Part shown: positions 1 to 64,000 of the stretch, piece after piece
Numbering within the stretch: the first letter of the stretch is position 1
How the letters are laid out: every line of letters starts with the position of its first letter
Source: a virus
Length of the DNA stretch: 64,000 nt
IMG/VR virus record: IMGVR_UViG_3300021399_000004
Span: 64,001 to 128,000 of that record
Reading direction: 5' to 3' (one strand)
Made by a program: the position numbers and the translations under genes
Notes under the pieces: model-generated
Told to the model about the DNA's origin: nothing
Seen by the model: only the letters and a program-made list of their open reading frames with translations
Databases searched by the model: none

Positions 1-2610
1 TTATTAATTAAATTTACTTGCGAGAACACTAATGGCATTAATTCTTATGATATTGTTACCGATACAATTGATACTTTAACAGAAGTTGAATTATTGGGTA
101 TTGATTGGACTGTTACTGATACATCTGTCTTTTAGGCATTATTAACTAAGTATCACGCTGGTTAGTATATTAATATTACTGGTACGGTAAAATTAAATGG
201 TGAAATCGGTACACAAGAATTACAAGAATATTAGACTATTTGGCCACGATTAACTTGGGCTGCTGGTTATAACACTTATACATAGACACATGTAATTTAT
301 AAATATGCTGATACTAGAGATGCTGATACCAATGAAGTTATTACTACTGGTGACACTATTTATGAATGTTATGTACGGAGTGGTTCTGAAGCATTAGTTG
401 ATCCTTGGAACACAGAAGAACAATATCGTTTAATTGAAGCAGCTCCTACTAAAAAGCCAACGATTAAAGAACGTTATATTTTTGGTACAGTTTCTTCTAG
501 TGGCAGATACTCCAATTTCTCAGGTTGGACTCCTGAAGGTGATACTAGGACAATTGCTGAAATTAAGGGAGATAATGATTTTACAGTTAGCGGTGATACT
601 TATAATATTATTGCTACTTTTACTTCTACACCGCAATTATATACTATTCGTTGGTTCTTGTCTTCAGACGATACTAACCCAGTACGTGAAACCAAAGAGC
701 CTTAGGAATATGGCGGAGGCAGTAATATTGTAGCCCCAACTATTAAAGAATTGCGTAATAGTAACTATTCTTTAGTAAAGAATGCCAATTTTAACACAAC
801 TGCAAAAACTGCGACATATAGTATATTTATTGGCTGGGAAAAATCACCTAATAATATTTAGCCAACAGTAATAGGAGAGCCATATGATATTTATGGCCGT
901 TGGCTTACTCGTACTAATATTAATTATAATACCGCAATAAATAGCGATGAATATAGTACAGCAGAAAAGCTTTACTTAATAAGTAATATTCCAGAATTAC
1001 GGAGTTCTGATAAATTTGGTACATATGATTTATTCCCAATTACTTTAGGATACACTCCAATTACGGCTGGGACTAATTTATTACCTAATGGTGTAAGGAA
1101 TTATAATTCTGATACTAGTATTGATAAAACTAGTATTCAACCATTTATGAGTAATAAAGGATTCACATTAGTATTAGATTATAAATTTGATGCGAGATCT
1201 AATAATACAGCACTTGAAGCTGTGCTTGCTTCTTGTACTACTGAAATTAACGGTTCAGAGGTTGGCTTTAAATTATGTTATGATCCGCGCACTGAAGGCG
1301 TAAGTCGTACTCCGTGGATTGGAATCGGCGATATTAAAAAATATGTTGGACATACTTTTGATGCCCGTAATATAGTTGTTATTCGCTATACTACGACAAA
1401 TGATTTAATCGTTTATACTGGTAGTAATGGTACAATTTCTACTAAATTTGCCATTAATACAAGTCAATTTAGTGCAAATTCCACTATTCATTGGGATGCT
1501 AACGCACTTAAATTTAATGCACCATTGGTATTAGGAGGACTTAATAATACTGATGAGACACATATCAACGCTTATGGTACTATATTTTCTGCTATATATT
1601 GGGATGAAGATATTGGCAGAAGCGAATGTGAATCACTTGCTAACTGGTGTTATGAAACTATGACATTTGCTGTATCTGACCATAGTAGTAATAGCGCGCA
1701 TAGTACTTTAGGAGTATCTGGTAATTCTAATAAAACATTTGTTTTACATACTCTAAATAGCTCTAGTATGGGTGCCTTCAAAGAGCCAGAAGCGACTTCT
1801 ACAGAGGCTACCGCTGGCGGAGTAATTGGCTGGGGGACTTCTTCCTTACGCGATTTCTATAATAAACGTGTATTCTCTAGTTTGCCCGCAATTTTATAGT
1901 CAACTATGACATTAACTACAGTTCACTATCGTGAAGCTGTTTATAGTGCTAGTGGATATACAGCTGGATTTAGTATTACTGGGAATGACAGAACGGTTCA
2001 AGATTTTGTTTTCGCTCCTTCTTATCGTGAATTAGCTCCAGCAGAAAATACGGCGAGCTCTTATGGATCTGAAGCTAGGGGGCCACTTCCTTGGTATAAT
2101 TCTAGTACTTTTGAATTTAGAGATGGTTCTACTACTAACTTTGATAAAACACCCGAAGGAGTAGATTACTCTAAATATACAAATATTCGTTTCCCAACGT
2201 TACCGCTTCAACTTGATTCTTCTTCACCACGAAGAGTGATTTTAAATTACTCAATTTCGCGTTCTAGCGCTTACGCTGCATTGCGGGATTAGAGCCTTAC
2301 CCCACGTCGTGGCGATATCTTAATAGCAGTAAAATCTGATAACGGCGAATAGGCGTATATGTTTGTGACTGACGATGATGTCAAAGCCGGAATTACTCTA
2401 GCCTCTGCTACAGATGCTCCGTGTTTAACTCTGCCTACCAATGTAGCCGGTGGCTGGATTAAAAGTGAAAACTGGTGGACACGTTCAGTGCTAGCTTCTA
2501 CTTAGCGAGTTACTTATAAATTTATTCAAACTAGTGCCAATGGTAATATTGGAGAAAATAATTCTGTTAATAATATTGGCAATATTGTTTATAATATCGC
2601 ACTTCTATAA
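1..2610 (+). CDS. Virion/tail structural protein, C-terminal part (5' end outside window), LamG/ConA-like lectin-type region
   Basis: Frame 1 is open from nt 1 to TAA 2608-2610 and is broken only by in-frame TAG (first at 133-135). It fuses track ORFs 1147..1899 and 1906..2292. The next gene has a GGGAGG SD. Confidence 0.7.
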
Positions 2611-2631
2611 TAGTATTGGGAGGTATGTGAT

Positions 2632-3375
2632 ATGAATTATTATAAATTAATTTAGGATAACAATATAATTGGTGTCGCCACCGACGCCAATTTTTTACGC
2701 TTTTAGCCACGTCATCAAGTATTAGAGTATGCTGGCCTTGGATTTGAAGAGTATTTGGGATATAAAGGAGCTTTATATCGTGATAGTTGGATGATGCCAC
2801 TTCAAACAGAAAAATATTCTTTTAATAAAATAAAAATCCATAGTATTGATTAGGCTGAATATGATGCATTACGTGAAGCTTTAGATAAGCACGAAGTGCC
2901 ACAAGAAGTAGAGCCAGAAATACATATTACACCAGAAATTATAGATGAAGAAGCTGAGATGACCATTGACTTCGTTCGCTCCGCAAAACTCTCCGAAATG
3001 TCCCGCACCTGTAATCAAATAATTGAAGCTGGCTTTGATATTACACTTAATGAGGATGTTGAACATTTTTCTTTAACCACTCAAGATCAACTGAACTTAA
3101 TTTCTCTCGGCGCGATGGCCTAGGCTGGTACAGAACCAATTCCGTACCACGCCGATGGCGAAATTTGCCGGTTTTATTCTGCCGCAGAAATGAATCAAAT
3201 TGTTGCCGCGGCGACCGCCTTTAAGATTTATCAAACAACATACTATAATGCGTTAAAGAATTATATCAATTCCTTAGAGACTATTGAAGAAATTTCTGCA
3301 ATAACATATGGAATTGAATTACCTGAAGAATACAAATCTGAAGTTTTAAAGGCTTTAGAAAATGAAAGTAAATGA
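2632..3375 (+). CDS. Tail-fibre-associated protein (DUF4376-like segment), 247 aa
   Basis: SD GGGAGG upstream. Same-frame ORFs 2896..3123 and 3190..3375 are joined across TAG at 2653, 2704, 2851 and 3121. Ends in TGA. Confidence 0.6.
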
Positions 3376-3787
3376 ATGGCTTAAAAATTTCATACTGTTT
3401 CTATTATTTGGTTTAATATACTTTTTAATAGAAACAGTATGGAAGGGCCATTTTACGCATTGGAGTATGTTTATTGTTGGCGGTCTTTGTGGTATGTCTA
3501 TAGGATTAATTAATGAGTATTTCCCTGAGACATTAAAATTTTAGTATTAGTGTTTAATTGGCGCCGCGTTAGTAACCTTAATTGAAGGCTGTAGTGGCGT
3601 TATATTAAATATTATTTTAAAATTAAATATTTGGAATTATAGTAATATGCCGCTAAATTTCTTTTACCAACAATGTTGTATACCATTTTGTTTAGCATGG
3701 GTAGTGCTTGCTGGCGGCTGCATACTGATAGATGATTATATTCGATGGAAATTTTTAGGCGAAGAAAAAGTTAAATATTATTTTTAA
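3362..3787 (+). CDS. Multi-pass membrane protein, 141 aa (holin-like role possible)
   Basis: Track ORF 3362..3544 continues in frame through TAG 3542 and 3548 to TAA 3785-3787. Several hydrophobic segments. Confidence 0.6.
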
Positions 3788-3879
3788 TGCCAAGAAAAAA
3801 ATATATCATGCTTCCCCTTATAATATTACTTTTTATTTAGAAGGGTTTATCCCTAATAAAGAATTAAAAGGAGAATATT

Positions 3880-4029
3880 ATGCTGCAAGAAATTGAATGT
3901 GGTTTTTGTTGGAACAAACGAGACAAGAAAACAATTGAACTTTATTTCTTTGATAGGGCAAATAATATGAGGCCATGTGTCTATTGTCCTATTTGCGGGA
4001 GAAAGATGGAGGATGAGACCAATGAATGA
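3880..4029 (+). CDS. Zinc-ribbon protein, 49 aa
   Basis: SD AAAGGAG 7 nt upstream. CGFC...CPIC motifs. TGA stop. Below the track length cutoff. Confidence 0.55.
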   Translation: MLQEIECGFCWNKRDKKTIELYFFDRANNMRPCVYCPICGRKMEDETNE

Positions 4030-4453
4030 TATGAATAACCCATGGAATTCCCCTATGGGAATGAATATGAATATGAATATGGGCAATAGTCCAATGAATA
4101 TGCGTTTTACTCCGCCCGCACCGAAATATGAAGTTATCAGGGTAAATGGTGAAAACGGTGCTCGTAATTTTAGAATGGCACCAAATAGCAGTATGCTATT
4201 ATTGGATGAGACATAGCCTATCGTTTGGTATGCACAAACAGATGGCGGTGGATTTTTAACTGTAACACCTTTTGATGTTACTCCGCATCAACAAACTCCG
4301 CCGATTGATATTAATAATTTAGCTGAAAGAATAAGCAAACTGGAGGAATATTATGTACAACAATCCAATTCTGGAGCTACAAAACAATCTAAGAAGTAGC
4401 GGCAACCAGTAGCTCAATTAGCAGCAGAGCCAATGGAACTTGGGACCAATTAA
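4013..4453 (+). CDS. Hypothetical protein, 146 aa
   Basis: SD GGAGG before ATG 4013. Extends track ORF 3977..4216 through TAG 4214 and 4397 to TAA 4451-4453. Confidence 0.55.
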
Positions 4454-4475
4454 AAATTTAATGTCTTAGGTTAAA

Positions 4476-4649
4476 ATGGCTTCCAATCCTCAAATGATAG
4501 TAAACTAGTTAATTAATTCTAATTAGAATTTGCGAAATATCCTAGATATTGCGCGCTTAAATAATACTAGTTTAAAAGATATATATTATACTTTAGCGGC
4601 ATAGCGTGGAGTAGATCCCGATGCACTTTTACGAGAGTTAAATAAATAA
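4476..4649 (+). CDS. Hypothetical small protein, 57 aa
   Basis: ATG to TAA frame with 3 in-frame TAG. Fills an otherwise empty gap. No strong SD. Confidence 0.35.
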
Positions 4650-4699
4650 TATTTATATTAATAAATATTATTTAAATATATAAAAGGAGAGTGAGCACT

Positions 4700-5395
4700 A
4701 TGGGCGAAAATGGTTTAACCGCTTCTGATGTGGCACTATTATCCGGTAACAACAATGACGGCTTTGGTAATGGAGGCTGGGGCGGTATGATTTGGCTATT
4801 TGCTATTATTGCTCTTATGAACGGCGGCTGGGGCGGCTTCGGCGGCAACCGCGGCTATCAGCCTCAATATGCAACTCAAGATTTTGTACAGAATGGCTTT
4901 AATTTCAATGATTTGCAATCTCAAAATCGTGACATAATGGGCGCGATTACTAGTGGCGCTGCACAGGCTGTAGCTGCAACAAATCAGGCTAAGTATGATA
5001 ATATTAATGTTGAAAAAGACATTCAAGCGGCCTTAACCGCACAGATTGGCGATGTACGTACTAATCAGATGCAACTATTAGCAAATCAAAATGACTGCTG
5101 CTGCTCTACAAAAATGACGCTAATGGATGGCTTCAACGGCATCAATGCAGGTATTGCTCAAGCTCGTTATGAGAATGCTATGAATACGGCTGCTATTAAT
5201 AACACTACTAACGCCGGAGTACAGAAGATTCTAGATGCAATTACTGGTAATAGAATGGCAGATATGCAGAATCAAATTAACGACCTACAGCTACAGAATG
5301 CTCTCAATGGAGTGGTTCGTTATCCTAACGGCTGGACTTATAATGCTGGTAACAATCCTTTTTGCGGCAATCAATGCTGCGGTATGAACATGTAA
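4700..5395 (+). CDS. Gly/Asn/Cys-rich protein with one hydrophobic segment, 231 aa
   Basis: SD AAAGGAG precedes ATG 4700 (the track ORF starts at 4691). TAA stop followed by a terminator. Confidence 0.7.
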   Translation: MGENGLTASDVALLSGNNNDGFGNGGWGGMIWLFAIIALMNGGWGGFGGNRGYQPQYATQDFVQNGFNFNDLQSQNRDIMGAITSGAAQAVAATNQAKYDNINVEKDIQAALTAQIGDVRTNQMQLLANQNDCCCSTKMTLMDGFNGINAGIAQARYENAMNTAAINNTTNAGVQKILDAITGNRMADMQNQINDLQLQNALNGVVRYPNGWTYNAGNNPFCGNQCCGMNM

Positions 5396-5433
5396 ATTAA
5401 ACGTCGAACACATTCAGTGTGTCTTGTTTAAAA

Positions 5434-5462
5434 ATGGCACCTGGAGAGGTGCCATTTTTTTT
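5434..5462 (+). terminator. Rho-independent terminator
   Basis: Stem ATGGCACC / GGTGCCAT with a 6-nt loop, followed by a T8 run. Confidence 0.75.
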
Positions 5463-5483
5463 ATTATAAAGGAGGAATGTAAC

Positions 5484-5897
5484 ATGCTTCAACTTTATAG
5501 TGACGGTCTAACCGTAGCTGCGGGGGCCGCTATACCACTAAATAATATTACTTTTGCTAAAGGTTCTAGCGCTACACACATGGCGCCAGCAACTATTTCT
5601 TTGAACCAACGAGGCGTTTATTTAGTTAAGGTTGACGCTTATGGAAGCGTTGACGCGGTTGGTGATTTTGGTGTGCAGATAGCCGTTGACGGAGCACCCA
5701 GATTAGATGGTATTAATTTAACAACTGGCGCAGTAGGTGATCTATCTTCTGTGGCTACTCAATGCTTAGTAGTTGTCGAGAAATCTAATTGTCCATGTAA
5801 TTGTACCTCTACTGCGACAACAGTACAAATAATCAATCCTAGCACGGTTGGAGCTACCGGCGCACATTATAATGTAATCGTTTCTAAACTTTGTTAA
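5484..5897 (+). CDS. BclA-C/C1q-like (TNF-like jelly-roll) domain protein, 137 aa
   Basis: SD AAGGAGG 7 nt before ATG 5484 (in frame with track ORF 5424..5897). Fold assignment comes from remembered sequence pattern only. Confidence 0.55.
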   Translation: MLQLYSDGLTVAAGAAIPLNNITFAKGSSATHMAPATISLNQRGVYLVKVDAYGSVDAVGDFGVQIAVDGAPRLDGINLTTGAVGDLSSVATQCLVVVEKSNCPCNCTSTATTVQIINPSTVGATGAHYNVIVSKLC

Positions 5898-5911
5898 AGG
5901 AGGGATGTCGC

Positions 5912-6709
5912 ATGGCTCAAGCAAATTAGGAAGTTCAGGCGCTTTACTCCGAACTCATTGATAGAATGAAGCAAGGTGTAGAAATGCATGAACAATTGGC
6001 TGATTATTATGGCTTTTTGAATTTAGGTGGATATCAGAAATGCCATGAATATTAGATGCTATGTGAATTATTAACATATCGCAAGGCAAAAGATGCTTAC
6101 ATGCGTGAATATAATCAATTAGTGCCACTATATGGAATGGCGCCAATGAATAATAATATGAATAATATGGCCAATATGGCTAATAATAATGGACAAAATA
6201 ATAATAATGCTAATGCCACTTATAATCGTAATATGTATTCTAATGTTATCCCTGCTAATTGGTATCAACATACTCGTTATGATGTTGATGCTAGCACAAA
6301 ACGGCAAGCAGTACGAGATGGCTTTAAGCGCTGGATTGAATATGAGAAGGATACAAAGCAATTTTTACAGAATATGAGTCAACGCTTAGAGCAGGCGAAT
6401 GACCGTGAGGCCGCTCGTAAATTAGATTATTTAATTGATCACGTTGAAGGCGAGATTGAGTGTGCAGAAGAAAAAATGATGGCTCTTGAAAACTCTGGAT
6501 ATGATATGAATTATATCCTACAAGAGCAACCTCAAATGAAGTAGAAGTACGCAGAAAAGATTAAAGAATTAAATATGAAGGATCATCAGTTCCGTCGCCG
6601 CGGTTCTGGTAATTATGCAAACTATAATTATTCTGAATATGATGATGAGTATGATTATAATTATAATCGCTATTATCATAATTATCCAAGTGACTATCGT
6701 AGGTATTAA
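5912..6709 (+). CDS. Hypothetical protein with Asn/Met- and Tyr/Asn-rich tracts, 265 aa
   Basis: SD AAAGGAGGG. Joins ORF 6056..6544 across TAG 5927, 6053 and 6542. Ends at TAA 6707-6709. Confidence 0.6.
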
Positions 6710-6712
6710 TCA

Positions 6713-7084
6713 ATGATTAGATTAATTCAGAGGAGATTGATTATCCCGCGCGGCGACACTGGATCTTTTACCGTACCTACTTTAACAACTGTATCTGCTG
6801 GCGACGTAGCAGTATTTTCAATCTTTGATCGGATTACGAAAACAACCATCTTTGAAAAAATTTTTCCGGCAACCCCAGAAACATTAACGATTAATTTTTT
6901 GCATGAGGATACAGTAGGGTTGGTCCCTGGGAAATACTAGTGGGATATAAAAATTTATGGAAACCCATAGTATGATGATGAAGGAATTTTAATTGGCGGC
7001 GAAAATATTGATTCATATTATTCTGCCTATCGGTTGCCAATTTGTGAAATTAGAGAGGTCGCAGAACATGTTCCGAGAACGTGA
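6713..7084 (+). CDS. Hypothetical structural protein, 123 aa
   Basis: Track ORF 6713..6940 continues through TAG 6938 and 6968 to TGA 7082-7084. Confidence 0.55.
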
Positions 7085-7541
7085 ACGTTTACGGACAAGA
7101 GATTTATTACTTGAGTATGATATGCATATAATGCCGCCAAGACCAAGAGCCGATGGCTTGGCGGTAGCATATCCCTGGGGTAATACAAATTTATTGAATT
7201 AGGAAGATACACATTTGCCGCCGACTCCAACTCCGCAAGAACTAGCCATGTTGTACCCATGGGCTAATACAGCTATAACTATTTTAATGCATTAGTTCTT
7301 TATCGTCGCAGTTAATAATGGTTATATGGGGACTGAAGAAGAATACTTTGCAAGTTTTGGCACATATGTTGGTGACAAATGTATTATATATGGTACAATA
7401 GAAAAGTTCCCGATTGTTGGCTCTAAAGATAAATTATATTTTGATTTAGAGACTAAAATTTTATATTATTGGGAAGATGGATATACGCCAGTAAATGCAA
7501 TGTTAATTGCAGAAACAAAGTTAGATGGAGGTGAGGCATAA
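7068..7541 (+). CDS. Hypothetical tail-associated protein, 157 aa
   Basis: Same-frame ORFs 6993..7202 and 7326..7541 are joined across TAG 7200 and 7293. The KLYFDLETKILYYWEDGY motif recurs in gene 10256..10777. Confidence 0.55.
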
Positions 7542-8245
7542 TGGCCAGTAATAGTGTAAAAGTTACATTATAGATACGTCACGATACTGCTAGTAACTGG
7601 GAGACTAGAAATCCAGTTCTTGCACAAGGTGAATATGGGCTTGAAACTGATACTTTTTTAATTAAGGTCGGTGATGGCGTGCGCGATTGGGAACATTTGC
7701 CTTACTTAAATAAATTAGATGCCTCTTACTTCTAGTGGCTTGAAGATGGAACTGTTACATTTAGTGATAGCTTCATGAATACTATTGCTGCGTTAGAAGC
7801 TGCGGCTGGACAAGCAATTACAAAATTAGAGGTAATAAATCCGCCAGTTAAGGATACAGATGTCCCGAACAAAAAATATGTAGATGATGCAATACGTAAT
7901 GCAGGCCATTTAAAGAGAGCGGTTGTAGAAGTATTACCTTCGGCTGCAGAAGCTGATGAAAATACTTTATATATGATGCTGGCTGGCTCAGGCGATCATT
8001 ATGAAGAATATATGATAATTAATGGAACCTGGGATATGGTTGGCACTACTGGCGATGGAGGAAGCTCTGGCCCATATGAATTGCCCATCGCTACAGAAGC
8101 TCGACTTGGTGGAGTTAAAGCATCATCTTAGGACGGTTTTCTAGCAGTAACAGCAGAAGGATATATGACTTTTAATGGAATTCCAACAACAAAATTATAT
8201 GTTCCCACAGGAGATACTTTTATTATATATGGCGGCAGTGCATAA
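7541..8245 (+). CDS. Tail fibre protein with HylP/Mtd-N-like N-terminal motif, 234 aa
   Basis: ATG overlaps the previous TAA. RHDTASNWETRNPVLAQGEYGLETDT..KVGDGVRDWEHLPY motif. TAG at 7571, 7733 and 8129. Ends at TAA 8243-8245. Confidence 0.7.
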
Positions 8246-8258
8246 GGAGGTGGCGTAA

Positions 8259-10223
8259 ATGGCGGAACATTAGATTGAGACGCGGATATTATTACGCTAC
8301 GATACTTATAGTAACTGGATGAATAGTAATGTAATATTACGACAAGGCGAAGCTGCGATCGCGGCGATCCCTACTCAAAATACATTATATAATACTGGTG
8401 AAATACCAGAAAATACTCCCCCAGCAATTGGTTTAAAAATAGGTGACGGACGACATTATTTTTCAGAATTACCGTGGGTATAGGCAGTAGCTGCGGATGT
8501 TTATAATTGGGCCAAACAATAGACTAAACCTATTTATACTGCTAATGACATCCAAGGACTAGAAAATTATATAAAATAGTTTTTATCTGGCGATGACACA
8601 ACGGTAGAAGCCCGTATGTACCGTATTATACAAGGTACTGGTGATAATGCTAATAAATATTTTTTATAGTCCCGTGGAGCTAATGACAATGATTGGCAAA
8701 CTGATACTGTAAATTATATTGATTTTACTGGATTTGCTAAATTAGTTGCTTGGGTAGGCTCTGATGTAGATAATTTCTTTTCATTAGGTAGTCGTACTCA
8801 GGAGCATATTGAATATGTGTTATCTGGCCTCGATTATAATGATACACCACAAACTGGGCAAGTCGTTACCGCAGTTTCTTAGACTGATGGTAAAATTTCT
8901 GTTTCACGGTAGCAATTAAATTTAAATGAATTAGCTGGTACTCTTGACGTGGCGCATGGCGGCACTGGTAAAACTGAATTGCCATAGAATGAAGTATTAG
9001 TAGGAAATGGCACTAGCGGTGTAAAAAGTATAAGTATTGATAATTTGGTAGAAAATAATGATCAATTAGTATACAACTACGCTGTAAAAGCATACGTGGA
9101 TGCAGCAACTGCTGGTTTAACTGGCGCGATGCATTATATTGGCGAAGCAACTGTAGATATGACTAGTCCTACTAGTTCTACGGTGGACCCACAGATACCC
9201 GGTTATACATTTAAAAATGCTGAATCTGGTGATGTCATTACTTTTAATGCGAAAGAATTTGTATGGACTGGAACAAATTGGCGTTTATTAGGTGATGAAG
9301 GTTCATATGCGGTTAAAGGCTCTATTACTAATGTAGATATCTCTCCCGAGGCTGATATTGATATATCTAAAATTTATAATTTATCTACGCTATTAGATAC
9401 TAAAGTAGATAAAATAGAAGGAAAAACATTAACTTCTAATGATTTTACTACTGAATATAAACAGAAATTAGATGATATAGAAGAAAATGCGTAGCGCAAC
9501 TTAATAGAGCATATTTATATTAATGGAACAGAAGCTATACCTGCAACTATTGAAGGTAAAGCAAATTCTTTATCTATAAGATTAAGCTCTCTTACTCCAG
9601 AAGAAGAAGAAAAACTTCGTGGTATTGAAAGCAGGGCACAAGTTAATCTTATAGAACATATTTTTTTAAATGATACCGAATTACCTATCAAAACAGTAAA
9701 AAATTTATCTAAATCAGTTCAATTAGAATTGATTGAATATACAGAAGAAGAACAATAGAAATTAGCTGCTATTGAAGCAGAAGCCCAAAAGAACATCATA
9801 GAAACAATATCAGTTAATGGAAACAATATTTCTCCTTCTGAAAAAAATATCAATATAGATATTCCAAATTATGAAAATAAAATTGAGGCTATTAAGTTAA
9901 ATGGTACTACTTTAGCTATCGAAGATAAAGCAGTTAATATTCAATTAAGTAAAAGCGCATTAGATTTTACTTTACTTGATGGCGCGAGAGTACCAAATGA
10001 GAATGGAAATAGTTTTGAATCAGTAGATACTGTTACGCAAGAAAATGCACGTATATTAAGTTTAGCTCGCATAGCAAAAACTGGTAGTATTTATGATATT
10101 ACTAATTTAAATAATAAATATAATATTACGACTCCTTCTGCTGAATAGGATTAGGAGGAATATATTATATTAAATTGTGGAACAGCACAAAAATTAATTG
10201 ATAATTTTTCTATAAATAATTAA
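8259..10223 (+). CDS. Tail fibre protein with NLIEHI..NG repeats, 654 aa
   Basis: SD AAGGAGG. Contains track ORF 9045..9494. 12 in-frame TAG and no TAA/TGA before 10221-10223. Confidence 0.75.
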
Positions 10224-10255
10224 ACTTGGCTGAAACCGATGCCAAGGAGGTGTTT

Positions 10256-10777
10256 ATGATGGCATCGAAAACCGTAAACACAAGAATTCAGTTGAAAAAT
10301 GATACTGAAGCACACTGGAAATAGGCCGTAAACTTTACGCCTCTCAAGGGAGAACTCATTATCTATTCATCTGATAATGGTTCTCCCGCTTTTTCTCGTT
10401 TAAAGGTGGGAGATGGGAGTACAAAAGTTAATGATTTGCCTTTTATTGATGCTGGGACGATTAATGGTCTAGAAAATTTTTTAATAAAAGTAAAAAATTA
10501 TAATGCTTTGCCGAATATTGGATCTGATAAATTATTATATTTAGATTTAAGCACTAGTAATATTTATTATTGGGACTCACAGAAGGGCTATGTAAAAGCA
10601 TTTTAGTATAGTTCCGCCACTATTCAACCAGTATAGAGTTGGGATGCCGGAACAATGACTGAGGCTTCTATTAGAAATACTAGTTTAGTTATTACTAATG
10701 GAACAATCCCGAAATTAACTTTAGGGTCACAAATTAATGTAATAACAAACATAGGTGAGGTGAGTAATAATGTCTAA
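10256..10777 (+). CDS. Tail fibre-related protein (HylP-like motif), 173 aa
   Basis: SD AAGGAGG. Contains ORF 10406..10606. TAG at 10322, 10604 and 10634. TAA stop. Confidence 0.65.
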
Positions 10778-13136
10778 TGGATTTATTGGATAGGTTAGTA
10801 TCGGCGATGATGCATATTTAATAGGTTCAACTTTATTCGCGGAATGTAGTACACCAGATAATGCAACAGAATAGGTTTCAAATCCATTAAATAAAGTAGC
10901 CATTTTATAGAGCGGTGCTAGTTATACAGTAGCTAATGGTATCACTATTCACGTTAAATTTGTGCATGCAAATACACATGATGATGACAATTTAAAATTA
11001 ATTATAAATGAGGGTGGAGCTGCAGTCCCTATAATTAACCCTAATGGCGCTAAAACTTGGGCTGCAGGTTCAATAATTAGTTTTACTTATGATCCAAATA
11101 ATGGTAGCCCACAATGGGTTATGAATAGTACTTAGATTGATTTAAGTAATGTAACTATTGATGTCAGCCAATTAAGTAATTTAAGCCTTGGGCAAATCAA
11201 TTCTAATGGCACAATTTCAACTACTGTTTTAAATAACGGTGATACTGCTATTGGTGAACATGATAAAATAGTCATTACTGATTATAGCTCAAATCCTCAA
11301 GGATAGATTACTAGATCTACAATTGAATTTGATGGATCTACTACTACGAAAGCATTAACACCAAAGGGGACCTGGGAAGATTTTAATAATTATAGTTTAC
11401 CATTAGCTACATCTGAGACTCGCGGTGGTATATAGATTGGATATACACAATCAGGGCAAAATTATCCTGTATAGTTAAATAATGAACAAGCATATGTTAA
11501 TGTGCCTTGGACAGATACTGATACTAAAGTTGTTCAAACCGCAAAAACAGATGATATCACTTATAAAATATTATTAGGCGCTAATGCTAACCCTATGAGC
11601 GGGACAGCTTATGAGGCGGCTTATTATACTGGATTAACATTTAATCCTTCTAGTAAAACTTTAAGTATTTCTGATGGTACGACTACTGGTACTTTAACCG
11701 CAACCCAATATAGCGGTACAGCCGCACAAGCAAACGCGGTTGCATGGATAGGTGTCAGTGATAAACCGAACACACTAAGTGGATATGGTATTACAGATGC
11801 AAAAATTAGTGATAATAAAATTATATTAGGAAGTAATGAAATTACACCTGTTACTAGCGTAAATGGGCATTCAGGTTCTTCAGTTACCGTTACTGCTTCT
11901 GATCTTGGATTAGAAAAAGCATTACATTTTGTTGGAGAAACTTCAACATCTATTATTGATAATGCTACAACTTCACCGATAACTATTAATAGTACTAATT
12001 ATACTCCTGCATAGGGAGACGTCGTTTTATATTCTGGAGATGAATTTCTTTGGAACGGCGAACGATGGGACTTATTAGGTAATGCAAGTTCATTTAAAAT
12101 TGTTTAGACTGCTATTACAGATAATACAGGGAGCGCAGATAGTACAAATACTTCAAATTCTTTTATCTATTCTTTTTCTCAAACTGCTAACGGAGAAGTA
12201 AGTGTAAAAACCAGAACGTTACCAATAGCTTCTACTAGTCAATAGGGTATTGTATAGATTGCTAGCGGTGGCGCACTTACAATTACCGATGGAACTTTAA
12301 CACATAGTACTTCTGCAGGATATAAGCACGTCCCATCTGGCGGCTCTAGTGGACAATTTTTAGGATGGAATTCTGCTGGTACTGCTAAATGGGTAGATAA
12401 TCCTAACACACATTTTGTTAGTAAATTAATTGCTGGACAAAGTACTTCAACAGATAATACAGCAGTAACAAGTGGAAATGTTTATTTACATTTATTTGAC
12501 GACACTACTTTACGATCTAGTATCTAGCTTAAAGGCGACAAAGGTATTTCAATTACTAATAGTGTAACAAATAGTAACAGTACTATTACTATTGCGCACT
12601 CTAATAGTGTTACTGCAAAGACTGAGGCTGCCTAGTCTGCAAAAACGCTTGCTTGGGATGAAACTTTTACAATTTATGAAGAAAAGTATGATACATAGGG
12701 GCATATTACAGGGGTAGCAAGTTATAATATGACGATGCCCTCTAATCCAAATTACACTGCGCGATTAATTAAACGGACATCGCGTGTAACAACACTTACT
12801 AGAGAAGCTACTACTAATGAAAATACATATTTTAATTTAGTTGAAAATGGAACAATTAGAGATTCTTATCAATTTAAAGGTGATACTATTATTAGTGTAA
12901 CTAGCACTGCTGGCAGTAATTCTGCTGCCGGTATAGTAACAATATCTGCCACTGCCTTTTCGGGAGCGACTGCGGAAAATGGTGGTATAGCTGGTTATCT
13001 TAGCGCACCAACCGCTGGTAGTTAGGGGAAATTTTTACAAGGCAGCGGAGACTGGAAGACTTTAAGTATTCCAACTATTGCTACTGTAAATGATGGAATA
13101 TTAACAATTACAAATGTTTCTTTATCAGCAACTTAA
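10770..13136 (+). CDS. Tail fibre protein, 788 aa
   Basis: Joins same-frame ORFs 11502..12014 and 12729..13025. About 15 in-frame TAG. Ends at TAA 13134-13136. Confidence 0.75.
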
Positions 13137-13150
13137 GGGGGGCGAATTAA

Positions 13151-16100
13151 GTGAGTTATATAAATAAAATAAAGGTAGGCGATACTACACACTTAATTGA
13201 GCCTACCTTGTATGAAAAATGTGATACTGGCGAGGCGACCGCTACTAAATAGACTGATGTAATAAATAATTTCAGTTTAGTAAAAGGAGTGCAAGTAGCG
13301 GTAAAATTTACTAATACAAATACTGCCGCTGTCAACAATTTAAAATTATAGATTGGAAATACTACGGCTAAACCTATTAAATATCGTGGAGGAAATTTAC
13401 CTTCCACAGATACTTTAGCGGCAGGTCATATTTATAATTTTGTATATGATGGCACTAATTGGGAATTAGTTGGAGACTTAGATACAAATAGTAATACGAT
13501 ACCTACTGCATATTGTACTACTGCTGCTAATACCGCTGCAAAAACAGCGTCATGTACGAATTATGCATTATTAAGTAATAGTTGGATACATATATTATTC
13601 ACTAACAGCAATACAGCACAAGACGCTTTAACATTAAATATAAATGGTAAAGGCGCAAAACCAATTTTTATTGACGGAAAAGCATCAAGCAGTTCTAATT
13701 ATACGTTAAATGCTGGCTCTTATTTAGCATTTTATAATGGTAATAATTATCAAATTAGAACAGACGGCAAGCTACCAGGTAGCATTGCGGGTGATGCAGC
13801 AACAGTAAATGGATATACTGTTGACAAAGCTGTTCCCGAAGATGCCGTATTTACAGATACTAATAAATATCATAAAAGCGGTTCATGGAGTGGATTAACT
13901 TATACTGCAACCGCGGTTAATAATGCGGAGAAATTAGAATTTACCATTCCTGATAATTATGGTGATACAAAAAATCCCTATGGGACTAAAGCGAAGAACC
14001 TTATCCTTGCTGGGCCTTCTAGCGGAAGTGATGCAGCACCAAAGTTTAGAGCATTGGTTGCAGATGATATACCGGATATTAGTGAAACATATAAGACTTT
14101 AGGAACTTCATAGTTTTATGGCTCAGAAAATACTAGTAAGTTTTATAGTACACGTATTAGATCTGACGGTTCTGGTTGGGCCTGGAGTATATTTGACGCA
14201 TATAAATCTGATCAAACAAGCAAAATTGCTGATTTAAGCGTTTATGGGGCATAGAATGAAATGACATATATGTATATTACTGCTGTAAGAGATTCTGCTA
14301 CATTAACATGGAATTCTAAGGGTAATATACGTATTTATCCAGCAACCGGTGCAACAATAGCAAATGGTATGCGTTTAGCTACGCCACAATTGACCGTAGG
14401 ACAATATAATGCTCAAGATGATGGAAGTTCATTATATGTCGCAGGTAGCGGCACCTTTACCGATCAATTGAATGTAGGCGGTGATGTAATTGTTGCCGGC
14501 AATACTATAAGAGCACTTGCCTACAAAGACTCTTTAAGCACCTCAGACATCCCTAATCTTTCTCCTTCGATTTCAATTGGAGCAGGCACTGCTTCTAATG
14601 CTCCTACGGTTAATGTAACAGTAAACGGGGTAAGTGGCACAGCGAAATCTATTACCACGGCAACAACCGGGGTTTATGGTGTAACTAAATTAAGTGATGC
14701 AATTAATAGCACGAGTACTGCGCTTGCTGCTACGGCGAATGCGGTAAAGACGAGTTATGATTTGGCTAATGCGGCGGTGCCAAAAGTGTGGCAATCTCCT
14801 CTAACAAAGGGAACGACTCCAAGTAGTGAAGCTTATTATTGTGGCCAAATAATAGTGGATAGTGGAGGCACCGCTGTATCAAATAGATTGGCTATAATAG
14901 AGCATCTTTTAGATACGAATAATGTCAATCATACTTACATAAGAACTTACACTGCAACATCTGGTAGTAATAGCCATACATATTTAAGAATTGGGTCTGA
15001 TGAACAGGTATAGACAAACGGGCATCTTTATGCGGGTACTTTAGCAACCGCTAGTGAAAGAAGAATACGCGCCCAAGCCCTTGCAGGAACTATATACATA
15101 TATGCGGCAGGGACAGCGACTGGCAATCGAGGAATATATGGACATAATAATGCAGGAACTGGAGCCCCAATATTAATCTTAGACCAAAATAATAAAATTA
15201 GCAATTTAGCAAAAGCAACCTGCAATATTGAAACTTCTGGTGTTATATATGCTTCAGGTGAAGGATTACATCAAGTAATTGCAAAAAATACCTCTGATAA
15301 AATTGAAGTAAGCTTGCACAATGCGGCTTCTGGCAACCATGGTATTTATTCAAACGGCTACGGTTCTACCGCAGATAACTTTACTGCAAGCGGTAAATGG
15401 CTAATTTATAGAGGTACTAGCGGGAAAACGGTAATTAACAATTATCCACTTATCTCTAGTGAAGGAGTAGGTTCAAAGTGGAATAAAGCAAGAGATAACG
15501 CAATTATAAAGACAAGCTCTATCGTCTCATATACAGCCCTTGCTTCAATAAAAACTACTAATGGATCTTGGGATATAGGTGCTTATGATAATGCTAGTTT
15601 TACCGATGACTTAATATTTAGTTATATTTCTGATACTACTTATTCAGGCAGCGCCGCTACTACAGATGCGCAAATTAAGTTCTTAGAGAACGGTCATATT
15701 GTAGCGCAATTAGATGGGAATGCTTCAACCGCTACCTATGCCACTGTGACGCAAACTGTCCCAACTAGTAATACCTCATATTTCCTACCTTTTATTGCTG
15801 GCAACGCAGATGGAAATTATGCAGTTAGAGCAAATTCTTTATTCTATATATACATGACCGCAAACGGTGCTTAGTCATACTAGTGTATTGGCGGTCCTTC
15901 TTCCAGAGGAGGCATAACATTACACGGAGGGGCAGGATCTTATGGCAATTTAATTCCTTCCGCAGTCACAGAAAATAGAACCTGGACATTACCAGATGCT
16001 ACTGGAACGATAGCTTTAACTTCTAGTACAATTACAGGAAACGCCGGCGGCCTAACCAATAAAACATTTAACTCAACAAACACTATTGATAATCTATCTG

Positions 16101-19100
16101 GGACATATTCATTCTAGGGCACAGGTGGTTATTGGGCTGATACTGACTGGGTTGGTTTTCAAGTTGGTAGTACAAAGGATAAATTCTAGGTTGTTGGGAA
16201 AAATAGCGGGTTAATTATGCGCCAGAACGATGCTGGCGGTGCTGATACCGCAAGCTGGTCAGATTGGAAGAGAGTAGTAACGGCTACTGTGGATACGGCT
16301 ATTGGCGCTGCAAATACTCCAGTATATATAAATGCTACTGGTGATGTCGTGGCTGGCACTCAATTAAAAGCGCTTGCATATAAGGATTCTTTGGCCGCAT
16401 CGGATATTCCAGATTTGAGTGGGAGTTATTTGAAACTAACAGGTGGCGCGCTAACTGGGGCTGTTACTAATACTAGTACTATTATTAGCGTTTCTACCAG
16501 TGGTATTTATAGTGCTGCTTCTAGCCCTATGTTTTATTTTTTACGTGCAAATAATACTAATACAGAAAATAAGTTAGGAGCGATTTTCGTTAATACTAAA
16601 ACAGTAAATGAAAAGCTAGTTCCAAAACAAATATATTTTAGAACTTATCAATATGACGCTACGACTGGAAATCCTAAAGAAGCATGGGAACAATATAGGC
16701 TGCCTGAATTAACGGTAGGAAATTCAACTTAGTCGTATGACATTCTTACCTCAAAATCACTTGTAACTATCGCTTAGGGCGGTACAGGTATCTCAACAAC
16801 TGATGCCCATAAGGTCTTAATAGGCCCAACAAGTGGTAGCGCGGCGGCACCTACATGGCGTACTTTAGCTGCTAGTGATATACCTGATTTGAGTAGTAAG
16901 TATGCTTTAGTTATAAATGGAACTGCCGCGAATCAATTACTTGGTTTTAAAGGGACTAGTGGGACACACCATTCTTCAGTAAGTGATTATAACGATCATA
17001 TTTTTACTCTTGTATCAACAATTAAGGGAGTATTTTTATGGGATAATACAAGCAGTAAAACAGTTTGGACTCTTGATTCCACTGCTTATCTCAAATTAAC
17101 TGGCGGTACAGTTACTGGTGATTTAACAGTTGATGGGACATTAACTGGTACATTAACAGGCACTGCTGATTATGCAGAAGCATTGAAGAATTAGTATACT
17201 TATAATACACGAATTGCTGATGCAAATATAACTCAAGGAAATAACGGCGGTGTAAAATTTTTCTTAGCAACTGGTTCTATGACCGCAAACAAACCAGCAA
17301 GTGACGGATATATTTTACATTTTAATTGGGATAACGGCACTGGCTGGAGTTCTCAATTTTATATTCCTAACGGAGGAGCTGCTTCACCACAATATCGTAG
17401 TCATACTAATATTTCAACTTGGACTGATTGGAAGACTTTCCTGACTAGCGCAAATTATACTGATTACACAGTAACAAAAACCGGCTCCGGCGCATCAGGA
17501 ACCTGGGACATCTCAGTTAGCGGTGTTGCCGCACAAGCAACCGCCGCAAATTTGACAAGTACTGCTAATGGAATTGCTTATTTCTCTGATACTGCTGGTA
17601 CTTTTGATTCAACATCTTCTATATTAGTAGATGATGCAAATGGTAAAATAAATATTACAGGAAAATCTGGTACAAGTGGTGAATTCGTTGCTAAAAGAGG
17701 TTCAGAATCTTTTTACTTTGGCTTTGGTACTGGTAATACTAACCGAGGAATATATAGTTAGACTGCACCAACTGCACACTGGATGATTTATGAGGATTCG
17801 GATGGGCATGTTTACTTACCAGTAGGTACTGGCACGACTTATTGGGCTGTTGCAGATGCAAGCTCAAGCGCACGTGGCTTAGTAAACACTAGTGCTCAAC
17901 AATTTAAGGGAATGAAGAGGTTCTGGGGGCTAGGTATTACTGGTTACGATGGAAGTGGTGGATCTCGTTATAAAGACATAGTATTCCAGCAATCAAGTTC
18001 TCCAAATGACATCGGTGGAAGACTTCGTTATGATATTGGCAATGCAACAAATGTTAGTAGCGGTACATTTTCCTTCTGGGAATATAGTCCTCAATCAACT
18101 GCTACTACAACTAGCACTGGTCATGCTGAAAAATATTTCCTACCTACAACAGCAACAGGATTGACAGCGGACGTTACTTATAATATACTAACTACAAAAC
18201 CAACTAACAATAAAATATAGTTCATTGCGAACAGCACAGTATCTTCTGGCGGTGGTATTACATTTGTAAATGGAAGTACAGATTATGGGTATGGAATATA
18301 TCATAATAAAACAAATCTATGGATTGGCGCTACTTCAAATACCTCTGACATACACACTGGAGGTTTATGTTTACATGCTGGTAAAGCCACTAGTGGATAT
18401 ATGAATAGAAAAGCATTTTTATCAGTCGGAGAGAGTGACACTGCGACTGCATCAAAAGCTAAAATGATAGTGTATGGTGGTGATGATGGTAAATCTATTG
18501 GCGGCGCGACTTCAGGCCCTGTTTATATTGATACTTATGGTCAAGCCAGGTCCGTCACTTCTGTCCCCATAGATACAGGCGGTACAGGTGCTACTACAGC
18601 AGCGGGTGCTTTAGAAAATATTATGAATAATACTGGTATAATTGGTAGCCCGACCTTACCTATTTATTGGGAAGGCAGCCTTGGATAGTTTATGTCTTGT
18701 TCAGATGTATTTGTAAGGACTACCGGCGCTAGTCTAACAGGAGCTCTTACTTTTAACCCATCAGATGAAAGTAAACCAATTATTAATGGTAATAATACTG
18801 GTGCTAATATGGCAATCTTCGCTGGACACGATCAAGCTACAACCGCAAATTACTTATTAAATAGTGCCATAGTTATTCGTGAACAAGACAGAGTTGGTGA
18901 TTCAAAAGGAGGATGGCAGACTGGCCCCCGCCGTTATGCTCCGCGACTTGGATTCAATTGGAGCGGAGTTGCTGGTGGCTCTATAATTTTAAATAGTAGC
19001 GGGCAATTTGCTTTTTATGGTAGCAATGGAACTACATTAGCTGCAGTTCGTGGTGCTAGTTTTAATTCATCTGTTGCAAGTAATGACTATGCTGAATATC

Positions 19101-19480
19101 GTCTCACTAATCCTAGCGCGCGACCGGGGCAGTGTGTTATTGACTTAGATGATGGTCATCTTGCTATTAGCACTGAACGTCTACAGCCTGGCGCCTAGAT
19201 AGTATCTGATACTTATGGTTTTACTATGGGTGAAGATGATTAGCATAAAACCCCAATCGCAGTATCCGGGCGCGCCCTCGTCTACACCTACCGTAACCGT
19301 GCTGAATACCATGCTGGCATGGCTGTCTGTTCTGCGCCTAATGGCACAGTAGATATAATGACTCGCGAAGAAATTCGTGACTACCCTGATTGTATTGTGG
19401 GTATTGTTTCTGAAATACCCGCATATGGAAAATGGCATGACATTTATGTAAATGGCCGAATCTGGATTAAGGTTCGTTAA
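13151..19480 (+). CDS. Giant modular tail fibre protein, 2109 aa, with C-terminal peptidase-G2/IMC-like autoprocessing region
   Basis: Nine track ORFs (14261.. to 18692..19198) share frame 2. There are 17 in-frame TAG and no TAA/TGA between GTG 13151 and TAA 19478-19480. The C-terminus SNDYAEY...IVSDTYGF...VSGRALV resembles an intramolecular chaperone domain. Confidence 0.8.
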
Positions 19481-19495
19481 TAGGAGGTAATTTAT

Positions 19496-19837
19496 ATGAA
19501 ACTAATTTTAAATAATAACGTAGAAGAAACTATCCAATTTGATACTTGCTCTCGTAACTTAAATATGGGAGAACCTAATGTTTTCTTTGACATTTATGTT
19601 AATGCAAACAGCTTAGAACATTTTAATACAATGCAATATATTACTAAATATGCTGATGATTATTTTACTGCAATTAAAGTAACCGATAATGATGGCAATG
19701 TAGTTTTTAATCAAACAGATATTATTGGGAAAATCGCAAGTTACTCTGAATCTTTTGGCGATGGATACTATAATGCGAATGCTGCGGTACAGATTTTAAA
19801 ATCTATTCCTCAAACTACGCCAGAAGAAACTGAATAA
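19496..19837 (+). CDS. Hypothetical protein, 113 aa
   Basis: SD TAGGAGG. Intact track ORF. TAA stop followed by a terminator. Confidence 0.75.
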   Translation: MKLILNNNVEETIQFDTCSRNLNMGEPNVFFDIYVNANSLEHFNTMQYITKYADDYFTAIKVTDNDGNVVFNQTDIIGKIASYSESFGDGYYNANAAVQILKSIPQTTPEETE

Positions 19838-19843
19838 AAAAAT

Positions 19844-19871
19844 AAGGCCCCACATTAAGTGGGGCCTTTTT
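19844..19871 (+). terminator. Rho-independent terminator
   Basis: Stem AAGGCCCCAC / GTGGGGCCTT with a 5-nt loop and a T run. Confidence 0.8.
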
Positions 19872-19891
19872 CTTGTATAGGAGGGATTACT

Positions 19892-20146
19892 ATGAATGTA
19901 ATGAGCAAGCGTGGTCAATTAGATAATATAGTAACTTATGAACATTTTTGTGATACTGCGGCCGACCTCGCAAATATAGATCCTAAATATGCTACTTTAG
20001 GTTCAGTAGCAATTGTAGTACAGGGATAGGCTGGAATTGAAGCCTATATGGCAAATAGTAAAGGTGAATGGGTATTGGTAGTCGGTGGCGTTGACGAGGA
20101 GGAAGAAGAAGTAACTCCATCTGAAGGCGGTGATAATAATGGCTGA
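19892..20146 (+). CDS. Hypothetical protein with acidic tail, 84 aa
   Basis: SD AGGAGGG. One in-frame TAG. TGA stop overlaps the next start. Confidence 0.6.
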
Positions 20147-22190
20147 TATGGTTGATGTTATCCTCGCTAGCGGATTAAGTTCTAGAGGACAAATTAAAAC
20201 TTACGCCCAACTTGCGGCAAAAGCTGCCGCGCAAGCCAATGAGGCGGTTAATACTGCTAATAATTTGGTAAATAATTTAGATGAATTAACTCAATAGACT
20301 AATTAGAATAATGAGAATGCTGAGCAAGCTCTTCAGGACGCGCAAACTGCATTAACGCAAGTTAATAATATATTAAATGATGTTACTAGTGCAGCAGCAG
20401 ATGAAATTGATAAATTAATTTTATCTATGGAAAACATTAATGGTGTAAACGCTATGGCTGTAAAATTAGATACTACTTATCCAGACAATACTACACGAAG
20501 CATTTCAGAATTGGTAAAATTTTACAAATCCACTGGATTAAATGAAGATGGCGGTATGACGCAAAAAGCCATTACTGAAGCCCTACAAGAGTTATCTACT
20601 AATATAAACATAACATTAACAAATTAGATTACTGCTGTAGATACAAGGATCACTAATGTTTATAATGAATTAAATAATAGTATTAATCAAACAAATACTC
20701 GAATTACTAATATTATAAATAATGGTGGAGGCAGCGGTGGTGGCACGATGCCAGTTTTTTCTCCAGACGACGAAGGTAAAGTAATCATTATCGGCCCAGA
20801 TGGAACGCCTATTCCAAGTGATAATATTACTGAAGTAGAATTAATAGAAGCATTAATTGGCACGGGAAGTTATATTTTAAAAAATTGCGTAGGCTTGACT
20901 TCTGATTATGAAAATAGAATTTTTATTCGCACACAGGAAGCTAAAAATTTTACTATTTCGTCAGATTTTGATAAGTTTGAAATGTATGGCGGCCGTATGC
21001 GTTGTAATGTATCTGATGATGGCCGCATCGTTGCTTTTTATGGTGACGCAAATTATAAAGATGACGGATCTAATGGTCAAGTTATGGTATATTAGCCTAA
21101 ATTTTATTATAAACGATTAATTAATAAAACAACCTCGACAAGTAGTGGACGTAATATTGAAAATGAACAACTTATTATTTCTCCTTATGAACAGCAAGGA
21201 TTCAAAGTTCATCCATTATTTTTAGATAAATATAATCATGAACTACCTTATGTTTTAATTGGCGCCTATGAAGGGTGCGCTTATTCTACATCTACAGGTT
21301 CTTATGATTTGATAAATAGCGCAACTACAGATTTTTCCACTGATAAACTTTCATCCATAGCAGGCGCGAAACCGATTAGTGGTAGTAATAAAGTTATGAC
21401 TAAAGAAGGTGTGATTTAGCTCGCTAAAAATCGTGGAGATGGCTGGGGCACAACAACTCTTTAGGCTGCAAGTGCAGAACAAATGTTACTAATTATTGAA
21501 TTTGGCTCTATGAATGGTTAGAGAAGCATAGAAAAAGGTATTTGTTTATATCCTACTAGTATAAGTAAAAATAACGCGGCAAATACTGGAGCTACTTCTA
21601 CTCTAGGAAACATGACAGGCGCTTCTGAAACAAGTGCAATAATAAATGATGCAACAAATCCTACTATATATAATGAAGATGGATATAGATCTATATCTTA
21701 TAGGGGCGTCGAGAATCCTTGGGGCAATATTTGGAAAATTCTTGATGGATGTTATATTTATGGTAATGGTGCTAATCAAGGCGGCGAGCTGATGATTTAG
21801 AATTATGATGCAAATAATAATGAATATATTTATGAATCAGTTGGCTTTATGCTGCCTTCTAGATTTAGCTGGATTGCAAATTTTGGTTATGGCTCTGAAA
21901 AATATGACTGGGTTTATTTTCCTTCAAACTGCAATGATAGCGCTAATAGCTTATTACCAGTAGGCGACCAAGTATGGACTACCGCTAATCTAAATAATAA
22001 TCATATAGTGGGATATGGCGGGGCCTGGGGCTTTGAAGAGTTTAATGGCCCATTTTATTATGCCTGTGATAAGTTATTAACAGATTCTCCAAATACTTAT
22101 GGCGCAAGATTAATGTTTACACCAACCTATAATTCAACTATTACAAATTCAAATTATTCTCTATGGCGTACTCGCTGGGAGGGGAATTAA
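20139..22190 (+). CDS. Tail/receptor-binding protein with N-terminal coiled coil, 683 aa
   Basis: Same-frame ORFs 20427.., 20748.., 21612.. and 21849..22190 are joined only by TAG. Ends in TAA. Contains an SISYRGVENPWGNIW motif. Confidence 0.75.
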
Positions 22191-22191
22191 T

Positions 22192-22449
22192 ATGATTATA
22201 CATAAAGATGTAAAAGGCTCAACCAAGCCAAACGCCATTGATGTAACTCCAAGTGCGGTCTTTATTGCAACCAATATTAAACCATATTCAATAACATTAG
22301 ATGATGTAGTAGTTTCTGGCTATTAGTATGATTGTACTGAATATACTAAAGATGAATATATTACTTATATTGCTAAAGAAAATGAAGATAAAATTACCGC
22401 ACTCGAAGAAGAATTGTAGGCCGCAAAGATTCTATTGGGGGTGGAATAA
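22192..22449 (+). CDS. Hypothetical small protein, 85 aa
   Basis: ATG lies just after the previous TAA. 2 in-frame TAG. Ends in TAA TAA. Confidence 0.55.
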
Positions 22450-22452
22450 TAA

Positions 22453-22857
22453 ATGACTTTATTAGAGTTAGCACAAAAATTACGCCCATACATTGAAAAA
22501 GCTGCAATATCTTTAGATGATGCGGATGCGCTAGAAGCTATCAATTTATTTCCTGTTTGGGATGTAAATAAGGAAGATGGGTATAAGAAAGATGAGCGCG
22601 TAAGATATGATAATATTCTATATAAATGTTTACAGGATCATATTCCACAAGAAAATTGGACGCCAGTTGCAGCATCGAGTTTATGGGCAAAAGTTTTAAT
22701 TCCCGATGAAAATATTATACCTGAATGGGAGCAGCCAGATAGCACTAATTCATATTAGATTGGTGATAAAGTTACTCATAATGGTAAAACTTGGGAAAAC
22801 ACTGTTGCCAATAATGTTTGGGAGCCTGGCGTTTATGGGTGGAGTGAGGTAGCATGA
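22453..22857 (+). CDS. Protein with two CBM5/12-like carbohydrate-binding motifs, 134 aa
   Basis: Track ORF 22453..22758 continues through TAG 22756 to TGA 22855-22857. Contains Y..GD.V...G..W...N.W.P motifs. Confidence 0.6.
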
Positions 22858-24383
22858 AAATAAAAGTTCTTTTAACTCGTCCCTCGAATGCTTCGTATTT
22901 TAATACCACTATTAATAGCGAAGTAGAAGTTGAATTAGAGGAATACGTTGCGGCGGTAGTAGCCTCGGAGATTAGTAACTCTAATCTAGAGGCGTGCTGC
23001 GCGCAAGCTATTGCCGCGCGCACTTTTGCAGTTAGTAGAGGAGTATTAGAAGGAAAAACAATTTCTGACTCCTCTGCTACTGCGCAAGCCTATCGCGCCG
23101 AAAGATTTAGTAAAGAAAAATACCCAAATTGTGTTGCCGCCGCAGAAGAAACAGCCAACTTAATTTTAACTTATAAGGGCAAACCTATTAGCGCTGTTTA
23201 TAGTTCAAGCAATGGCGGCCGCACGGTTTCTTCTAAGGAAAAATGGGGCGGTTCTCGCGCATATTTAATTGAGCAGGATGACCCTTGGGATAAAGCTGCA
23301 TCAGGCGGGCGCAAAACCGGACATGGTGTAGGCATGAGTTAGGCGGGATGCAAATGGGCTGGGGCGCATGGTTATAGTTATAAATAGATATTAAAATTTT
23401 ATTATCCCAATACAGAAATAAAATAGGTGATGCCTATGAATGAGAATGAGAAAGCAAAGGCAGTTGTTGAATTGGCGAAAAGTTGTTTGGGGTATCCTTA
23501 TGTTTTTGCGGCGTGGGGTGAAAATTGCACCCCTGAAAATAGAAAACGCCGTGCGCGGGCAGACCACCCTACAATTATTAGTAAGTGTTAGGTACTAAAT
23601 GGAAAGAAAAAGGGAGCTACCTGCAAGGGCTGTAAATATGAAGGAACACAAATCTTTGATTGTCGCGGTTTTACCTATTATTGTCTAAAAGAAAATGGAA
23701 TTGTTATTAATGGGCAAGGCGCGACAAGCCAGTGGAATGACAATGCTAATTGGATAAAAAAGGGCCCAATTGCAGAGATGCCCGATGTAGTATGTTGTAT
23801 TTTTTAGCAGAATGGTAACAAGATGAAGCATACCGGATTACATATTGGCGGCGGAAAAGTTATTCACTGTTCTGTTGAAGTAAAAAATGATAATGTTTCG
23901 CGCAAAGATTGGACGCATTACGCTATTCCTTATGGACTATATACTAAGGAGGAGTTAGATAATATGAATGTGGTACAATATAGAAAGACTATTAAGAAGG
24001 GCTCTAAAGGAGACGAAGTAAAGGAGCTACAAAATATCCTAAAAGAGCTCGGACTATATACTGGAGAAGTAGATGGTAAATTTGGTAGTGGCACCGCAGA
24101 AGCAGTGCGGCAATACCAAGCGAGCCGCGGCCTGACTGTTGACGGAGTGGTTGGCACAGATACTTGGAATGCATTGCTCGCAGAAGGCCATTGGCCAGAT
24201 GGCGCGCCCGAAGCTCCTGAAGAGCCAGAATTTGAAATGCCTATGGATCAAGAAGAATTGCGCGCAGAGCTATTGCTGATGCAATTAAAACTTGGCAATC
24301 TAAAGGATGACTTAGAGGTAATTTCTACTTCTATTAATGAATTAATGGATGAATTAAACAAAATAAATAAAGGGGAGACCTAA
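22854..24383 (+). CDS. Lysis enzyme: SpoIID/LytB-like region + NlpC/P60 endopeptidase + PG_binding_1 + coiled coil (one 509-aa frame if TAG is sense)
   Basis: Frame 0 is continuous from 22854 to TAA 24381-24383, with TAG at 23340, 23385, 23424, 23589 and 23805. Motifs: AARTFAV..SSSNGGRT; DCRGF..HTGLHIG..VIHCS; LGLYTGEVDGKFGSGT. TAG 23424 falls at the domain boundary. Confidence 0.75.
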
Positions 24384-24425
24384 CGGTCTCCCCTTTATTT
24401 TTTTTTTTTTTTTTTTTTTTTTTTT
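24372..24425. terminator. Bidirectional terminator between the convergent late and - strand modules, with a 28-nt T tract
   Basis: Stem GGGGAGACC / GGTCTCCCC with loop TAAC, then T28 (24398-24425). Confidence 0.8.
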
Positions 24426-24837
24426 AGGAGTGCGATACTTGGTCGTGCAGTTCACGCTCTCGGTATGCCATGGACTTTGTTAATGCTTCACCATATAGAT
24501 TGAGGCCCGACATGAGCTTATTAAGCTCTCTGTCAAGCATGTTTACATAATTATTTGCTCGTCTGAAAAAGCTGCGATGAAGCTTATCCTTCATGCGATG
24601 GAAAGCTAGTCGCTTACCAAGTTCTTCATTCCACTCATCGTTTTCTGCGCAAGTAGCCACACCGATAAAACGCTTGGGCATTTCTACTCGGCTATTTACA
24701 CCATGATACCAGTTACAATTCTGCCAAAGGTACTTATACAGTAGCCACTGTGAGTCACTATAAACACAAACTACCTTACGCTTATCCTTGTTTACATAGA
24801 ACTTGCAATCCTGCGGACGAATATTAATCTTAAACAT
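24424..24837 (-). CDS. Hypothetical protein, 137 aa, tandem paralog of 24830..25222
   Basis: SD GAAAGGA before the internal ATG of track ORF 24424..24873. Shares an MPK.F.G.A.CA..DEWN.E.GK..A motif with its neighbour. Confidence 0.75.
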   Translation of the reverse strand: MFKINIRPQDCKFYVNKDKRKVVCVYSDSQWLLYKYLWQNCNWYHGVNSRVEMPKRFIGVATCAENDEWNEELGKRLAFHRMKDKLHRSFFRRANNYVNMLDRELNKLMSGLNLYGEALTKSMAYRERELHDQVSHS

Positions 24838-25222
24838 AATTAATCCTTTCAATATTCTTGTAGATTTTTGCACGATAATTAACAGATCGTTCCTGCCAAT
24901 TATCCATTAGTTTTTCCATAGCCTTGATTCCTGCTTGGACATGTTTGTCAAAAGAACGCGCATAATTTTCTTTTGCGCGCGCATAAGCAATTTTCTTGCC
25001 TACTTCCAGATTCCATTCATCTCCGGGCGCACAACGTGCCATTCCCGTAAAATGCTTTGGCATCCGCATTGCGTCGCTTACCCGAATTGGATAGGGCCAA
25101 CACATTTCTTCCTCAAAGAAATCAAGTACCGCTCGTTCTGTATTAGGGATAATACAGAACACAAGACGGTCCTCAATACTGTAAGCCCAATTGCAATCTT
25201 CCATTTTAATATCAATGTGCAT
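24830..25222 (-). CDS. Hypothetical protein, 130 aa, tandem paralog
   Basis: Track ORF with an SD-like GAGAGGTAAG. Motif shared with 24424..24837. Confidence 0.75.
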   Translation of the reverse strand: MHIDIKMEDCNWAYSIEDRLVFCIIPNTERAVLDFFEEEMCWPYPIRVSDAMRMPKHFTGMARCAPGDEWNLEVGKKIAYARAKENYARSFDKHVQAGIKAMEKLMDNWQERSVNYRAKIYKNIERINYV

Positions 25223-25511
25223 TAAACTTACCTCTCATAAAAGTAACAAAGTCGTCTTTCACATCATCTGGATCTTCAAGCAAATACATTCTGACTACCA
25301 TGCGGCGAAGCGCCTCCGCTCCACCATTATAGAGTCGAAGACAATCTCCTCGATTAATTACTAGATTATTTTCATCAATTTTAAGTCGAGGATCATGATT
25401 TCGATCCATCCAATAAGACATAGCATTGATCTTGTAATCATCCTTAGAGTCGATAAACTCTAAGCCATAATTATAAACCCAATCTTGATAAGCTTCAAAG
25501 GCGTCAATCAA
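25212..25511 (-). CDS. Hypothetical protein, 99 aa
   Basis: TTG start 7-9 nt after GAGGAGG. Overlaps the deaminase stop. Confidence 0.7.
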   Translation of the reverse strand: MIDAFEAYQDWVYNYGLEFIDSKDDYKINAMSYWMDRNHDPRLKIDENNLVINRGDCLRLYNGGAEALRRMVVRMYLLEDPDDVKDDFVTFMRGKFNAH

Positions 25512-25933
25512 CGCAATACCTCCTCACAATAGCCATCTGTAGTTGTGTAAAGAATAGTACGAATACCATAGGAATGAATCATTGCCATACATGCGGGACA
25601 AGGACGTGAATTTGCAGTGCGGCCATCCTTAAATTCCCTATATACATATATTTTAACCTTAGAAAAATCAATATCTAAGTATTTGATTTTAGAAAGGCAG
25701 GCAATCTCGCTATGCTTCTTACTAGGAAGATATTTAGAGCCGTCGTCTTTAAACCGATATTGGTTAAATTGCTTCTGAAGAGTATGGGTACGGTCGGAAT
25801 TACATCCTTTTGCTAGAACCGTTCCTTTATATACCGCTACACAACCAATTTTTACCGCAGTCGTTCCAGAGTAGTCCGCGCGCAAAGATTCTTCACGCGC
25901 AACCTGAAACAAGTGATAATCCGATTTATTCAT
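25508..25933 (-). CDS. dCMP/cytidine deaminase (zinc-dependent)
   Basis: HSE...PCPAC zinc-binding motifs. SD GGAAGG. Confidence 0.8.
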   Translation of the reverse strand: MNKSDYHLFQVAREESLRADYSGTTAVKIGCVAVYKGTVLAKGCNSDRTHTLQKQFNQYRFKDDGSKYLPSKKHSEIACLSKIKYLDIDFSKVKIYVYREFKDGRTANSRPCPACMAMIHSYGIRTILYTTTDGYCEEVLR

Positions 25934-25974
25934 ATTGCGGCCAAATTCCTTCCCTTTCCTTTGTTACTATAATA

Positions 25975-26003
25975 ATTATACATAAATATTTAGGAAAAGT
26001 CAA
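25975..26003 (-). promoter_or_regulatory. SigA/sigma-70-type promoter
   Basis: TTGACT-17-TATAAT on the - strand. Confidence 0.65.
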
Positions 26004-26151
26004 ATGTTTGATCCTTAAAATTTTCAACGATCAATTCTTCATAATTCGACATAACTGCATGACAAAAAGGACAAGAAGCTAGCGGCTCCTTGAACATCAT
26101 GCGGCAATTAGAACAACGATAACCATCAATAATTGGCTTAAGAGAGGCCAT
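25990..26151 (-). CDS. Zinc-ribbon protein, 53 aa
   Basis: ATG to TAA frame with CSNC...CPFC. Below the track cutoff. Confidence 0.55.
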   Translation of the reverse strand: MASLKPIIDGYRCSNCRMMFKEPLASCPFCHAVMSNYEELIVENFKDQTFDFS

Positions 26152-26153
26152 AC

Positions 26154-26519
26154 TTAATCACTCCAATCTTCATCAATATGGGTTTCATTATCCATCCATT
26201 CAAGGACACTTACTCCAATTTGATCGCACTTATTAAGCATACGATCTTCTGCTTCGTCTTGGGTTTCGTCATCAAACATATCAAAAGCAATAGTTGGCTT
26301 CATAATCAGGCGGCGGTGCGCTTGAGATTTGATATGGTCACAGTATTCCCTAAAGTTCTCTAGAATTGCGACAGGAGACTTTAGATTACCTTTTTCCATG
26401 GGGTACTCCGCGCGCAAAAGCTCACAATTGGGGCAAACAATTTCCCATCCATAACCTGGATGCATAGCCTTAATTGCTACTTGATGATGACAGATAGGGC
26501 AACGATAATCCTTACTCAT
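26154..26519 (-). CDS. Zinc-ribbon protein with acidic C-terminus, 121 aa
   Basis: SD GGAGGA 7 nt before the internal ATG (MSKDY) of the track ORF. CPIC...CPNC motifs. Confidence 0.75.
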   Translation of the reverse strand: MSKDYRCPICHHQVAIKAMHPGYGWEIVCPNCELLRAEYPMEKGNLKSPVAILENFREYCDHIKSQAHRRLIMKPTIAFDMFDDETQDEAEDRMLNKCDQIGVSVLEWMDNETHIDEDWSD

Positions 26520-26682
26520 TTTTATATCCTCCATGATAAGTCAGTTCATGCGGGTGCGCACAAAAGTTACCTTGAAAAATTCCGTATTTGAAAATAAAAT
26601 TATGATATGGGCAGTCTGGGCAATTGTAACCTTGAAGGCGGCAATAACGGCGATATTTAATCCATGATATAAAACGTTTCAT
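26512..26682 (-). CDS. Cys-rich small protein, 56 aa
   Basis: SD GGAGGAAAA before ATG (MKRFISW), in frame with track ORF 26512..26718. Confidence 0.65.
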   Translation of the reverse strand: MKRFISWIKYRRYCRLQGYNCPDCPYHNFIFKYGIFQGNFCAHPHELTYHGGYKNE

Positions 26683-26777
26683 TAATTTTCCTCCGGTGGT
26701 TCTGGTAGCGGCGTCCAATGGGACACCATCATGTCGATGTAGCCTTCATAATCGTCTGTCCACTCGCTGTCAGGCAT
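26682..26777 (-). CDS. DUF551-like C-terminal fragment ORF, 31 aa
   Basis: ATG overlaps the upstream stop. Ends ..HWTPLPEPPEEN. May be a remnant. Confidence 0.35.
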   Translation of the reverse strand: MPDSEWTDDYEGYIDMMVSHWTPLPEPPEEN

Positions 26778-27339
26778 CGCCGCTCACCCCTTCCGGCTTC
26801 CAATCTCCGTTCAACATTGAACGGCATACACGGTGGAACTCTGCAAGCCCGAGGTGCTTGATTGTTGTGAGAAGGTAGACGATTAGGTTTTCCGTGTCCT
26901 GATGGAAGTGCCGTCCGTTTCTGACTTTGTTGTAATAGTTTAGCGGTTCGTCTTCAGTCCACTTTTCACCGCTGTACACCATCCCAGCACCGATCCAATC
27001 ACACACCATTTCAATCACATATCGCAACGGAATCTTATGCGGAAATACTTCTCCAGTCTTGTTATTATAATCGCACCAGTATTCCCAATGGTGCTTGTTA
27101 TGCCCCTTGTGATGAAGCCAGGCGTTTGAGTATCCAATCGCTTCTGTCTCTGCCTCAATAGGGCTTCTGTCTCCTTGGAAATACCGCGCGGACGGAATAA
27201 ACTCTTGCACGCTGAATTTGGACAGGTCATGCACAACGCCTTGCCACCAGATGCCACAAGCTTTGCATTCCCGATATACGACCATCTTGTGTTTGCAGAT
27301 AGTTTTAAAATGCCTCCACATCTTCCTAATATCATTCAT
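26770..27339 (-). CDS. DUF5662-like protein (HDLSK motif), 189 aa
   Basis: Intact track ORF. Family assignment is from memory of the HDLSKF motif. Confidence 0.7.
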   Translation of the reverse strand: MNDIRKMWRHFKTICKHKMVVYRECKACGIWWQGVVHDLSKFSVQEFIPSARYFQGDRSPIEAETEAIGYSNAWLHHKGHNKHHWEYWCDYNNKTGEVFPHKIPLRYVIEMVCDWIGAGMVYSGEKWTEDEPLNYYNKVRNGRHFHQDTENLIVYLLTTIKHLGLAEFHRVCRSMLNGDWKPEGVSGDA

Positions 27340-27679
27340 TTTCGTTTTCCTCCTCCGGCGGTTCCGGCAGTGGCATCCAGTGGGTGATTCCCGAAAAGTA
27401 CGCCGCTGTCAACCACCCCAACTCTGTGTAAGTCGCGGTCTCCATTCCGCGCGGTCTACTCATTTTAGGCGAGTACACAAGACACTGTGCTGGTGGCTCT
27501 GGCAGCCTGTCCTTGACACTGATCCAGTCACTGACAGTTGGAGCATTATGAATGTCTTCAAGGATCTAGTCCTTCATCTGAGTTTTGCCCCTCGCCCAAT
27601 CAGCAGTTGGGCAACATGATACACTAGTCACATGATCCTCTACTGTTTCAATTAAGACGTCAGCATCAATCGGTCGCAT
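27332..27679 (-). CDS. DUF551-like protein, 115 aa, one in-frame TAG
   Basis: ATG 27679 to TGA 27332-27334. Contains WISVKDRLPEP...THWMPLPEPPEE. Missed by the track because of the TAG. Confidence 0.7.
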
Positions 27680-27857
27680 TACTTAACCACGCTCCATTTG
27701 AACAGTAATCATCCGCAGATCGTTCACCGCCGAACTTAAAACACATGCCATTAACCCAATCTTCACTAATAAAGAAACTACACGTTCTGCATCGCGGCAA
27801 TGTGTACAATGGTACATATATAGTAGGTGTAGAGTTTGTCTCATCAATCGTCTGCAT
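27666..27857 (-). CDS. Cys-rich small protein, 63 aa
   Basis: SD GGAGG 9 nt before the internal ATG (MQTIDE). CRTC...C...DDYCSNG motif, paralogous to 27844..28071. Confidence 0.6.
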   Translation of the reverse strand: MQTIDETNSTPTIYVPLYTLPRCRTCSFFISEDWVNGMCFKFGGERSADDYCSNGAWLSNATD

Positions 27858-28071
27858 CTGTCTTAGCCTCCCCATCTGCACAGTACCATTCGTCGCTAGT
27901 CCCAAAACCGTGGCGACTGCACCAGCCGCCGCCAGGTGTCCATCCTTCTGGACTATAGTGCTTACAATTCTAACATCGGACCAACTCGGTCTGTTCAATT
28001 GCAATTACAATTTCCGTTTGGTTTTTATCGTCAAACTTCGGCGTGAACAACCATCCATCGGGTAGTTTCAT
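27844..28071 (-). CDS. Cys-rich small protein, 75 aa, one in-frame TAG
   Basis: ATG overlaps the upstream TAA (TAATG). ELVRC[TAG]NCKHY...DEWYCADGE motif. Confidence 0.6.
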
Positions 28072-28385
28072 TACCACTTCACCGCCTTTCCACAATAGCG
28101 GCAAAACCTGTCCTTGTAATCAATCGCCTCATGACATGCGCCGCACCCGTAATACCAGCTATCATCATCACTATCATGTTCAATATGCGGCACCACAGGC
28201 TCTTTCAGATCACATGTATCACACCAACGATCTTGTGCCGTGCGAATAATGTCCTTGGCGTCATACGACAGCTTGCTCAACATACCGTGTGTGATCTCGT
28301 ATATCACAATCTGATACTGTGTTAAAGCATAATCGACACCCTCTGGGGTCAGCCCATGATTCTCTGCAATTTCTTTAAGCTCCAT
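28071..28385 (-). CDS. Zinc-ribbon protein, 104 aa (C-terminal CRYCGKAVKW)
   Basis: Track ORF, one of three paralogs ending C..CG[RK].[VI]KW. Confidence 0.75.
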   Translation of the reverse strand: MELKEIAENHGLTPEGVDYALTQYQIVIYEITHGMLSKLSYDAKDIIRTAQDRWCDTCDLKEPVVPHIEHDSDDDSWYYGCGACHEAIDYKDRFCRYCGKAVKW

Positions 28386-28677
28386 CCCACTTCACCTTTC
28401 TCCCGCACTGAGGGCAATACACCGCATCGCCAAGTAGCGATTCGCAAGCTCCGCATATGGGTATTTTGTATTTCTGTTCAGTGAACATATCCTCAAAGTC
28501 AAACCATTTTGGTTCCACGGGCTCTTGCTTTTGAAGTAAAGTAAGAGCGTTACGCGCTATTGACCGAAAACAACTGGCAGAAATGCGATCCTCATAATAC
28601 GGGCAATCTGAATGACATTCGACATTTTCATCCGCTAAACACTTCAAGCCTGCGATGACCTTCTTTATGTTAATCAT
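28375..28677 (-). CDS. Zinc-ribbon protein, 100 aa (CPQCGRKVKW)
   Basis: Track ORF, paralog family. Confidence 0.75.
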   Translation of the reverse strand: MINIKKVIAGLKCLADENVECHSDCPYYEDRISASCFRSIARNALTLLQKQEPVEPKWFDFEDMFTEQKYKIPICGACESLLGDAVYCPQCGRKVKWDGA

Positions 28678-28689
28678 CCAACTTTATCC

Positions 28690-29016
28690 TCACTTCTTTA
28701 CATTACTTTTATTTTTTCTAAACACATATTTATATGCTTCCCATAATTTGCAAAATGCCTTGTATACGCATGTTATAAAAAGTGTCAGAACATAACCCGG
28801 TAAAAGCAATAATGACATTGCAACAATAATAATTGTTAATCCAGCAGTATTGAGCCTGTCTTCATTATTTTCATAAAACATTATTGCGTACCAAAATGCT
28901 GTTTTAAAAGACAATTTATCATCAAAGAATGTTGCAAACATCATTTGTAAAAAGCCGCCTACAAAACCACCGACTAAAATCCAAAAAACTAAAATCTTTA
29001 TTAATAAATCATTCAT
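28690..29016 (-). CDS. Membrane protein, 108 aa
   Basis: Track ORF with about 3 hydrophobic segments. Confidence 0.7.
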   Translation of the reverse strand: MNDLLIKILVFWILVGGFVGGFLQMMFATFFDDKLSFKTAFWYAIMFYENNEDRLNTAGLTIIIVAMSLLLLPGYVLTLFITCVYKAFCKLWEAYKYVFRKNKSNVKK

Positions 29017-29287
29017 TCCACTTTATCTTCCTACCGCACCAGCGACAATAGTTATCATTTGAGTCAATTACGTACAAGCAGTTCCCGCAAATACAAATAC
29101 CGTCCCTGCCAATAATCGCCTTCGTTGACTTTGGCTCACGAACCAAAGCAATAGCATCTGGTATCGTCTCACTAATTAGCGTCAATAACTTGTCTTTGAT
29201 ATACTGGCTATGAACCCACCTATCATATGCTTCATCGCAAATGTCCGTAAGACCCTTGAGAACTTTCTTCCGATCAGGCATCCTCAC
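29009..29287 (-). CDS. Zinc-ribbon protein, 92 aa (CRWCGRKIKW)
   Basis: Track ORF, paralog family. Confidence 0.75.
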   Translation of the reverse strand: MRMPDRKKVLKGLTDICDEAYDRWVHSQYIKDKLLTLISETIPDAIALVREPKSTKAIIGRDGICICGNCLYVIDSNDNYCRWCGRKIKWNE

Positions 29288-29432
29288 TCACCTCTTCATC
29301 AAGGTTGCAATAATTAAAGAGCCTTGCTCTCCATCTCTTCCATCTACTTTTCTTATAGGCTTTGCGCGTACAATGTAGAACATCATTCAAACGAGAACTA
29401 TTTTTCCCAGTAATCCATATAAATTCAGTCAT
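29274..29432 (-). CDS. Basic small protein, 52 aa
   Basis: ATG overlaps the upstream stop. TGA stop. Below the track cutoff. Confidence 0.45.
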   Translation of the reverse strand: MTEFIWITGKNSSRLNDVLHCTRKAYKKSRWKRWRARLFNYCNLDEEVSEDA

Positions 29433-29686
29433 ACGTCATCTTCCTCCTCCGGCATCTTGGGCAGCGGCTGCCAATATTTCACACGACTAACTTCATAATA
29501 GCCATCACTCTCATAATTATAAAAGCCAGAACGTTTAAGGCCATTAAAGGCCCAATCATCTACTGCTTCAAGGTTAAGCGCAAAATATGCAATGTCAATG
29601 AAACGATTCTCACCCTTACCAATAATAACCAAATACTTGCCATTCTTCGGAGGCCGCGCTTCATTCAATCGAGTCCAAGTTTTCAT
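29429..29686 (-). CDS. DUF551-like protein, 85 aa
   Basis: Track ORF containing KYWQPLPKMPEEE. Confidence 0.75.
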   Translation of the reverse strand: MKTWTRLNEARPPKNGKYLVIIGKGENRFIDIAYFALNLEAVDDWAFNGLKRSGFYNYESDGYYEVSRVKYWQPLPKMPEEEDDV

Positions 29687-29715
29687 ACTGCATTTACCTC
29701 ACTTTCTATATCTAT

Positions 29716-29744
29716 ATTATAATTGAAAAAATAGAAAAAGTCAA
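29716..29744 (-). promoter_or_regulatory. SigA-type promoter
   Basis: TTGACT-17-TATAAT on the - strand. Confidence 0.65.
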
Positions 29745-29968
29745 TAATTTTCTTTAGTTATATTTTCAGAAACAATGAACCAATTATCATCTGGCTCTCT
29801 GTATTTTAGCCGAGAATACATATTATCTACTTCCGCGCGCGAATCAAAACGAAGGGCGCCGGCGCTATTGTCGGTTAAATAAATTTCATTGGCGAAAAAG
29901 CCTTGGAAATATTTTAATTCGTTATAGTACATTTTTGCTAGGAGATATTTTGTTGTCATGGGAACCAC
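29741..29968 (-). CDS. Hypothetical protein, 75 aa
   Basis: Track ORF with SD AAGAAGGTGG. Confidence 0.75.
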   Translation of the reverse strand: MVPMTTKYLLAKMYYNELKYFQGFFANEIYLTDNSAGALRFDSRAEVDNMYSRLKYREPDDNWFIVSENITKENY

Positions 29969-29998
29969 CTTCTTTATTTTATTAAAATGGCGGCAGCG

Positions 29999-30020
29999 GC
30001 GCCCCGATTTATCGGGGCGC
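29999..30020 (-). terminator. GC-rich stem-loop
   Basis: Stem GCGCCCCGA / TCGGGGCGC with a 4-nt loop. No clear U tract. Confidence 0.4.
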
Positions 30021-30066
30021 GTGCGCTGCTTATTTTGTTTTTATATTGTTATATTATATTGTTATG

Positions 30067-30159
30067 TGTCCGGTGAACGGATACATTTTATTAGAAAATA
30101 TGTCCGGTGAACGGACACTTCACCTGTCCGATGAACGGACAGTGTCCGGTGAACGGACA
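30067..30159. repeat. Four copies of a 17-bp palindromic iteron TGTCCG-NTGAA-CGGACA next to an AT-rich tract
   Basis: Copies at 30067-30083 (degenerate), 30101-30117, 30125-30141 and 30143-30159. The array abuts the stop of the Rep-like gene 30162..30524. Confidence 0.85.
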
Positions 30160-30161
30160 CA

Positions 30162-30524
30162 TCATTCCATTATCTTTTTATAATTAATACATATTTCTTT
30201 ATATGGTGTATATGTTATAAAGCCTGCGTCATGCAAGCCTTTTCTTGCTTCGCTATATCGGTTATGAGTAAATCCGCAATAAGAACAGATAGTCTCTTCT
30301 GCGGGATGAAAATCTCCATTTTGTTTCTGAAAAATTAAATATAATAAAAGGGTTCGTTGGTTGCCGCTTTTACCTGGAATTTTTTCATTAATTTTTTTAA
30401 ATAATTCAGGATAAATAATCCAACTTTGTGATTCTTTATATTCACTTTTTTCAATATCACTTGTGAGGGCTATCGCCTTCGATTCTTGTAACATTTTTAT
30501 CACATCCTGTACTGTGAGTGTCAT
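30162..30524 (-). CDS. Replication-initiator/DnaD-like wHTH protein (tentative), 120 aa
   Basis: Track ORF. The start is uncertain because it overlaps 30457..30693. Pattern GNQRTLLLYL...FHPAEETI...ARKGLHDAGFI. Confidence 0.6.
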   Translation of the reverse strand: MTLTVQDVIKMLQESKAIALTSDIEKSEYKESQSWIIYPELFKKINEKIPGKSGNQRTLLLYLIFQKQNGDFHPAEETICSYCGFTHNRYSEARKGLHDAGFITYTPYKEICINYKKIME

Positions 30525-30693
30525 TTGTGGGCTTTGTTAAAGCCTTTACCGCTTTACGTAAAGCAGGTGTTTCTTCAAAATAATAAACTGATTTACCTAT
30601 AAATTTATCATTCGGTGCAATTTTAATGACATCAAATCCTTGGTATTCTAATTGCCGCATTACTCTTCGAGAAAAAACTGGAAAAAGTGTCAT
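30457..30693 (-). CDS. DUF5659-like protein, 78 aa
   Basis: Track ORF. The 3' end overlaps the next gene, so the true stop or the next start is uncertain. Confidence 0.55.
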   Translation of the reverse strand: MTLFPVFSRRVMRQLEYQGFDVIKIAPNDKFIGKSVYYFEETPALRKAVKALTKPTNDTHSTGCDKNVTRIEGDSPHK

Positions 30694-30699
30694 TTGTTA

Positions 30700-30915
30700 T
30701 CACTCCTGGATAATTTCATTAATTAGTTTCTTATATCTTTTTAATCCTTCTCTAATAGATACTACTTTTTCTCCATTAGGTAGTCTTTTTCCTGTAACAT
30801 AATTTTTAATTGCAGAAACAGAACAATTACAAAAATGAGCCAGTGTCGTTAAACTTACATCTGGCCCATTAGGATCATTTAACTTAGTTAAAATTTCACA
30901 TTCTAACATATTCAT
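30700..30915 (-). CDS. HTH DNA-binding protein, 71 aa
   Basis: Track ORF. SLTTLAHFCNCSVSAIKNYV helix-turn-helix pattern. Paralog of 33559..33759. Confidence 0.75.
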   Translation of the reverse strand: MNMLECEILTKLNDPNGPDVSLTTLAHFCNCSVSAIKNYVTGKRLPNGEKVVSIREGLKRYKKLINEIIQE

Positions 30916-30997
30916 CGCCTCCGATATAATTGTGACGAGATTATGGCTTATCCTCGTTAAAAATTTTTTGACATACTAATTATTTTTTTGCACACTA

Positions 30998-31025
30998 CGA
31001 GAAAAAGAAGGATAGTTTCCTATCC
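30998..31025 (-). terminator. Rho-independent terminator
   Basis: GGATAG-GAAA-CTATCC followed by TTCTTTTTC on the - strand. Confidence 0.6.
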
Positions 31026-31358
31026 TTAATTTATCCCATAATCCTGTGCCGCTTCTCCGCTATAACTCAAATTCCCATGACTCGGGTCAGCCACCATGAC
31101 CACACAGGAATAATGTGTCAAGTAATACTTTCCATTAATCATTAGCTGAATTGTGTCACTATTATCGTAATCTCTCCATTGCGTAATGTACCCTTCTACA
31201 ATATCCTTATCACCTAACCTAATATAAGCATAAGTAAAAGTTTGTACATCCTTACCCGCAATAACCCGATTACCCCTTTGTTCAGTGCAACTACTTAGTA
31301 CAAGCGCCGCAATAGCTAAAACCGCAATTAGGCAAAAAGCCTTCCAATTCTTCTTCAT
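31026..31358 (-). CDS. Lipoprotein, 110 aa
   Basis: Signal peptide plus lipobox LSSC. Confidence 0.8.
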   Translation of the reverse strand: MKKNWKAFCLIAVLAIAALVLSSCTEQRGNRVIAGKDVQTFTYAYIRLGDKDIVEGYITQWRDYDNSDTIQLMINGKYYLTHYSCVVMVADPSHGNLSYSGEAAQDYGIN

Positions 31359-31586
31359 TTACTTCACCTCAAAAACCTTTCCATTACAAAAATGTAGAAA
31401 AAGCCTATAACCGCAATCCATTGTATCGGTACTAATCGCGCAAGGTTGTGTCGTATAAATAACTGGTTCTCCTGTCAAAATAGCTTCCTAAGTTTCCTCA
31501 TAAGCATAACAAACAGGGTGCCATGTTTCAACTGTTAAAGTTTTCCATAGTACCGCCGCAGATTCAAACCAATGTATTTCCCTCAT
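31359..31586 (-). CDS. Hypothetical protein, 75 aa, one in-frame TAG
   Basis: ATG 31586 to TAA 31359-31361, directly abutting the next ATG. Missed by the track. Confidence 0.6.
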
Positions 31587-31746
31587 CCTTTATCTCCTCT
31601 GTGAAAAAAGTAAGCCAATCAAGCATATCCTGATGCAGCAGAGCAAGACAATCTGCTACGCCGCCATATGGACAGAAACGACAATTGTAGTTATTAGTTC
31701 CCTTACAATGTTTAAGGCCCTCAATCATCTTATCAATTTTCTTCAT
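31564..31746 (-). CDS. Cys-rich protein, 60 aa
   Basis: Track ORF containing CRFCPYGG..C. Confidence 0.7.
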   Translation of the reverse strand: MKKIDKMIEGLKHCKGTNNYNCRFCPYGGVADCLALLHQDMLDWLTFFTEEIKDEGNTLV

Positions 31747-32020
31747 ATCTTTCCTTCACCCTTGCAATAACATCGTCCGCAGTAAGCCAACCTTCAACGC
31801 TATCCTCGCATGAAGGATCAACAATTTCTCCCATAATTTCAAGTAGACCTTTTTCATAGCCATATGAACCATAATGACAGATAGCATCCCATAAATACTC
31901 GCCCGCAGAGTCAACAACAACAATTTGGTTGCGTTCGATTCCTTCCGGATCTTTTTCTATCCGACGTACATGATAACCATTCTCAACTAAGTAAGAATAA
32001 AGTTTATCCATCTCACTCAT
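31733..32020 (-). CDS. Hypothetical protein, 95 aa
   Basis: Track ORF. Confidence 0.75.
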   Translation of the reverse strand: MSEMDKLYSYLVENGYHVRRIEKDPEGIERNQIVVVDSAGEYLWDAICHYGSYGYEKGLLEIMGEIVDPSCEDSVEGWLTADDVIARVKERYEEN

Positions 32021-32026
32021 TGCTTA

Positions 32027-32329
32027 TTACCTCTTTCTAAAAACGTCAATAAGAAACGACCAAATTATATAAATAGCCGCAGAGCAGGTGATTGCAACAA
32101 AACTCAATAGACAAAAAGGTAAAACGATCGCGGCCAGAAGCATATCTAAAATCCAGAAGGCCCCAGGAATTAGGAAATCAGAGAACTCTTGATAAAAACC
32201 AATCATTGGAAGGAAAGCAAGACGAAATGCACTTCGCATATAACCTTCTGCGGTACTATGCGCGAGGTAGGCGTACCGCCGCAAAAGCAGACCCCAAGTA
32301 CATCCGCTTAAAAGTAGATAGAAAATCAT
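32027..32329 (-). CDS. Membrane protein, 100 aa
   Basis: Track ORF with hydrophobic segments. Confidence 0.7.
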   Translation of the reverse strand: MIFYLLLSGCTWGLLLRRYAYLAHSTAEGYMRSAFRLAFLPMIGFYQEFSDFLIPGAFWILDMLLAAIVLPFCLLSFVAITCSAAIYIIWSFLIDVFRKR

Positions 32330-32616
32330 AAGTTAGCCTCCCGTTTAATATTAAACCAATCTAATTCCCAAGAGTCAACATCCCTATACCAACTTTTTAA
32401 CGCTTCTGCCTTACTTGCGCGTGGATGACTACAATGGCCGCATTGCGTACACTCTACATACCAAACGGGCTACTTGGTTTCAAACCATATCTTACCCTCT
32501 TCAACATTTTCCATCGCTAAGCCTTCGCGCAAATAGCGAGGATGCATTGCACCGCAAACAGGACACTCATGGATCTCTTCAACCCATTGCATTGCGTCCG
32601 CAGGATTAGTTTTCAT
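32326..32616 (-). CDS. Lar-like zinc-finger protein (restriction-alleviation family, tentative), 96 aa, one in-frame TAG
   Basis: CPVCG...CTQCGHC...KAEALKSWY pattern. ATG overlaps the upstream gene and TGA overlaps the next ATG. Confidence 0.6.
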
Positions 32617-33076
32617 TTGCATAATTTTTTTCTCCTTCTGTTAAAATATCGTATGCCATATTAATATGTTTTAGTTGCAGTCCATTATAAAAAGTAGTTT
32701 GGACAAGATGATCCATTAAGTTACCCATATCATTGTCATCATCTAGAATTACAAATTTAGTTACTTCTGGATGCTTAGCAAGCCATGCTTCAATTTGATC
32801 CCCTCGGCAACCCGTCTCCTGCTCAGTCCATGAATAAAGAGAAAGACCATACGGCCGTAAATTATCTTGTACTGCTTCGCGCGCGAAAGCTGAAATGCGC
32901 CAACTACTTGACAAAACTAGCCGTGCGTTTGTCCAATTCACCAACTCAGTTAAAAGGAACAGAGCCTTTTGGTCTAGGATTGTAACAGCATCAATTCCAT
33001 AGGTATTTAATACTTCTTGCTCCCATTTTGCACTATTCAGCACGCCATCAATATCAAGAAAAATGACCTTTGACAT
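32606..33076 (-). CDS. HAD-superfamily phosphatase (HAD_SAK-like), 156 aa
   Basis: FLDIDGVLNS, LSSSWR and ILDDD motifs. SD GGAGG 7 nt before the internal ATG. Confidence 0.8.
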   Translation of the reverse strand: MSKVIFLDIDGVLNSAKWEQEVLNTYGIDAVTILDQKALFLLTELVNWTNARLVLSSSWRISAFAREAVQDNLRPYGLSLYSWTEQETGCRGDQIEAWLAKHPEVTKFVILDDDNDMGNLMDHLVQTTFYNGLQLKHINMAYDILTEGEKNYANEN

Positions 33077-33115
33077 ATCAATTCCTCCTATTCTATTAAT
33101 ATTATATATCAAAAA

Positions 33116-33331
33116 TTAATGAATGTCAAATAATAGTTTTGCATCATCTTTCTCAATTAGCTTGCGGCCGCAAAAAGGGCAATAGTTAATAAAAGTATGC
33201 CCATATGCGTCTTCAACATTGTAGGCGCCATAAACAAGTTGCGGAGGAATACCAACATTATTCTGAAGATAAAGATAAACATCAGAATTGTCAATCATTT
33301 CTCGATTTTCAGTTTCACAATACTTACACAT
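33116..33331 (-). CDS. Zinc-ribbon protein, 71 aa
   Basis: CKYC...CPFCG. The internal ATG was chosen because an upstream TAG-containing gene overlaps the longer ORF. Confidence 0.6.
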   Translation of the reverse strand: MCKYCETENREMIDNSDVYLYLQNNVGIPPQLVYGAYNVEDAYGHTFINYCPFCGRKLIEKDDAKLLFDIH

Positions 33332-33533
33332 TATTTTCGCTTTCTCCTTTTTCAATCCAAGTTCCATTATGGCGAGATCCATGATCTGGTTCATTCCAAT
33401 ATCCAAACTAAGTCATAGTTGTTACTGCCTCATCATAACCTCTATTAAATTCTGCTTCAAGCTAAGCCTCTTTAATTTTATCCGCGACGACAATACCTGC
33501 AATAAACCCCAATAAAAGTAGTAAAGTATCCAA
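33324..33533 (-). CDS. Small membrane-anchored protein, 69 aa, two in-frame TAG
   Basis: TTG start 6 nt after GGAAGGTG. TAA stop. Start is uncertain. Confidence 0.45.
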
Positions 33534-33558
33534 GGGGATCACCTTCCTGCGCTAATCT

Positions 33559-33759
33559 TCACGCCCTTAAAATCAAATTAATTTTTTCTTGCAAACGTTT
33601 GAGTCCGTCTTTAACGTTCATAATTTTAGTACCCGTAGGAACCGATTTCCTCTATAAATAATTCTAAATTGTTCTTGGAGTACAATGACATTCGCGCGCG
33701 AGAAGTGTAATTGGGATGCCAAATTCAATTAGTTCTTGAAGCTACCACAATTCTCTCAT
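33559..33759 (-). CDS. HTH DNA-binding protein, 66 aa, three in-frame TAG
   Basis: SD AAGAAGGTGA. Sequence alignable to 30700..30915 (LLARECHCTPRTI.NYL..K..P). Confidence 0.7.
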
Positions 33760-33833
33760 GTTATCACCTTCTTTTTCAGGAAAATAGGAAAATTGCAGGC
33801 ATAAAATTCCTATTCCCCTAAAATAAAATAAAA

Positions 33834-34109
33834 TTAATGCTTCCAAACGCCGCCGCATCGCGGACAATAGTTAAACTTTTTACTAACCATTGCGCCACAA
33901 TTGCTACAATCGTAAGCAACAGGCTCATCGTCATCCACTTCAAGCCATTCAATTTCTGTAACGTTTTCAAGTGGGCCACCTCTTGCTTGGCGGCCGCAAT
34001 GCGGGCAAAAATTAGTACGTTTTCTTTGTGTATGGCCGCACATTTCGCACCTATATAGGTCAAGCCGCCAATTAGTTCGCATTCTTTCCACTTTTAACCA
34101 CCCCATCAT
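33834..34109 (-). CDS. Double zinc-ribbon protein, 91 aa
   Basis: Track ORF with four CxxC pairs. Confidence 0.75.
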   Translation of the reverse strand: MMGWLKVERMRTNWRLDLYRCEMCGHTQRKRTNFCPHCGRQARGGPLENVTEIEWLEVDDDEPVAYDCSNCGAMVSKKFNYCPRCGGVWKH

Positions 34110-34263
34110 AATTATTATCTAATGGTATGATCTGCTTAAACTTACAAATAGGACAATAAATAAAATGTCCCTAATAAATATCATTAAATTGATATGCTAA
34201 AAGAGCTCCACATTGTTCACAAGTAACCATGAGAGCTGGAGTTTTCTACAAAATTACCTACAT
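34072..34263 (-). CDS. Zinc-ribbon protein, 63 aa (or 52 aa from ATG 34230), in-frame TAGs
   Basis: CEQCG...CPICK. Two TAG codons fall only in the first 11 codons, one later. Confidence 0.5.
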
Positions 34264-34271
34264 CTTAAGCC

Positions 34272-34745
34272 TCAATCCCAAAGCATATAAAATTTATCTG
34301 CAATTTCTTTAAACTGTTCCCTAAGTAAATTACGTGCTTCTTCTGCAATTCGTGCAGATTCATCACAAAACTTATCCACAATATCTTTATCCTTGCAATC
34401 GGTTTGTACCCATAGCGGATACCATGGATTTCTCTTATCCTGTTCTTCTTCTGTACAAGACCTCAAATTATCAGCAGTCTTACGTAGCCATTCCTGCCAT
34501 GACTCAAAGGTCGGAAACTCATCCGTCCCAGGATAGGTATGCGTATGTTCCGCCAGATAATCAAGCATCTCCGGAATAACCTTCAAAAACCAATAATCCA
34601 TGTTCCAAGTATCGCAAGGCGCCCAACCATACTTGCCGCGCAAGTACCTCGCGCGCAAATACTTCCATAAAGAACTAAAAAATTCAAGGGGATGATGCCA
34701 AAACTTAAAAGGATACCAATCCCTAAACTCAAACATAATCGTCAA
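34272..34745 (-). CDS. Hypothetical protein, 157 aa
   Basis: Track ORF. Confidence 0.8.
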   Translation of the reverse strand: MTIMFEFRDWYPFKFWHHPLEFFSSLWKYLRARYLRGKYGWAPCDTWNMDYWFLKVIPEMLDYLAEHTHTYPGTDEFPTFESWQEWLRKTADNLRSCTEEEQDKRNPWYPLWVQTDCKDKDIVDKFCDESARIAEEARNLLREQFKEIADKFYMLWD

Positions 34746-34950
34746 CCTCCATCAAAAGAGGGAGTAGGTAATCGGGTTCCAAACCAAGTTCTTCCATAAA
34801 ATAACTTTCAACCTCATCCAAATCAGAATTGGCATCCAAATGCGCCAAATAGTCCATAAACTCCTCAACGCAATTCATCGCCTCATTCTCACTCAGACCA
34901 TCTCTCCGCATCAGAATTCTCGCTACTTCCTTCACTGCGCTCATTTTCAT
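34729..34950 (-). CDS. Acidic small protein, 73 aa
   Basis: SD GGAG 7 nt before the internal ATG of the track ORF. Confidence 0.65.
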   Translation of the reverse strand: MKMSAVKEVARILMRRDGLSENEAMNCVEEFMDYLAHLDANSDLDEVESYFMEELGLEPDYLLPLLMEVDDYV

Positions 34951-35677
34951 CACAATCTCCTGCATAATAGCCACTATAATCGATCAAAACAATCTTTCCA
35001 TTAATCATTCCGACATTACCCCAATGAATGTCGTTAATATCAAAGTCAAAGCAAAATTCAGTTAAGGCTTCAAAGTTCTCCAAACCATAGTCTTCCGCGA
35101 AATCCATACCAATTGCGGGAGCACGCTGGCAAAGCGGACTCTTGCTATTCTGAAAATACTTCTTATCGTAACTCGAAGTTCTGGGATTTTCCACATTATC
35201 AAGTTCCGCCCGCATTTGGCAGTACAACGGAATTGAAATTGTGATTTTGTACGGATCGCTCAAGTTCTTCTGAATTTTTTCGCGCCAATACTCAACATCA
35301 TCGTCATCATCCCAACCCATTACTTCCCTAACTTCACAGAAATCCCAGTACCAAATTACCTTCGTATAGGTGCCAAGGAAATAGGTGGGAGCAAGCATAT
35401 CCTCAACAGCGAAATTCTTAGCTTCTTCAAAAAATTTAGCTTCGCGCGCACAGCAACTTCCAAATTGATCTTCCGCGCAATCCCACTTCACAACCCAATC
35501 AAATTCGGGGTCGATGAGGCAGCCACGGCTAGCGCCAAACGCCAGCGTCACATCATCAACTTCCGGATAGTAATCGGCGCTGTACATGCTCTGGAAATAG
35601 GTCTTGTAGAAATCGTAATTGTCGATCATCTTATCCAGAATAGCGGCGTAATGGTTGAAGATTTCCTGCTTCTCCAT
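34889..35677 (-). CDS. Hypothetical protein, 262 aa, with kinase-like HWGN...LIDYSG motif
   Basis: SD AAAGGAG 8 nt before ATG (MEKQEIF). First gene after promoter 35709..35737. Confidence 0.75.
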   Translation of the reverse strand: MEKQEIFNHYAAILDKMIDNYDFYKTYFQSMYSADYYPEVDDVTLAFGASRGCLIDPEFDWVVKWDCAEDQFGSCCAREAKFFEEAKNFAVEDMLAPTYFLGTYTKVIWYWDFCEVREVMGWDDDDDVEYWREKIQKNLSDPYKITISIPLYCQMRAELDNVENPRTSSYDKKYFQNSKSPLCQRAPAIGMDFAEDYGLENFEALTEFCFDFDINDIHWGNVGMINGKIVLIDYSGYYAGDCDENERSEGSSENSDAERWSE

Positions 35678-35708
35678 AATTTTAACTCCTTTCCTTTGGT
35701 ACATTTAT

Positions 35709-35737
35709 ATTATACCAAAAAAATTTTTAAAAGTCAA
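35709..35737 (-). promoter_or_regulatory. SigA-type promoter of the 35.7-kb leftward operon
   Basis: TTGACT-17-TATAAT. Confidence 0.7.
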
Positions 35738-35833
35738 GTGAAAAATTTTTAAAGTTTTAAGGGGTTGAGACTGGTACATCTACTCCTGAATTAAAGAAGG
35801 AAAGTTAAGGGTAAACTATACGGCCGACAGGAC

Positions 35834-35912
35834 GTAGGGTGTAAGGGAGGGGAGGGGATGGCGGGAAAGGTGGTGGAGATAGAGGATACAAGGGGTTGGT
35901 AGTGATTTGGGG
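35834..35912 (+). other. G-rich purine tract with several G3-4 runs
   Basis: GGGTGTAAGGGAGGGGAGGGGATGGCGGGAAAGGTGGTGGAG..GGGGTTGG..TTTGGGG, all on one strand. Confidence 0.6.
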
Positions 35913-36060
35913 TATTGCAAATTTTTTCATTAAAAGTCAAATATTTAACTTAATAAATTTTTTCTTTTTTTAAAGAAAATTTTTCTTTTTAAAAAGATAA
36001 TCTTTTATAAAAATTTTTTTATTTATATTTTTCTTGTTATCCTCCGCGGTCGCTTCGCTA

Positions 36061-36164
36061 GCAAGCGCTAACGCGCTTGCGTCGCTTCGCTCCGCGTAAT
36101 ATAATTATATAGTTGTCCGAATCCTGCGCTCCGCGCAGGCTTCTCCCAACTATATAATTATATT
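36061..36164. repeat. Nested inverted repeats (cruciform-capable)
   Basis: GCAAGCGC-TAAC-GCGCTTGC at 36061-36080. Outer 18-bp arms at 36098-36115 and 36147-36164 enclose hairpin CCTGCGC-TCC-GCGCAGG at 36123-36139. Confidence 0.8.
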
Positions 36165-36194
36165 ATATATATAATATATATAATATATAAATGT

Positions 36195-36250
36195 GTGTGC
36201 GATTTCTGAGTATATATATAGGGGGAGGGGGGTACTCAAAAACCGCACAC
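36195..36250. repeat. 18-bp imperfect inverted repeat around a TATATATAGGGGGAGGGGGG loop
   Basis: GTGTGCGATTTCTGAGTA pairs with TACTCAAAAACCGCACAC (2 mismatches). Confidence 0.75.
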
Positions 36251-36333
36251 TTTTTTCATTACAATTTTTTTTATAATTATAAGAGTAAAACACAATTATT
36301 AATGTGTAGTTTACTTACATTAAAGATGAACAT

Positions 36334-36362
36334 TTGACACAGAGATAAAGCTGTGATATAAT
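36334..36362 (+). promoter_or_regulatory. SigA-type promoter
   Basis: TTGACA-17-TATAAT. Confidence 0.7.
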
Positions 36363-36378
36363 ATAATGGGGTGAAGAT

Positions 36379-37788
36379 ATGGATAATAAAATAATTCCTA
36401 TAACTGTTTCAGATTTACAGTAGCAAAATAAATTAGTTTTTCGCCGCGGCTACTATAACATTTTAGATTGCGGCATTCGCACTGGTAAAACCTATTGGGC
36501 GGTAAACAACTTACAATAGTTTACACGAGATGGGCAGCTTAATCGAATTCTTTTTCTTACAGATACAACTGCGCTAAAAGATAGCATTATTTCTTCTTAT
36601 CCGGATCAGTGTCAAGCTGCTGACATATTTTGGGAATCTACGGATCATGAATGGACTTCTGAAGATTGTAATAAGATTGGAGTTATGTGTTATCAGGCCT
36701 TAGGGATGAAGGCGATGCGAGAAGAAACAGATTGGCTTGAGCATATTGACGTTATCTGTTGGGACGAATGTGATTCAATTTTTGATTTTGCGGCGTCAGC
36801 TTTTGCGAAAGCTCGGAAGCTTGATTATGCGAAAAAGTCCAGCTCGAATGGCGAAATATTAAGTCTTATTCAAGAGCATTCGACTAGGAAAGAATATATG
36901 CCTTTGGCGCTTTTGGGCTTTTGGGAGAATATTATTCAAGAGAATCGCATCCTTTGTATTGGTTTGTCTGCTTCTCCAGACGCAGCTCGTGATTTTTATG
37001 CATCTTTAGTTAGTGCAAGTAATTAGGGTAAACTGGAGACCAGCTTCCGCGCCACTACAGATATATATTATAAAAATATTTTAGATCATGTGCGCGAGCT
37101 CATACCTGTCCCAGGTATTGGATATTGGTGTTTCTCGCCCTCTATAACACATAATTTGAGTATTGTGCGTGCAGCTTAGGAGCAAGGATTTCATGCCATA
37201 GAGATCCATTCGGAAAATAATGCTGATGTGCCTTTAAACGCAGAATAGCAGCGAGTAATTAATTGTATTAAAACTATGCACTTAGTACCTTTTGAATATG
37301 ATTTTGTTGTAGTCACTCGTGCATTTGAAAGAGGGATAGATATATCAGATCCACGTTTTAAACATTTAATTATTGATTCTTATTATCGTACTGATAGAAT
37401 ACAAGCAGCTCGTTAGACATTCCCGTATTAGCGTCATGTAAAGGTGCTGGCCAGTGCTGTTCCAGAAAGCTTTATGAACCGTTGGATTACAGCTCAAGAA
37501 GGCCGCGAATTGGCAGAGTATATGGCAGTCCCAGATGTGGATATAAATAACTCCGCGAATGGACGAGGCCAATCGCGGATAATGACTTGGAATAAGTTGC
37601 AAACTTTATTACCTACAATGGGGTATACTGTAGAAAAGAAACGAAAGCGCGTTAATGGGAGCGCGAATGCTTTAAATTGTTGTATGATTACTGGGTAGTG
37701 GCGTGATGTCGAAGTTACTAAAACACATGATTTTATGGAGCTCGTCGCGGCAAAAACTGCTGATGAATTATTGAAGCTGGATGAATAA
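36379..37788 (+). CDS. SF2 (DEAD/DEAH-like) helicase/ATPase, 469 aa, 8 in-frame TAG
   Basis: Same-frame ORFs 36685..37026 and 37444..37698 are joined. Walker A CGIRTGKT, Walker B ICWDECD, GLSASP, TRAFERGIDI. Ends TAA TAA at 37786. Confidence 0.8.
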
Positions 37789-37810
37789 TAAATTCCAGCT
37801 TCTTTTTTTT
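37773..37810 (+). terminator. Rho-independent terminator
   Basis: Stem GAAGCTGGA / TCCAGCTTC followed by T8. Confidence 0.7.
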
Positions 37811-37930
37811 ATTTTATAGCGGTTTTTCCTATTTTGTGGAAAGAATCATGTAAAGTCAAATACTTGACTTTCCCGCGAACACTCGTTCAAGAGCTAAAAT
37901 TTCGTTAATCAGAATCATTAAAAAGTGGTC

Positions 37931-37985
37931 ATTTTCACTACGATTTTCACTACAAAATCGGGGGATCGGATCGGATTTTCACTAC
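37931..37985. repeat. Direct repeats ATTTTCACTAC x3
   Basis: Copies at 37931, 37943 and 37975. Confidence 0.8.
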
Positions 37986-37992
37986 GATTTTT

Positions 37993-38053
37993 CTCCAGCT
38001 TCTCCAGCTTATCCAGCTTCCAGGTTGGTAAATTTTTCCAGCTTATCCAGCTT
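37993..38053. repeat. 9-bp tandem repeats (C/A)TCCAGCTT x3 + x2
   Basis: 37993-38019 and 38036-38053. The same TCCAGCTTC also forms the helicase terminator stem. Confidence 0.8.
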
Positions 38054-38134
38054 GTGGGAGGGGAGGTAAAATTTTTTAGTTGGAGTGGTTAGTAAAATAT
38101 TTGACATGGGTTGAATACTTGACATTTTAAGAAG

Positions 38135-38154
38135 TTAGATGTTCAAACATCTAA
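38135..38154. repeat. 20-bp palindrome TTAGATGT-N4-ACATCTAA, copy 1/38
   Basis: Arms exact, centre TCAA. Precedes a + strand promoter. Confidence 0.95.
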
Positions 38155-38173
38155 CTTAAGGTGAATATAGGTC

Positions 38174-38202
38174 TTGACAAAATCAATGTTTTTTAGTATA
38201 CT
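38174..38202 (+). promoter_or_regulatory. SigA-type promoter
   Basis: TTGACA-17-TATACT, followed by the GTTCC-GAG-GGAAC hairpin. Confidence 0.7.
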
Positions 38203-38244
38203 CTAATTGTTCCGAGGGAACGAAATAAAAACCTGGAGGTAAGG

Positions 38245-38634
38245 TTGAGTATGATGTACATGCTGATTGGTTGGACTGACGGTTTCGGTAACGATGCTTA
38301 CGTGAAGAGCGTCTATCAGACGAGGGAAGAGGCACTCGCGGCGGCGATGCTGGATGATGAGATCCCTGACAAAGTTATTCCGTTTGAGTTTGGAGAAGCG
38401 ATTGATTTTGACTATGATGCGGCGGAAGATCTTGTGGAAAGGAAAGAAGAAATCGACTGGTTGCTTGTGGCTATAAACGCGGTGGATGATGATAAGTTTT
38501 ACTCCTTGCACGAAGAATGGTTTAATACTGGCTGCAATGAAGAAGAGGGAGACGGAGATGACGTTGATAAGTTAATTGCAAATCATAAAGATTGGCTGGA
38601 AGAATACTACAAAGAAAAGGGCGGCAAAATTTAA
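38245..38634 (+). CDS. Highly acidic protein, about 128 aa (DNA-mimic-like composition)
   Basis: SD GGAGG. TTG 38245 or ATG 38251. Asp/Glu-rich throughout. GC hairpin after the stop. Confidence 0.8.
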   Translation: MSMMYMLIGWTDGFGNDAYVKSVYQTREEALAAAMLDDEIPDKVIPFEFGEAIDFDYDAAEDLVERKEEIDWLLVAINAVDDDKFYSLHEEWFNTGCNEEEGDGDDVDKLIANHKDWLEEYYKEKGGKI

Positions 38635-38686
38635 GGGAGGCTATGGCCTCCTGGCCGGCCCGCTTCCAAATAAATTTCTCAAACCT

Positions 38687-38715
38687 CTGACAATCTATCT
38701 CACCTATGTTATAAT
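38687..38715 (+). promoter_or_regulatory. SigA-type promoter
   Basis: CTGACA-17-TATAAT. Confidence 0.6.
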
Positions 38716-38764
38716 GAACATGTTGAAAGCAGAAGGACACTGCTCAAACCGGAAAGGAAAGACT

Positions 38765-38959
38765 ATGGAAAAGAACACTAACTCTCGCAACGGCATCGGT
38801 TTTACTGGCCTGCTTACCATTGCTTTCATTGTGTTGAAGCTGTGCGGCGTGATTACTTGGTCTTGGGTATGGGTTCTGTCTCCGATTTGGATTTCTGTTG
38901 GGATTGCTCTGATTGCTACTGGGCTGCTGGTGATTGTCCATCTTATCCGGAAGCATTGA
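38765..38959 (+). CDS. Two-TM membrane protein, 64 aa
   Basis: SD GGAAAGGAAAG. Internal ATG of track ORF 38576..38959. Confidence 0.75.
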   Translation: MEKNTNSRNGIGFTGLLTIAFIVLKLCGVITWSWVWVLSPIWISVGIALIATGLLVIVHLIRKH

Positions 38960-38974
38960 GCATATGAGTATAAT

Positions 38975-38999
38975 AAAAAAGCCGGTCACCGGCTTTTTA
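38975..38999. terminator. Bidirectional terminator
   Basis: AAAAAGCCGGT-CA-CCGGCTTTTT. Confidence 0.8.
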
Positions 39000-39011
39000 T
39001 TTAGGACGCAT

Positions 39012-39031
39012 TTAGATGTTTAAACATCTAA
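39012..39031. repeat. 20-bp palindrome, copy 2/38
   Basis: Arms exact, centre TTAA. Confidence 0.95.
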
Positions 39032-39075
39032 AATCCTTTATAAAAAAAGTTAGGTTTCCCTAACTTTATAGTTTA

Positions 39076-39330
39076 TTATTTATACAAAAGGCACAGGAAG
39101 TAAACATTGAGGACAACGCTGGAGAGGTGCATGAGCACGTCATTGACGTGCCTGTGCTGCGACAAGTCCTTGCATACACCGAATAGCGCAATCGCAAGGC
39201 CGAACCATGAGACTTGAAGGCCGAAGAGCATAATCAGGACTACATTCAGGATAGTGATTCCGCACCGAAGATCATTCCATTCAAAGCGATACGGCATTGA
39301 AATGCCAAACCAGTTCTTTACTCGCTCCAT
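39076..39330 (-). CDS. Membrane protein, 84 aa
   Basis: Track ORF. ATG overlaps the upstream TAA (TAATG). SD GGAGGA. Confidence 0.8.
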   Translation of the reverse strand: MERVKNWFGISMPYRFEWNDLRCGITILNVVLIMLFGLQVSWFGLAIALFGVCKDLSQHRHVNDVLMHLSSVVLNVYFLCLLYK

Positions 39331-39623
39331 TATTCGTTATCCTCCATCGTGTCCTCGTAGCCGTAAACGTCACCCGCCCAACGGATTTCATCTTCTGCAA
39401 AATCCGTAGGGGCATCGGGATCAACGTCATCCGCGGCAAGCCAGTCTTCCCAAGTGGGGAAGAAGGCGTAGAAATCATCGCACGCTTCAATCGGATCTTC
39501 CATGTGGCACAGATTGCACTGGTCGCAGTAGGGGCAATCGCCATAGGCATTAACAGGGCAGTACACGGGGTCGCCGTTGCGGTAGCCGTCAGTTTCGTAG
39601 TGGTAATCCTTCATCGTGAACAT
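39330..39623 (-). CDS. Acidic Cys-rich protein, 97 aa
   Basis: Internal ATG (MFTMKDY) after GGAAAGGA. Confidence 0.75.
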   Translation of the reverse strand: MFTMKDYHYETDGYRNGDPVYCPVNAYGDCPYCDQCNLCHMEDPIEACDDFYAFFPTWEDWLAADDVDPDAPTDFAEDEIRWAGDVYGYEDTMEDNE

Positions 39624-39663
39624 ATCTGTCAATCCTTTCCGTTCCTCTCTCGGGAACAATGCT

Positions 39664-39692
39664 ATTATAGCATGGAGGTTAGTATTTGTCAA
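39664..39692 (-). promoter_or_regulatory. SigA-type promoter
   Basis: TTGACA-17-TATAAT. Confidence 0.7.
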
Positions 39693-39701
39693 GGGATAGA
39701 A

Positions 39702-39721
39702 TTAGATGTTTAAACATCTAA
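39702..39721. repeat. 20-bp palindrome, copy 3/38
   Basis: Arms exact, centre TTAA. Confidence 0.95.
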
Positions 39722-39758
39722 CCTTGTTTAAGAGAAAAGCCGCCGGGGCGGCGGTATA

Positions 39759-40229
39759 TTAGTCTGTGTTTCGGTCATTAAGGGTAAAAGAAATCTCTGT
39801 CCACCCATCAGAACAATTGCCTAATTCTTTGGTGAAGCCTTCAAGTTCAAACTTATCCATGAGGAAACTTCGCATTTCTCCTCCCCACCAAGCACAATTA
39901 ACTTTCCAAAATCTGCGGTCTTTCAGTTTTAGATATTTCTTTGCAAGTTTAATATTCCAACCAAGGCCGTTGTCATAGAAGTAAAAGGTTTTATTTTCGG
40001 CGTCCCATTCAGAGTTACGAGGAATGTAATAGTTTAGAATTTTAGCCGCACGTTCTTCATTCCAATTCTCTTTGCTGTTAAGCCATACATGAATTTTTTT
40101 AAGCATGAGACTGCCAATCCAAAATGGAAACAGAATTACACGAAGAATCTTGTAACTATTCTTGTTCCACCACTTGCGAATCTTGTGTTCTTTCTTGCCC
40201 CGCATCGCCTTGATAACTTCATTTGTCAT
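39759..40229 (-). CDS. Hypothetical protein with N-terminal TM, 156 aa
   Basis: Track ORF. SD AGAAAGGAAG. GC hairpin at the stop. Confidence 0.85.
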   Translation of the reverse strand: MTNEVIKAMRGKKEHKIRKWWNKNSYKILRVILFPFWIGSLMLKKIHVWLNSKENWNEERAAKILNYYIPRNSEWDAENKTFYFYDNGLGWNIKLAKKYLKLKDRRFWKVNCAWWGGEMRSFLMDKFELEGFTKELGNCSDGWTEISFTLNDRNTD

Positions 40230-40264
40230 AGTGGTTACTTCCTTTCTGTCCTTTGGACAGATTT

Positions 40265-40293
40265 ATTATAGTATAGAATAAAGAGAAAGTCAA
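40265..40293 (-). promoter_or_regulatory. SigA-type promoter
   Basis: TTGACT-17-TATAAT. Confidence 0.7.
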
Positions 40294-40302
40294 GTAGGAA
40301 TA

Positions 40303-40322
40303 TTAGATGTTTAAACATCTAA
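40303..40322. repeat. 20-bp palindrome, copy 4/38
   Basis: Arms exact, centre TTAA. Confidence 0.95.
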
Positions 40323-40364
40323 TGGGCTGGCCAGGTGACGGTATGATCGCCACCTAATACATTT

Positions 40365-40640
40365 TTAGTCTGTTTCCTTCTCATTTCGATGATACAATGT
40401 GTTAATAGTTTTACCTTCAGGAAGAGCGGCCAACCTCTTAATCCGCACATATTGCCAACGGTCATGAAGCAAGATAGCAGATCGGTAATCATAGTAAGTA
40501 GTGATAGTGTCTGTTTTCTGTGAATTGTAGACTAAAACACGTTCATCGTTAGCGAGATATTCATACAGTCCGTTTTCATAATCTACACGACAGAAGTCGG
40601 GTTGATGATAGTACACTTCCTTGCGCTTATGACTTTTCAT
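40365..40640 (-). CDS. Hypothetical protein, 91 aa
   Basis: Track ORF. SD AAGAAAGGGG. Confidence 0.85.
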   Translation of the reverse strand: MKSHKRKEVYYHQPDFCRVDYENGLYEYLANDERVLVYNSQKTDTITTYYDYRSAILLHDRWQYVRIKRLAALPEGKTINTLYHRNEKETD

Positions 40641-40680
40641 ACTTAGTATCCCCTTTCTTGTTCGGAGAGTGTCCTTCTCT

Positions 40681-40770
40681 TTACTTGTTTTTGTTATTCA
40701 TCAGTTGAATGATTGAGCAGACAATGATTGCGACTTGACAGATGACGATGATGACGGTTCTGGTGGTCAT
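40681..40770 (-). CDS. Hydrophobic peptide, 29 aa
   Basis: SD AGAAAGGAAC. ATG to TAA. First ORF after promoter 40812..40840. Confidence 0.5.
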   Translation of the reverse strand: MTTRTVIIVICQVAIIVCSIIQLMNNKNK

Positions 40771-40811
40771 AGTGGCGTTCCTTTCTGTTTCTCTCTTTCA
40801 GGAACAACTGT

Positions 40812-40840
40812 ATTATAGCATAGGTTGTGGCGATTGTCAA
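40812..40840 (-). promoter_or_regulatory. SigA-type promoter
   Basis: TTGACA-17-TATAAT. Confidence 0.7.
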
Positions 40841-40849
40841 GAGTTTTTT

Positions 40850-41005
40850 TCAAACTGCGCGCCATTCTCCTGTATTTGCGTCTTTAATAAATTCAACCGC
40901 AGGAATATAAATGTAGTTATCTTCGATGATTTCATATTCGGGGAAAGCATTGGGATTGGTTTCAAGAGTGTTATTGATGAAGGTGATGATTTCTTCGCGC
41001 GTCAT
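40850..41005 (-). CDS. Hypothetical protein, 51 aa
   Basis: Conserved leader plus SD AGAAAGGGG. ATG to TGA. Below the track cutoff. Confidence 0.65.
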   Translation of the reverse strand: MTREEIITFINNTLETNPNAFPEYEIIEDNYIYIPAVEFIKDANTGEWRAV

Positions 41006-41053
41006 TTGGTTCCCCTTTCTGGTTTATGGTGTTTTCCTTCACCTTTCAATGAT

Positions 41054-41082
41054 AGTATATCATAAGATACATTTTTTGTCAA
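41054..41082 (-). promoter_or_regulatory. SigA-type promoter
   Basis: TTGACA-17-TATACT. Confidence 0.7.
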
Positions 41083-41119
41083 GGGGTTTTGAAAATTTTT
41101 TGGCGGGCCGGTCTGTAGG

Positions 41120-41139
41120 TTAGATGTTCAAACATCTAA
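41120..41139. repeat. 20-bp palindrome, copy 5/38
   Basis: Arms exact, centre TCAA. Confidence 0.95.
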
Positions 41140-41187
41140 ATTGGTTCCGGTTAAGCGTGTCTAACTCTTGCATAAAAGAAAAGCCCC

Positions 41188-42198
41188 TTAGTAGGGGCAG
41201 ACGGTGTTTGTGTATTCAGCAAGGCGGTGAAGTTTGTTAATAAGACTTGCGCAATAGTTGCTAATGGTGTCACTTTCCATTTTTGCGTCAAGGTAGGCAG
41301 AAATTGCGTTATAGACCGTTTCGCACTCTTCCATTTTAGGGGTTTTGCGGCGAGTGACAAAATCTACGGTGTCGCCAAGATCACGGAATGGGAAATATTT
41401 GATACCAATTGATACGGCGTGACGCTTTGCAATGCGGGAAAGAATATAAGTTTCAATAATGGCATCGTCCAGGGCTGTGTGACTCTCTATGAAATCATAT
41501 TTGTTACAGAGATATTGATAAGTAGTTTCGGCGCTGGTCTTGAAATAAGTTCCGGAGGCGGTCAGTAGGCCATGTTTGAGGCACTCGGTTTTATAGGTGG
41601 CATTATTCAGAAGATGAGAAGTAGCAAGCCCCCAAAGGTCAAAGAGCGGATAGGTTTCGCCGCGGAAAGTGAAGGCGTCCGGGTTAAAGTCTTTGTCAGA
41701 ATCTTTCTTGTAGGGTTCATTCGCAATCTTCCGGCAGAGATTTTTTTGAATCTGTTCCCACTTCTGATAGTCGGGGCTGTACAGTTTGCGAATATACAAT
41801 TCAGTGAACGGGATGGCCTTCTTAAAGTCAAACATTGCGTTAAAGGCTCCAACAGCGTCAACTTTGTGCAAGTCGTTAATGAAAATTTCCATGACCGTAT
41901 CCCACGGGGCAAGAACGGTTTCTTTATTTTCCAGCATTGCCAGATACCGAGGGCGCTTTTCCGCATAATAGGCGGTATTGAATACGGCGGGAACGGCGAA
42001 CGTTTCGGCAATCAGAAATTGCTTGTTTTCCAGAATATCGCCCTGCCGGTTAGTAATAGTCCAGCCAATATCGTAAATGAGCGGCCTTGCAATAGCGATC
42101 TTCTTCTTCTTTTCGGGATCACCGTCGGCAATTTCAGAGGCGAACGGGAGGGTAGCGGTTTCGGTATCGACAACCATGTACAGACGGCGCTTGCTCAT
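41188..42198 (-). CDS. DEDDh (DnaQ-like) 3'-5' exonuclease, 336 aa
   Basis: Exo motifs VVDTETA, AFNAMFDF and HTALDDAIIE. Paralog of 50141..50902. Confidence 0.85.
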   Translation of the reverse strand: MSKRRLYMVVDTETATLPFASEIADGDPEKKKKIAIARPLIYDIGWTITNRQGDILENKQFLIAETFAVPAVFNTAYYAEKRPRYLAMLENKETVLAPWDTVMEIFINDLHKVDAVGAFNAMFDFKKAIPFTELYIRKLYSPDYQKWEQIQKNLCRKIANEPYKKDSDKDFNPDAFTFRGETYPLFDLWGLATSHLLNNATYKTECLKHGLLTASGTYFKTSAETTYQYLCNKYDFIESHTALDDAIIETYILSRIAKRHAVSIGIKYFPFRDLGDTVDFVTRRKTPKMEECETVYNAISAYLDAKMESDTISNYCASLINKLHRLAEYTNTVCPY

Positions 42199-42249
42199 AC
42201 GGCAGAAGTCCTTTCCGGTTTGAAGTGTTTTCCTTCACTTGATGGGTAC

Positions 42250-42278
42250 AGTATAACATAAGCGGTGATAAAAGTCAA
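42250..42278 (-). promoter_or_regulatory. SigA-type promoter
   Basis: TTGACT-17-TATACT. Confidence 0.7.
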
Positions 42279-42308
42279 TAGGGAAATTTGATGGGCATAG
42301 CCGTATTA

Positions 42309-42328
42309 TTAGATGTTCAAACATCTAA
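42309..42328. repeat. 20-bp palindrome, copy 6/38 (between divergent promoters)
   Basis: Arms exact, centre TCAA. Confidence 0.95.
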
Positions 42329-42357
42329 AAATGTTGAAGGAAAATTAAAAATATGGA

Positions 42358-42385
42358 TTGACTTTTTTATAAAGTCGAGTATAAT
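42358..42385 (+). promoter_or_regulatory. SigA-type promoter
   Basis: TTGACT-16-TATAAT. Confidence 0.65.
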
Positions 42386-42411
42386 ATAATTGTACCAAGA
42401 GAAAGGAGCCA

Positions 42412-42921
42412 ATGAAGATGACTGATTACAAGCAGGAAGCCCGTAAATTTTTGAAAGAATTTTCTCCTGCGTTAGAAAACTATAATGGTTCACTGACGTA
42501 TATGTGGCAGAAAGCCAAAGAATATAATAAAGGTAGAACGAAAATAAATCAAATTGTTTGTAGAAATGGTGCTACTCGGATAGCTCTTATCGGCAAGGAT
42601 TTTGTTGTAAAGATGGATTATGATGCTGATGATGATATAAAAATGTTTGGTGGATGCGGGAAAGAATACGCTTTGTATAGAAAATGTGTTCGTGAAAATT
42701 CGCCTTATTTGCATTGTTTATTGGAAATTGCTAAAATTAAAGTAGGCAATCATTTCTATTACATCATGCCAAAAGCAAACTATTGCGGGCATACTTCCTT
42801 CTTAAATTTCAATTGTGAAGAAAGAAACTGGCTGTATAGTCATGTAAATGATTTACATAATGGAAATATTGGAAAATATAACGGTAAACCTGTGGTTATT
42901 GATTATGCCTGTCAGTTCTGA
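42412..42921 (+). CDS. Hypothetical protein, 169 aa, with kinase-like DLHNGN...VIDYA motif
   Basis: Track ORF. SD GAAAGGAG. Hairpin GCCTGTCAG-TT-CTGACAGGC at the stop. Confidence 0.8.
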   Translation: MKMTDYKQEARKFLKEFSPALENYNGSLTYMWQKAKEYNKGRTKINQIVCRNGATRIALIGKDFVVKMDYDADDDIKMFGGCGKEYALYRKCVRENSPYLHCLLEIAKIKVGNHFYYIMPKANYCGHTSFLNFNCEERNWLYSHVNDLHNGNIGKYNGKPVVIDYACQF

Positions 42922-42944
42922 CAGGCATTTTCATTATTTGTAGA

Positions 42945-42964
42945 TTAGATGTTTGAACATCTAA
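42945..42964. repeat. 20-bp palindrome, copy 7/38
   Basis: Arms exact, centre TTGA. Confidence 0.95.
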
Positions 42965-43007
42965 CCTCTCTGGAAAAAAAGAAAAGCGGCCGAAGCCGCT
43001 TTAAGTG

Positions 43008-43340
43008 TTAGCCCTTCACCGTGTAGGTGTTGGGCTTGCCCTCGGTCTTGACAAGCTCGTCAGCCCACAGGCGGGTAATGGCGTACTGCACATTGCCACG
43101 GGTTACGCCGGTGGGCAGGTCATTCTGGCAAGCCTCGTAAACCTCGCTAACCGTCAGCGACACAGGAGTGGACTTGAACACGTTGAACACAATGTCCTTC
43201 ATAGTCGTATACATGTCGGACTTGGCAGCCTTGACCTCGGCGCCACGGTTCAGCTCCTTGTCAACGGCGGCAAGCAGCTCGGTCTGATCGGGCATGGTAG
43301 ACAGGATGTTGCGGATAGCAGTCAGAGAAGCCTTCGTCAT
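43008..43340 (-). CDS. wHTH-like protein, paralog family member 1 of 3, 110 aa
   Basis: Track ORF, alignable with 46723..47061 and 49632..49976 (LT..E.Y......LP.G.T.G...Y..TR.W.DE). Confidence 0.85.
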   Translation of the reverse strand: MTKASLTAIRNILSTMPDQTELLAAVDKELNRGAEVKAAKSDMYTTMKDIVFNVFKSTPVSLTVSEVYEACQNDLPTGVTRGNVQYAITRLWADELVKTEGKPNTYTVKG

Positions 43341-43408
43341 ATGGATACCCTTTCTGGTTTGTGGGGTTTTCCTTCCCCTGTTTTGTTGTTGTCCCTTGGG
43401 ACACTCTT

Positions 43409-43437
43409 ATTGTACCACACTTTAGTGTGCTTGTCAA
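43409..43437 (-). promoter_or_regulatory. SigA-type promoter
   Basis: TTGACA-17-TACAAT. Confidence 0.65.
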
Positions 43438-43439
43438 GG

Positions 43440-43512
43440 GAGTTTGGAAACTTTTTTTGAGTTTCAACTACGACCTTGCAACGGTGGTGTGGCTTGGAGT
43501 TCCCTCCTGACA
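43440..43512 (-). ncRNA. Candidate short non-coding transcript or long leader from an orphan promoter
   Basis: Promoter 43519..43547 has no ORF before the next promoter. Its 5' end AAATACTGTCAGGAGGGAA is shared with the unit at 47145..47249. Contains hairpin GAAACT-N7-AGTTTC. Confidence 0.3.
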
Positions 43513-43518
43513 GTATTT

Positions 43519-43547
43519 ATTATAGCAAAGGTTTAAGAAAAAGTCAA
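43519..43547 (-). promoter_or_regulatory. SigA-type promoter (orphan, no ORF)
   Basis: TTGACT-17-TATAAT. Confidence 0.65.
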
Positions 43548-43566
43548 GCAGACTCTTTTTAATGCT

Positions 43567-43586
43567 TTAGATGTTTAAACATCTAA
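43567..43586. repeat. 20-bp palindrome, copy 8/38
   Basis: Arms exact, centre TTAA. Confidence 0.95.
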
Positions 43587-43602
43587 AATGGCTGGGAGGG
43601 CG

Positions 43603-43815
43603 TTAGCCCTCCCCAATAATAGCCTCAACCAGAGGATGCCACGTCTTGATATGAGTCACAATCTGTACATCATCAGGATCAATGAAGCCACCGCAACAGC
43701 CGCAGATAATGGTCTGAATTTCATCGCCCTTGTAGATAGCGATACCCGCAATCTCCTGCCGCAATTCGGCAGGCACAGTCAAGTCGTAGAAGGTAATTTG
43801 TTCAGTGTACATCAT
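43603..43815 (-). CDS. Hypothetical protein, 70 aa
   Basis: Track ORF. SD GAGGAGGA. Hairpin GGGAGGGC-GTTA-GCCCTCCC at the stop. Confidence 0.8.
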   Translation of the reverse strand: MMYTEQITFYDLTVPAELRQEIAGIAIYKGDEIQTIICGCCGGFIDPDDVQIVTHIKTWHPLVEAIIGEG

Positions 43816-43817
43816 AA

Positions 43818-44003
43818 TTAGTCATCCTCCTCTACAATGTAGTCCATCTCAATCAGGTGCTTGGTCGTGGCGGAGTAGGTCAGGAACTGAATGGTGTTGC
43901 CCATGTACAGGCAGATCTGCCAGTAGTCGTCACGCTTGACCTCAATGAAGTTGGTCTTGGGGTTATTCAGAAGGGCATGAATCATGTTTTCGTATTCGGT
44001 CAT
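43818..44003 (-). CDS. Hypothetical protein, 61 aa
   Basis: Track ORF. SD AAAGGAG. Confidence 0.8.
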   Translation of the reverse strand: MTEYENMIHALLNNPKTNFIEVKRDDYWQICLYMGNTIQFLTYSATTKHLIEMDYIVEEDD

Positions 44004-44051
44004 CGTGAATCTCCTTTGGTTTGGTGGGTGTCCTTCCCTTGGTACGGTCTT

Positions 44052-44080
44052 ATTATACCATAGCGGGATTTTATTGTCAA
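44052..44080 (-). promoter_or_regulatory. SigA-type promoter
   Basis: TTGACA-17-TATAAT. Confidence 0.7.
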
Positions 44081-44108
44081 GAGATATATGCAGGAAAGTT
44101 AAAGAATA

Positions 44109-44128
44109 TTAGATGTTTGAACATCTAA
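44109..44128. repeat. 20-bp palindrome, copy 9/38
   Basis: Arms exact, centre TTGA. Confidence 0.95.
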
Positions 44129-44143
44129 TATAAATAAGGCCCA

Positions 44144-44434
44144 TTAGGGCCGTAGGTAATCAACAATGATTTCACCAGTATCAGCAGCGATGACTTGCAC
44201 TCTCGTGCAGTCTTTATCTCCAAGATAAATAGCAACAGAATGAAGTGCAGATACAATATCAGTAGTAAATTCTTCATAGTATTCTTCGCCATAATAGCGA
44301 AGGAGACAATAGCCTGGAAGGTAACTCAGAGTAATAGTTTCAGTTGGTTTACAATTGTGAATGAAGTCCATGGCAGATTCACGGGTCGCAAACTCTCGGT
44401 CAAGTCCTGTCGTCTCATTTGTAATCTTCCACAT
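44144..44434 (-). CDS. Hypothetical protein, 96 aa
   Basis: Track ORF. SD GAAGGAGG. Hairpin GGCCC-ATTA-GGGCC at the stop. Confidence 0.85.
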   Translation of the reverse strand: MWKITNETTGLDREFATRESAMDFIHNCKPTETITLSYLPGYCLLRYYGEEYYEEFTTDIVSALHSVAIYLGDKDCTRVQVIAADTGEIIVDYLRP

Positions 44435-44461
44435 ATTTGTGTACCTCCTTCGTACAATGGT

Positions 44462-44490
44462 ATTATACTATGAGATTAGGCGTGTGTCAA
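44462..44490 (-). promoter_or_regulatory. SigA-type promoter
   Basis: TTGACA-17-TATAAT. Confidence 0.7.
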
Positions 44491-44508
44491 GAGGAGTTCT
44501 AATGGCTA

Positions 44509-44528
44509 TTAGATGTTTGAACATCTAA
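44509..44528. repeat. 20-bp palindrome, copy 10/38
   Basis: Arms exact, centre TTGA. Confidence 0.95.
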
Positions 44529-44547
44529 TCCAGAAAGGCGGTGGCGG

Positions 44548-44940
44548 TTACACCGCCACCTCACGGTCGAGATACTGGTTAGGGTCGTCCTTCTCTTCTT
44601 CTTCCTGAGCCTTGGCGGCCTTGGCGGCCCGGCGGGCCTTGTCAGCGGCAATCTTAGCCGCCTTTTCCTTAGCCTTGGCTTCGGCCTTCGCCGCCTTGGC
44701 GGCCTTTTCCTCTTTCCACGCTTCAGCCTCCACAAAGGGGTCAAACACACCGCCCTTGGCAGTCTCGGTGAAGGACTTGGACTTAACCGTGATCTCAGTC
44801 CAAACCTCCTGACCGTCTACCTCCTGCAACACGGCGAACGAGGCATCACCAAACTGCACAGCGGCAAGCTGTTCCAGAACGTCATGCAGGGCAGTCAGGG
44901 TCATGGCACGAGCGGCGGACTTGGCTTCCAGAATCTTCAT
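44548..44940 (-). CDS. Protein with Lys/Ala-rich histone-H1-like C-terminal tail, 130 aa (paralog of 48920..49285)
   Basis: SD AGAAAGGG 8 nt before ATG (MKILEAK). Tail sequence EEKAAKAAKAEAKAKEKAAKIAADKARRAAKAAKA. Confidence 0.8.
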   Translation of the reverse strand: MKILEAKSAARAMTLTALHDVLEQLAAVQFGDASFAVLQEVDGQEVWTEITVKSKSFTETAKGGVFDPFVEAEAWKEEKAAKAAKAEAKAKEKAAKIAADKARRAAKAAKAQEEEEKDDPNQYLDREVAV

Positions 44941-44993
44941 AGGCAATTCCCTTTCTGGTTTTTTGGGGTTTTCCTTCCCCTTGGTACATGCTT

Positions 44994-45022
44994 ATTATAC
45001 AGGATTCTTTGGTAAAAGTCAA
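44994..45022 (-). promoter_or_regulatory. SigA-type promoter
   Basis: TTGACT-17-TATAAT. Confidence 0.7.
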
Positions 45023-45041
45023 GAATTTTTAGGGAGATAAA

Positions 45042-45061
45042 TTAGATGTTTGAACATCTAA
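45042..45061. repeat. 20-bp palindrome, copy 11/38
   Basis: Arms exact, centre TTGA. Confidence 0.95.
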
Positions 45062-45093
45062 TTTAGGTTTTAGGTAAAAGCCCTTGCGGGCTT

Positions 45094-46146
45094 TTACTTA
45101 ATAAATTCTTCAAGATGATTTTGATATTCAATAGCAAATTGCTTCTGGGCCGGGTCGGTCACGTCAGCATTGAAACGAGTAAGATACTGGATAATTTTGC
45201 CTTTGTGCGAAACTTCACATGTAATGCAGGGGGTATCTGGGGCAGAAATTTTCCGTACAGTAACAATGTAAGTTTCGTTATGAAATACTTTCGACATATA
45301 GAGATCTTCTACACAATTCTCTTGCGCCTTTGCTTCAATATGAAATGCTTCTTTGTTAAGAATTGGGCGCGCTTCATAATCCCGATATTGGAAGTAGAGG
45401 AATGGCTTGTCATTATTTTTAGTTAAAATAGAATCATAATTTTCTTGCTTATAAATTTTATAAAGATAGACCATTTTAGCATAAGCGGTTAAGAAATTAT
45501 GCGGCACTTTCACTTCATTATACATCATTATACTCATTTTATAATAGTTAATAATCAATTCTTCAAATTTAGGCTGGGCATAATATACATATGGATTATC
45601 ATCAATATTAGCAGAGAATGAATCAACATTTTCAAGAATCATTCGTTGTAGTATGGAGATAACGTAAGTACCGGGGATTTCTTGATGATGATATGCGATA
45701 GAACGAGCAATCTTTTTTGCCCAGTCGGGAAATCTTTCATGAGCAGGATAATTTTTAGAAAAGTTATAGGCGGCGACGGCGTTATCGCTATACATGCCAT
45801 TATAGTTATCTTTGATAAAGCTAACAAGCTCTTTAGTCAGACGGGAAGAGGAATCTAAAGCACTAAAACTTTCCGGAACTAATCCAACGGATATAAGCTG
45901 TTCAAGCCTGTTTGCTCTTGCTCGGGTGTACTTTTCTTTATAAGTTGATTCGTTCATTCTATACATATAGATAACACGAGCAAAAATATTATTACATGTA
46001 AGATTATTATAAGTAAATACTTGTGGAATGGTCTTAACAGGTTTATTAGACTTGCCGATGAAATTTCCAGTAGTGATATGCCACTTGCCCATCATCTCAT
46101 TCGCATGATATGCTACAATGTAATCTTTCTCTTTGATGAACTCCAT
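45094..46146 (-). CDS. Hypothetical protein, 350 aa (PcfJ-like C-terminal region, tentative)
   Basis: Track ORF and the largest cassette gene. Terminator AAAGCCC-TTGC-GGGCTTT. Confidence 0.8.
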   Translation of the reverse strand: MEFIKEKDYIVAYHANEMMGKWHITTGNFIGKSNKPVKTIPQVFTYNNLTCNNIFARVIYMYRMNESTYKEKYTRARANRLEQLISVGLVPESFSALDSSSRLTKELVSFIKDNYNGMYSDNAVAAYNFSKNYPAHERFPDWAKKIARSIAYHHQEIPGTYVISILQRMILENVDSFSANIDDNPYVYYAQPKFEELIINYYKMSIMMYNEVKVPHNFLTAYAKMVYLYKIYKQENYDSILTKNNDKPFLYFQYRDYEARPILNKEAFHIEAKAQENCVEDLYMSKVFHNETYIVTVRKISAPDTPCITCEVSHKGKIIQYLTRFNADVTDPAQKQFAIEYQNHLEEFIK

Positions 46147-46194
46147 GCCGGCAACCTTTCTGGTTTGAGGTGTTTTCCTTCACCTTTCGAGAGT

Positions 46195-46223
46195 AGTATA
46201 CCACCGATTCAAAGGATTGTCAA
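46195..46223 (-). promoter_or_regulatory. SigA-type promoter
   Basis: TTGACA-17-TATACT. Confidence 0.7.
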
Positions 46224-46241
46224 TAAGGAAAAATTCATAGA

Positions 46242-46261
46242 TTAGATGTTCAAACATCTAA
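46242..46261. repeat. 20-bp palindrome, copy 12/38
   Basis: Arms exact, centre TCAA. Confidence 0.95.
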
Positions 46262-46274
46262 CCTTAAAAGCCCG

Positions 46275-46562
46275 TTAGGGCTTTTTCGAGAAGTTCTTTT
46301 TTACATATGCCCGCAAGGTTTTTTCTGCCTGTTCGGGCGTGCGGCGACGAGTTGTGACAACATTCCAACAATCAAATGCCCCTGCTTCTTCACCGTATTC
46401 ATATATATCAGCGGCGCGCCAGGTATCATCGCCCCACCATTCTGTCATGGCATTTGCGTCAAACAAAGCGTAAGCTCCTTCCCACCCACAGTCCCAAGTG
46501 TCTACTACGGAAAGACAAACATACTGATGATTAGGAGTGCGGATTACTTCATGAAGATACAT
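46275..46562 (-). CDS. Hypothetical Trp-rich protein, 95 aa
   Basis: Internal ATG (MYLHEV) after the conserved leader and SD AGAAAGGA. Confidence 0.8.
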   Translation of the reverse strand: MYLHEVIRTPNHQYVCLSVVDTWDCGWEGAYALFDANAMTEWWGDDTWRAADIYEYGEEAGAFDCWNVVTTRRRTPEQAEKTLRAYVKKNFSKKP

Positions 46563-46613
46563 TTTGAATCCTTTCTGGTTTTCGGGATTTTCCTTTCCCT
46601 TTGGAACGCTTTT

Positions 46614-46642
46614 AGTATAGCATAAGATGATTTGGAAATCAA
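46614..46642 (-). promoter_or_regulatory. SigA-type promoter
   Basis: TTGATT-17-TATACT. Confidence 0.6.
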
Positions 46643-46660
46643 GTCTAATTTTTGATGAGT

Positions 46661-46680
46661 TTAGATGTTTTAACATCTAA
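46661..46680. repeat. 20-bp palindrome, copy 13/38
   Basis: Arms exact, centre TTTA. Confidence 0.95.
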
Positions 46681-46722
46681 TTAGAAGGCAAAGAAAAAGC
46701 GCCCGTAGGCGCTTTGCAGGGA

Positions 46723-47061
46723 TTACGCCCTGCGGTAGCAGTTGACGCCCTTGACGCCCTCAACCTTGACGATGGCGTCACCCCACAGGCGGGTCAGACC
46801 ATAGCTGACCTTGCCCTTGGTAAAGCCCTCGGGGAGCTTGTCAGCGCACTCGTCATAGATCTCAGCGGCAGTCAGCGGGGCAGTGGTCATCGCAAGGACT
46901 TCCAGCACAGCGGCCTTCGCTTCGTCATAGGCGGACTTGCGCTCAGCCTTGGCGGCTTCGCCACGGTGCAGTTCGGCGTTGAGTTCGTCCATGATGGCGG
47001 TATCAGAGTAGCCAGTCTCGGTCAGGTAAGCAACAACAGCGGACAGAGTAGCCTTCTTCAT
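46723..47061 (-). CDS. wHTH-like protein, paralog 2 of 3, 112 aa
   Basis: Track ORF. SD AGAAGGAG. Confidence 0.85.
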   Translation of the reverse strand: MKKATLSAVVAYLTETGYSDTAIMDELNAELHRGEAAKAERKSAYDEAKAAVLEVLAMTTAPLTAAEIYDECADKLPEGFTKGKVSYGLTRLWGDAIVKVEGVKGVNCYRRA

Positions 47062-47113
47062 ACGGGAATCTCCTTCTGGTTTGGTGGGTTTTCCTTCCCT
47101 TGATTACGTGGTA

Positions 47114-47142
47114 ATTATACCACAGATTTTGTTGGCTGTCAA
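47114..47142 (-). promoter_or_regulatory. SigA-type promoter
   Basis: TTGACA-17-TATAAT. Confidence 0.7.
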
Positions 47143-47144
47143 GA

Positions 47145-47249
47145 GGAAGTTTTAAGTTTCGCAAACTTTTTTTTAGCACTTTGCGAAGGTAGAATTTTTA
47201 AGGCGCGGTGTCAAGGTGCTCGCTTGTCTTGTGCCCTTCCCTCCTGACA
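47145..47249 (-). ncRNA. Candidate short non-coding transcript or long leader from an orphan promoter
   Basis: No ORF between promoter 47256..47284 and the next promoter. 5' end shared with 43440..43512. Contains hairpin TTCGCAAA-N13-TTTGCGAA. Confidence 0.3.
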
Positions 47250-47255
47250 GTATTT

Positions 47256-47284
47256 ATTATAGCCGATTCTTTGATAAAAGTCAA
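47256..47284 (-). promoter_or_regulatory. SigA-type promoter (orphan, no ORF)
   Basis: TTGACT-17-TATAAT. Confidence 0.65.
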
Positions 47285-47292
47285 ACAGTTAA

Positions 47293-47312
47293 TTAGATGT
47301 TTAAACATCTAA
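47293..47312. repeat. 20-bp palindrome, copy 14/38
   Basis: Arms exact, centre TTAA. Confidence 0.95.
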
Positions 47313-47326
47313 CTAGAAGAGGCACC

Positions 47327-47518
47327 TTAAAGGTGCTCTGCATGAACTTTGCGGCAGTATGGGCAATAAATATCAACGAAGTCATCATCTCCGTCAATGC
47401 AGACAGGTTTCAAATAAGTATAATCTACCATGAAGTAATGGCCACAATGGGGGCAACTGGTTTCATCATAGTAATAGGTAACTTCTTCGTAGTTCTTCTT
47501 CTGATACTTGCTCATCAT
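47327..47518 (-). CDS. Zinc-ribbon protein, 63 aa
   Basis: Track ORF. CPHCG...CPYC. SD GGAGGG. Confidence 0.8.
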   Translation of the reverse strand: MMSKYQKKNYEEVTYYYDETSCPHCGHYFMVDYTYLKPVCIDGDDDFVDIYCPYCRKVHAEHL

Positions 47519-47568
47519 TTGTTAAGCCCTCCGTGTTTTCATTTGATTTTTAAGATACATAATTGTCA

Positions 47569-47757
47569 TTACGTTTTCCCGTTAATGCAGATAATTTCAT
47601 TTACGGTAGGATCAGTAACTATGAGGACTTTCTTGCAATTAATCAGAGCGCCATGCCCAGACAGGGCAATCTTGAGAATATTGAAAGGCATGGGGTTTGG
47701 CGACCGAACAATGAACTTGTCTGCAAATTCATACACATACTTGATATGATTCTCCAT
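47569..47757 (-). CDS. Hypothetical protein, 62 aa
   Basis: Second ATG (MENHIKY) of the track ORF is the one correctly spaced from AGAAAGGA. Confidence 0.75.
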   Translation of the reverse strand: MENHIKYVYEFADKFIVRSPNPMPFNILKIALSGHGALINCKKVLIVTDPTVNEIICINGKT

Positions 47758-47795
47758 TCGGGATTCCATCCTTTCTGTTCCCTTGGAACAATTGC

Positions 47796-47824
47796 ATTAT
47801 AGCATAAAATTAAATTGCTGTCAA
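47796..47824 (-). promoter_or_regulatory. SigA-type promoter
   Basis: TTGACA-17-TATAAT. Confidence 0.7.
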
Positions 47825-47841
47825 GAGGCCTGGAAATAATA

Positions 47842-47861
47842 TTAGATGTTAAAACATCTAT
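47842..47861. repeat. 20-bp palindrome, copy 15/38 (last base changed)
   Basis: TTAGATGT-TAAA-ACATCTAT. Confidence 0.9.
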
Positions 47862-47902
47862 ATAATTTAGACTCGTTCTACAACAAGTCTAAATTTATTT
47901 CT

Positions 47903-48211
47903 TTATACTGTGCGCCTTTCAATAAAGTTCTTAAGTAGTTCTGCCAACTCATGAGCAGTATGCATACTCACATCATCATAATCCCATGGGAATCCCATAG
48001 TTTCCCACATTCCTATAGCATTACCATATGAGCCATCATGGAGGATCGCATCTCCAGGAAGTCCTTCAAAGGTAATTTGAAAACCATTCTGGTAAAACCA
48101 AATGTCTTCAATCTTAATATTATATCGATCGAGTTCAGTGAGAAAAGTATGCAGACTATTGACATAAGTCATGTTAAGGGGAACACGAGTAAATTCAGAG
48201 TAAGTACGCAT
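47903..48211 (-). CDS. Hypothetical protein, 102 aa
   Basis: Track ORF. SD AAAAGGAG. Confidence 0.85.
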   Translation of the reverse strand: MRTYSEFTRVPLNMTYVNSLHTFLTELDRYNIKIEDIWFYQNGFQITFEGLPGDAILHDGSYGNAIGMWETMGFPWDYDDVSMHTAHELAELLKNFIERRTV

Positions 48212-48261
48212 AGATTTTTCTCCTTTTGGTTTAGAGTTTTCCTTCTCCTAATTACAATTGG

Positions 48262-48290
48262 AGTATACTATATTTATGGTATTTTGTCAA
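48262..48290 (-). promoter_or_regulatory. SigA-type promoter
   Basis: TTGACA-17-TATACT. Confidence 0.7.
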
Positions 48291-48297
48291 CATAAAA

Positions 48298-48317
48298 TTA
48301 GATGTTCAAACATCTAA
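48298..48317. repeat. 20-bp palindrome, copy 16/38
   Basis: Arms exact, centre TCAA. Confidence 0.95.
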
Positions 48318-48329
48318 TCTACAAGGCCC

Positions 48330-48767
48330 TCACAAGAGGGTCTTGAGAATTTCAATAATACGGTCAGGGGTATAAGCCGTGTCATGCCAATCATCACGGT
48401 TTTTCTGTTCATCATCGAACAGGATTCCGCCGCCGCAAGTTAAATATTTATTAGTTCCATATCTGACAACTTTGATCTCGTCCCATTCAACCGAGGGCAA
48501 GTGATGAATCAGCCATTCCCTTTTTGCCATTTCTACGGCGGTATTAAATGCTTCGCTTCCGGTTTTAGAAGTCCAGCTAATAATACCAATTTTCCAGCCC
48601 TTGTCCTGCAAGCGATTGAGCAGCCTTGCAAGAAGGCTAAAGTTCAGCATGACTTTAGCGTTTTTGTAGGGGAAAGTATCCTCTCTATTCAGATAGTCAA
48701 GCCACCCTTCCACCTCATACAGGGCGGCGATTGTCCCATCCATGTCAAACCAAATTTCTTTCTTCAT
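48330..48767 (-). CDS. HAD-family 5'(3')-deoxyribonucleotidase-like protein, 145 aa
   Basis: DMDGT motif at the N-terminus and FDDE later in the sequence. Confidence 0.75.
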   Translation of the reverse strand: MKKEIWFDMDGTIAALYEVEGWLDYLNREDTFPYKNAKVMLNFSLLARLLNRLQDKGWKIGIISWTSKTGSEAFNTAVEMAKREWLIHHLPSVEWDEIKVVRYGTNKYLTCGGGILFDDEQKNRDDWHDTAYTPDRIIEILKTLL

Positions 48768-48818
48768 CTTGTTTATCCTTTCTGGCTTTAGAGATTCTTT
48801 CCTTTTGGGAACAATGAC

Positions 48819-48847
48819 AGTATAGCATACATTAAAAAAGAAGTCAA
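48819..48847 (-). promoter_or_regulatory. SigA-type promoter
   Basis: TTGACT-17-TATACT. Confidence 0.7.
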
Positions 48848-48866
48848 GGTAGAAAATGAAATAAGA

Positions 48867-48886
48867 TTAGATGTTTGAACATCTAA
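48867..48886. repeat. 20-bp palindrome, copy 17/38
   Basis: Arms exact, centre TTGA. Confidence 0.95.
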
Positions 48887-48919
48887 ATTTTAGGACGAGG
48901 CGTTAGACGCCTCTAATGG

Positions 48920-49285
48920 TTACTGAGTATTTTCCTTCAACTTCTGCTTGGCAGCACGCTTGGCATTGTCGGCCGCAATTTTCGCCGCTTTCTTGGCGTC
49001 GGCTGCCGCCTTCTTCGCCTTCTTCTCTTCCATGTCAAGGCGGTACTCTTCGGCGGCGGCGTAGGCATCGTACTCAATGTAACCGCCCTGTCCGTCACGA
49101 GTACCACGGGGGATAGATACCTTGACAAGTGCAAACTTCTCATTCTGTGCGCTGTCAAGTACGGGGATGGCGATTTCGTTTCCGCTAACGTCAATAGCGT
49201 CTACGTCAAAGTGGGCGGCAAGCGCCTGGCGGATCACGTCAAGAACCTCATTGCGGATGGGGGTGTTCAGTTCTTCCTTGCTCAT
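48920..49285 (-). CDS. Protein with Lys/Ala-rich H1-like tail, 121 aa (paralog of 44548..44940)
   Basis: Tail sequence EEKKAKKAAADAKKAAKIAADNAKRAAKQK. Confidence 0.85.
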   Translation of the reverse strand: MSKEELNTPIRNEVLDVIRQALAAHFDVDAIDVSGNEIAIPVLDSAQNEKFALVKVSIPRGTRDGQGGYIEYDAYAAAEEYRLDMEEKKAKKAAADAKKAAKIAADNAKRAAKQKLKENTQ

Positions 49286-49330
49286 ACGTTACTCCTTTTG
49301 GTTTAGAGTTTTCCTTCTCTCATCGTGTAC

Positions 49331-49359
49331 AGTATACCATAGTTAGAAAGAAAAGTCAA
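49331..49359 (-). promoter_or_regulatory. SigA-type promoter
   Basis: TTGACT-17-TATACT. Overlaps the stop of 49356..49505. Confidence 0.7.
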
Positions 49360-49505
49360 GGGGTATCGTCGCAAAAGCTGGTGAAAATTCCAAAGATACC
49401 CAGCATTATAAATGCAAGCACGCCGAAGATGGTGTCTCCAAAGATTGCAAATGCGGCCAATAGTGCAACGATGATCCCAAAGATCAAGTACCCGATAGCG
49501 TTCAT
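49356..49505 (-). CDS. Two-TM membrane peptide, 49 aa
   Basis: SD AAAGGAGG before the internal ATG (MNAIGY). Confidence 0.7.
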   Translation of the reverse strand: MNAIGYLIFGIIVALLAAFAIFGDTIFGVLAFIMLGIFGIFTSFCDDTP

Positions 49506-49533
49506 ACTTGACTCCTCCTTTATTTTCATGTAT

Positions 49534-49562
49534 ATTATAGCATAAAATTTTATAGTTGTCAA
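49534..49562 (-). promoter_or_regulatory. SigA-type promoter
   Basis: TTGACA-17-TATAAT. Confidence 0.7.
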
Positions 49563-49569
49563 ATAATTA

Positions 49570-49589
49570 TTAGATGTTTAAACATCTAA
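49570..49589. repeat. 20-bp palindrome, copy 18/38
   Basis: Arms exact, centre TTAA. Confidence 0.95.
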
Positions 49590-49631
49590 CTACTGCTGAT
49601 TAAAAAAAGAGGGCCGAAGCCCTCTTGTGGA

Positions 49632-49976
49632 TTACGCCTTGCGGCTATACAGGGTGGCGCCCTTGCTACCCTTGTCCGCAATCAGTTCGTCTACCCAATA
49701 GCGGGTCATGGCGTACTGCATCTTGCCCTTGGTGAAACCATCGGGCAGCTGGTCAGCAATGCTCTCATACAGCTCACTGACCGTTACGGGGCCAACAGCA
49801 TCCGCAAGACCATTCATCACGACATCATGCGCCTCAGCGTACAGCTCGCGATTCGCCTGCGCCTTGACGGCGTTCTTGTTCAGCTCAGCCTCCAGCTCAG
49901 CCTTGATTTCATCGAGGTTGGTCACAGTCTCGCCGTTGAGGTAGGAAACGAGGGACATCATGGTGGACTTCTTCAT
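49632..49976 (-). CDS. wHTH-like protein, paralog 3 of 3, 114 aa
   Basis: Internal ATG (MKKSTMM) after the conserved leader and SD AAAGGAG. Confidence 0.85.
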   Translation of the reverse strand: MKKSTMMSLVSYLNGETVTNLDEIKAELEAELNKNAVKAQANRELYAEAHDVVMNGLADAVGPVTVSELYESIADQLPDGFTKGKMQYAMTRYWVDELIADKGSKGATLYSRKA

Positions 49977-50048
49977 ATGGGGTTCTCCTTTGGTTTGTGA
50001 GGTTTTCCTTCCTCTATTTTTTCTGTCCCCTCTCTTGGGAACAATTGT

Positions 50049-50077
50049 ATTATAGCAAAAGTCATAGTAAAAGTCAA
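50049..50077 (-). promoter_or_regulatory. SigA-type promoter
   Basis: TTGACT-17-TATAAT. Confidence 0.7.
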
Positions 50078-50096
50078 GCAATAAATCAAGAAATAA

Positions 50097-50116
50097 TTAG
50101 ATGTTTAAACATCTAA
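50097..50116. repeat. 20-bp palindrome, copy 19/38
   Basis: Arms exact, centre TTAA. Confidence 0.95.
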
Positions 50117-50140
50117 CCTAAGAGAGAAAAGGGGCGGAGG

Positions 50141-50902
50141 TTAGCCCTCCGCCGTAGTAAATGAATATGTATCATTCTTTACATACTTTTTAATATATCG
50201 TCCTTTGATAACCTGTACTCCGTCAATTTTAATTGTGAAGGGTTTAATCTGTTGCCGTTTCAAAATCTTTTTTACTTCATAATCATGATTCCATTCTGCG
50301 CCACGTTTGATACATTCAAGCAAAATATTGCTTTCAATTTGTGCATCATACAGGCCCATGTGCTTTTCTATAAAATCATATTTGCTTTGGATATATTGAT
50401 ATACAGATTCAGCGCTGCCGCTATAATTGCCCGTATCTGTAAAGCGCTGATTTACTTCACAAAATTGCTTGTACTCGTCTGTATTTGTGATAAAAGCGCT
50501 TGCATAGCCCCAAATATCATGAATGGCTACCGTATCAAAAGGATTCATTGTTCTGAACCAATCACAATTATAGGTTAAGACTTTATCATCGAAAGTTGAG
50601 TTATAGGCATATGCATCAGTGATATTAAATGCTTTAATATCTCGTCTGATAGCTTGCATGATATAGCCCCACTTGTCCATGATCGCCAGCTTGCTTCTCA
50701 TTAGCGTGATATAGTCGGGGCGCTTGTCTTTATAATAGGCGCTTTCAAAAAGAGGGAGATTGTGCCAGACCTGTTCTACAATGTAATGCGCCTGCTTGAC
50801 CAGCTCATTCGATTCAGTATTGATTATTACATAACCAATATCATAGCAGAAGCATTTTTCGAGGCCGGTTGTCTCCGTGTCAAATACCATGATGAATCCC
50901 AT
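50141..50902 (-). CDS. DEDDh (DnaQ-like) 3'-5' exonuclease, 253 aa
   Basis: Motifs VFDTETT, AYNSTFDD and HMGLYDAQIE. Paralog of 41188..42198. Confidence 0.85.
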   Translation of the reverse strand: MGFIMVFDTETTGLEKCFCYDIGYVIINTESNELVKQAHYIVEQVWHNLPLFESAYYKDKRPDYITLMRSKLAIMDKWGYIMQAIRRDIKAFNITDAYAYNSTFDDKVLTYNCDWFRTMNPFDTVAIHDIWGYASAFITNTDEYKQFCEVNQRFTDTGNYSGSAESVYQYIQSKYDFIEKHMGLYDAQIESNILLECIKRGAEWNHDYEVKKILKRQQIKPFTIKIDGVQVIKGRYIKKYVKNDTYSFTTAEG

Positions 50903-50946
50903 ATTGTGTAGCTCCTTTCAAGTATATGGTTTTGGGGAACGGTAGT

Positions 50947-50975
50947 ATTATAACATGACTAAAGATATGTGTCAA
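50947..50975 (-). promoter_or_regulatory. SigA-type promoter
   Basis: TTGACA-17-TATAAT. Confidence 0.7.
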
Positions 50976-50992
50976 TAGCCTGGAAGATTAAA

Positions 50993-51012
50993 TTAGATGT
51001 TTAAACATCTAA
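50993..51012. repeat. 20-bp palindrome, copy 20/38
   Basis: Arms exact, centre TTAA. Confidence 0.95.
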
Positions 51013-51035
51013 CTCTATGTTAAAGGCTGGGGTGG

Positions 51036-51233
51036 TTAATCCCAGTCTTCGTCGTCCGCGTTCAGTACAACATAACCATTGCAATCCTGCACATCGGTGA
51101 CACGCGGCCACAGCAATTCAAAATCATTGTAGTGCGGGCCATATCCCTCATTCTGCCAAAAGGTATCGGGGATCCGAACAATGCTGTCCTGGGGCAGCTT
51201 GAGCAGGGAAGCAATCAGTTCACGTACAGTCAT
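51036..51233 (-). CDS. Hypothetical protein, 65 aa
   Basis: Track ORF. Confidence 0.8.
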   Translation of the reverse strand: MTVRELIASLLKLPQDSIVRIPDTFWQNEGYGPHYNDFELLWPRVTDVQDCNGYVVLNADDEDWD

Positions 51234-51256
51234 CTTTTTTTACCTCTTTCTTTTTC

Positions 51257-51324
51257 TTTGTCGGGAGGGAGCGTGAGTCTCATCCACACTGTAGGCTTCC
51301 GAGGAATGCGTTTTCCCTCCCGAC
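51257..51324 (-). promoter_or_regulatory. Long 5'-UTR stem-loop (12-bp stem, about 44-nt loop)
   Basis: TGTCGGGAGGGA (51257-51268) pairs with TCCCTCCCGACA (51313-51324), between the -10 and the SD of 51036..51233. Confidence 0.6.
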
Positions 51325-51330
51325 AATGGT

Positions 51331-51359
51331 ATAATACCATATTACGGGAAAATTGTCAA
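51331..51359 (-). promoter_or_regulatory. SigA-type promoter
   Basis: TTGACA-17-TATTAT. Confidence 0.6.
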
Positions 51360-51388
51360 GAGGTTTTTTGAACTCGGAAAAAGGCTGT

Positions 51389-51408
51389 TTAGATGTTCAA
51401 ACATCTAA
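51389..51408. repeat. 20-bp palindrome, copy 21/38
   Basis: Arms exact, centre TCAA. Confidence 0.95.
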
Positions 51409-51449
51409 CCTGGTAAAATGGAATGGGCGGCTTTTCGCCGCCCGGTATC

Positions 51450-51686
51450 TTATCGATAATAATTCTGATTGTAGCGCTCATAAGCGCTCATTTTGCGGTA
51501 TTCATTGTATTCCAGCTCACTAATTTCTTTGCCCTGGATAATGGCGCGGGTGTGCTTAACGCTGGGCATCCGCTTGGCCCTGTCCATAGCTTCCAGCAGG
51601 TTTTCAGCTTTGATGGCGAAGGTGATTTCAGTGCTGTGGCCAATGCCGCAATGCCCCCGGTGGCAAGTAACCTTGTAATACTTCAT
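51450..51686 (-). CDS. Hypothetical protein, 78 aa
   Basis: Track ORF. SD AAAGGAG. Confidence 0.85.
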   Translation of the reverse strand: MKYYKVTCHRGHCGIGHSTEITFAIKAENLLEAMDRAKRMPSVKHTRAIIQGKEISELEYNEYRKMSAYERYNQNYYR

Positions 51687-51732
51687 GGTTTTTTCTCCTT
51701 TCTTTCGGTGGGTTTCCTCTCACCGTGATTAG

Positions 51733-51761
51733 AGTATAACATAATGGAGGATAAAAGTCAA
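51733..51761 (-). promoter_or_regulatory. SigA-type promoter
   Basis: TTGACT-17-TATACT. Confidence 0.7.
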
Positions 51762-51780
51762 TAGTGCATATTGAGTTCAT

Positions 51781-51800
51781 TTAGATGTTTGAACATCTAA
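51781..51800. repeat. 20-bp palindrome, copy 22/38
   Basis: Arms exact, centre TTGA. Confidence 0.95.
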
Positions 51801-51828
51801 CCTAAAGGAAACAAAAAGGGGCGGAGGT

Positions 51829-52134
51829 TTATCCCTCCGCCTCAATCTTTTTGATCTTATTTCGCAATTCATTAATCTGCTGGTTCAACGCTTTAATCTG
51901 TGCTTGCTTGAGTCTTTTTGCCCGTTCCTTTTCCCAAAAATCCCACGTCATAACGATTTTATAATCTACGTCATGCGTCAACACTTTTGCGCGGAACAGC
52001 GTCATCAAAGAACAGGCGTGATTTTCATGCAGAATGTTTTCAGCTTCTTTTAAGTTCATCGTGCCTTTTTCAAGGCGGGGCAGCAGCAGGGCCATGCCGT
52101 AGGCAACAGCGGGGTTATTGTTTTTCTCTACCAT
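51829..52134 (-). CDS. Hypothetical protein with coiled-coil tail, 101 aa
   Basis: Track ORF. Confidence 0.85.
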   Translation of the reverse strand: MVEKNNNPAVAYGMALLLPRLEKGTMNLKEAENILHENHACSLMTLFRAKVLTHDVDYKIVMTWDFWEKERAKRLKQAQIKALNQQINELRNKIKKIEAEG

Positions 52135-52174
52135 CGTTCCAATCTCCTTTTATGTATTTTCTGGGAACGTCTAT

Positions 52175-52203
52175 AATATAGCATAAAGTCATAAGATTGT
52201 CAA
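52175..52203 (-). promoter_or_regulatory. SigA-type promoter
   Basis: TTGACA-17-TATATT. Confidence 0.6.
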
Positions 52204-52220
52204 GACTTTTTTATGGCAGA

Positions 52221-52240
52221 TTAGATGTTCAAACATCTAA
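52221..52240. repeat. 20-bp palindrome, copy 23/38
   Basis: Arms exact, centre TCAA. Confidence 0.95.
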
Positions 52241-52270
52241 CTTGGAGAAGAATAAAAAAAGGGTGGAGGG

Positions 52271-52549
52271 TCACCCCTCCACCTTCTGAATCTCACCGGT
52301 AAAAATGTTGTAACGCTGACCGGTAGTGTACAGCTCTTTCGCCAGCTGATAGGTCAGACCACGTTCCTGCATGAACCACCGAATGTGGTTAATAGTAGTG
52401 CGGCTATACAGCCCGTTGCAATACAGCCACCCGTTAGAATCAATCTCAATTACAGTGGTGGTGTAGCTGACCAGCTTTCCGGAAAAGCCGTCATTGTTCA
52501 CGTACTCACGCGCCTGCGCATACTCGTGACCGTTCAGTTTCTTCATCAT
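52271..52549 (-). CDS. Hypothetical protein, 92 aa
   Basis: Track ORF. Confidence 0.85.
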   Translation of the reverse strand: MMKKLNGHEYAQAREYVNNDGFSGKLVSYTTTVIEIDSNGWLYCNGLYSRTTINHIRWFMQERGLTYQLAKELYTTGQRYNIFTGEIQKVEG

Positions 52550-52597
52550 TGTTGTGATCCTCCATTTTTTTATTCTGTACCTCTTTGGTACGGTTAT

Positions 52598-52626
52598 ATA
52601 TTAGCATATACGGTTAAAAAAGTCAA
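52598..52626 (-). promoter_or_regulatory. SigA-type promoter (weak -10)
   Basis: TTGACT-17-TAATAT. Confidence 0.55.
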
Positions 52627-52645
52627 TAGGATTTTTCGCCTGATT

Positions 52646-52665
52646 TTAGATGTTCAAACATCTAA
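52646..52665. repeat. 20-bp palindrome, copy 24/38
   Basis: Arms exact, centre TCAA. Confidence 0.95.
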
Positions 52666-52706
52666 AAGAGTTTAATAAAGAGTAGGCGCAAAGCCTACTC
52701 TTTTTA

Positions 52707-52871
52707 TTACTTAATGGCGCAATTGGTATGGCTGTAATGCAACCGCCAATTGAGATATTCGCAGCTGCAAGGGTCAAGAATGTCATCATACCCGCACTCT
52801 TCGGCGTCTTCCCACAGTTCGTCATACGTTACCAAGTTGCCCATCTCTTTGTTCATGTAGTAGAATTCCAT
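52707..52871 (-). CDS. Hypothetical protein, 54 aa
   Basis: SD GGAGG. ATG to TAA. Hairpin AGTAGGC-GCAA-GCCTACT after the stop. Below the track cutoff. Confidence 0.7.
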   Translation of the reverse strand: MEFYYMNKEMGNLVTYDELWEDAEECGYDDILDPCSCEYLNWRLHYSHTNCAIK

Positions 52872-52913
52872 TGTAGTGACCTCCATTTTTTATTATCCCC
52901 TCGGGACGATTAT

Positions 52914-52942
52914 AGTTTACCATACATATGATATATTGTCAA
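52914..52942 (-). promoter_or_regulatory. SigA-type promoter (weak -10)
   Basis: TTGACA-17-TAAACT. Confidence 0.5.
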
Positions 52943-52950
52943 GATGGAAT

Positions 52951-52970
52951 TTAGATGTTTGAACATCTAA
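52951..52970. repeat. 20-bp palindrome, copy 25/38
   Basis: Arms exact, centre TTGA. Confidence 0.95.
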
Positions 52971-53061
52971 TAATGTTTTGGGTTTGTGGCGGAGGTATTT
53001 TATACTAAAATGTTTAAGTATATTAAAAATGAAATAGGAGGGAATACCCTCCTATTTCATC

Positions 53062-53364
53062 TTAGCAGTAGGCAAGGCTCATGTTCGCCCACTTGAGAAC
53101 CGAAATCTGATTGTGCTTGCGGCCGATCTCCATCGCCTGCCGCTTAGTCTTGACGCGGAAGCTGTGATCGATGTAGTAAACGCCGTCGCTGTACCAGATC
53201 CCGCAGCTGCCGTTCATCTTCTTTACAGCTTCCGCAGCTTCCGCAGCCGTCTTGCATTCAACCCCGTGATCGGCCACCTGCCAACCCGTCTTGTAGGTGA
53301 TGACCTTGCCGTTCTTCAGGGTGAGACCATCGTTGTTCTTGAGCGCCTTGAGCATTTCCAACAT
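53062..53364 (-). CDS. Hypothetical protein, 100 aa
   Basis: Track ORF. Terminator AAATAGGAGGG-AATA-CCCTCCTATTT. Confidence 0.85.
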   Translation of the reverse strand: MLEMLKALKNNDGLTLKNGKVITYKTGWQVADHGVECKTAAEAAEAVKKMNGSCGIWYSDGVYYIDHSFRVKTKRQAMEIGRKHNQISVLKWANMSLAYC

Positions 53365-53409
53365 TGTTGCATCCTCTTTTCTTTTTATTCTGTCCCTTCG
53401 GACAAGTAT

Positions 53410-53438
53410 ATATTACCATATAGCAAGCAAAAAGTCAA
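53410..53438 (-). promoter_or_regulatory. SigA-type promoter (weak -10)
   Basis: TTGACT-17-TAATAT. Confidence 0.55.
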
Positions 53439-53456
53439 GGGCATTTTTGAGAGGAA

Positions 53457-53476
53457 TTAGATGTTTAAACATCTAA
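53457..53476. repeat. 20-bp palindrome, copy 26/38
   Basis: Arms exact, centre TTAA. Confidence 0.95.
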
Positions 53477-53508
53477 CATAAGGAAGGCCCTAACAGGGCC
53501 GTAGATAA

Positions 53509-53700
53509 TTAACAATTCCACTGGATATTGCCAGGCTCGAAAATCGCTACGATCTCGCCGGTGCCCTCACGCATGACGTCGGTAGCAAGGTTGCACTCAT
53601 GAAACATGCGGAAGGCCATGATCTTAGCGGCCCATTCGCTATTGAACTTGATACCATAGGTGAAGGGCTGCCGGTTGATGTAGTAAGTCACAGTGTACAT
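53509..53700 (-). CDS. Hypothetical protein, 63 aa
   Basis: ATG (MYTVTYY) lies 8 nt after AAGGAGG. The track ORF starts 2 codons earlier at TTG. Confidence 0.8.
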   Translation of the reverse strand: MYTVTYYINRQPFTYGIKFNSEWAAKIMAFRMFHECNLATDVMREGTGEIVAIFEPGNIQWNC

Positions 53701-53731
53701 AATCAATGCCTCCTTTTCTTGGAACGATTAT

Positions 53732-53760
53732 AGTATATCATACTTGTTTTTGTTTGTCAA
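53732..53760 (-). promoter_or_regulatory. SigA-type promoter
   Basis: TTGACA-17-TATACT. Confidence 0.7.
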
Positions 53761-53777
53761 TAGGAAAATAAAAAAGA

Positions 53778-53797
53778 TTAGATGTTGAAACATCTAA
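53778..53797. repeat. 20-bp palindrome, copy 27/38
   Basis: Arms exact, centre TGAA. Confidence 0.95.
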
Positions 53798-53824
53798 CCC
53801 TGGAGAGAAAAAAGGTAAACCGCC

Positions 53825-53980
53825 TTAGCGGTCTACCTCAACAATGACGTATTTCCAAGTCCGGCCCAGTTGCTGCCCACGTTCCACATAATGCTTGCCA
53901 ATTTTCTCAGCTTCTTCGCGGGTAGAGAACGTATCGGCCATGTTGCACGTGTACTTGCCAATGATGTAAAGCTCGAACAT
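53825..53980 (-). CDS. Hypothetical protein, 51 aa (paralog of 54427..54591)
   Basis: SD AAAGGAAGGA. FSTREEAEKIGKHYVERG aligns with FSTNEEAENTGKQYVNRG. Confidence 0.7.
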   Translation of the reverse strand: MFELYIIGKYTCNMADTFSTREEAEKIGKHYVERGQQLGRTWKYVIVEVDR

Positions 53981-54018
53981 GTTGATTCCTTCCTTTCTGT
54001 TCCCTTTGGAACGATTAC

Positions 54019-54047
54019 ATTATAGCATACTTGTGAAGAAAAATCAA
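54019..54047 (-). promoter_or_regulatory. SigA-type promoter
   Basis: TTGATT-17-TATAAT. Confidence 0.6.
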
Positions 54048-54065
54048 GTGGTTTGCACTATTTCA

Positions 54066-54085
54066 TTAGATGTTGAAACATCTAA
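54066..54085. repeat. 20-bp palindrome, copy 28/38
   Basis: Arms exact, centre TGAA. Confidence 0.95.
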
Positions 54086-54110
54086 CCTTGGTGGAGGATG
54101 GGCGGGCCGA

Positions 54111-54272
54111 TTAGCCCGCCATTTCCTTAACCCACGCCGCGGCGTCCTTCCAATTATCAAAGCTAAGCCGTCCAAAATCATAGTTGAATACTACCCATGT
54201 GCTATGCGAATCAAGGTCATCATAGTAATAGCCCATCTTTTCCATCCGTGCAATGATAGTCCGCTTTGCCAT
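54111..54272 (-). CDS. Hypothetical protein, 53 aa
   Basis: SD AAAGGAG. Hairpin GGCGGGC-N6-GCCCGCC spans the stop. Confidence 0.7.
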   Translation of the reverse strand: MAKRTIIARMEKMGYYYDDLDSHSTWVVFNYDFGRLSFDNWKDAAAWVKEMAG

Positions 54273-54310
54273 CGTACATTCTCCTTTCTTTATCCCCTTG
54301 GGACAATATC

Positions 54311-54339
54311 ATTATATAGGATTTTAGTATGTTTGTCAA
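54311..54339 (-). promoter_or_regulatory. SigA-type promoter
   Basis: TTGACA-17-TATAAT. Confidence 0.7.
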
Positions 54340-54378
54340 TAGGCATTGTAAAAAAATTAATAGAAAATAAAATTAAGA

Positions 54379-54398
54379 TTAGATGTTTAAACATCTAA
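54379..54398. repeat. 20-bp palindrome, copy 29/38
   Basis: Arms exact, centre TTAA. Confidence 0.95.
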
Positions 54399-54426
54399 CC
54401 TTCAATTGTTAAAGTGTCTCCCGCGA

Positions 54427-54591
54427 TTAAGCGGGAGCGGAAAGAACGAAGTAATCCCAATCATGGCCCAGCTCGGTGCCCCGGTTAACGTACTGCTTGC
54501 CGGTGTTTTCAGCTTCTTCATTGGTGGAGAACTTACCAATCAAGTAGAAGCTATACTTGCTAACGATGTACAATCTGTAAATGGTGTCCAT
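54427..54591 (-). CDS. Hypothetical protein, 54 aa (paralog of 53825..53980)
   Basis: SD GGAAAGGAAGGA. Hairpin CTCCCGC-N6-GCGGGAG at the stop. Confidence 0.7.
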   Translation of the reverse strand: MDTIYRLYIVSKYSFYLIGKFSTNEEAENTGKQYVNRGTELGHDWDYFVLSAPA

Positions 54592-54629
54592 ATGTTTTCC
54601 TTCCTTTCCGTTCCTCTTGGAACGTCTAT

Positions 54630-54658
54630 ATTATAGCATACTCGCAATTACTTGTCAA
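54630..54658 (-). promoter_or_regulatory. SigA-type promoter
   Basis: TTGACA-17-TATAAT. Confidence 0.7.
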
Positions 54659-54676
54659 CGTGTTTATGAAAATGAA

Positions 54677-54696
54677 TTAGATGTTCAAACATCTAA
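54677..54696. repeat. 20-bp palindrome, copy 30/38
   Basis: Arms exact, centre TCAA. Confidence 0.95.
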
Positions 54697-54707
54697 CTCT
54701 TGGAGGC

Positions 54708-54851
54708 TCACGCCTCCTCTTCTACCCGTTCAAAGTTATCACGGCAGAACGATTCATAGGAATCATACCACTTAGAGAAATATTTATACTGCTCATACAT
54801 TTCTTCTTCCGTAATGTATCTTTCCATTTCCCAATCATACCATTTAGCCAT
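54708..54851 (-). CDS. Hypothetical acidic protein, 47 aa
   Basis: SD AAAGGAGGAAAAG. Hairpin GGAGGC-TCAC-GCCTCC at the stop. Confidence 0.65.
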   Translation of the reverse strand: MAKWYDWEMERYITEEEMYEQYKYFSKWYDSYESFCRDNFERVEEEA

Positions 54852-54893
54852 TTTCTTTTCCTCCTTTTTTGTTCGTTCCTTTGGAACAGTTAT

Positions 54894-54922
54894 ATTATAT
54901 CATGGTAGGATAGTCCTGTCAA
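54894..54922 (-). promoter_or_regulatory. SigA-type promoter
   Basis: TTGACA-17-TATAAT. Confidence 0.7.
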
Positions 54923-54940
54923 CAGAGTGAGAAAAATAAA

Positions 54941-54960
54941 TTAGATGTTCAAACATCTAA
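54941..54960. repeat. 20-bp palindrome, copy 31/38
   Basis: Arms exact, centre TCAA. Confidence 0.95.
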
Positions 54961-54976
54961 CAACGTTGGTGGGCCG

Positions 54977-55102
54977 TTAGGCCCACCGCATCAATTCATC
55001 AAATTCCTCAAAAGTCATGGGGTCGTCCTCATCAGTATTCGCCTGATACTCCCAGAACAGATAGATCTGCTCCGCGTCGGTCAGTTCATCCCAATTAATC
55101 AT
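54977..55102 (-). CDS. Hypothetical acidic protein, 41 aa
   Basis: SD GAAGGAG. Hairpin GGTGGGCC-GTTA-GGCCCACC at the stop. Confidence 0.6.
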   Translation of the reverse strand: MINWDELTDAEQIYLFWEYQANTDEDDPMTFEEFDELMRWA

Positions 55103-55149
55103 TTTTGTTTTCTCCTTCGTTTCTTTATTTTGTCCCTCCGGACAAGTAT

Positions 55150-55178
55150 AGTATACTGTATGTTCAATAAAAAGTCAA
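55150..55178 (-). promoter_or_regulatory. SigA-type promoter
   Basis: TTGACT-17-TATACT. Confidence 0.7.
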
Positions 55179-55196
55179 CATGAATTTTTCAGAGGA

Positions 55197-55216
55197 TTAG
55201 ATGTTTAAACATCTAA
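55197..55216. repeat. 20-bp palindrome, copy 32/38
   Basis: Arms exact, centre TTAA. Confidence 0.95.
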
Positions 55217-55331
55217 CTTTTGAAAAAAACGATGATAAGTTTCTTTGCTATTTTTTTACCGATAAGTCATGCGGAAGAAATAGCAGAAAGTACTGCCTGA
55301 TTTGATAGAAAAGTCATCACATTCAAATCTA

Positions 55332-55499
55332 TTAAATAATTATTCTAGCTTGTCGGTGTCCAGCTGGCGCCCAGCTGGTGTCCAGCTGGCTGGCCCGTAG
55401 GGCGCGAGTTGCGCCGCGGCGAGCCTCAAAAAATTTATAGGTAACTATGATAAACAGATCTTCTTGATTCTCTTTTTTAGGTGGTAGTTGGAGAGACAT
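55332..55499 (-). CDS. Questionable ORF, 55 aa, containing the CAGCTG repeat block
   Basis: SD GGAGGGG and ATG to TAA. The GC-rich repeat inside it may be a DNA or RNA element rather than coding sequence. Confidence 0.3.
   Translation of the reverse strand: MSLQLPPKKENQEDLFIIVTYKFFEARRGATRALRASQLDTSWAPAGHRQARIII
55361..55388. repeat. Three CAGCTG cores phased at exactly 11 bp (GTCCAGCTGG-like units)
   Basis: Cores at 55361-66, 55372-77 and 55383-88. Confidence 0.85.
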
Positions 55500-55517
55500 T
55501 GCCCCTCCAATGATGAT

Positions 55518-55546
55518 AGTATACTACATTACACGTTCATTGTCAA
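55518..55546 (-). promoter_or_regulatory. SigA-type promoter
   Basis: TTGACA-17-TATACT. Confidence 0.7.
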
Positions 55547-55564
55547 TCATGATAGCGTGGATAA

Positions 55565-55584
55565 TTAGATGTTCAAACATCTAA
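55565..55584. repeat. 20-bp palindrome, copy 33/38
   Basis: Arms exact, centre TCAA. Confidence 0.95.
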
Positions 55585-55602
55585 CTACCATGGGCATCCG
55601 GA

Positions 55603-55622
55603 CATCTAACTACTGTTAGATG
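55603..55622. repeat. Everted half-site pair CATCTAAC-TACT-GTTAGATG
   Basis: The same half-sites as the 20-bp palindrome, in swapped order. Confidence 0.8.
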
Positions 55623-55653
55623 CGAAAAAAGGGGGGGCTTGCGCCCCTCCTTT

Positions 55654-55965
55654 TTACTTCATTGTTTTGAACCAGTAGTTTTCATTGGTGTTCCAGTAGT
55701 GCAGGCGGCACAGTCGGCTGTTCCAGCTCTTAACAATAGCGTCCGGCGGGCAATCCGTCAAGTGGCGGCTCAGCCCTTCACCGCAGGCAATCTCAACCTT
55801 GAGATAGAACCCTTCGGCGGTCTTACCCTCCCGCGTGATCTTTACCATGGGAGTGGCGCCGCGCCCGCCCTTCAAGTAGTAGTGGCGCGCGGTCTTTTCC
55901 AGCAGGCGAACCATGGTCAGCAGGTTGAAGTAGTCGGGAGCGAAGACGGCGATCAGAATCATCAT
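55654..55965 (-). CDS. Hypothetical protein, 103 aa (paralog of 59744..60055)
   Basis: SD GGAGGTG before the internal ATG. The C-terminus HYWNTNENYWFKT matches HAWNTNDDYWYET. Confidence 0.8.
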   Translation of the reverse strand: MMILIAVFAPDYFNLLTMVRLLEKTARHYYLKGGRGATPMVKITREGKTAEGFYLKVEIACGEGLSRHLTDCPPDAIVKSWNSRLCRLHYWNTNENYWFKTMK

Positions 55966-56011
55966 GATGGACACCTCCAAATTTTTTTCTGTTCCCCCTT
56001 GGAACAATTGT

Positions 56012-56040
56012 ATTATAGCATACATCATTCATCCTGTCAA
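56012..56040 (-). promoter_or_regulatory. SigA-type promoter
   Basis: TTGACA-17-TATAAT. Confidence 0.7.
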
Positions 56041-56069
56041 CCCCTATTTTACATCTAAAAATGCATTAG

Positions 56070-56089
56070 TTAGATGTTGAAACATCTAA
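56070..56089. repeat. 20-bp palindrome, copy 34/38
   Basis: Arms exact, centre TGAA. Confidence 0.95.
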
Positions 56090-56428
56090 TTACTGTTTAA
56101 GGATTTAACTAATATTTAAACATCTAACTAATATTTAAACATTTAAGAATAAAATTCATCGCTGGAAGAGTTGATTAAAAACTGTAAAATAAAGTCAAGC
56201 GCGCAAAAATTATAATAGTTAAGTTCGTCAAATAAGGTCTTAATTTCACTTATTATGGCACAGATTTTAAAATAGAATGCGATGGCTACTGGTAGATAGG
56301 TGTAATAAAAAGATTTCCTTGATAATATATTTTTCTAACTGTGGGTGCTATCTTGGAAATGATATTATATTATAGTTTACAATTATTGTTAATTGAGTTT
56401 TGGGAAAATTAAATATGTTAAGATTAGA

Positions 56429-56448
56429 TTAGATGTCTAAACATCTAA
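56429..56448. repeat. 20-bp palindrome, copy 35/38
   Basis: Arms exact, centre CTAA. Confidence 0.95.
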
Positions 56449-56690
56449 CATGAAATAGTTAAATGTTGTAAAATTTTATATTAGTTGAGGGGGAAATGAA
56501 TGATATTTAAAATTAATAAAATATTATATAGATATGGGAATTGATTATTTGAAAATTTTTATTCCAAATAAAATAGCATTGAAAATGAAATATGCCCAGC
56601 TCGCATATAATTATAAAAATAATATTTTTTCTTCGGTCGATGCAAGCAGTTGGCGATAACAAAATATAATAATAAATGATAATAATAATT

Positions 56691-56719
56691 ATTATACCAC
56701 ATTTTGGGATAAAAGTCAA
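56691..56719 (-). promoter_or_regulatory. SigA-type promoter without a downstream gene
   Basis: TTGACT-17-TATAAT. Confidence 0.55.
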
Positions 56720-56727
56720 GAGACTAA

Positions 56728-56747
56728 TTAGATGTTAAAACATCTAA
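56728..56747. repeat. 20-bp palindrome, copy 36/38
   Basis: Arms exact, centre TAAA. Confidence 0.95.
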
Positions 56748-56926
56748 CTTGAAAATGAAATTGTAGGATTTTAAATTAGGAATTTTTATAATTTTATTTG
56801 AATAATAATTTAAAATAAAATTATGTTATTTTGCCAGCTCGCATTATTATGTTTATAGGAAAACATTCTTCGTTAATAATATTAAGTATCTGATATGAAA
56901 AGAAAATAAAATTAAAGATATTATTT

Positions 56927-56955
56927 ATTATACCACGTTTCAGGAAAAAAGTCAA
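56927..56955 (-). promoter_or_regulatory. SigA-type promoter without a downstream gene
   Basis: TTGACT-17-TATAAT. Confidence 0.55.
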
Positions 56956-56963
56956 GTCTTAAA

Positions 56964-56983
56964 TTAGATGTTTAAACATCTAA
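56964..56983. repeat. 20-bp palindrome, copy 37/38
   Basis: Arms exact, centre TTAA. Confidence 0.95.
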
Positions 56984-57182
56984 CTTGGAAATGAAATAAG
57001 ACTGTTATGGGAGAAAATTTTTTATATATTCAACTTATATATTTTGTCTATTTAAAAATAAAATAATAATGTAATTAAAATAATACGAGCTTCAGCTTGC
57101 ATATCATTTCGGGTTTTACTCTTGCTTTCGTGGATCAATGATAACATTTGAAAACTAAATTGAAATCAAAAAGTAATTATCT

Positions 57183-57211
57183 ATTATACCATATTTTGGG
57201 AAAAAAGTCAA
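57183..57211 (-). promoter_or_regulatory. SigA-type promoter without a downstream gene
   Basis: TTGACT-17-TATAAT. Confidence 0.55.
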
Positions 57212-57219
57212 CCTTAAAA

Positions 57220-57239
57220 TTAGATGTTCAAACATCTAA
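57220..57239. repeat. 20-bp palindrome, copy 38/38
   Basis: Arms exact, centre TCAA. Confidence 0.95.
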
Positions 57240-58145
57240 CTTCAAAATGAAATAACATCTAACTAAATATTTAAACATCTAACTAGACATATAAATATTA
57301 AAATAATTTAAAACTGCTTTAAGAATTTTAGGATTATGGCAAATGAAAAGAACATTCCAAAATAAAATAGTGATTGAAATGAAATTAACATTTAATATTT
57401 GGGATTTTTATTATTTAATTTTATCTAAGAGAAAAAATAGTGCTAGAAAATAAAATTATATTAAATTTTTAGAGTAAAAATTATTTCAAAGACATCTAAC
57501 AAGGCAGATGTATTATGGGATCTATAGTTGTAATATTTTGTTATATAAAAATATTACAATTAAATTTCAAATTGATAGAATTTAAAGAGTGCTTTCAGTT
57601 TTATTTTTAAAATATAATTATGGGTTTTGGTCTGTTTAAAAATATATTAATAAAAATAAAATAAAATGAAATGAAATTAAATCATGATTAATTAAAGTTG
57701 TATACTATTTAATTTATTATATAGAATTTATACTTCATTTTAAATTTAGAAGTTTTAGGACTACTATTATAAAATAAAATGAATAGAAAAAATAAATAAA
57801 ACAAAACGAAATTAGAATTAATTTTAAAATACTAATTTACATTATAATATTGGGATTTAAAAGATAGCATATTAGTTATAATTTTTAAATATTTTATAAA
57901 ATGAAATTGTAAAAATTTAGTTTTGGGTTTTTTCTTTTTCTTTTTTTAATTCTAAAAAATATTTAAAAATAAAAATGAAATTATAGGATTAAGCAAAAGG
58001 TTTAAAATAATTATTTTTTTATAGTTTTTAAAAATGAAATTGTGTTTTGGGATTTAGCATTTTTTTTATAATCTTAATAAAAATAATAAAAATAAAATAA
58101 AATTACTTTACTATGTTTTGATTTAACTATACATTATTTTACTGT

Positions 58146-58515
58146 ATATTATATATACACATATATGTATATACATATGTATATATGTATATATGTATAT
58201 ATGTATATGTATATGTATATATGTATTATATGTATATATGTATGTATATATGTATACATATATGTGTATATGTGTATATATATGTATATGTATATATGTA
58301 TATGTATATATGTATATATGTATGCATGCATTATATGTATATGTATATGTATATGTATATATAGACTTGTATAAATATATGTATATACATATAAATATAT
58401 TTGTACATACATGTATATATAAGTATATTTAATTATATGTATATATTTATGTATACTTACATCTAACTATGTATAAATGCATAAAAAGATCTATATGTAT
58501 ATATGTATAAATATA
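58146..58515. repeat. Degenerate (TATATGTA/TATACA)n microsatellite-like array
   Basis: Almost pure TA/TG alternation. The track ORFs here are low-complexity artefacts. Confidence 0.85.
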
Positions 58516-58588
58516 AATAATTATCAATATTTTTATTTATTTATATGTAAGGAATGAATAAATATATTAATAATCATAAACAATATAC

Positions 58589-58625
<37 letters not shown>

Positions 58626-59157
58626 TCTTTTATTGTAAAATCTATCATTATTATAAAGCGACAAATATTATAATGTTTATTATAAATATTAATATTACTT
58701 ATTATATTTTGATTATTTAATTTATTTTAATTAGCAGCTGCGAAAATTTTATTAATAATATATTATTATCGCTGATCTATTTATCTCTTGTTCATTAATA
58801 TATTATAATAACTCACGTGCCTGACACTGGCTATGTATAAAGTTAAGAAACTTTTCCATAAAGGCGCCCTTCCTACATAGTTCTTTGAAGAAGAAGAAGA
58901 TGAATAACTAAATAATCTTAACATCTAAAAAGATACATCTAAAAATTCTGAGTTTGTTTAGCTCTTTTATTTATAAACATAAAGTAGCTTGCTCTTTTGG
59001 ATATAAATGTAATGTGGCTTATCGGTTATTGTTAGATGTGTTAAAAATTATATGATGGTTATTTTTCAGCTCGTTTTTAGATCATTTTTTATTGCGACTT
59101 TATTCAACTGTATATGCACACATCTAAATAATGAGTTAGAAGAACCATACAAAAAGT

Positions 59158-59181
59158 CCCTCTGCCCGGCGGGGCAGAGGG
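59158..59181 (-). terminator. Rho-independent terminator of the GC-rich operon
   Basis: Stem CCCTCTGCCC / GGGCAGAGGG, followed by ACTTTTTG on the - strand. Confidence 0.7.
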
Positions 59182-59196
59182 TGGAAGGGAAGGGGC

Positions 59197-59400
59197 TCAC
59201 CCCTTCCTGCAGCAGAAGTGAGTGGTCACGGGGTAGAGCCGCATGATATGCTTAACGATTTCGTAGGTGCCGCGGTAGGACGTCTCGTCATTGACTTCCC
59301 ACTCTTCACCGGTTTCAACGACGCGGAGGCGGTAACCGAGGCAGAGGTAGTTGGTGGCAGTGGCATAGTCGCCATGGGAAATCTTGAATTCCTTCATCAT
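59197..59400 (-). CDS. Hypothetical protein, 67 aa
   Basis: SD GAAAGGAAGG before ATG ATG (MMKEFK), in frame with track ORF 59197..59616. Confidence 0.75.
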   Translation of the reverse strand: MMKEFKISHGDYATATNYLCLGYRLRVVETGEEWEVNDETSYRGTYEIVKHIMRLYPVTTHFCCRKG

Positions 59401-59434
59401 TGTATGTACCTTCCTTTCATTTGATGGGTCGGGC

Positions 59435-59457
59435 GGGGAGGGGGTGTGCCCCTCCCC
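59435..59457 (-). other. GC-rich stem-loop between genes, GGGGAGGGG-N5-CCCCTCCCC
   Basis: One of a family of near-identical hairpins. No U tract. Confidence 0.7.
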
Positions 59458-59464
59458 GTTCGTC

Positions 59465-59683
59465 TTACCACAACCACTGGCGGATTTCCTGCATGATGCC
59501 GCGGTTCCAGTTGCGGCGGTCTTCGAAGTAGAACCCGCGCGCCTCGGGGTAGTGTTCGCGCGCCTTGCTGTACTTGCGCTCCTTCCACAGGTCAAGTTCG
59601 TCTTCGTCGAGGTCAAGGTTCAAGGTGTAGCGGTCGATCTCGATCTCGTCGCCGCACTCGTCAATCATAATCAGTACCATCAT
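59465..59683 (-). CDS. Acidic protein, 72 aa
   Basis: Track ORF. SD AAAGGAGGA. Confidence 0.8.
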   Translation of the reverse strand: MMVLIMIDECGDEIEIDRYTLNLDLDEDELDLWKERKYSKAREHYPEARGFYFEDRRNWNRGIMQEIRQWLW

Positions 59684-59712
59684 TTTTGTATCCTCCTTTT
59701 TTGTGGTGGGGA

Positions 59713-59734
59713 GGGGAGGGCTTGCGCCCTCCCC
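59713..59734 (-). other. GC-rich stem-loop between genes, GGGGAGGGC-TTGC-GCCCTCCCC
   Basis: Hairpin family member. Confidence 0.7.
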
Positions 59735-59743
59735 CGAGGGGCT

Positions 59744-60055
59744 TTACTCGGCTTTGGTCTCGTACCAGTAATCGTCGTTGGTGTTCCAGGCGTGGAACTT
59801 GTGCAACCACTCATTGTTCCAGAACTTGATCACGTCCTTGTAGTTCCAGTAACCGCGGTACCACGCATACAGGTGGGTGGTGTAGGTGAAGGAAACGGTG
59901 GCGGTGTAACCGGTGCTGTCCTTCGCGTCGCCCTCGAAGCGGAGGGTCAGCGGGCGGCGGTCGGTGTAGAAGAAGGAGCAAGCGGTGGCGAGCCAGCGGA
60001 GCATGTTGATCAGGTCGGTGTAGCAGGGGGCATGGACGGTGATGGTGCACTTCAT
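59744..60055 (-). CDS. Hypothetical protein, 103 aa (paralog of 55654..55965)
   Basis: Track ORF. SD GAAAGGAG. Confidence 0.8.
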   Translation of the reverse strand: MKCTITVHAPCYTDLINMLRWLATACSFFYTDRRPLTLRFEGDAKDSTGYTATVSFTYTTHLYAWYRGYWNYKDVIKFWNNEWLHKFHAWNTNDDYWYETKAE

Positions 60056-60096
60056 GGTGTTTTCTCCTTTCGTGGTTGAAGAGATTTGAGGTGGGT

Positions 60097-60118
60097 GGGG
60101 AGGGCTCGCGCCCTCCCC
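60097..60118 (-). other. GC-rich stem-loop between genes, GGGGAGGGC-TCGC-GCCCTCCCC
   Basis: Hairpin family member. Confidence 0.7.
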
Positions 60119-60125
60119 GTGGGAA

Positions 60126-60782
60126 TTACCCCAGCAGGTTGTACGGGTTCTCAGCGATCCAGCGGGTCTTGGCCGGGGCCTTGGGGTTGAGCCAGTTCTG
60201 AATGGACATCGTGGTGGTGCCCTTGCTGCTCACCTTGAAGGTGTCCGTGCGGAACCAGTAGAGGGGGTCGCCCTTGGCCCGAGGGAACTCGGCGAGCCAG
60301 TCCATCCAGTCGCACCAGCGGGCGAGGACGAACACATCGTTGGCGGGGTTGAACACGACCAGCAGGGACGTCCGGGCGGCGAAGTTGTTGACGAGCGCCT
60401 CCGGGGAAGGCAGGACCCCGTGATAGGTCAACCACGTCCCGCCGCCGCTCTTGCACTCGACCGGACGACCTTCCCAGTACAGGTCGGTCTTGCCCTGCGA
60501 GCGGGGGAACAGGTCGCCCCAGTGGCAGGTGGTGGCCTTGCGCCAGTACAGGCGCAGCATCGCCTCGGCCGTCTTGCCGCCCCGGCCCCAGTCCGCGGTG
60601 TTCCACAGACCGCTGACCCAATTGATGGCGGGCATCCACAGGTCGCGGGGCACGATGGTCTTGTTGAAGTCGAGGCCCTGTTCGGCCAGCCACTCCCACG
60701 CCTTGCCACCGCACAGGTCGGCGGGCAGGGTGGACTGCAGAGTGGCGAGAATCTCGGGGGTCAGGCGGGTGATCATGGACAT
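60126..60782 (-). CDS. Hypothetical Trp-rich protein, 218 aa
   Basis: SD AAAGGAGG before the internal ATG (MSMITRL) of track ORF 60126..60974. Upstream there is an extended -10, TGCTATACT. Confidence 0.8.
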   Translation of the reverse strand: MSMITRLTPEILATLQSTLPADLCGGKAWEWLAEQGLDFNKTIVPRDLWMPAINWVSGLWNTADWGRGGKTAEAMLRLYWRKATTCHWGDLFPRSQGKTDLYWEGRPVECKSGGGTWLTYHGVLPSPEALVNNFAARTSLLVVFNPANDVFVLARWCDWMDWLAEFPRAKGDPLYWFRTDTFKVSSKGTTTMSIQNWLNPKAPAKTRWIAENPYNLLG

Positions 60783-61076
60783 GGAATAGCCTCCTTTTTC
60801 GGTCGTCCTGCCGGTTTTCCTAATTCCGGCAGGGGGGGTGGGGGATGTCCGGGAGGCGGTGGGGCTTGCCTGCCCTGCCGTTTTCCCTCCCGGCAACCAT
60901 AGTATAGCACACCGCCCCCAAATCCCGGTTTTTTCTTTTTTCCCAGCCGGGGGTATGGATTTGGGAGGCATCACCCCCGGAAAACGGTTCTCGCGCGCAC
61001 CTGCACTTTTTCCACCAACTTTTTATTTTCACAACTTTTATTCCAAAACTTTTATTTCAACAAACACCTCAAAGAC

Positions 61077-61106
61077 TTGACATCCCTAATCCCCACGTGC
61101 TATAAT
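61077..61106 (+). promoter_or_regulatory. SigA-type promoter with extended -10
   Basis: TTGACA-18-(TGC)TATAAT. Confidence 0.65.
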
Positions 61107-61132
61107 ATAAATATCAGGAGGTGTTAACATGT

Positions 61133-62428
61133 ATGAAAAAACCCTATTCATTGGACTTTAGCATAGAACGTGATATCGACCGCGTAACCGCCGTGGCTGA
61201 CATCCTTGACCAATTACCAAAAACGCCATCCGATACCGAACTCGAACAGATGGCTTCCTATATTCTTTGGGGCAAAGACGAAGACGGCTATAATGCCGTC
61301 CAACGGGGAGAAGTTACAAACGGTAATACCCGCTTCTCAAGCTACCGCCGCAAAGACGACAAACTTCTCTCCCTTGACGAAATCGTTGATAACCCACTTT
61401 CCGACCAACAAGCTCTCGCTTCTCCTCACGTCCGCACCGTTTATACCAATAAAAAACCCCAAATTGTGCGGCCGCACCGTGGCAAGGGCGGGGTATGGGA
61501 TCCAGGAGATAGCGAAATTCCTGGCATGACAGAACTTTGGGAACGTATAGACCGCCTTGATCATTAGCTTGCCGTCCTCGAAGGAAAAGTTCCCCCAGAT
61601 GAAACCGTCCAAGTTTGGTTGGATAGTTACCGCATTTACCAACTTAAACATATTTTAATTGACTTACGGCGTCACCAATACTATCTTAAAGATAGCTACA
61701 AGCCAACCCTTCATTTCCTCAATATCGACCACCCAAAACCCCAATTTGTTGATTGGGACTCGGATTCCTTTTACTGGATTCCATACGAAGAATGGTCCGC
61801 GCGCGTAACCTCTTCCCTCCTCCCTATCTCCCAAAACCTAGAAGATTATGAAACAAAAGATTGCGGCGGGAAAATTTTTGTTAAATGGATTGTATCTCGT
61901 CACCACTTTAATTGGGAAGATCCACTTCATGTGCGCGCGCTCATCAACAACTACGATGCGCTTTACGATTAGCTTTACGAAAAGCTAGACACAAGCGGCC
62001 GCACCCTTATCTTTGACTTTGAACGCTACCGTGAAATGGCACATTTTAGCGAAATTCGCAATTATTTGCTTGACCTAAAAATCGCCCGCTATTCTTACGC
62101 CACCATCTCCCAAATGCTTTTATCTACCTACGGCCTTTACTATAATGAAAATCACCTAAGTACAATTTTTGCCAAAGAAATCCCTCAACAATTGGCAGAC
62201 ACGGCAAAGAAACACCGCCTTATCTTGGAAACACCGCCAGATCAACTAAAAACATGTTTCCGTTGCGGCCGTGCCTTACCCCGTGACCCATTATTCTTTA
62301 CACGTAACCGCAGCCGCAAAGATAAATTTTCCTCCAATTGTAAAGAATGTGAGCGATTGAGGCGTATAAAAGGAGGTTAGCCGCAACATGACAGAAGAAG
62401 TAAAGAAGCGACTTTGCATTCGTTGTAA
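61133..62428 (+). CDS. Hypothetical protein, about 431 aa, with HTH-like and C-terminal zinc-finger segments (possible transcription factor)
   Basis: Three same-frame track ORFs are joined across TAG 61565 and 61970. TAG 62378 looks like a natural end, but the first TAA is at 62426-62428. Confidence 0.7.
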
Positions 62429-63335
62429 GCAAGAACGCGACCCTAGTCAATTTTAGTATACGCCTTCTCCATTCTTCCCTCGTCATCGCTCTTTAATTTG
62501 CACGCCTTGCTTAGAAGCAATGGTTAAACCAGATAACTTCAATTAGGTTGACGCACTTTGCCGCTATTTAGACCTGCCCTTCGATTTAAACAAATGGACT
62601 GCATTGTATGCTACCCATAAGGAGCATACACTTACCGCCTATTTTAATACAATTCTTGATACCCACTATCAAGCATTAAGTTGGGAAGATGAGAATGAAC
62701 GGTGGAAGCTCGCCAAGGAAGAAGGCACCATTGATGATGAAATTAAAGCAATTAGTGAAGCAAAAATGCGGCAACTCAAGAAAACATGGTCTGCCGCCTA
62801 CACTCCAGAAGAACTTATATTCCTTGATACCTTCTATAACCAAATTATAACAACCCAAAATGTTTCTACTCCAATTTTATAGCATTACGCGCGCGACCTT
62901 TGCGAAATTGAGTTAAGAATTAAAAAGGGCTTGCGCGAAGGCGTAGATGTAAAGAAAGACATGGATGCCCGCGACAACATTATTAAAATTGCCCACTTCG
63001 AGGCAAGTAATGCTAAAAACGCGGCTGACTTTGAATCTGTCGGAGAGCTAATGGTTTATTATGGAAAGAAGGGGTGGCATCCGCAATGGCATACCGAGCC
63101 TAAAGACTCTATTGACTTTATGATGGAAAACATTCAAAATTATTTGAAGAGACTGGCTATAAATGAAGGAAACTTTGCTGAACAAGTAGAAGATAAAAAA
63201 TAGAGATATAATATGACGGAGCGCTTAGAGGCTATTGAAAATGAGCAAGTTGAATTTGATGAAAGCGCAGGCATTACATATGAAGGGGAAGATGAATTTG
63301 CAGCAGAATTAACAGGAGGCACTGCCGATGGATAA
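62388..63335 (+). CDS. Hypothetical protein, 315 aa (small terminase subunit by position only)
   Basis: SD AAAGGAGG. Same-frame ORFs 62604.. and 62931..63203 plus a 40-codon extension are joined across TAG 62454, 62544, 62880 and 63201. TAA overlaps the terL ATG. Confidence 0.65.
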
Positions 63336-64000
63336 TTCAGTACAAGAAACTATCCCAATTGAAAAAGGTGTCGTCCTTAGTAAAGAATTTTTGGATAAAA
63401 ACGAAAAACTTTTCACTAAATATTTAAACTATTGGCTTTTATATCCAGACGCCTTCTTAGACGCAATTCAAAAAAAGGATGATGCAAAAAATTTTCACCT
63501 ACTTCCATATTAGCGTATAGCTTTGCGCGCGTCCCTACGTTACAGATACCACTATTGGACTGCAACGCGCGCGGCATCTAAATCTTTTACCGCATATTTA
63601 GCAAGCTACGTCCGAGCAACTCTATTACCAAATTCTACTATAATGATTGCCTCTGATACGAAAGGCACCGTTATCAAAATTGCGCAAGCAAAATTTGAGG
63701 AGATTTTTACACATTGGCCGCTATTACGTAACGAACTCACTACTAGGGTAGATGATGGAAAAACAGGACAAAAAACCAGCGGCAACTACTATGAGCTATA
63801 TTTAAAAAATGGTTCTATGATTTCTGTCGTTTCTAAGGATACAAGCCGTGGTTTGCGCGCGAACGCCGCAATTCTTGAAGAGGCCGCTCAAATTTCCGAA
63901 GAAGCATATACAGAAGTTCTTTTGCCGCAAATGAACGTAAAAAGAAGAGAAGTAGATGGCACATTAAATTAGGAAGAGCCATCTAGCCCTCAAATTTTTA
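63328..64000 (+). CDS. terL: Terminase large subunit, N-terminal part (continues beyond window)
   Basis: LLPY[TAG]RIAL..TATRAASKSF (Walker A-like)..RGLRANAAILEEAA (Walker B-like). TAG at 63511 and 63970 are in frame. Confidence 0.75.

Follow-up and report, generated by a model that had tools for sequence, protein, structure and literature searches.

A predicted 5'-terminal stem-loop anchored to the promoter in early-gene cassettes of an uncultured sheep-rumen phage

About half of the early-gene cassettes clustered in the window (the whole 64,000-nt stretch analysed here, positions 64,001 to 128,000 of IMG/VR record IMGVR_UViG_3300021399_000004) carry a short hairpin that lies at a fixed distance from the promoter, has matched arms and recurs across the phage family. 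The best explanation, which we hold to be somewhat better than an even bet, is that this hairpin forms the 5' terminus of the early mRNAs and shields them from 5'-end-dependent decay. Shielding of an mRNA 5' end by a hairpin is a well-known role.

The hairpins lie in an array of about 40 small early-gene cassettes (window 38.1 to 57.2 kb), in which all units except three are on the minus strand. Each cassette consists of a 20-nt palindrome, a near-consensus promoter, a leader, one or more short ORFs and an intrinsic terminator. Every copy of the palindrome, TTAGATGTTNAAACATCTAA, is located 9 to 20 nt upstream of a promoter of the form TTGACA-17-(TG)nTATAAT, and the promoters of 12 units match the consensus at 12 of 12 positions. 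In the promoter units, a pyrimidine occupies base 6 after the -10 box in 97% and a purine occupies base 7 in 95%; pyrimidine-purine is the usual start-site dinucleotide. The predicted +1 is the 7th nucleotide after the -10 hexamer, a G (rarely A), and the true start could lie 1 to 2 nt to either side. The host is probably a Bacillota species, judging from the sequence: the relatives of the small-terminase-like protein are found only in phages of Bacillota, and the endolysin domains, extended -10 boxes and AGAAAGGAGG-type Shine-Dalgarno (SD) sequences are consistent with a Gram-positive host. The array and its 5'-terminal hairpins are as follows.

38136-57240, mostly minus strand: cassette array bearing the hairpins, with 38 copies of the palindrome
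38209-38221, plus strand: GTTCC-GAG-GGAAC, CM 40.9 bits; first base 7 nt downstream of the -10 box TATACT (38197-38202), promoter at 38174
39641-39657, minus strand: GTTCC-CGAGAGA-GGAAC, CM match and fold
40248-40258, minus strand: GTCC-AAA-GGAC, extendable to CTGTCC/GGACAG, leader fold
40777-40805, minus strand: long-loop variant GTTCCT-N17-AGGAAC; 3' arm overlaps SD-like AGAAAGGAAC, 6 nt before the ATG
43391-43402, minus strand: GTCC-CAAG-GGAC; class B hairpin GGGG-AAGGAAAA-CCCC later in the same leader
44441-44455, minus strand: GTAC-GAAGGAG-GTAC; SD in the loop, 6 nt before the ATG; z -4.2
47777-47789, minus strand: GTTCC-AAG-GGAAC, the best CM hit (42.5 bits)
50025-50042, minus strand: GTTCCC-AAGAGA-GGGGAC with one U.G pair, followed by class B hairpin GAGG-AAGGAAAA-CCTC
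52136-52168, minus strand: long-loop variant GTTCC-N23-GGAAC; SD in the loop, 3' arm ends 1 nt before the ATG
52577-52591, minus strand: GTACC-AAAGA-GGTAC, middle pair A-U; z -3.05
52895-52907, minus strand: GTCCC-GAG-GGGAT, terminal pair G.U, CM match and fold
53392-53403, minus strand: GTCC-GAAG-GGAC; z -3.35
53999-54012, minus strand: GTTCC-AAAG-GGAAC, CM match and fold
54292-54304, minus strand: GTCCC-AAG-GGGAT, terminal pair G.U, CM match and fold
54610-54623, minus strand: GTTCC-AAGA-GGAAC, CM match; z -3.13
54875-54887, minus strand: GTTCC-AAA-GGAAC, CM match and fold
55132-55143, minus strand: GTCC-GGAG-GGAC; z -3.31
55991-56005, minus strand: GTTCC-AAGGG-GGAAC, CM match and fold

All hairpins listed in the earlier note are present, within a few bases at most of where it placed them. 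The hairpin that it gave near 54290 as GTCCC-AA-GGGAC exists but has a different sequence, closed by a G.U pair. The 3' arms that it described as meeting the SD are real in two units (40777-40805 and 52136-52168).

The stems, 4 to 6 bp long, are fixed to the promoter. Stems of 4 bp or more, with loops not exceeding 12 nt, began exactly at the 7th nucleotide after the -10 box in 19 of the 41 curated promoters of the window, compared with 3.2 ± 1.7 (maximum, 9) in 1000 dinucleotide shuffles; with loops of up to 25 nt allowed, the count was 23 of 41, compared with 6.4 ± 2.3. The claim that almost every cassette has the hairpin therefore applies to about half of them for this hairpin type, and it is valid only if other 5'-proximal hairpins are counted, as in 35 of the 41 leaders the first MFE helix started no more than 8 nt from +1 (shuffles, 21.3 ± 3.3; maximum, 31). 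The MFE fold opened with a helix at nucleotide 1 in 18 of 41 leaders (6.4 ± 2.3 in shuffles). Related phage contigs in IMG/VR supplied 461 unique promoter units, and in 48 of the 49 hairpins among them the first stem base was the 7th nucleotide after the -10 box, favoring a role linked to the 5' end. Hairpin start offsets showed a sharp peak at 5 to 7 nt and no peak in the rest of the leader, and a perfect 5-bp stem was found at +1 in 7.4% of 473 family leaders, compared with 0.6% at control offsets. Outside the array there are six sigma-A-like promoters (25975, 29716, 33101, 35709, 36334 and 61077), none with the hairpin. Some orthologous cassettes have lost the hairpin or exchanged it for another leader type, indicating that it is not essential.

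The two arms are matched to each other. GGAAC was present in 34 of 61 leaders that begin with GTTCC and in 31 of 400 others, and GGAC in 16 of 28 GTCC leaders and in 44 of 433 others; matching of GTTCC with GGAAC and of GTCC with GGAC was significant (2 × 2 table, 34 and 10 over 4 and 16; P = 2e-5). On an alignment of 109 distinct sequences that was fitted to the structure by the model, 94.2% of cells were paired, and the structure outperformed every slid version of itself. Double-change cells on this fitted alignment numbered 32, compared with 10.1 ± 2.3 in shuffles (0 of 500 reached 32), a statistic that ignores kinship; because the leaders are paralogous or orthologous copies, independent compensatory events are few, perhaps 5 to 10. 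The compensatory changes described in the earlier note thus exceed all shuffles but are narrow in extent, being concentrated in two of the five stem pairs, namely pair 3 (U-A 67, C-G 26, U.G 9) and pair 1 (G-C 76, G.U 13, A-U 3). Pairs 4 and 5 are invariant C-G. Rare arm combinations, among them ATCCC/GGGAT and ACTCC/GGAGT, still pair. As a test for RNA on the sense strand, G.U pairs outnumbered A.C mismatches 32 to 8 on the fitted alignment; in an unbiased scan the difference was 9 to 4 and not significant (P = 0.27). The association of the arms across the 461 units and the pair counts above shuffled and slid controls support the proposal that selection acts on pairing and not on sequence. 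GGAAC was missing from 27 of the 61 GTTCC leaders, so the 5' arm may have a separate function.

Twenty leaders were folded from +1 to the AUG. In the 18 with a clear hairpin, the terminal hairpin appeared in both the MFE and the centroid structure. The total leader MFE of these 18 ranged from -3.8 to -15.3 kcal/mol and was about -4 to -7 where the hairpin was the sole helix. Single-leader z-scores were often weak (+0.13 to -4.2), and the stems are short and only moderately stable. Loops are purine-rich (e.g., AAG, AAAG, GAAG and GGAG) and vary from 3 to 23 nt, with more than 30 different sequences, and the distance between hairpin and ATG is anywhere from 1 to 29 nt; this variability indicates that the hairpin is tied to the promoter and 5' end and that the start codon does not fix its position. 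Most MFE folds leave the SD single-stranded, with an A-rich spacer between it and the hairpin; several hairpins lie only 1 to 2 nt from the SD.

Many of the remaining cassettes have a class B leader, stem-AAGGAAAA-stem, in which covariation is richer than in the 5'-terminal hairpin. An example is located as follows.

46168-46189, minus strand: class B hairpin AGGTG-AAGGAAAA-CACCT, then AAACCAGAAAGG; starts 3 to 4 nt after the predicted +1

Similar hairpins follow the promoters at 41082, 42278, 44080, 45022, 46642, 47142, 48290 and 49359. There are at least three interchangeable leader modules: the 5'-terminal hairpin, stem-AAGGAAAA-stem with AAACCAGAAAGG, and very short polypurine leaders.

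The earlier note proposed a 5' stabilizer or translational gating, and the anchoring at base 7 favors the former. Under translational control more broadly, ribosome access to the SD would depend on the hairpin or on its 3' arm, which would either sequester the SD or help by keeping the pyrimidine-rich 5' end off it. The 5' arm GUUCC or GUCCC is complementary to purine-rich SDs of the GGAA or GGAG type and, when left unpaired, could compete for them; a minority of units (40777-40805, 44441-44455 and 52136-52168) have the SD in the loop, overlapping the 3' arm or adjoining it, and weak UUCC/GGAG pairing occurs at the 53760 promoter. As a general role, however, translational control is unlikely, given the variable distance to the ATG and the mostly single-stranded SD. 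It is rather improbable, too, that the hairpin is a tag bound by a phage or host RNA-binding protein or nuclease for timed shut-off, processing or antitermination, with lambda N-boxB and T4 RegA/RegB as analogues. A uniform small hairpin with purine-rich loops on many coregulated early transcripts would suit such a tag, and the terminator that closes each cassette makes read-through control conceivable. However, neither the length nor the sequence of the loop is conserved, no boxA-like companion motif was seen, each cassette has its own promoter, orthologous genes swap the hairpin for unrelated leader types, and comparison of the hairpin with Rfam gave no match.

We assign a similarly small probability to an effect at the promoter itself, in which the initial G-T-N-C-C and the early RNA hairpin tune start choice, escape, pausing or backtracking. 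The near-perfect promoters belong to a class prone to slow escape, and the 5' arm is kept at +1 to +5 even in leaders without the 3' arm; but such an effect leaves the covariation of the two arms unexplained, a hairpin at +1 to +13 forms only once the RNA leaves the exit channel, i.e., after escape, and most family leaders begin with GTAAA or ATCAA downstream of promoters of the same kind. The alternative named in the earlier note, a DNA operator at which a dimeric phage or host repressor silences the early promoters, is distinctly improbable. An inverted repeat centered near +7 and overlapping +1 is in a classic repressor position, with consensus half-sites GTTCC and GGAAC; the pairing potential often reaches 1 to 2 nt upstream of the predicted +1, and the nonsignificant G.U asymmetry in the unbiased scan fits DNA. 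Against this, the half-sites stand 3 to 23 nt apart within one genome, and at least three half-site pairs occur in one phage, matched per site and not mixed, which a single dimeric protein does not need. The apparent pairing upstream of +1 consists mostly of T facing A or G and shows no covariation, and a C at -1 is paired in two cases and unpaired in three. The invariant 20-nt palindrome upstream of the -35 box is a far better operator candidate. Hardly credible is a terminator on the opposite strand, with the T/A-rich complement of the -10 region, that halts backward transcription into the cassettes. A consensus terminator scan flagged nine hairpins on the plus strand, including those at 40245, 43390, 52575, 53391, 54609, 54875 and 55990; yet the stems have only 5 to 7 pairs (3 to 4 G-C), the "T tract" is an interrupted TATAAT complement plus the A-rich discriminator with no U run, plus-strand promoters are nearly absent from the array, and in the sole plus-strand cassette that bears it, the hairpin (38209-38221) follows the cassette's own promoter in the sense orientation.

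Protection of the 5' end has several described parallels. Hairpin hp1 of the Escherichia coli ompA 5' UTR and the papA stabilizers (Emory, Bouvet and Belasco 1992, cited in PMC3997798 and PMC7509114) are likewise short stem-loops that open the primary transcript and leave few or no 5' nucleotides unpaired, in which structure counts over sequence and the hairpin stands apart from the SD. Each serves a single gene of a Gram-negative host and counters RNase E/RppH, whereas here one hairpin type occurs on about 20 cassettes and throughout a phage family whose host is probably Gram-positive, and stabilization would be by analogy. The Bacillus subtilis aprE leader stem-loop and the engineered delta-ermC stem-loops (Hambraeus 2002; Sharp and Bechhofer 2003/2005, cited in PMC3997798 and PMC7509114) similarly combine a 5' hairpin, a strong ribosome-binding site and a short leader in a Bacillota-type expression context, and would share protection from 5'-end-dependent decay (RppH/RNase J1); they have no sequence relationship to the phage stems, which are shorter. 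In part of that work, a stem-loop too near the SD is reported to have lowered the stability of the model mRNA (Sharp and Bechhofer 2005, cited in PMC7509114), so that the spacing of several phage hairpins would be unfavorable in the delta-ermC model. The phage T4 gene 32 mRNA also has a 5' leader hairpin, which confers stability (Gorski 1985, cited in PMC8948821), but it has a CUUCGG-type extra-stable loop and belongs to the processed transcript of one gene, whereas in the array many early transcripts would carry the hairpin at their primary 5' end, with variable, purine-rich loops.

STAB-SD (cryIIIA) and the phage SP82 polypurine stabilizer (Agaisse and Lereclus 1996; Hue et al. 1995, cited in PMC3997798) are 5'-proximal elements of Gram-positive or phage mRNAs that stabilize downstream RNA. 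The other leader classes of the array (AAGGAAAA loop and polypurine) resemble them in sequence. STAB-SD and the SP82 element act through an unpaired SD-like sequence to which 16S rRNA or the 30S subunit binds, whereas the purine arm of the 5'-terminal hairpin is paired. The promoter-early stem-loop (PeSL) cassettes of T4-like phages (PMC2839356, PMC4122927) are also small early-gene arrays with a conserved composite terminator/promoter motif per gene and modules apparently shuffled among relatives. They belong to Gram-negative myoviruses, however, and their stem-loop takes the place of a terminator ahead of the promoter and has no sequence similarity to the hairpin at +1; the conserved upstream element of the array is the separate 20-nt palindrome.

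The ompA, papA, aprE and T4 gene 32 mRNAs are stabilized by 5'-terminal stem-loops, according to work cited in PMC3997798, PMC7509114 and PMC8948821. Long stretches of downstream RNA are stabilized in B. subtilis when the 5' end, or the region close to it, holds a hairpin or a ribosome-binding site, and RppH requires at least two unpaired 5' nucleotides (PMC3997798, section 7). In the phage, the early transcripts would be made by host primary-sigma RNA polymerase at the near-consensus promoters, and, with +1 as the first base of the stem, would bear a triphosphorylated 5' end without unpaired nucleotides. If the hairpin folds in vivo, this fully paired end would deny access to the enzymes of 5'-end-dependent decay, presumably an RppH-type pyrophosphohydrolase, the RNase J1 5'-exonuclease or RNase Y in Bacillota, or RNase E elsewhere. 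A ribosome on the adjacent strong SD would cover the remainder of the short leader, and the outcome may be a longer life of the short early mRNAs.

About 40 very small gene cassettes lie at window positions 38.1-57.2 kb, nearly all of them on the minus strand, and each is assembled from the parts listed below.

Parts of a cassette, in order along the transcribed strand
Part 1: perfect 20-nt palindrome TTAGATGTTNAAACATCTAA; 38 copies, window 38136-57240, upstream of nearly every -35 box
Part 2: spacer from the palindrome to the -35 box, 9-20 nt
Part 3: near-consensus promoter TTGACA-17-(TG)nTATAAT; 12 promoters match at 12/12 positions
Part 4: leader of 25-65 nt
Part 5: strong Shine-Dalgarno (SD) sequence of the AGAAAGGAGG type, followed by one or two short ORFs
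Part 6: G+C-rich intrinsic terminator

A simple scan returned 98 promoter-like sites (49 +/- 8 in shuffles), and 51 terminator-like sites were found by scanning against 17 +/- 4 in shuffles. Relatives were identified with a cassette protein and the relaxed pattern TAGATGT-N3-5-ACATCTA-N5-25-TTGAC, which together gave more than 120 loci. Contigs with multiple copies of the pattern, 24-190 kb in length, had the same cassette architecture. In the relatives, TAGATGT-N3-5-ACATCTA occupied the place of the palindrome, and 635 pattern matches were reduced to 461 unique units (related loci L006-L128). The exact 20-nt palindrome had five single, chance-like matches in IMG/VR, the relatives carrying variants of 17-19 nt. 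No GenBank phage matched 8 kb of the array in a megablast search, and no related loci were found with the helicase-like protein as the query.

Of the 461 units, 97% had a pyrimidine at base 6 after the -10 box and 95% had a purine at base 7, which is predicted to represent the usual -1/+1 dinucleotide at the canonical start-site distance. The +1 hairpin, a stem of 4-6 bp such as GTTCC/GGAAC, begins at this seventh nucleotide. All but one of 49 hairpins of the form GYNCC-loop-GGNRY (48) started at base 7, at Y(-1)R(+1) of the predicted start site. In the 461 family units, stems of 5 bp or more formed a sharp peak at offsets 5-7 and were at background level elsewhere in the leader.

For the window, 41 curated array promoters were searched for stems of at least 4 bp with at most one G.U pair and the first base exactly at the seventh nucleotide after the -10 hexamer. 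With loops of up to 12 nt, 19 of the 41 promoters had such a stem, compared with 3.2 +/- 1.7 in dinucleotide-preserving leader shuffles (maximum of 9 in 1,000); with loops of up to 25 nt, the count was 23, compared with 6.4 +/- 2.3. The first helix of the minimum free energy (MFE) structure began within 8 nt of +1 in 35/41 leaders (21.3 +/- 3.3 in shuffles; maximum, 31), a count that includes the class B hairpins described below. An earlier note had placed a stem-loop at the predicted 5' end of almost every cassette transcript. This holds for a 5'-proximal stem-loop of any kind, whereas the +1 hairpin itself is found in about half of the cassettes, though far above chance. All hairpins listed in that note were located within a few bases of the positions assigned to them. 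Near 54290 the hairpin is present, but its sequence had been misread as GTCCC-AA-GGGAC; it is GTCCC-AAG-GGGAT, with a G.U closing pair.

The +1 hairpin is dominant at 52.1-56.0 kb, where it occurs at 10 of the 12 promoters between 52203 and 56040, and it is commoner in the window than in most relatives, in which GTAAA and ATCAA polypurine starts prevail. A second leader type, class B, consists of a stem of at least 4 bp, the conserved loop AAGGAAAA, and the return stem, followed by AAACCAGAAAGG and ATG. Its start usually lies 4 nt beyond the predicted +1. Of 502 family leaders, 77 carry it, with 24 stem combinations and full pairing in 68 of the 77. Class B shows far richer covariation than the +1 hairpin. 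Class B dominates at 41-50 kb (11 of the 17 promoters between 41082 and 50077). The clustering of the leader classes suggests local duplication or homogenization, or sub-classes of early genes. Two further leaders form long 5' stems.

Leaders with other 5' structures
Class B hairpin: after the promoters at 38687, 41082, 42278, 43437, 44080, 45022, 46223, 46642, 47142, 48290, 49359, and 50077
51250-51325, minus strand: long 5' stem of 11 bp, GTCGGGAGGGA...TCCCTCCCGAC, starting at +1 and enclosing about 50 nt
55498-55520, minus strand: long 5' hairpin of 10 bp, TTGGAGGGGC-AAT-GTCTCTCCAA, starting at +2

Pairing between the two arms was evaluated in the 461 palindrome-promoter-leader units from the window and its relatives, an unbiased set because the units were extracted regardless of the presence of a hairpin. 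Of 61 leaders starting with GTTCC, 34 had GGAAC further downstream and 27 lacked this partner; among the 400 leaders with other starts, GGAAC was seen in only 31 (P = 2e-17). Likewise, GGAC followed 16 of 28 GTCC starts and 44 of 433 others (P = 9e-9). The table of GTTCC and GTCC starts against GGAAC and GGAC partners was [34, 10] and [4, 16] (P = 2e-5).

A covariance model was built from an equal-length seed of five window hairpins, as MAFFT misaligned the 3' arms when loop lengths differed. At E < 0.1, the model matched the window at array promoters only; in the family it gave 162 matches, which yielded an alignment of 109 distinct rows with 94.2% of cells paired. In this alignment, which is fitted to the structure and composed of related copies, 32 cells had double-sided changes, compared with 10.1 +/- 2.3 in shuffles, and the covariation score was 0.251, compared with 0.164 +/- 0.008; neither value was reached in any of 500 shuffles. 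The true register also outscored every slid register of the fitted alignment. Variation lay mainly at stem pair 3 (U-A 67, C-G 26, U.G 9, G-C 1) and stem pair 1 (G-C 76, G.U 13, A-U 3), while pairs 4 and 5 were invariant C-G. Fully compensated stems, ATCCC/GGGAT and ACTCC/GGAGT, were rare, and independent compensatory events are few because the leaders are related copies. The covariation proposed in the earlier note thus exceeded all shuffled controls on related copies and a structure-fitted alignment, which supports pairing, rather than primary sequence, as the probable maintained feature. G.U mismatches outnumbered A.C mismatches 32 to 8 on the fitted alignment, and the counts were 9 and 4, not significant, in a symmetric scan of the unbiased set. 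Since the asymmetry is clear on the fitted alignment only, it leans toward pairing in the sense-strand RNA rather than in DNA but is not decisive. Pairing upstream of the predicted +1 was also considered and rejected, being trivial (T opposite a purine) and showing no covariation.

The segment between the predicted +1 and the AUG was folded for 20 leaders, 18 of them with a clear hairpin. In these 18, the terminal hairpin was present in both the MFE and the centroid structures, and the total leader MFE was -3.8 to -15.3 kcal/mol (about -4 to -7 where the hairpin was the sole helix). The SD was mostly single stranded. The loops are 3-23 nt long, with more than 30 different sequences, and the distance from the hairpin to the ATG varies from 1 to 29 nt, whereas its position relative to the promoter is fixed. 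Such anchoring speaks for a function at the RNA 5' end. In Bacillus subtilis, long downstream RNA is stabilized by a hairpin or a ribosome-binding site that lies at the 5' end or close to it, and RppH acts where two or more 5' nucleotides are unpaired, with a preference for G as the second nucleotide (PMC3997798, section 7). Decay of the 5'-end-dependent kind, by RppH with RNase J1 or RNase E, is general in Bacillota (PMC3997798). The ompA, papA, aprE, and T4 gene 32 mRNAs are stabilized by 5'-terminal stem-loops, as cited in PMC3997798, PMC7509114, and PMC8948821. From its predicted start, the +1 hairpin has U at position 2 and no unpaired 5' nucleotide. On the basis of the 5'-end anchoring and this literature, the +1 hairpin is, on balance, probably a 5'-terminal protective hairpin on early mRNAs, in which the fully paired predicted 5' end would shield the message and the adjacent strong SD would act together with the hairpin. 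The classical 5'-terminal stem-loop stabilizers are its closest functional counterparts. Orthologous cassettes in relatives sometimes carry another version of the stem (GTCC/GGAC versus GTCCC/GGGAT), and in some relatives the hairpin is exchanged for a polypurine or AAGGAAAA-type leader, indicating that it is not indispensable. These exchanges fit leader types that may be interchangeable modules of equivalent role.

The same leaders can be read in other ways. Translational gating by the hairpin would fit only a few units (40777-40805, 44441-44455, and 52136-52168), in which the SD lies in the loop or adjoins the 3' arm. An inverted repeat in DNA bound by a dimeric repressor is disfavored, since the spacing of the half-sites varies from 3 to 23 nt and, in a single genome, each of the half-sites GTTCC, GTCC, GTCCC, and GTACC occurs with its own complement rather than mixed. 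The invariant upstream palindrome fits an operator better and, with its fixed sequence and spacing, is the better candidate for an operator or a recombination module. The conserved 5' arm could reflect an effect of the initial transcribed sequence, but such an effect leaves the covarying 3' arm unexplained. It is improbable that a phage factor reads the hairpin as a recognition tag of the boxB or RegA/RegB kind, by which a subset of early transcripts (e.g., the 52-56 kb block) would be told apart from both the host mRNAs and the AAGGAAAA-leader subset, as the loops are not conserved; such a tag would imply early-gene sub-classes with different lifetimes or exempt from phage-induced shut-off of host mRNA.

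Several known elements were compared with the +1 hairpin. Where the terminator scan flagged an antisense terminator, the match was made up of the hairpin and the complementary strand of the -10 box; this reading was rejected because a real U tract is missing. A lambda-type nut site needs a conserved purine pentaloop and a boxA, which the variable loops do not provide, and no conserved boxA-like companion motif was seen in the leader alignments. In STAB-SD and polypurine 5' stabilizers, an SD-like sequence binds the 3' end of 16S rRNA. That sequence must be unpaired and noninitiating, whereas the purine arm GGAAC/GGGAC is paired in both MFE and centroid structures. The SD-like loop AAGGAAAA of class B recalls these stabilizers and fits them by sequence, but class B is a different element from the +1 hairpin. 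The array architecture resembles that of the PeSL elements of T4-like phages (PMC2839356, PMC4122927) by analogy only: in PeSL, the stem-loop, a terminator, lies upstream of the early promoter in one composite motif, whereas here terminators and a separate palindrome lie upstream of the promoter and the hairpin is downstream, at +1. Rfam covariance models gave no match at the gathering score in the 64-kb window.

Tandem promoters occur at 43409-43547 and 47114-47284, the upstream one linked to a palindrome and the second without one. The upstream promoter, with the leader TGTCAGGAGGGAA..., specifies a noncoding RNA of about 110-140 nt that runs into the second promoter, and the second promoters precede paralogous genes for 110-112 aa (43008-43340 and 46723-47061). 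At 49632-50081 there is a third paralogue. The arrangement is shared by relatives, whose leaders begin GTTCCAAGGGAGAG.... Two early-protein paralogues, at 41188-42198 (minus strand, 336 aa) and 50141-50902 (minus strand, 253 aa), belong to phrog_20187, a family without a predicted function; they open with motifs of the FDTETTG/VDTETAT type that by eye resemble DEDD 3'-5' exonucleases. Short direct repeats rich in CCAGCT(T/G) lie where the protein-coding part of the array begins and ends, or close by (38000-38060 and 55350-55400); there are two copies of CCAGCTTATCCAGCTT near 38000 and three of GTCCAGCTGG near 55360. The AT-rich stretch at 56050-58500 (G+C content of about 21%) contains palindrome and consensus-promoter units at 56392, 56719, 56955, and 57211 with no ORF or SD downstream, isolated half-palindromes (ACATCTAAC repeated), and, from about 58118, a TATATGTATA-type microsatellite. 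Possible readings of this stretch are the array's end, an origin or terminus region, and a group of small RNA genes.

The cassette array uses the standard code. Elsewhere (window 1-24400, 36367-37788, and 60090-63335), 13 frames of at least 300 codons were open with TAG read through, compared with 3 under the standard code; the 13 include a 2110-codon frame at 13151-19480. Because these long frames are open only with TAG read-through, the late and structural genes of the phage are predicted to be TAG recoded. A tRNA scan of the window detected no tRNA gene and hence no suppressor tRNA. The article on phAss-1-type TAG-recoded phages (PMC10607447) makes no mention of promoters, repeats, or hairpins.

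The window encodes an endolysin and a sigma factor. Comparison of the endolysin with bacterial genomes gave only matches of the peptidoglycan-binding domain in unrelated metagenome-assembled genomes, which are uninformative on the host. The small-terminase-like protein has distant relatives in phages of Bacillota only, and an identical cassette protein with the same neighboring genes was found on a sheep-rumen contig, L129 (ENA ERZ28612961 scaffold_147, 129144 bp; sample names SHIW14-1, SAMN02144230/31; also SRR873602). From these observations, together with the endolysin domains, the extended -10 boxes, and the SD type, we infer a probable Gram-positive, Bacillota-affine rumen host. The sheep-rumen project behind this contig (Shi et al. 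2014) reportedly also yielded metatranscriptomes, which could be used for mapping 5' ends.

We know of no description, including in the literature searched, of a minimal +1 hairpin that recurs on some 20 genes with promoters of their own in one phage, as well as across an uncultured phage family. This recurrence would be the new element; the conceptual advance would be modest because the mechanism is textbook. The several hundred promoter-anchored leaders would allow the terminal hairpin, the SD-like loop hairpin, and the polypurine leader to be compared as forms of 5'-end protection. If the protective role holds, the hairpin would offer a natural rule, validated many times over, for designing stable short mRNAs in Gram-positive hosts, and synthetic biology would gain a compact part. 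An uncultured family of rumen phages of about 24-190 kb, at least one of them TAG recoded, would then place a minimal 5' cap hairpin of 11-17 nt on dozens of early genes, each with its own promoter.

Follow-up and report, generated by a model that had tools for sequence, protein, structure and literature searches.

The stretch of phage DNA analysed here (64,000 nt, hereafter the window) raises the question of why a genome that uses TAG as a sense codon should carry a long block of genes in which this codon never occurs. The window comes from a sheep-rumen phage of ~130-140 kb that uses genetic code 15. This phage is a large siphovirus of Firmicutes whose head genes are of the SPbeta type. In the genes flanking the block, TAG is a sense codon for glutamine. 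PHROG and Pfam matches span TAG positions in the tail protein, the endolysin and the helicase. When the endolysin is aligned with its counterparts from the related loci L021 and L023, TAG stands opposite Q in six columns, and the motif GVGMS(Q)AG contains TAG in all three sequences. A DUF551 gene has TAG at a position where the L021 orthologue has Q, and two TAG positions fall within a paralogue alignment. No suppressor tRNA, RF2 or GlnRS was found in the window, in ~12 kb of extra flank or in the relatives' loci.

An absence of TAG could be an artefact, since ORFs called in the standard code are TAG-free by definition and a GC-richer stretch will contain fewer TAG by chance. The open-frame search behind the first-pass annotation was indeed circular in this way, and the GC content of the island is above that of its flanks (45% in the array genes described below, with a GC3 of 0.53, vs 38% and 0.26 in TAG-using genes), as that annotation had stated. 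We called genes across the window with our own ORF and codon-score caller, recognising no stops other than TAA and TGA, so that TAG is visible in frame either as sense or as stop and the count is not circular. Among the 94 genes called, none terminates in TAG. The array (38251-55965) comprises 40 genes and 4,099 codons without a single in-frame TAG, and four GC-rich genes on the minus strand (59197-60782; 460 codons) also have none. These 44 genes (4,559 codons) match the roughly 44 ORFs and 4,000-4,500 codons of the first-pass annotation, and their products are identical under code 11 and with TAG read as glutamine. They end in 36 TAA, 8 TGA and no TAG. The avoidance of TAG stops had been presented as special to the island, but given that it extends to all 94 genes it characterises the window as a whole.

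Plus-strand genes that use TAG (tail, lysis, helicase and packaging) contain 98 TAG in 8,336 codons (1.18%). At this rate, ~53 would be expected in the island, and the probability of finding none is ~1e-23. By codon-position base frequencies, the array should hold 70 TAG and the GC-rich genes 10, whereas both have none. Outside the reading frame, TAG is plentiful: the array genes have 33 in the +1 and 27 in the +2 frame, and the 5.5 kb of array intergenic DNA has 75 on the minus and 117 on the plus strand. Intergenic TAG is thus as abundant as previously noted, although the palindromes to which it had been attributed supply only part of it (34 per strand). The array gaps were also scanned for credible ORFs with a terminal TAG, and none was found. 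With TAA/TGA-only calls, composition and off-frame counts all against it, the artefact reading was rejected and retains almost no probability; TAG avoidance in the island is confined to coding sequence, and within it to the frame that is read.

The array genes are listed below with strand, length and stop codon; all have 0 in-frame TAG.

38251-38634, plus strand, 127 aa, TAA; after the palindrome at 38135 and promoter TTGACA-17-TATACT (38174-38202)
38765-38959, plus strand, 64-aa membrane peptide, TGA; promoter 38687-38715; orthologues in 7 relatives
39076-39330, minus strand, 84 aa, TAA; L010 and L013 orthologues terminate in TAG
39330-39623, minus strand, 97 aa, TAA
39759-40229, minus strand, 156 aa, TAA
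40365-40640, minus strand, 91 aa, TAA
40681-40770, minus strand, tentative gene, 29-aa hydrophobic peptide, TAA; perfect promoter 40840-40812
40850-41005, minus strand, 51 aa, TGA
41188-42198, minus strand, 336 aa, TAA; phrog_20187 match; resembles Enterococcus phage genes, one annotated exodeoxyribonuclease
42412-42921, plus strand, 169 aa, TGA; same inverted orientation kept in relatives
43008-43340, minus strand, 110 aa, TAA; tandem promoters, long leader
43603-43815, minus strand, 70 aa, TAA
43818-44003, minus strand, 61 aa, TAA
44144-44434, minus strand, 96 aa, TAA
44548-44940, minus strand, 130 aa, TAA
45094-46146, minus strand, 350 aa, TAA; C-terminal part PcfJ-like
46275-46562, minus strand, 95 aa, TAA
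46723-47061, minus strand, 112 aa, TAA; tandem promoters, long leader
47327-47518, minus strand, 63 aa, TAA
47569-47757, minus strand, 62 aa, TAA
47903-48211, minus strand, 102 aa, TAA
48330-48767, minus strand, 145 aa, TGA; 5'-deoxyribonucleotidase-like (NT5C, phrog_2643)
48920-49285, minus strand, 121 aa, TAA
49356-49505, minus strand, 49 aa, TGA
49632-49976, minus strand, 114 aa, TAA
50141-50902, minus strand, 253 aa, TAA; paralogue of 41188-42198 (phrog_20187)
51036-51233, minus strand, 65 aa, TAA
51450-51686, minus strand, 78 aa, TAA
51829-52134, minus strand, 101 aa, TAA
52271-52549, minus strand, 92 aa, TGA
52707-52886, minus strand, 59 aa, TAA
53062-53364, minus strand, 100 aa, TAA
53509-53700, minus strand, 63 aa, TAA
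53825-53980, minus strand, 51 aa, TAA
54111-54272, minus strand, 53 aa, TAA
54427-54591, minus strand, 54 aa, TAA; unit inspected in full
54708-54851, minus strand, 47 aa, TGA; unit inspected in full
54977-55102, minus strand, 41 aa, TAA; unit inspected in full
55332-55499, minus strand, 55 aa, TAA; start with SD
55654-55965, minus strand, 103 aa, TAA; last unit with an ORF

Each ORF runs from an SD-preceded ATG to 11-48 nt before the next terminator or palindrome. A longer call at 55332-55580, which contains one TAG, was rejected because the TAG lies upstream of the SD-bearing start. All but three of the genes (38251-38634, 38765-38959 and 42412-42921) are on the minus strand. For about half of the ORFs, homologues could not be detected in the relatives' loci examined, and their coding status was judged from the SD, the codon score and the architecture of the unit.

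That architecture is nearly uniform. Several units were inspected base by base, and almost every one consists of a palindrome, a TTGACA-17-TATAAT promoter, a short leader hairpin, an SD, a small ORF and a GC-rich terminator hairpin; the unit of 50141-50902, inspected whole, shows the palindrome, TTGACA-17-TATAAT, SD, ORF and terminator hairpin in succession. The palindromes are:

38135-57239, no strand assigned, 20-bp palindrome TTAGATGTTnnAACATCTAA in 38 identical copies, absent from the rest of the window
Starts of copies 1-13: 38135, 39012, 39702, 40303, 41120, 42309, 42945, 43567, 44109, 44509, 45042, 46242, 46661
Starts of copies 14-26: 47293, 47842, 48298, 48867, 49570, 50097, 50993, 51389, 51781, 52221, 52646, 52951, 53457
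Starts of copies 27-38: 53778, 54066, 54379, 54677, 54941, 55197, 55565, 56070, 56429, 56728, 56964, 57220

No convincing ORF is present in the final four palindrome units (56.1-57.2 kb). Of the 52 near-consensus sigma-A promoters in the window, 39 are in the array, and shuffled sequences give ~11 per window; 12 sites match at 12/12 positions and ~20 more at 11/12. Terminator-like hairpins number 51, vs 16.7 expected. The tail and lysis block (1-24.4 kb) has no sigma-A promoters above chance. Measured from the centre of the palindrome, the -35 boxes cluster at distances of 17-19, 27-29, 38-40 and 46-49 bp, a period of 10-10.5 bp (Rayleigh p ~1e-10). A palindrome common to all units points to a co-regulated set, and it looks like an operator.

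An operator could also belong to a lysogenic circuit. The array might be a set of moron-like units expressed from a prophage, either under a master repressor or switched on in the lysogen. They would remain in the standard code because a lysogenic cell makes no suppressor, and the palindrome would then serve a lysogeny repressor as its operator, just as SPBRE serves MrpR in SPbeta. The units do have the promoter, gene and terminator of morons, a single operator-like palindrome with ~10-bp phasing precedes all 38 of them, and the head genes (YonB, YonD, YonG) are of the type found in SPbeta, which is temperate. MrpR binds SPBRE sites at early promoters (PMC10516654), and in recoded prophages the integrases are free of in-frame stops (Borges, bioRxiv 10.1101/2021.08.26.457843). 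However, the window contains no recognisable integrase, recombinase or repressor, and 38 consensus promoters with one operator resemble a jointly switched set rather than constitutive lysogeny genes. We consider the prophage reading unlikely, and it overlaps with early expression in any case, as repressed promoters would still fire first upon induction.

The first-pass annotation also called for a comparison with related phages. Using the 336-aa array protein (41188-42198), we found seven relatives in IMG/VR at 65-83% identity. All carry the same hairpin-plus-promoter array, and their ~21,900 array codons contain no TAG within credible gene bodies; each of the six in-frame TAGs counted is either a terminal stop or part of a marginal 32-45-aa call. 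The helicase genes adjoining these arrays contain 9-14 TAG. Three array genes in the relatives terminate in TAG, which is workable only if TAG still acts as a stop at the time of their translation.

These relatives also bear on the origin of the block. It could be a foreign module from a standard-code phage or bacterium, lacking TAG by descent rather than through selection on timing, and its codon usage is indeed strongly unlike that found elsewhere in the genome (GC3 0.53 vs 0.26). Yet the array is TAG-free beside TAG-rich genes in all seven diverged relatives, with orthologues 34-90% identical and another GC3 (0.41-0.46), indicating a long-standing state that is maintained. TAG stops would also be expected to come with a standard-code source. 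Enterococcus phage H1, a standard-code relative with the same type of array, has TAG at 5/35 stops (~14%), whereas there are none here; that such a relative shares the array type indicates that the array is ancestral to the lineage. For the array, we regard a foreign origin as quite improbable, even more so than the prophage reading.

The foreign reading is probably right for the four GC-rich genes, which are without the palindrome and have a combined GC of 61% and GC3 of 0.89:

59197-59400, minus strand, 67 aa, TGA, 0 TAG
59465-59683, minus strand, 72 aa, TAA, 0 TAG
59744-60055, minus strand, 103 aa, TAA, 0 TAG
60126-60782, minus strand, 218 aa, TAA, 0 TAG

A search of the 60126-60782 protein against 5.8 billion proteins returned only itself, and the four genes have no homologues except themselves. 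They are probably a recent insertion from a high-GC standard-code source, and their lack of TAG probably stems in part from this origin rather than from membership of the same regulon. Lacking the palindrome and having a foreign composition, they may lie outside the array's temporal class.

The surrounding modules differ in how much TAG they contain:

1-24383, plus strand, tail-fibre, tail and endolysin genes with TAG at full density
24424-35677, minus strand, TAG-poor operon of ~32 small overlapping genes, 8 TAG in 3,348 codons, in 6 genes
36367-37788, plus strand, helicase-like gene (ResIII) on the left flank, 8 in-frame TAG, perfect TTGACA-17-TATAAT at 36334
61133-62428, plus strand, right-flank gene of 431 aa, 3 in-frame TAG, perfect sigma-A promoter at 61077, followed by packaging and head genes (62520-63335 and onward)

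The flanks had been described as rich in TAG, which is true of the plus-strand genes but not of the left-adjoining minus-strand operon. This operon has sigma-A promoters at 35737, 33129, 29744 and 26003 and no palindromes. TAG density is thus graded, from 0% in the array through 0.24% in the sigma-A-driven operon to 1.18% in the other genes (Fisher p of 1e-3 and 1e-7 for the two steps). The helicase and the right-flank gene contain TAG despite perfect sigma-A promoters, so the classes cannot be told apart by promoter type alone, and early transcription by itself does not predict the absence of TAG. A model based on early genes therefore needs an added assumption, either translational gating or initial repression.

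In our view, the array is probably an immediate-early module that is kept free of TAG for translation by the unmodified host, while later genes tolerate the codon. The 40 small genes at 38.1-56 kb, almost each a separate transcription unit, would be transcribed by host RNA polymerase from their consensus sigma-A promoters. They would be translated while RF1 still stops at TAG and suppressor tRNA(CUA) is not yet present, and we propose that selection under these conditions keeps TAG out of frame. TAG stops would have been lost genome-wide because the suppressor, once present, would cause readthrough at them. The outcome would be a block that reads alike in both codes. In later genes, TAG would be tolerated or would serve to gate translation, with few in the operon at 24.4-35.7 kb and ~1.2% of codons in the presumably later helicase, packaging, tail and lysis genes. 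Expression before a suppressor acts had been suggested at the outset, and all the indirect evidence gathered supports it; from this we infer the timing of expression, as well as the existence and timing of the suppressor. GC3 falls in the same order (0.53 for the putative early genes, 0.40 for the middle operon, 0.26 for the late genes), and the higher value of the early genes suggests that their codon usage is adapted to the tRNAs of the host.

Both the phenomenon, in which the first-expressed genes are kept readable in the standard code, and a corresponding model have already been published (Borges 2021, bioRxiv 10.1101/2021.08.26.457843; Yutin 2021, PMC7886860). The phage studied here, a large siphovirus of Firmicutes with head genes of the SPbeta type, is a very clean member of this group.

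Read in the standard code, three plus-strand regions (1-24.4, 36.4-37.8 and 61.1-64 kb) fall into short ORFs, each closed by TAG; once TAG is taken as a sense codon, the fragments join into long genes, the longest encoding 2,110 aa. Among the products are tail fibres and a tail protein (phrog_5302, E=4e-56), together with an endolysin and a ResIII-type helicase; for the tail protein, endolysin and helicase, the PHROG/Pfam profile matches continue over the TAG positions. When the endolysin was aligned with two orthologues from related IMG/VR loci (L021 and L023), glutamine stood opposite TAG in six columns, and the SpoIID-type motif GVGMS(Q)AG carried TAG in all three sequences. TAG likewise faces the Q of the L021 orthologue in the DUF551 gene. 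These endolysin and DUF551 alignments show that the phage reads TAG as glutamine (code 15).

A sheep-rumen data set contains the same genome, both as an ENA scaffold (129 kb) and as a Logan contig (140.5 kb). The sequence just past the window's right edge encodes TerS, TerL, portal and a YonB-like capsid protein, with precomputed Pfam matches to YonB, YonD_N and YonG_N. TerL is 32-35% identical to that of Geobacillus virus E3, Bacillus phages, the Enterococcus H1/VRE9 group and Brevibacillus phage Sundance, whose terL match carries the annotation YonF. Judging from these genes, the phage is a large rumen siphovirus of Firmicutes whose head genes are of the SPbeta type. When 48 kb of its sequence in the window were compared by megablast with 50,697 phage records, no match appeared. 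We also considered phAss-1 (PMC10607447) as a member of the same group, but it is probably not close, being absent among the tblastn matches listed for three query proteins.

TAG in genes to the right of the window
L017 (flank of the window's own genome, within 1178-8395), TerL: 8 TAG
L017 (within 1178-8395), portal: 9 TAG
L017 (within 1178-8395), scaffold-like gene: 4 TAG
L017 (within 1178-8395), YonB-like major capsid gene: 0 TAG in 355 codons

Among late genes, the one expressed most highly, for the YonB-like major capsid protein, may thus avoid TAG.

The first-pass annotation had claimed that about 44 ORFs in two GC-richer stretches use TAG neither as sense codon nor as stop. To count TAG, genes were called with TAA and TGA as the only stops, because standard-code ORFs hold no TAG by construction; calls were scored by codon log-odds, Shine-Dalgarno (SD) sequence and start codon, and then curated. 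The claim proved accurate in both coordinates and numbers. The 44 genes (hereafter the island) contain no TAG in 4,559 codons, and close in 36 TAA and 8 TGA.

Gene blocks and their in-frame TAG codons
38251-55965, mostly minus strand: array of 40 small genes, 4,099 codons, 0 TAG
59197-60782, minus strand: four GC-rich genes, 460 codons, 0 TAG
24424-35677, minus strand: TAG-poor operon of ~32 small overlapping genes; 8 TAG in 3,348 codons (0.24%), in six genes

Array ORFs start at an SD-preceded ATG a few tens of nt past the -10 box and end 11-48 nt ahead of the next terminator or palindrome, so none is truncated; a screen of the array gaps for a credible ORF closing in TAG found none. Base frequencies at each codon position predict 70 in-frame TAGs in the array and 10 in the GC-rich genes, against zero observed, and the other two sense frames of the array genes hold 33 and 27. 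TAG is also plentiful between the array genes, as the first-pass annotation had it: 5.5 kb of intergenic DNA holds 75 on the minus and 117 on the plus strand, 34 per strand being supplied by the palindromes. The window's TAG-using genes contain 98 TAGs in 8,336 codons (1.18%), a rate at which ~53 would be expected in the island (P of zero ~1e-23). The absence of TAG is real and highly non-random. The TAA/TGA-only calling, the expected counts and the off-frame and intergenic TAGs exclude the possibility that it merely reflects how ORFs were defined, or base composition. We also ruled out that TAG is avoided to prevent stray operator half-sites, the avoidance being frame-specific.

Stop codons tell a different story. 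No gene in the window ends in TAG (0/94), whether on the plus strand (0/18), in the operon (0/32) or in the island (0/44); at the stop rate of Enterococcus phage H1 (5/35 TAG), 0/44 has P ~1e-3. Avoidance of TAG as a stop belongs to the recoded genome as a whole and is no special feature of the island. As had been described, GC content is higher in the island (array genes 45% GC and GC3 0.53, vs 38% and 0.26 in TAG-using genes). The description of the flanks as TAG-rich holds for the plus-strand genes (1.18%) but not for the operon (0.24%).

The array carries 38 identical copies of a 20-bp palindrome, TTAGATGTTnnAACATCTAA, between 38135 and 57239, and the palindrome is absent elsewhere in the window. 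Under the standard code it closes every reading frame, on either strand. Several units were read base by base and follow the order palindrome, promoter, leader hairpin, SD, ORF, terminator, next palindrome. The promoter consists of TTGACA, a 17-nt spacer and TATAAT, frequently with an extended TG; a short leader hairpin, AGGAGG and ATG open a small ORF, and its stop frequently lies within or just 5' of a GC-rich hairpin that ends in a run rich in T. All but three genes, which are on the plus strand, are encoded on the minus strand. Twelve promoters match the consensus at 12/12 positions and ~20 more at 11/12, and terminator-like hairpins number 51 (16.7 expected). The window has 52 near-consensus sigma-A promoters, 39 in the array and four in the 24-36 kb operon; single ones precede the helicase gene and the gene at 61133-62428, and matches in the tail/lysis block are at chance level. 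Tandem promoters occur in two units, at 43341-43566 and 47062-47292: downstream of the first promoter come a conserved start, AAATACTGTCAGGAGGGAA, and ~110 nt free of ORFs, and then the second promoter. Several array genes have in common a leader hairpin and then ACCAGAAAGG ahead of the start codon. Integron-type gene cassettes were rejected as an explanation: almost every unit has its own consensus promoter and terminator, no integrase was recognised, and instead of an attC site the repeat is an identical 20-bp palindrome upstream of the promoter.

The centre of the palindrome lies 17-19, 27-29, 38-40 or 46-49 bp from the -35 box, that is, in helical-turn steps (Rayleigh p ~1e-10). In seven relatives, this distance is constant at 18.5 bp, and the palindrome arms are kept among them although the central 3-4 bases differ. 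Spacing by helical turns is what marks a protein-binding site that acts on RNA polymerase from a single face of the helix; it does not mark a mere terminator. We infer that the palindrome is the operator of a common, putatively dimeric regulator.

Searches of Pfam and PHROG with the array and GC-rich proteins found almost no function. Two array paralogues match phrog_20187 and resemble an Enterococcus phage H1 gene annotated as exodeoxyribonuclease; other array proteins are PcfJ-like (one), 5'-deoxyribonucleotidase-like (one) or small membrane peptides (several). Bacillus phage SPO1, a Herelleviridae myovirus with the standard code, has a host-takeover module, a dense cluster of some two dozen small early genes without a known function, driven from several strong sigma-A promoters; its genes are in operons rather than single-gene units, and are not known to share a palindrome.

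Using the 336-aa array protein as a query, we found seven IMG/VR contigs with 65-83% identity, some of them 141-167 kb long. The PcfJ-like gene as a query found no related loci, and an exact palindrome search of IMG/VR returned only nine single chance hits. All seven relatives have an array of the same kind, in which TTAGATGT and ACATCTAA form the palindrome arms, the centre varies, and the promoter that comes next is the one seen in the window. Their arrays (~21,900 codons) contain no TAG within a credible gene body, the six in-frame TAGs counted being terminal stops or in marginal calls of 32-45 aa, and the adjoining helicase genes carry 9-14. Twenty-one array genes have an orthologue in the relatives, at 34-90% identity, and so the TAG-free state is old and maintained. 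This conservation contradicts a foreign origin of the whole array, as does its loss of every TAG stop. GC3 in the relatives differs as in the window (0.41-0.46 vs 0.23-0.42), which suggests that early genes may be tuned to host tRNAs.

Three of ~208 array genes in the relatives close in TAG:

L010, 14142-14390 (or 14396): array gene with the stop TAG-TTT-TAA
L013, 13388-13648 (or 13717): array gene in which readthrough adds 22 residues, through the palindrome
L012, 273-764: array gene in which readthrough adds 37 residues, through the palindrome

In the window, the gene orthologous to those of L010 and L013 (39076-39330) stops in TAA. Genes of this kind would be expected if the array is translated at a time when TAG still terminates. 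Enterococcus phage H1 has a run of small genes without a known function too, each behind its own TTGACA-17-TATAAT, with no 20-bp palindrome. Given this comparable array in a standard-code phage, the array type is ancestral, and recoding was superimposed on it.

The last four palindrome units (56.1-57.2 kb) lie in DNA of 17-20% GC with no credible ORF. This DNA belongs to 3 kb of non-coding sequence of the same composition (56090-59150), in which repeats of the TATATG/TATACA type occupy 58.1-58.5 kb and a run of (ATT)n lies near 58.6 kb. Palindrome-plus-promoter units at 57220, 56964 and 56728 have no ORF, and their AT-rich transcripts have ATGCGAGCTGG in common. Such units may specify small RNAs, or the stretch may be an origin or genome-end region. 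It adjoins, at 17% GC, a stretch of 61% GC and GC3 0.89 (59150-61080) with four ORFs that have strong SDs, GC hairpins in between, no palindrome and at most an extended -10 promoter. Among 5.8 billion proteins, homologues of their products (the largest of 218 aa) were found only in the same phage. Three of the four stops are TAA, unusual at such GC. The four genes have the appearance of foreign DNA inserted recently; that they lack TAG is by itself weak evidence, because 460 codons would hold only ~5 at the late rate.

The operon is sparse in TAG rather than free of it. Its TAGs are located at 27.3-28.1 and 31.4-34.2 kb, three of them in a 66-aa HTH-like gene (33559-33759), and its genes encode many zinc ribbons, DUF551 and DUF5662 proteins, a dCMP-deaminase-like protein and HAD_SAK_2. 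At least three of the operon's eight TAGs are certainly sense codons, since glutamine replaces one in an orthologue and an alignment of paralogues spans two. Use of TGA as sense, under which the ORFs are slightly longer, was ruled out: the small genes, with their ATGA overlaps, are complete in the standard code. In relatives located via the DUF5662 gene, operon TAG is equally sparse and the converging endolysin has 5-7. The genome has three TAG classes (0%, 0.24% and 1.18%), separated at Fisher p 1e-3 for the first step and 1e-7 for the second. Between the divergent sigma-A promoters at 35737 (-) and 36334 (+), the intergenic DNA at 35750-36330 has tracts rich in G (GGGAGGGGAGGGGATGGCGGG...), inverted repeats rich in GC (CGCTTCGCTAGCAAGCGCTAACGCGCTTGCGTCGCTTCGC) and runs of (TATA)n, and is a candidate replication origin. 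Between the helicase gene and the first palindrome (37800-38110) there are short direct repeats, GCTGGATAAGCTGGA and GTAGTGAAAATCG, in 2-3 copies each.

No suppressor tRNA, release factor or GlnRS was found in ~76 kb of the genome (the window and its flanks L017 and L019) or in 62 related loci. Searches for tRNA genes and Rfam families found none in the window, the long leaders at 43341-43566 and 47062-47292 and the AT-rich units contain nothing tRNA-like, and a CUA tRNA is absent from all 62 related loci scanned. A 93-nt tRNA-Ser(UGA) lies inside the early array of three relatives (L010 4138-4230, L011 5629-5721, L015 9321-9413), with no counterpart in the window.

It has been proposed that recoded phages express early genes in the host code before a suppressor arises (Yutin 2021, PMC7886860; Borges 2021, bioRxiv 10.1101/2021.08.26.457843). 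Early and regulatory genes are standard-code-compatible in crAss-like, Lak, Agate, Jade and Garnet phages (PMC7886860; bioRxiv 10.1101/2021.08.26.457843), and PMC7886860 cites Ivanova 2014 for such genes in recoded phages. This model is also the best-supported reading here: the array genes would be translated first, in the host code, and TAG-containing genes would be fully translated after the suppressor appears. The expectation that the island is expressed first, before a suppressor acts, is supported by converging, if indirect, evidence. As in those phages (PMC7886860), TAG encodes glutamine in late structural and lysis genes, in-frame stops affect part of the genes, one block is stop-free, and TAG is not a terminator. 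Unlike them, our phage is a 130-140 kb Firmicutes siphovirus with SPbeta-type head genes, found in the rumen; its TAG-free block matches exactly the set with one palindrome and a single-gene consensus sigma-A promoter, it has a 0.24% class, and GC3 differs two-fold between classes. The phenomenon is already known, and this phage is a particularly clean new member from the SPbeta-type-head lineage. What is new is that the code-neutral class is bounded by an independent mark (palindrome plus single-gene sigma-A promoters), and that an intermediate TAG class also exists.

SPbeta has ~10 SPBRE sites with a 15-bp motif, bound by the master repressor MrpR (YopR) (PMC10516654). Like our phage, it is a large Firmicutes siphovirus with a short repeat at the promoters of many early units, and our head genes match the YonB, YonD and YonG families. 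However, SPbeta uses the standard code, and its few sites contrast with 38 perfect 20-bp palindromes in a recoded genome, among whose products no MrpR-like protein was recognised. By analogy with SPBRE held by MrpR (PMC10516654), the array could be a prophage or moron region held by a lysogeny repressor at the palindrome, although this overlaps with the main explanation and we consider it improbable. The Enterococcus H1/EF1/VRE9 group (OP534061) resembles our phage in genome size, the 336-aa protein (27% identical) and TerL (32%). Unlike our phage, it uses the standard code (5/35 stops of that region are TAG), and in place of the 20-bp palindrome has short hairpins overlapping the -35 box.

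The helicase gene and 61133-62428 both contain TAG, yet each stands behind a perfect sigma-A promoter, and we hypothesise translational gating, with mRNA made early and full protein only post-switch. Perhaps, and we put this forward tentatively, graded TAG density acts as a translational timer laid over host-polymerase transcription, together with helicase gating, a GC3 hand-over and the palindrome operator. Across the window, TAG rises from 0% in the 38-promoter palindrome regulon to 0.24% in a sigma-A operon that would be delayed-early, and to 1.2-1.7% in the helicase, packaging, tail and lysis genes. Helicase-type genes would be transcribed at once, but their full translation would wait for suppressor tRNA to build up; a switch from the host to the phage tRNA pool would be reflected in the two-fold GC3 difference, and the phased palindrome would be the operator for a putative master regulator of the code-neutral set.

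The published code-switch proposal drew mainly on the functional classes of genes. In the present phage, function is not needed to define the code-neutral set: an operator-like palindrome and single-gene consensus sigma-A promoters suffice, and this definition coincides exactly with the TAG-free one for 40 genes, and again in seven relatives. The coincidence yields a sharp, testable prediction for time-resolved transcriptomics and proteomics, and the array is a natural promoter/operator set for building reporters. For annotation, such genomes require the code to be handled block by block, and hundreds of small early genes are called correctly only if TAG is treated consistently. These findings extend TAG-to-glutamine recoding to large Firmicutes siphoviruses, a group whose cultured members keep the standard code.

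Follow-up and report, generated by a model that had tools for sequence, protein, structure and literature searches.

[quoted passage not shown] What kind of element is it, and what does it do at the ribosome-binding site (RBS)? The sequence-only reading of this DNA had described a hairpin followed by an AAACC box next to the Shine-Dalgarno (SD) sequence. Our analysis confirms that observation, and its extent is much larger than was visible to that reading.

Copies of the element in the window

We built a covariance model from 29 instances, of which 5 come from the window, and searched both strands of the 64 kb with filters disabled. The model produced 14 copies of the element at E<0.01 (Table 1), all confined to 38.7-50 kb. 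Positions 1-38 kb and those beyond 51 kb gave zero matches at this threshold on either strand. The element thereby accompanies 14 of ~39 cassettes, or about one-third of the phage's early genes. Both component motifs are in excess: AAGGAMAA occurs 22 times (7.3 +/- 2.8 expected) and AAACCRRAA 12 times (4.1 +/- 1.9 expected), and 0 of 100 shuffles reached either count.

All 11 firmly listed earlier instances are present on the minus strand, each with the hairpin, the AAACC-SD box and an ATG just downstream, and all are recovered among the 14 matches. Three looser versions had also been proposed. The one at 38722-38762 on the plus strand is genuine (33 bits, loop AAGGACA, stem GCAG/CTGC), but the one at 51694-51723 is a non-member (E=3.5, a 10-nt loop and no ACC box), and that at 60800-60840 has no match at E<=10. 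Two weak copies extend the earlier list, namely 40652-40682, which is degenerate and lies directly 3' of a stop codon, and 48777-48805, in which only the box is present. The loop variant AAGGACA recurs 18-31 times in other phages.

Table 1. Matches to the covariance model in the window, with the parts of each copy
Copy	Position	Strand	Stem arms	Loop	Pseudoknot CC	SD or box	Start codon and gene	Bits
1	41014..41045	-	GGTG 41043-41040 / CACC 41031-41028	AAGGAAAA 41039-41032	41022-41021 (linker AUAAA)	AGAAAGG 41020-41014	ATG 41005; 51-aa ORF	55.7
2	42210..42241	-	AAGTG/CACTT	42235-42228	42218-42217	GGAAAGG	ATG 42198; DEDD-type exonuclease-like protein, 336 aa	49.7
3	43349..43380	-	GGGG 43378-43375 / CCCC 43366-43363	43374-43367	43357-43356	43355-43349	ATG 43340; wHTH paralogue, 110 aa	54.8
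4	44013..44041	-	GGG/CCC	AAGGACA 44035-44029	44019-44018	AAAGGAG	ATG 44003; 61 aa	20.5
5	44950..44982	-	GGGG/CCCC	44976-44969	44958-44957		ATG 44940; H1-like tail protein, 130 aa	44.8
6	46155..46186	-	AGGTG/CACCT	46180-46173	46163-46162		ATG 46146; PcfJ-like protein, 350 aa	56.9
7	46570..46601	-	GGGA/UCCC	46595-46588	46578-46577		ATG 46562; 95 aa	52.3
8	47072..47102	-	GGG/CCC	47096-47089	47079-47078	AGAAGGAG	ATG 47061; wHTH paralogue, 112 aa	38
9	48222..48250	-	GGAG/CUCU (one G-U pair)	48244-48237	48229-48228	AAAAGGAG	ATG 48211; 102 aa	22.4
10	49294..49321	-	AGAG/CUCU	49316-49309	49301-49300		ATG 49285; H1-like tail protein, 121 aa	20.8
11	49987..50016	-	GAGG/CCUC	50010-50003	49993-49992	AAAGGAG	ATG 49976; wHTH paralogue, 114 aa	37
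12	38727..38757	+ (only plus-strand copy)	AGCAG/CUGCU	AAGGACA 38733-38739	38749-38750	GGAAAGG	ATG 38765	33
13, degenerate	40652..40682	-	AGAG 40680-40677 / CUCU 40669-40666	AAGGACA 40676-40670		AACAAGAAAGG (G.A mismatch at tertiary pair)	ATG 40640	21.7
14, weak match	48777..48805	-	no AAGGAAAA hairpin			AAAGCCAGAAAGG, 3' of a type-A-like hairpin	ATG 48767; nucleotidase-like protein, 145 aa	18.1

Stem covariation and a loop-box pseudoknot

The element is a module of ~32 nt whose predicted hairpin has 3-5 bp of any sequence and the loop A-A-G-G-A-(A/C)-A-(A), the 3' part of which varies in length (3-5 nt) and A/C content. The covariation previously attributed to the stem is real. Among the window copies, 97.5% of cells are paired versus 75% in shuffles, all four stem pairs vary on both sides, and sliding the partner lowers pairing to 25-55%. 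In a wider set of 112 distinct hairpins, picked without regard to stem, 98-100% of the cells for pairs 1-3 are paired, GC, CG, AU and UA all being represented, and the covariation score is 0.71 (versus 0.17 shuffled and 0.04-0.26 slid). The similarity among copies is not due to recent duplication of whole leaders, which is excluded because the flanks are unrelated: two copies have on average an identity of 0.35 in their promoter spacers, 0.34 over the 8 nt preceding the ATG and 0.41 over the initial 30 nt of coding sequence. Folding predictions for the leaders give energies that do not surpass those of shuffles (z about 0), so the case for the structure is made by covariation only.

Conservation of both the loop and the AAACC box, as claimed earlier, is borne out, but the two are not separate sequences. 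The sole non-stem coupling detected links loop position 3 to box position 5 (the second C of AAACC), and its mutual information equals the full entropy. The census of this pair is G:C 220, C:G 16, A:U 1 and U:A 1, with 3 mismatches. Database scans with the two mixed loop/box combinations returned 8 and 36 matches, 0 with a stem, and the same kind of scan with the matched C:G allele found a stem in 19 of 30. Control patterns had a stem in 1 of 62 (GC/GC) and 0 of 43 (CC/GG). Moreover, twin elements with the same stems and linkers differ solely at loop 3 and box 5, in three stem backgrounds. The perfect covariation and the stemless mixed combinations therefore argue that loop and box pair. Loop bases 3-4 (GG) are predicted to pair with the CC that closes the AAACC box downstream, and the result is a minimal H-type pseudoknot, a point that the sequence-only reading missed and that is new here. 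An A-rich linker of 4-6 nt separates the stem from the CC, and the pseudoknot ends one base before the SD sequence AGAAAGG. The second helix comprises 2 bp only, and its G4:C4 pair is invariant. The unpaired A's of loop and linker are likewise invariant over hundreds of copies, whereas the stems vary.

Attachment to the RBS, distribution and downstream genes

The loop ends 27.2 +/- 1.7 nt from the start codon (224 cases), which in turn lies 7-10 nt past the SD. About 90% of copies begin 9-14 nt past the -10 hexamer, placing them 2-8 nt from where the transcript probably starts. However, 18 of 229 elements lack any promoter within 70 nt, and several, preceded by another hairpin, are 30-40 nt from the -10. 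In the window, a type-A hairpin lies 5' of copies 3 and 11, so that copy 3 is not at the 5' end, and copy 13 immediately follows the stop codon that ends the ORF upstream and is thus internal to a transcript. Because the start-codon distance is constant even without a nearby promoter, the element belongs to the RBS. Its covarying stem and its RBS attachment uphold the proposal of a shared cis-acting RNA module serving a gene subset.

The exact pattern occurs in >119 IMG/VR stretches, and the covariance model has 283 matches at E<0.001 in 809 kb of IMG/VR phage DNA. Genomes (596 Gb) yielded only 104 stretches; with few exceptions, the stem-bearing ones are in Clostridia MAG contigs, and the stemless ones, a built-in negative control, come mostly from unrelated taxa. 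Element-bearing contigs range from 20 to 216 kb, and promoter-less MAG contexts also occur. The element is a portable leader used by phages of gut and rumen Clostridia and by some of these bacteria's other mobile elements. It is common to hundreds of cassettes in other phages, which the sequence-only reading could not see. At a cutoff as loose as E<=5 it still has no match in Rfam, PreQ1 included, and no described RNA family in the literature corresponds to it.

Small DNA-binding-type early genes are what the element most often precedes: the wHTH and H1-like tail families account for half of the downstream genes (182 of 366), and the remainder extend the range to >100 unrelated families with no metabolic theme. 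The element is retained by 84 of 97 wHTH homologues, down to <40% identity. In the window, all three wHTH paralogues and the two H1-like genes carry it, as had been noted. It was also said to precede both exonucleases, but it is found at the 42198-41188 gene only and is absent from the 50902-50141 gene.

Possible roles and known counterparts

The element most likely governs the translation of the genes behind it. Our preferred reading, held tentatively at a probability of about 45%, is a portable translation-initiation module that would hold and cap the SD, by analogy with the activator pseudoknot of IncI-alpha repZ. The fold would act in cis on translation initiation. Pairing of the bases adjoining the SD would leave it single-stranded and insulated from whichever coding sequence follows, and the helix end may be offered for stacking of the SD:anti-SD duplex. 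Such stacking is proposed on the grounds that AGAAAGG complements the final 7 nt of a Firmicute 16S rRNA, which may not be the host's. A helix abutting the SD is also favored by non-B leaders, in which the gap between hairpin and AGAAAGG peaks at 0 (21 of 79, mostly GUUCC/GGAAC). A minority of copies, with SD AAAAGGAG or AAAGGAG, have the SD out of register by 1-2 nt, so that stacking flush against the 3' end of 16S rRNA cannot hold for every copy. The net role would be that of an activator or insulator of initiation; we infer this direction of effect, as we do the stacking. The exposed loop would be a natural attack point for a regulator. The share of cassettes with the element and the concentration of half of the copies before two gene families look regulon-like, which suits a trans-acting regulator equally.

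The main rival, unlikely in our view but with a real claim, is a translational operator, in which the pseudoknot with its invariant A's and adjoining SD is the putative site of one RNA-binding regulator of phage or host origin. This regulator would repress or time a regulon of early DNA-metabolism genes, and could be a downstream-encoded DNA-binding protein acting autogenously, as T4 gp32 and gp43 do (PMC3014915). Invariant unpaired A's between variable stems fit such a site, although base triples in a compact pseudoknot would explain them equally. The clustering in a subset of cassettes, the bias toward wHTH and H1-like genes with retention among wHTH homologues, and the tight RBS spacing that a ribosome-blocking repressor would require also favor an operator. 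However, no known RNA-binding domain occurs among 30 early proteins of the window, CsrA, Hfq and Csp were not found in the loci examined, and the span of contig sizes and promoter-less MAG contexts makes a single shared phage factor not evident.

It is improbable that the element is a 5' mRNA stabilizer, whose compact 5'-proximal fold would join with a ribosome bound at the strong SD to block 5'-end-dependent decay through RNase J1 or RNase Y in a Firmicute host, as aprE or SP82 5' stem-loops do. Most copies do lie close to the likely transcript start, and extended TG -10 promoters and a SpoIID/NlpC-P60/PG-binding endolysin suggest a Gram-positive-like host. Yet the constant distance is to the start codon and not to the 5' end, and some copies lack a promoter or follow another hairpin or a stop codon. 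A decay block also has no need of a pseudoknot held exactly one base from the SD, and the hairpin has little thermodynamic stability.

A very small riboswitch-like sensor, with a ligand stabilizing the 2-bp helix, is highly improbable. The preQ1-I-like topology (hairpin, 2-nt L1, short P2 with a 3' tail, A-rich L3 and SD beside P2), a P2 that would need a stabilizer, and the invariant A's agree with such a sensor, but the lack of any Rfam match, the variable 3' part of the loop (unlike a binding pocket), the breadth of downstream families and an SD that the fold does not sequester do not.

Finally, readings of the loop AAGGA itself, whether as the ribosome standby site suggested earlier, as a STAB-SD that pairs with the 3' end of 16S rRNA, or, on the model of the hag and fliC leaders, as a first CsrA site with a second located ~23 nt away over the SD, are ruled out: although the main allele has AAGGA in the loop and AAAGG(A) at the SD, with a spacing resembling B. 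subtilis hag BS1/BS2 (bioRxiv 10.1101/2021.05.06.443043), an equally conserved AACGACA-loop allele (at least 19 copies) has no AGG, GGA, SD-like sequence or anti-SD complementarity, shares the same promoters and gene families, and carries a compensating C-to-G change in the box; A:U and U:A versions occur as well, only 54% of copies have an A following AAAGG, and csrA was not found in the loci examined.

Among known systems, the preQ1-I aptamer (RF00522) shares the size class and H-type topology of the phage element. This aptamer is about 34 nt, with a 4-5 bp hairpin, a 2-nt L1, a short P2 formed by loop and 3' tail, an A-rich L3 and an SD beside P2. However, the phage element has no sequence or covariance-model similarity to it, lacks a conserved pyrimidine for ligand pairing, leaves the SD unsequestered and has a gene context unrelated to queuosine. 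Firmicute 5' stabilizer leaders (aprE, SP82 and cryIIIA STAB-SD), from a Gram-positive setting, likewise combine a short leader, 5'-proximal structure and a strong SD. The phage element differs in being tied to the start codon rather than the 5' end, and its loop, given the variant alleles, is not an SD mimic.

The T4 gp43 operator consists of a hairpin and an RBS-overlapping sequence, and that of gp32 is a pseudoknot upstream of the RBS; both resemble the phage element in serving early DNA-metabolism genes with a structure plus sequence reaching the RBS, and both mediate translational control by a nucleic-acid-binding protein (PMC3014915). These are single-gene, autogenous operators with known binders, whereas the phage element is portable, present in 14 copies per genome and before >100 gene families, and has no known binder.

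The IncI-alpha/IncB/IncL-M plasmid rep genes, such as ColIb-P9 repZ, differ from the phage element in several respects. The plasmid hairpin is far upstream and its helix is GGCG:CGCC, whereas the phage element fits within 32 nt and has a 2-bp second helix. The plasmid pseudoknot requires translation of a leader peptide and its termination, whereas the phage element has no uORF. It also relieves a stable structure that masks a weak SD and a GUG start; the phage SD is strong and unmasked, and leader folding gave no evident inhibitory structure to relieve. An antisense RNA competes for the plasmid loop, and none was found for the phage element. What the two have in common is a pre-SD sequence that pairs with an upstream hairpin loop. 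In ColIb-P9 this sequence is CGCC, next to the SD on its 5' side; its pairing with the loop's GGCG activates repZ translation, so that the pseudoknot promotes initiation at the adjoining SD and the loop is the target of a competing regulator (PMC4705826).

Leader types in the early cassettes

The window carries ~38 small expression cassettes in a row on the minus strand, at ~38.1-57.3 kb. Their order on the coding strand is palindrome, promoter, short leader, SD, and ATG, with a near-consensus TTGACA-N17-TATAAT promoter and extended TG 10-25 nt beyond the palindrome. The leaders are of two types. The second (type B, here called the element) spans ~32 nt and has the consensus (G)GNG-AAGGAAAA-CNC(C), followed by 0-3 nt and then by AAACCAGAAAGG, which contains the AAACC box and precedes the start codon. 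AAGGAMAA occurs 22 times in the window versus 7.3 expected, and AAACCRRAA 12 times versus 4.1 expected.

All the copies listed firmly in the earlier, sequence-only reading were found where it had placed them. A covariance model (R1), built from 29 instances of which five lie in the window, was searched against the whole window with filters off and a cut-off of E<0.01. It gave 14 matches, 13 minus-strand and one plus-strand, all within 38.7-50.0 kb. Among three sites previously described as looser versions, one proved to be a true copy with a recurrent loop variant, and R1 identified the other two as no copies of the element.

Positions of individual features in the window
Feature	Position	Strand	Remark
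Looser site, true copy	38722-38762	plus	loop AAGGACA; R1 match
Looser site, no copy	51694-51723		by R1
Looser site, no copy	60800-60840		by R1
Weak extra copy	40652-40682		degenerate; directly behind stop codon
Weak extra copy	48777-48805		box only
Copies behind another hairpin	43378; 50014
Type-A leaders (examples)	47790-47770; 40250-40230; 54010-53990; 54620-54598	minus
Cassettes with second promoter	43480-43585; 47180-47311	minus
Palindrome (examples)	41121-41138; 46243-46260
Cassettes lacking an ORF	56430-57238	minus	21% GC
Motif AUGCGAGCUGG / AUGCAAGCUG	56596; 56834; 57093		in ORF-less cassettes
UUUUCCU	56863-56857	minus	in ORF-less cassette
Late/structural genes	1-24383; 36367-37788; 61106-63335	plus	in-frame TAG
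Endolysin ORF	22848-24383		509 aa; crosses 5 TAGs
AT-rich region	57300-58900		low-complexity
(ATATACATAT)n microsatellite	~58150-58500		long, imperfect
(ATT)n run	near 58590-58620
GC-rich island	60000-62000		54% vs ~40% elsewhere
Hairpin in GC-rich island	60838-60806	minus	before AAAAAGGAGG SD

Type-A leaders form a hairpin with a GUUCC/GGAAC stem (variants GUCC/GGAC and GUAC/GUAC) and a variable loop, starting ~6 nt after the -10 hexamer. Across phages the 3' arm of this hairpin often adjoins AGAAAGG, with a gap of 0 as the mode (21 of 79 cases), and in some cassettes the hairpin is followed by a type-B element. In two cassettes a further promoter lies upstream, followed by GUCAGGAGGGAA... 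and ~100 non-coding nucleotides, after which comes the promoter of the type-B leader; the two promoters may act in tandem, or the upstream one may give rise to a short non-coding transcript.

The palindrome TAGATGTTYRAACATCTA(A) is a perfect 18-20 bp repeat, TTAGATGTT-YR-AACATCTAA, with 39 perfect matches at 38136-57281 versus 0.01 expected. It lies 10-25 nt upstream of the -35 hexamer of almost every early cassette. None of the 162 other viral loci examined has it although they share the leader element, so palindrome and element are independent. Isolated half-sites, TTAGATGT, are scattered over the AT-rich 57.3-59.1 kb, which suggests a site for a DNA-binding protein rather than a terminator.

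Three or four cassettes have the palindrome and a consensus promoter and lack an ORF. These share a common motif, and thus may encode small RNAs. A search for RNAs complementary to the AAGGAAAA loop produced one 7-nt match, which lies in an ORF-less cassette and is within chance; as an antisense regulator it is a weak lead.

Early cassettes use the standard code. The late genes are interrupted by in-frame TAG codons, and if TAG is decoded as an amino acid, the short ORFs become longer ones, up to 2109 aa, among them an endolysin with SpoIID, NlpC/P60, and PG_binding_1 domains. No suppressor tRNA was found in the window. The extremely AT-rich region is unusual inside a phage genome, and could be an origin, a terminal region, or an assembly problem. 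In the GC-rich island, the leader hairpin is of a different kind, CUGCCGG-AAUUAGGAAAA-CCGGCAG.

Covariation in the stem and between loop and box

Ten window copies have the exact loop, identical at 8/8 positions, and their stems differ by paired changes. Identity among these copies is 35% in promoter spacers, 34% in the 8 nt before ATG, and 41% in the first 30 coding nucleotides. In the window, 97.5% of stem cells are paired, with double changes at all four pairs; the stem score is matched by none of 500 shuffles, and sliding the partner reduces pairing to 25-55%. Because the flanks are essentially unrelated and the stem changes are paired, the element is not an artefact of duplication of the whole leader, an explanation that would have refuted the sequence-only reading and is ruled out.

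A wider test used 112 distinct 20-mers chosen from loop and box, without regard to the stem. Of the stem pairs, the three nearest the loop are standard in 98-100% of cells and Watson-Crick in 96-97%, with GC, CG, AU, and UA all used; the fourth is standard in 81% and Watson-Crick in 79%. The covariation score is 0.71, versus 0.17 for shuffles and 0.04-0.26 for slid partners. The alignments used were of fixed length, and a MAFFT alignment of variable-length elements, which split the 3' arm, was set aside. Folding energies relative to shuffles (z ~0) are uninformative for so small a hairpin.

Since G-U and A-C are both rare, the strand is not readable from wobble pairs. The location of the element between promoter and SD of the coding strand argues for RNA. 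A DNA-level dyad or operator was rejected because the arms vary freely around a fixed spacer and two positions covary with no other palindromic sequence.

A second allele, with loop AACGACA and box AAACGAGAAAGG, was encountered among homologues of downstream genes that seemingly lacked the element. In an unbiased census of hairpins preceding [AG]GAAAGG, AAGG-type loops always occur with ACC and AACGACA always with ACG. Database scans gave 30 matches to the matched allele (loop C, box G), 19 of them with a stem and with five different stems; the two mixed loop/box combinations matched 8 and 36 times, in every case stemless. Other alleles of the second helix, GC/GC and CC/GG, were not found in these scans (stem in 1/62 and 0/43, the chance rate).

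Loop position 3 and box position 5 are completely coupled, with mutual information equal to the full entropy, and theirs is the sole coupling outside the stem. Across all loci examined, this pair is G:C 220 times, C:G 16 times, and A:U and U:A once each, with three mismatches, one of them in the degenerate window copy at 40652. Elements that differ only at these two positions, with identical stems and linkers, occur in GGG/CCCU, GGAG/CUCC, and AGUC/GACU stem backgrounds, the last of which also has a U:A version. The neighboring loop G4 and box C4 are invariant and antiparallel with the covarying pair. The two adjoining pairs thus define a minimal H-type pseudoknot fold, with S1 of 4 bp, L1 of AA, S2 of GG:CC, a 3-5 nt A/C connector, and then an A-rich linker of about 4-6 nt (N0-5 plus an invariant AAA). 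The SD, AGAAAGG, starts at the base directly after the pseudoknot. By comparative analysis, then, loop and box pair with each other.

Distribution, position, and associated genes

The exact pattern AAGGAAAA-N3-9-AAACCAGAAAGG is present in at least 119 IMG/VR stretches, on contigs of 4-216 kb. Among the matches listed are 196 distinct instances, nearly all with a TTGACA/TATAAT promoter 9-14 nt upstream and an ATG 7-12 nt downstream. Over the 809 kb of IMG/VR loci that match the pattern, R1 finds 283 matches at E<0.001. By comparison, 596 Gb of genomes, one per species, contain the pattern in only 104 stretches, with a stem of at least 3 bp in 96 of 139 matches. Stem-bearing matches are, with few exceptions, in rumen and gut Clostridia MAG contigs, from groups that include Acutalibacteraceae, Oscillospiraceae, Christensenellales, and Ruminococcus. 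These contigs often have several copies, always before small phage-like genes. Stemless matches, which come mostly from unrelated taxa such as Ruegeria and Maribacter, indicate what chance alone produces.

The wider search envisaged in the sequence-only reading thus found relatives in other phages and none in Rfam. Rfam 15 has no match in the whole window at the gathering score; in E-value mode over 38-58 kb, no match has E<0.5 and none listed falls on the element hairpin. A distant blastn search of INPHARED with 41.0-48.9 kb gave only chance-level matches of 70-130 bp, in Pseudomonas and Xanthomonas phages. Full-text literature searches with AAACCAGAAAGG and the palindrome gave unrelated primer-type matches or none. 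A loop pseudoknot before the SD is a known kind of 5' UTR element; the family, its compactness, copy number, and phage distribution have no match in Rfam or the searched literature and, on the evidence of these searches, are undescribed.

The end of the loop is 27.2 +/- 1.7 nt from the start codon (n=224). Relative to the -10 hexamer the spacing is 16.2 +/- 4.2 nt, with outliers of 31-40 nt. Of 229 copies, 18 lack a promoter within 70 nt, and some window copies follow another hairpin or a stop codon. The element belongs to the ribosome-binding site.

A survey of 366 downstream genes places 110 in a ~114-aa wHTH family that includes three window paralogues and has only a weak, sub-threshold match to DUF6958. 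Another 72, two of them in the window, encode ~112-aa proteins of a family whose tail is H1-like and rich in lysine and alanine. A DEDD-type exonuclease-like family accounts for 29 genes and a ~138-aa family in promoter-less MAG contexts for 22; the remainder form 99 small clusters. The element is kept in 84 of 97 wHTH homologues, including those below 40% identity, and most of those without the main element have the AACGACA allele. On four Clostridia MAG contigs (L120, L127, L169, and L200), it precedes a family of ~125-155-aa proteins, with no sigma-70-type promoter within 55-60 nt and with several elements in tandem. This setting suggests use inside operons of a different type of mobile element.

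Proposed function and comparison with known systems

The conserved fold, the last pair abutting the SD, and the fixed distance from the start codon bear out the earlier proposal of a cis-acting RNA module; the standby site offered as one form of it fails, as discussed below for the loop variants. Our leading interpretation, with a probability of about 45%, is that the fold acts in cis on translation initiation. Two bases beside the SD would be held in a compact fold, leaving the SD open whatever ORF follows, as would suit a portable leader that precedes genes of more than 100 families. The 16S rRNA of the B. subtilis type, which may not be that of the host, ends in ...CCUCCUUUCU-3', and AGAAAGG is therefore complementary to its last seven bases. 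Loop G3G4 would continue the 16S strand across a nick, and the SD duplex could stack on the pseudoknot. The type-A leaders are arranged in a comparable way, their GUUCC/GGAAC stem adjoining AGAAAGG with a modal gap of 0.

Several observations weigh against an initiation module. S2 has only 2 bp, folding energies give no signal, no masked SD is evident in MFE folds of the leaders, and a minority of copies have a shifted SD register. In addition, the element is used in a subset of cassettes with a bias toward certain gene families, which looks like a regulon. These weaknesses make a protein operator, the regulator site of the sequence-only reading, the main rival, albeit a less probable one. In operators of the T4 gp43/gp32 type, a phage protein binds specifically and blocks the ribosome-binding site (PMC3014915). 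Regulon-like use favors such an operator; however, Pfam and PHROGs searches of 30 early proteins revealed no RNA-binding domain or candidate regulator.

A bolder formulation is less likely than not: a 32-nt "SD-capping" pseudoknot, flush with the ribosome-binding site and representing an undescribed phage-borne RNA class, that is either an initiation-boosting stack or an early-regulon switch. As a stack, the pseudoknot would lie under the SD:anti-SD helix, extend the 16S rRNA 3' end, and boost initiation. As a switch, it would let a factor or ligand control the whole early-gene regulon of TAG-recoded Clostridia phages through a common pseudoknot. A block to decay is an improbable function, and a ligand sensor is considerably less probable still.

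An SD mimic or CsrA site can be given almost no credence. The base after AAAGG, where a second GGA overlapping the SD would require A, is A in 99 of 182 copies (54%) and otherwise G (53), C (17), or T (13). The main allele does have the loop GGA typical of CsrA/RsmA sites. However, the loops AACGACA, AAAGAAA, and AAUGGCA have GGA absent or shifted and lack anti-SD complementarity, with compensation inside the mRNA, and they share promoters and downstream gene families with the main allele. The loop is therefore neither a standby or STAB-SD site nor a CsrA site with hag-like spacing, and no csrA, hfq, or csp genes are present in the loci examined. A lambda-type nut site (boxB), whose purine-rich-loop hairpin acts on terminators further downstream, was likewise rejected, as the element is tied to the start codon rather than the promoter, with 14 copies per genome, each before an SD.

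The element is short and extremely abundant, with 14 copies here and 283 in a 0.8-Mb IMG/VR sample, and its natural variants amount to a ready set of compensatory mutations in a tertiary pair next to the SD. If the fold enhances or gates initiation, it would be among the smallest natural translation-control structures known, a ready-made portable ribosome-binding-site part for Clostridia, and a means of approaching early-gene control in the uncultivated, stop-codon-recoded phages of gut and rumen. The element is also a sequence tag for finding these phages and mobile elements in metagenomes.

Among known systems, preQ1-I riboswitches have the same H-type topology, with a hairpin, P2 between loop and 3' tail, and an A-rich L3. 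Despite this likeness, membership in that family was rejected, because RF00522 does not match the element at E<=5 and the gene contexts differ: preQ1-I accompanies queuosine genes, and the element accompanies wHTH, H1-like, and exonuclease-like genes and over 100 further phage families. The rep pseudoknot of IncI-alpha/IncB plasmids resembles the element in that a hairpin loop pairs directly 5' of the SD (G3G4:C4C5 in the element). It differs in having a leader-peptide ORF, for which most copies of the element, beginning 2-8 nt from the transcript start, have no room, and a stable structure that masks SD and start, whereas MFE folds of the element leave the SD open. In ColIb-P9, translation of repZ is activated when the CGCC adjoining the SD on its 5' side pairs with GGCG of a hairpin loop, a loop that is also the target of a competing antisense RNA (PMC4705826). 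By analogy, this activator pseudoknot is the nearest experimentally studied mechanism.
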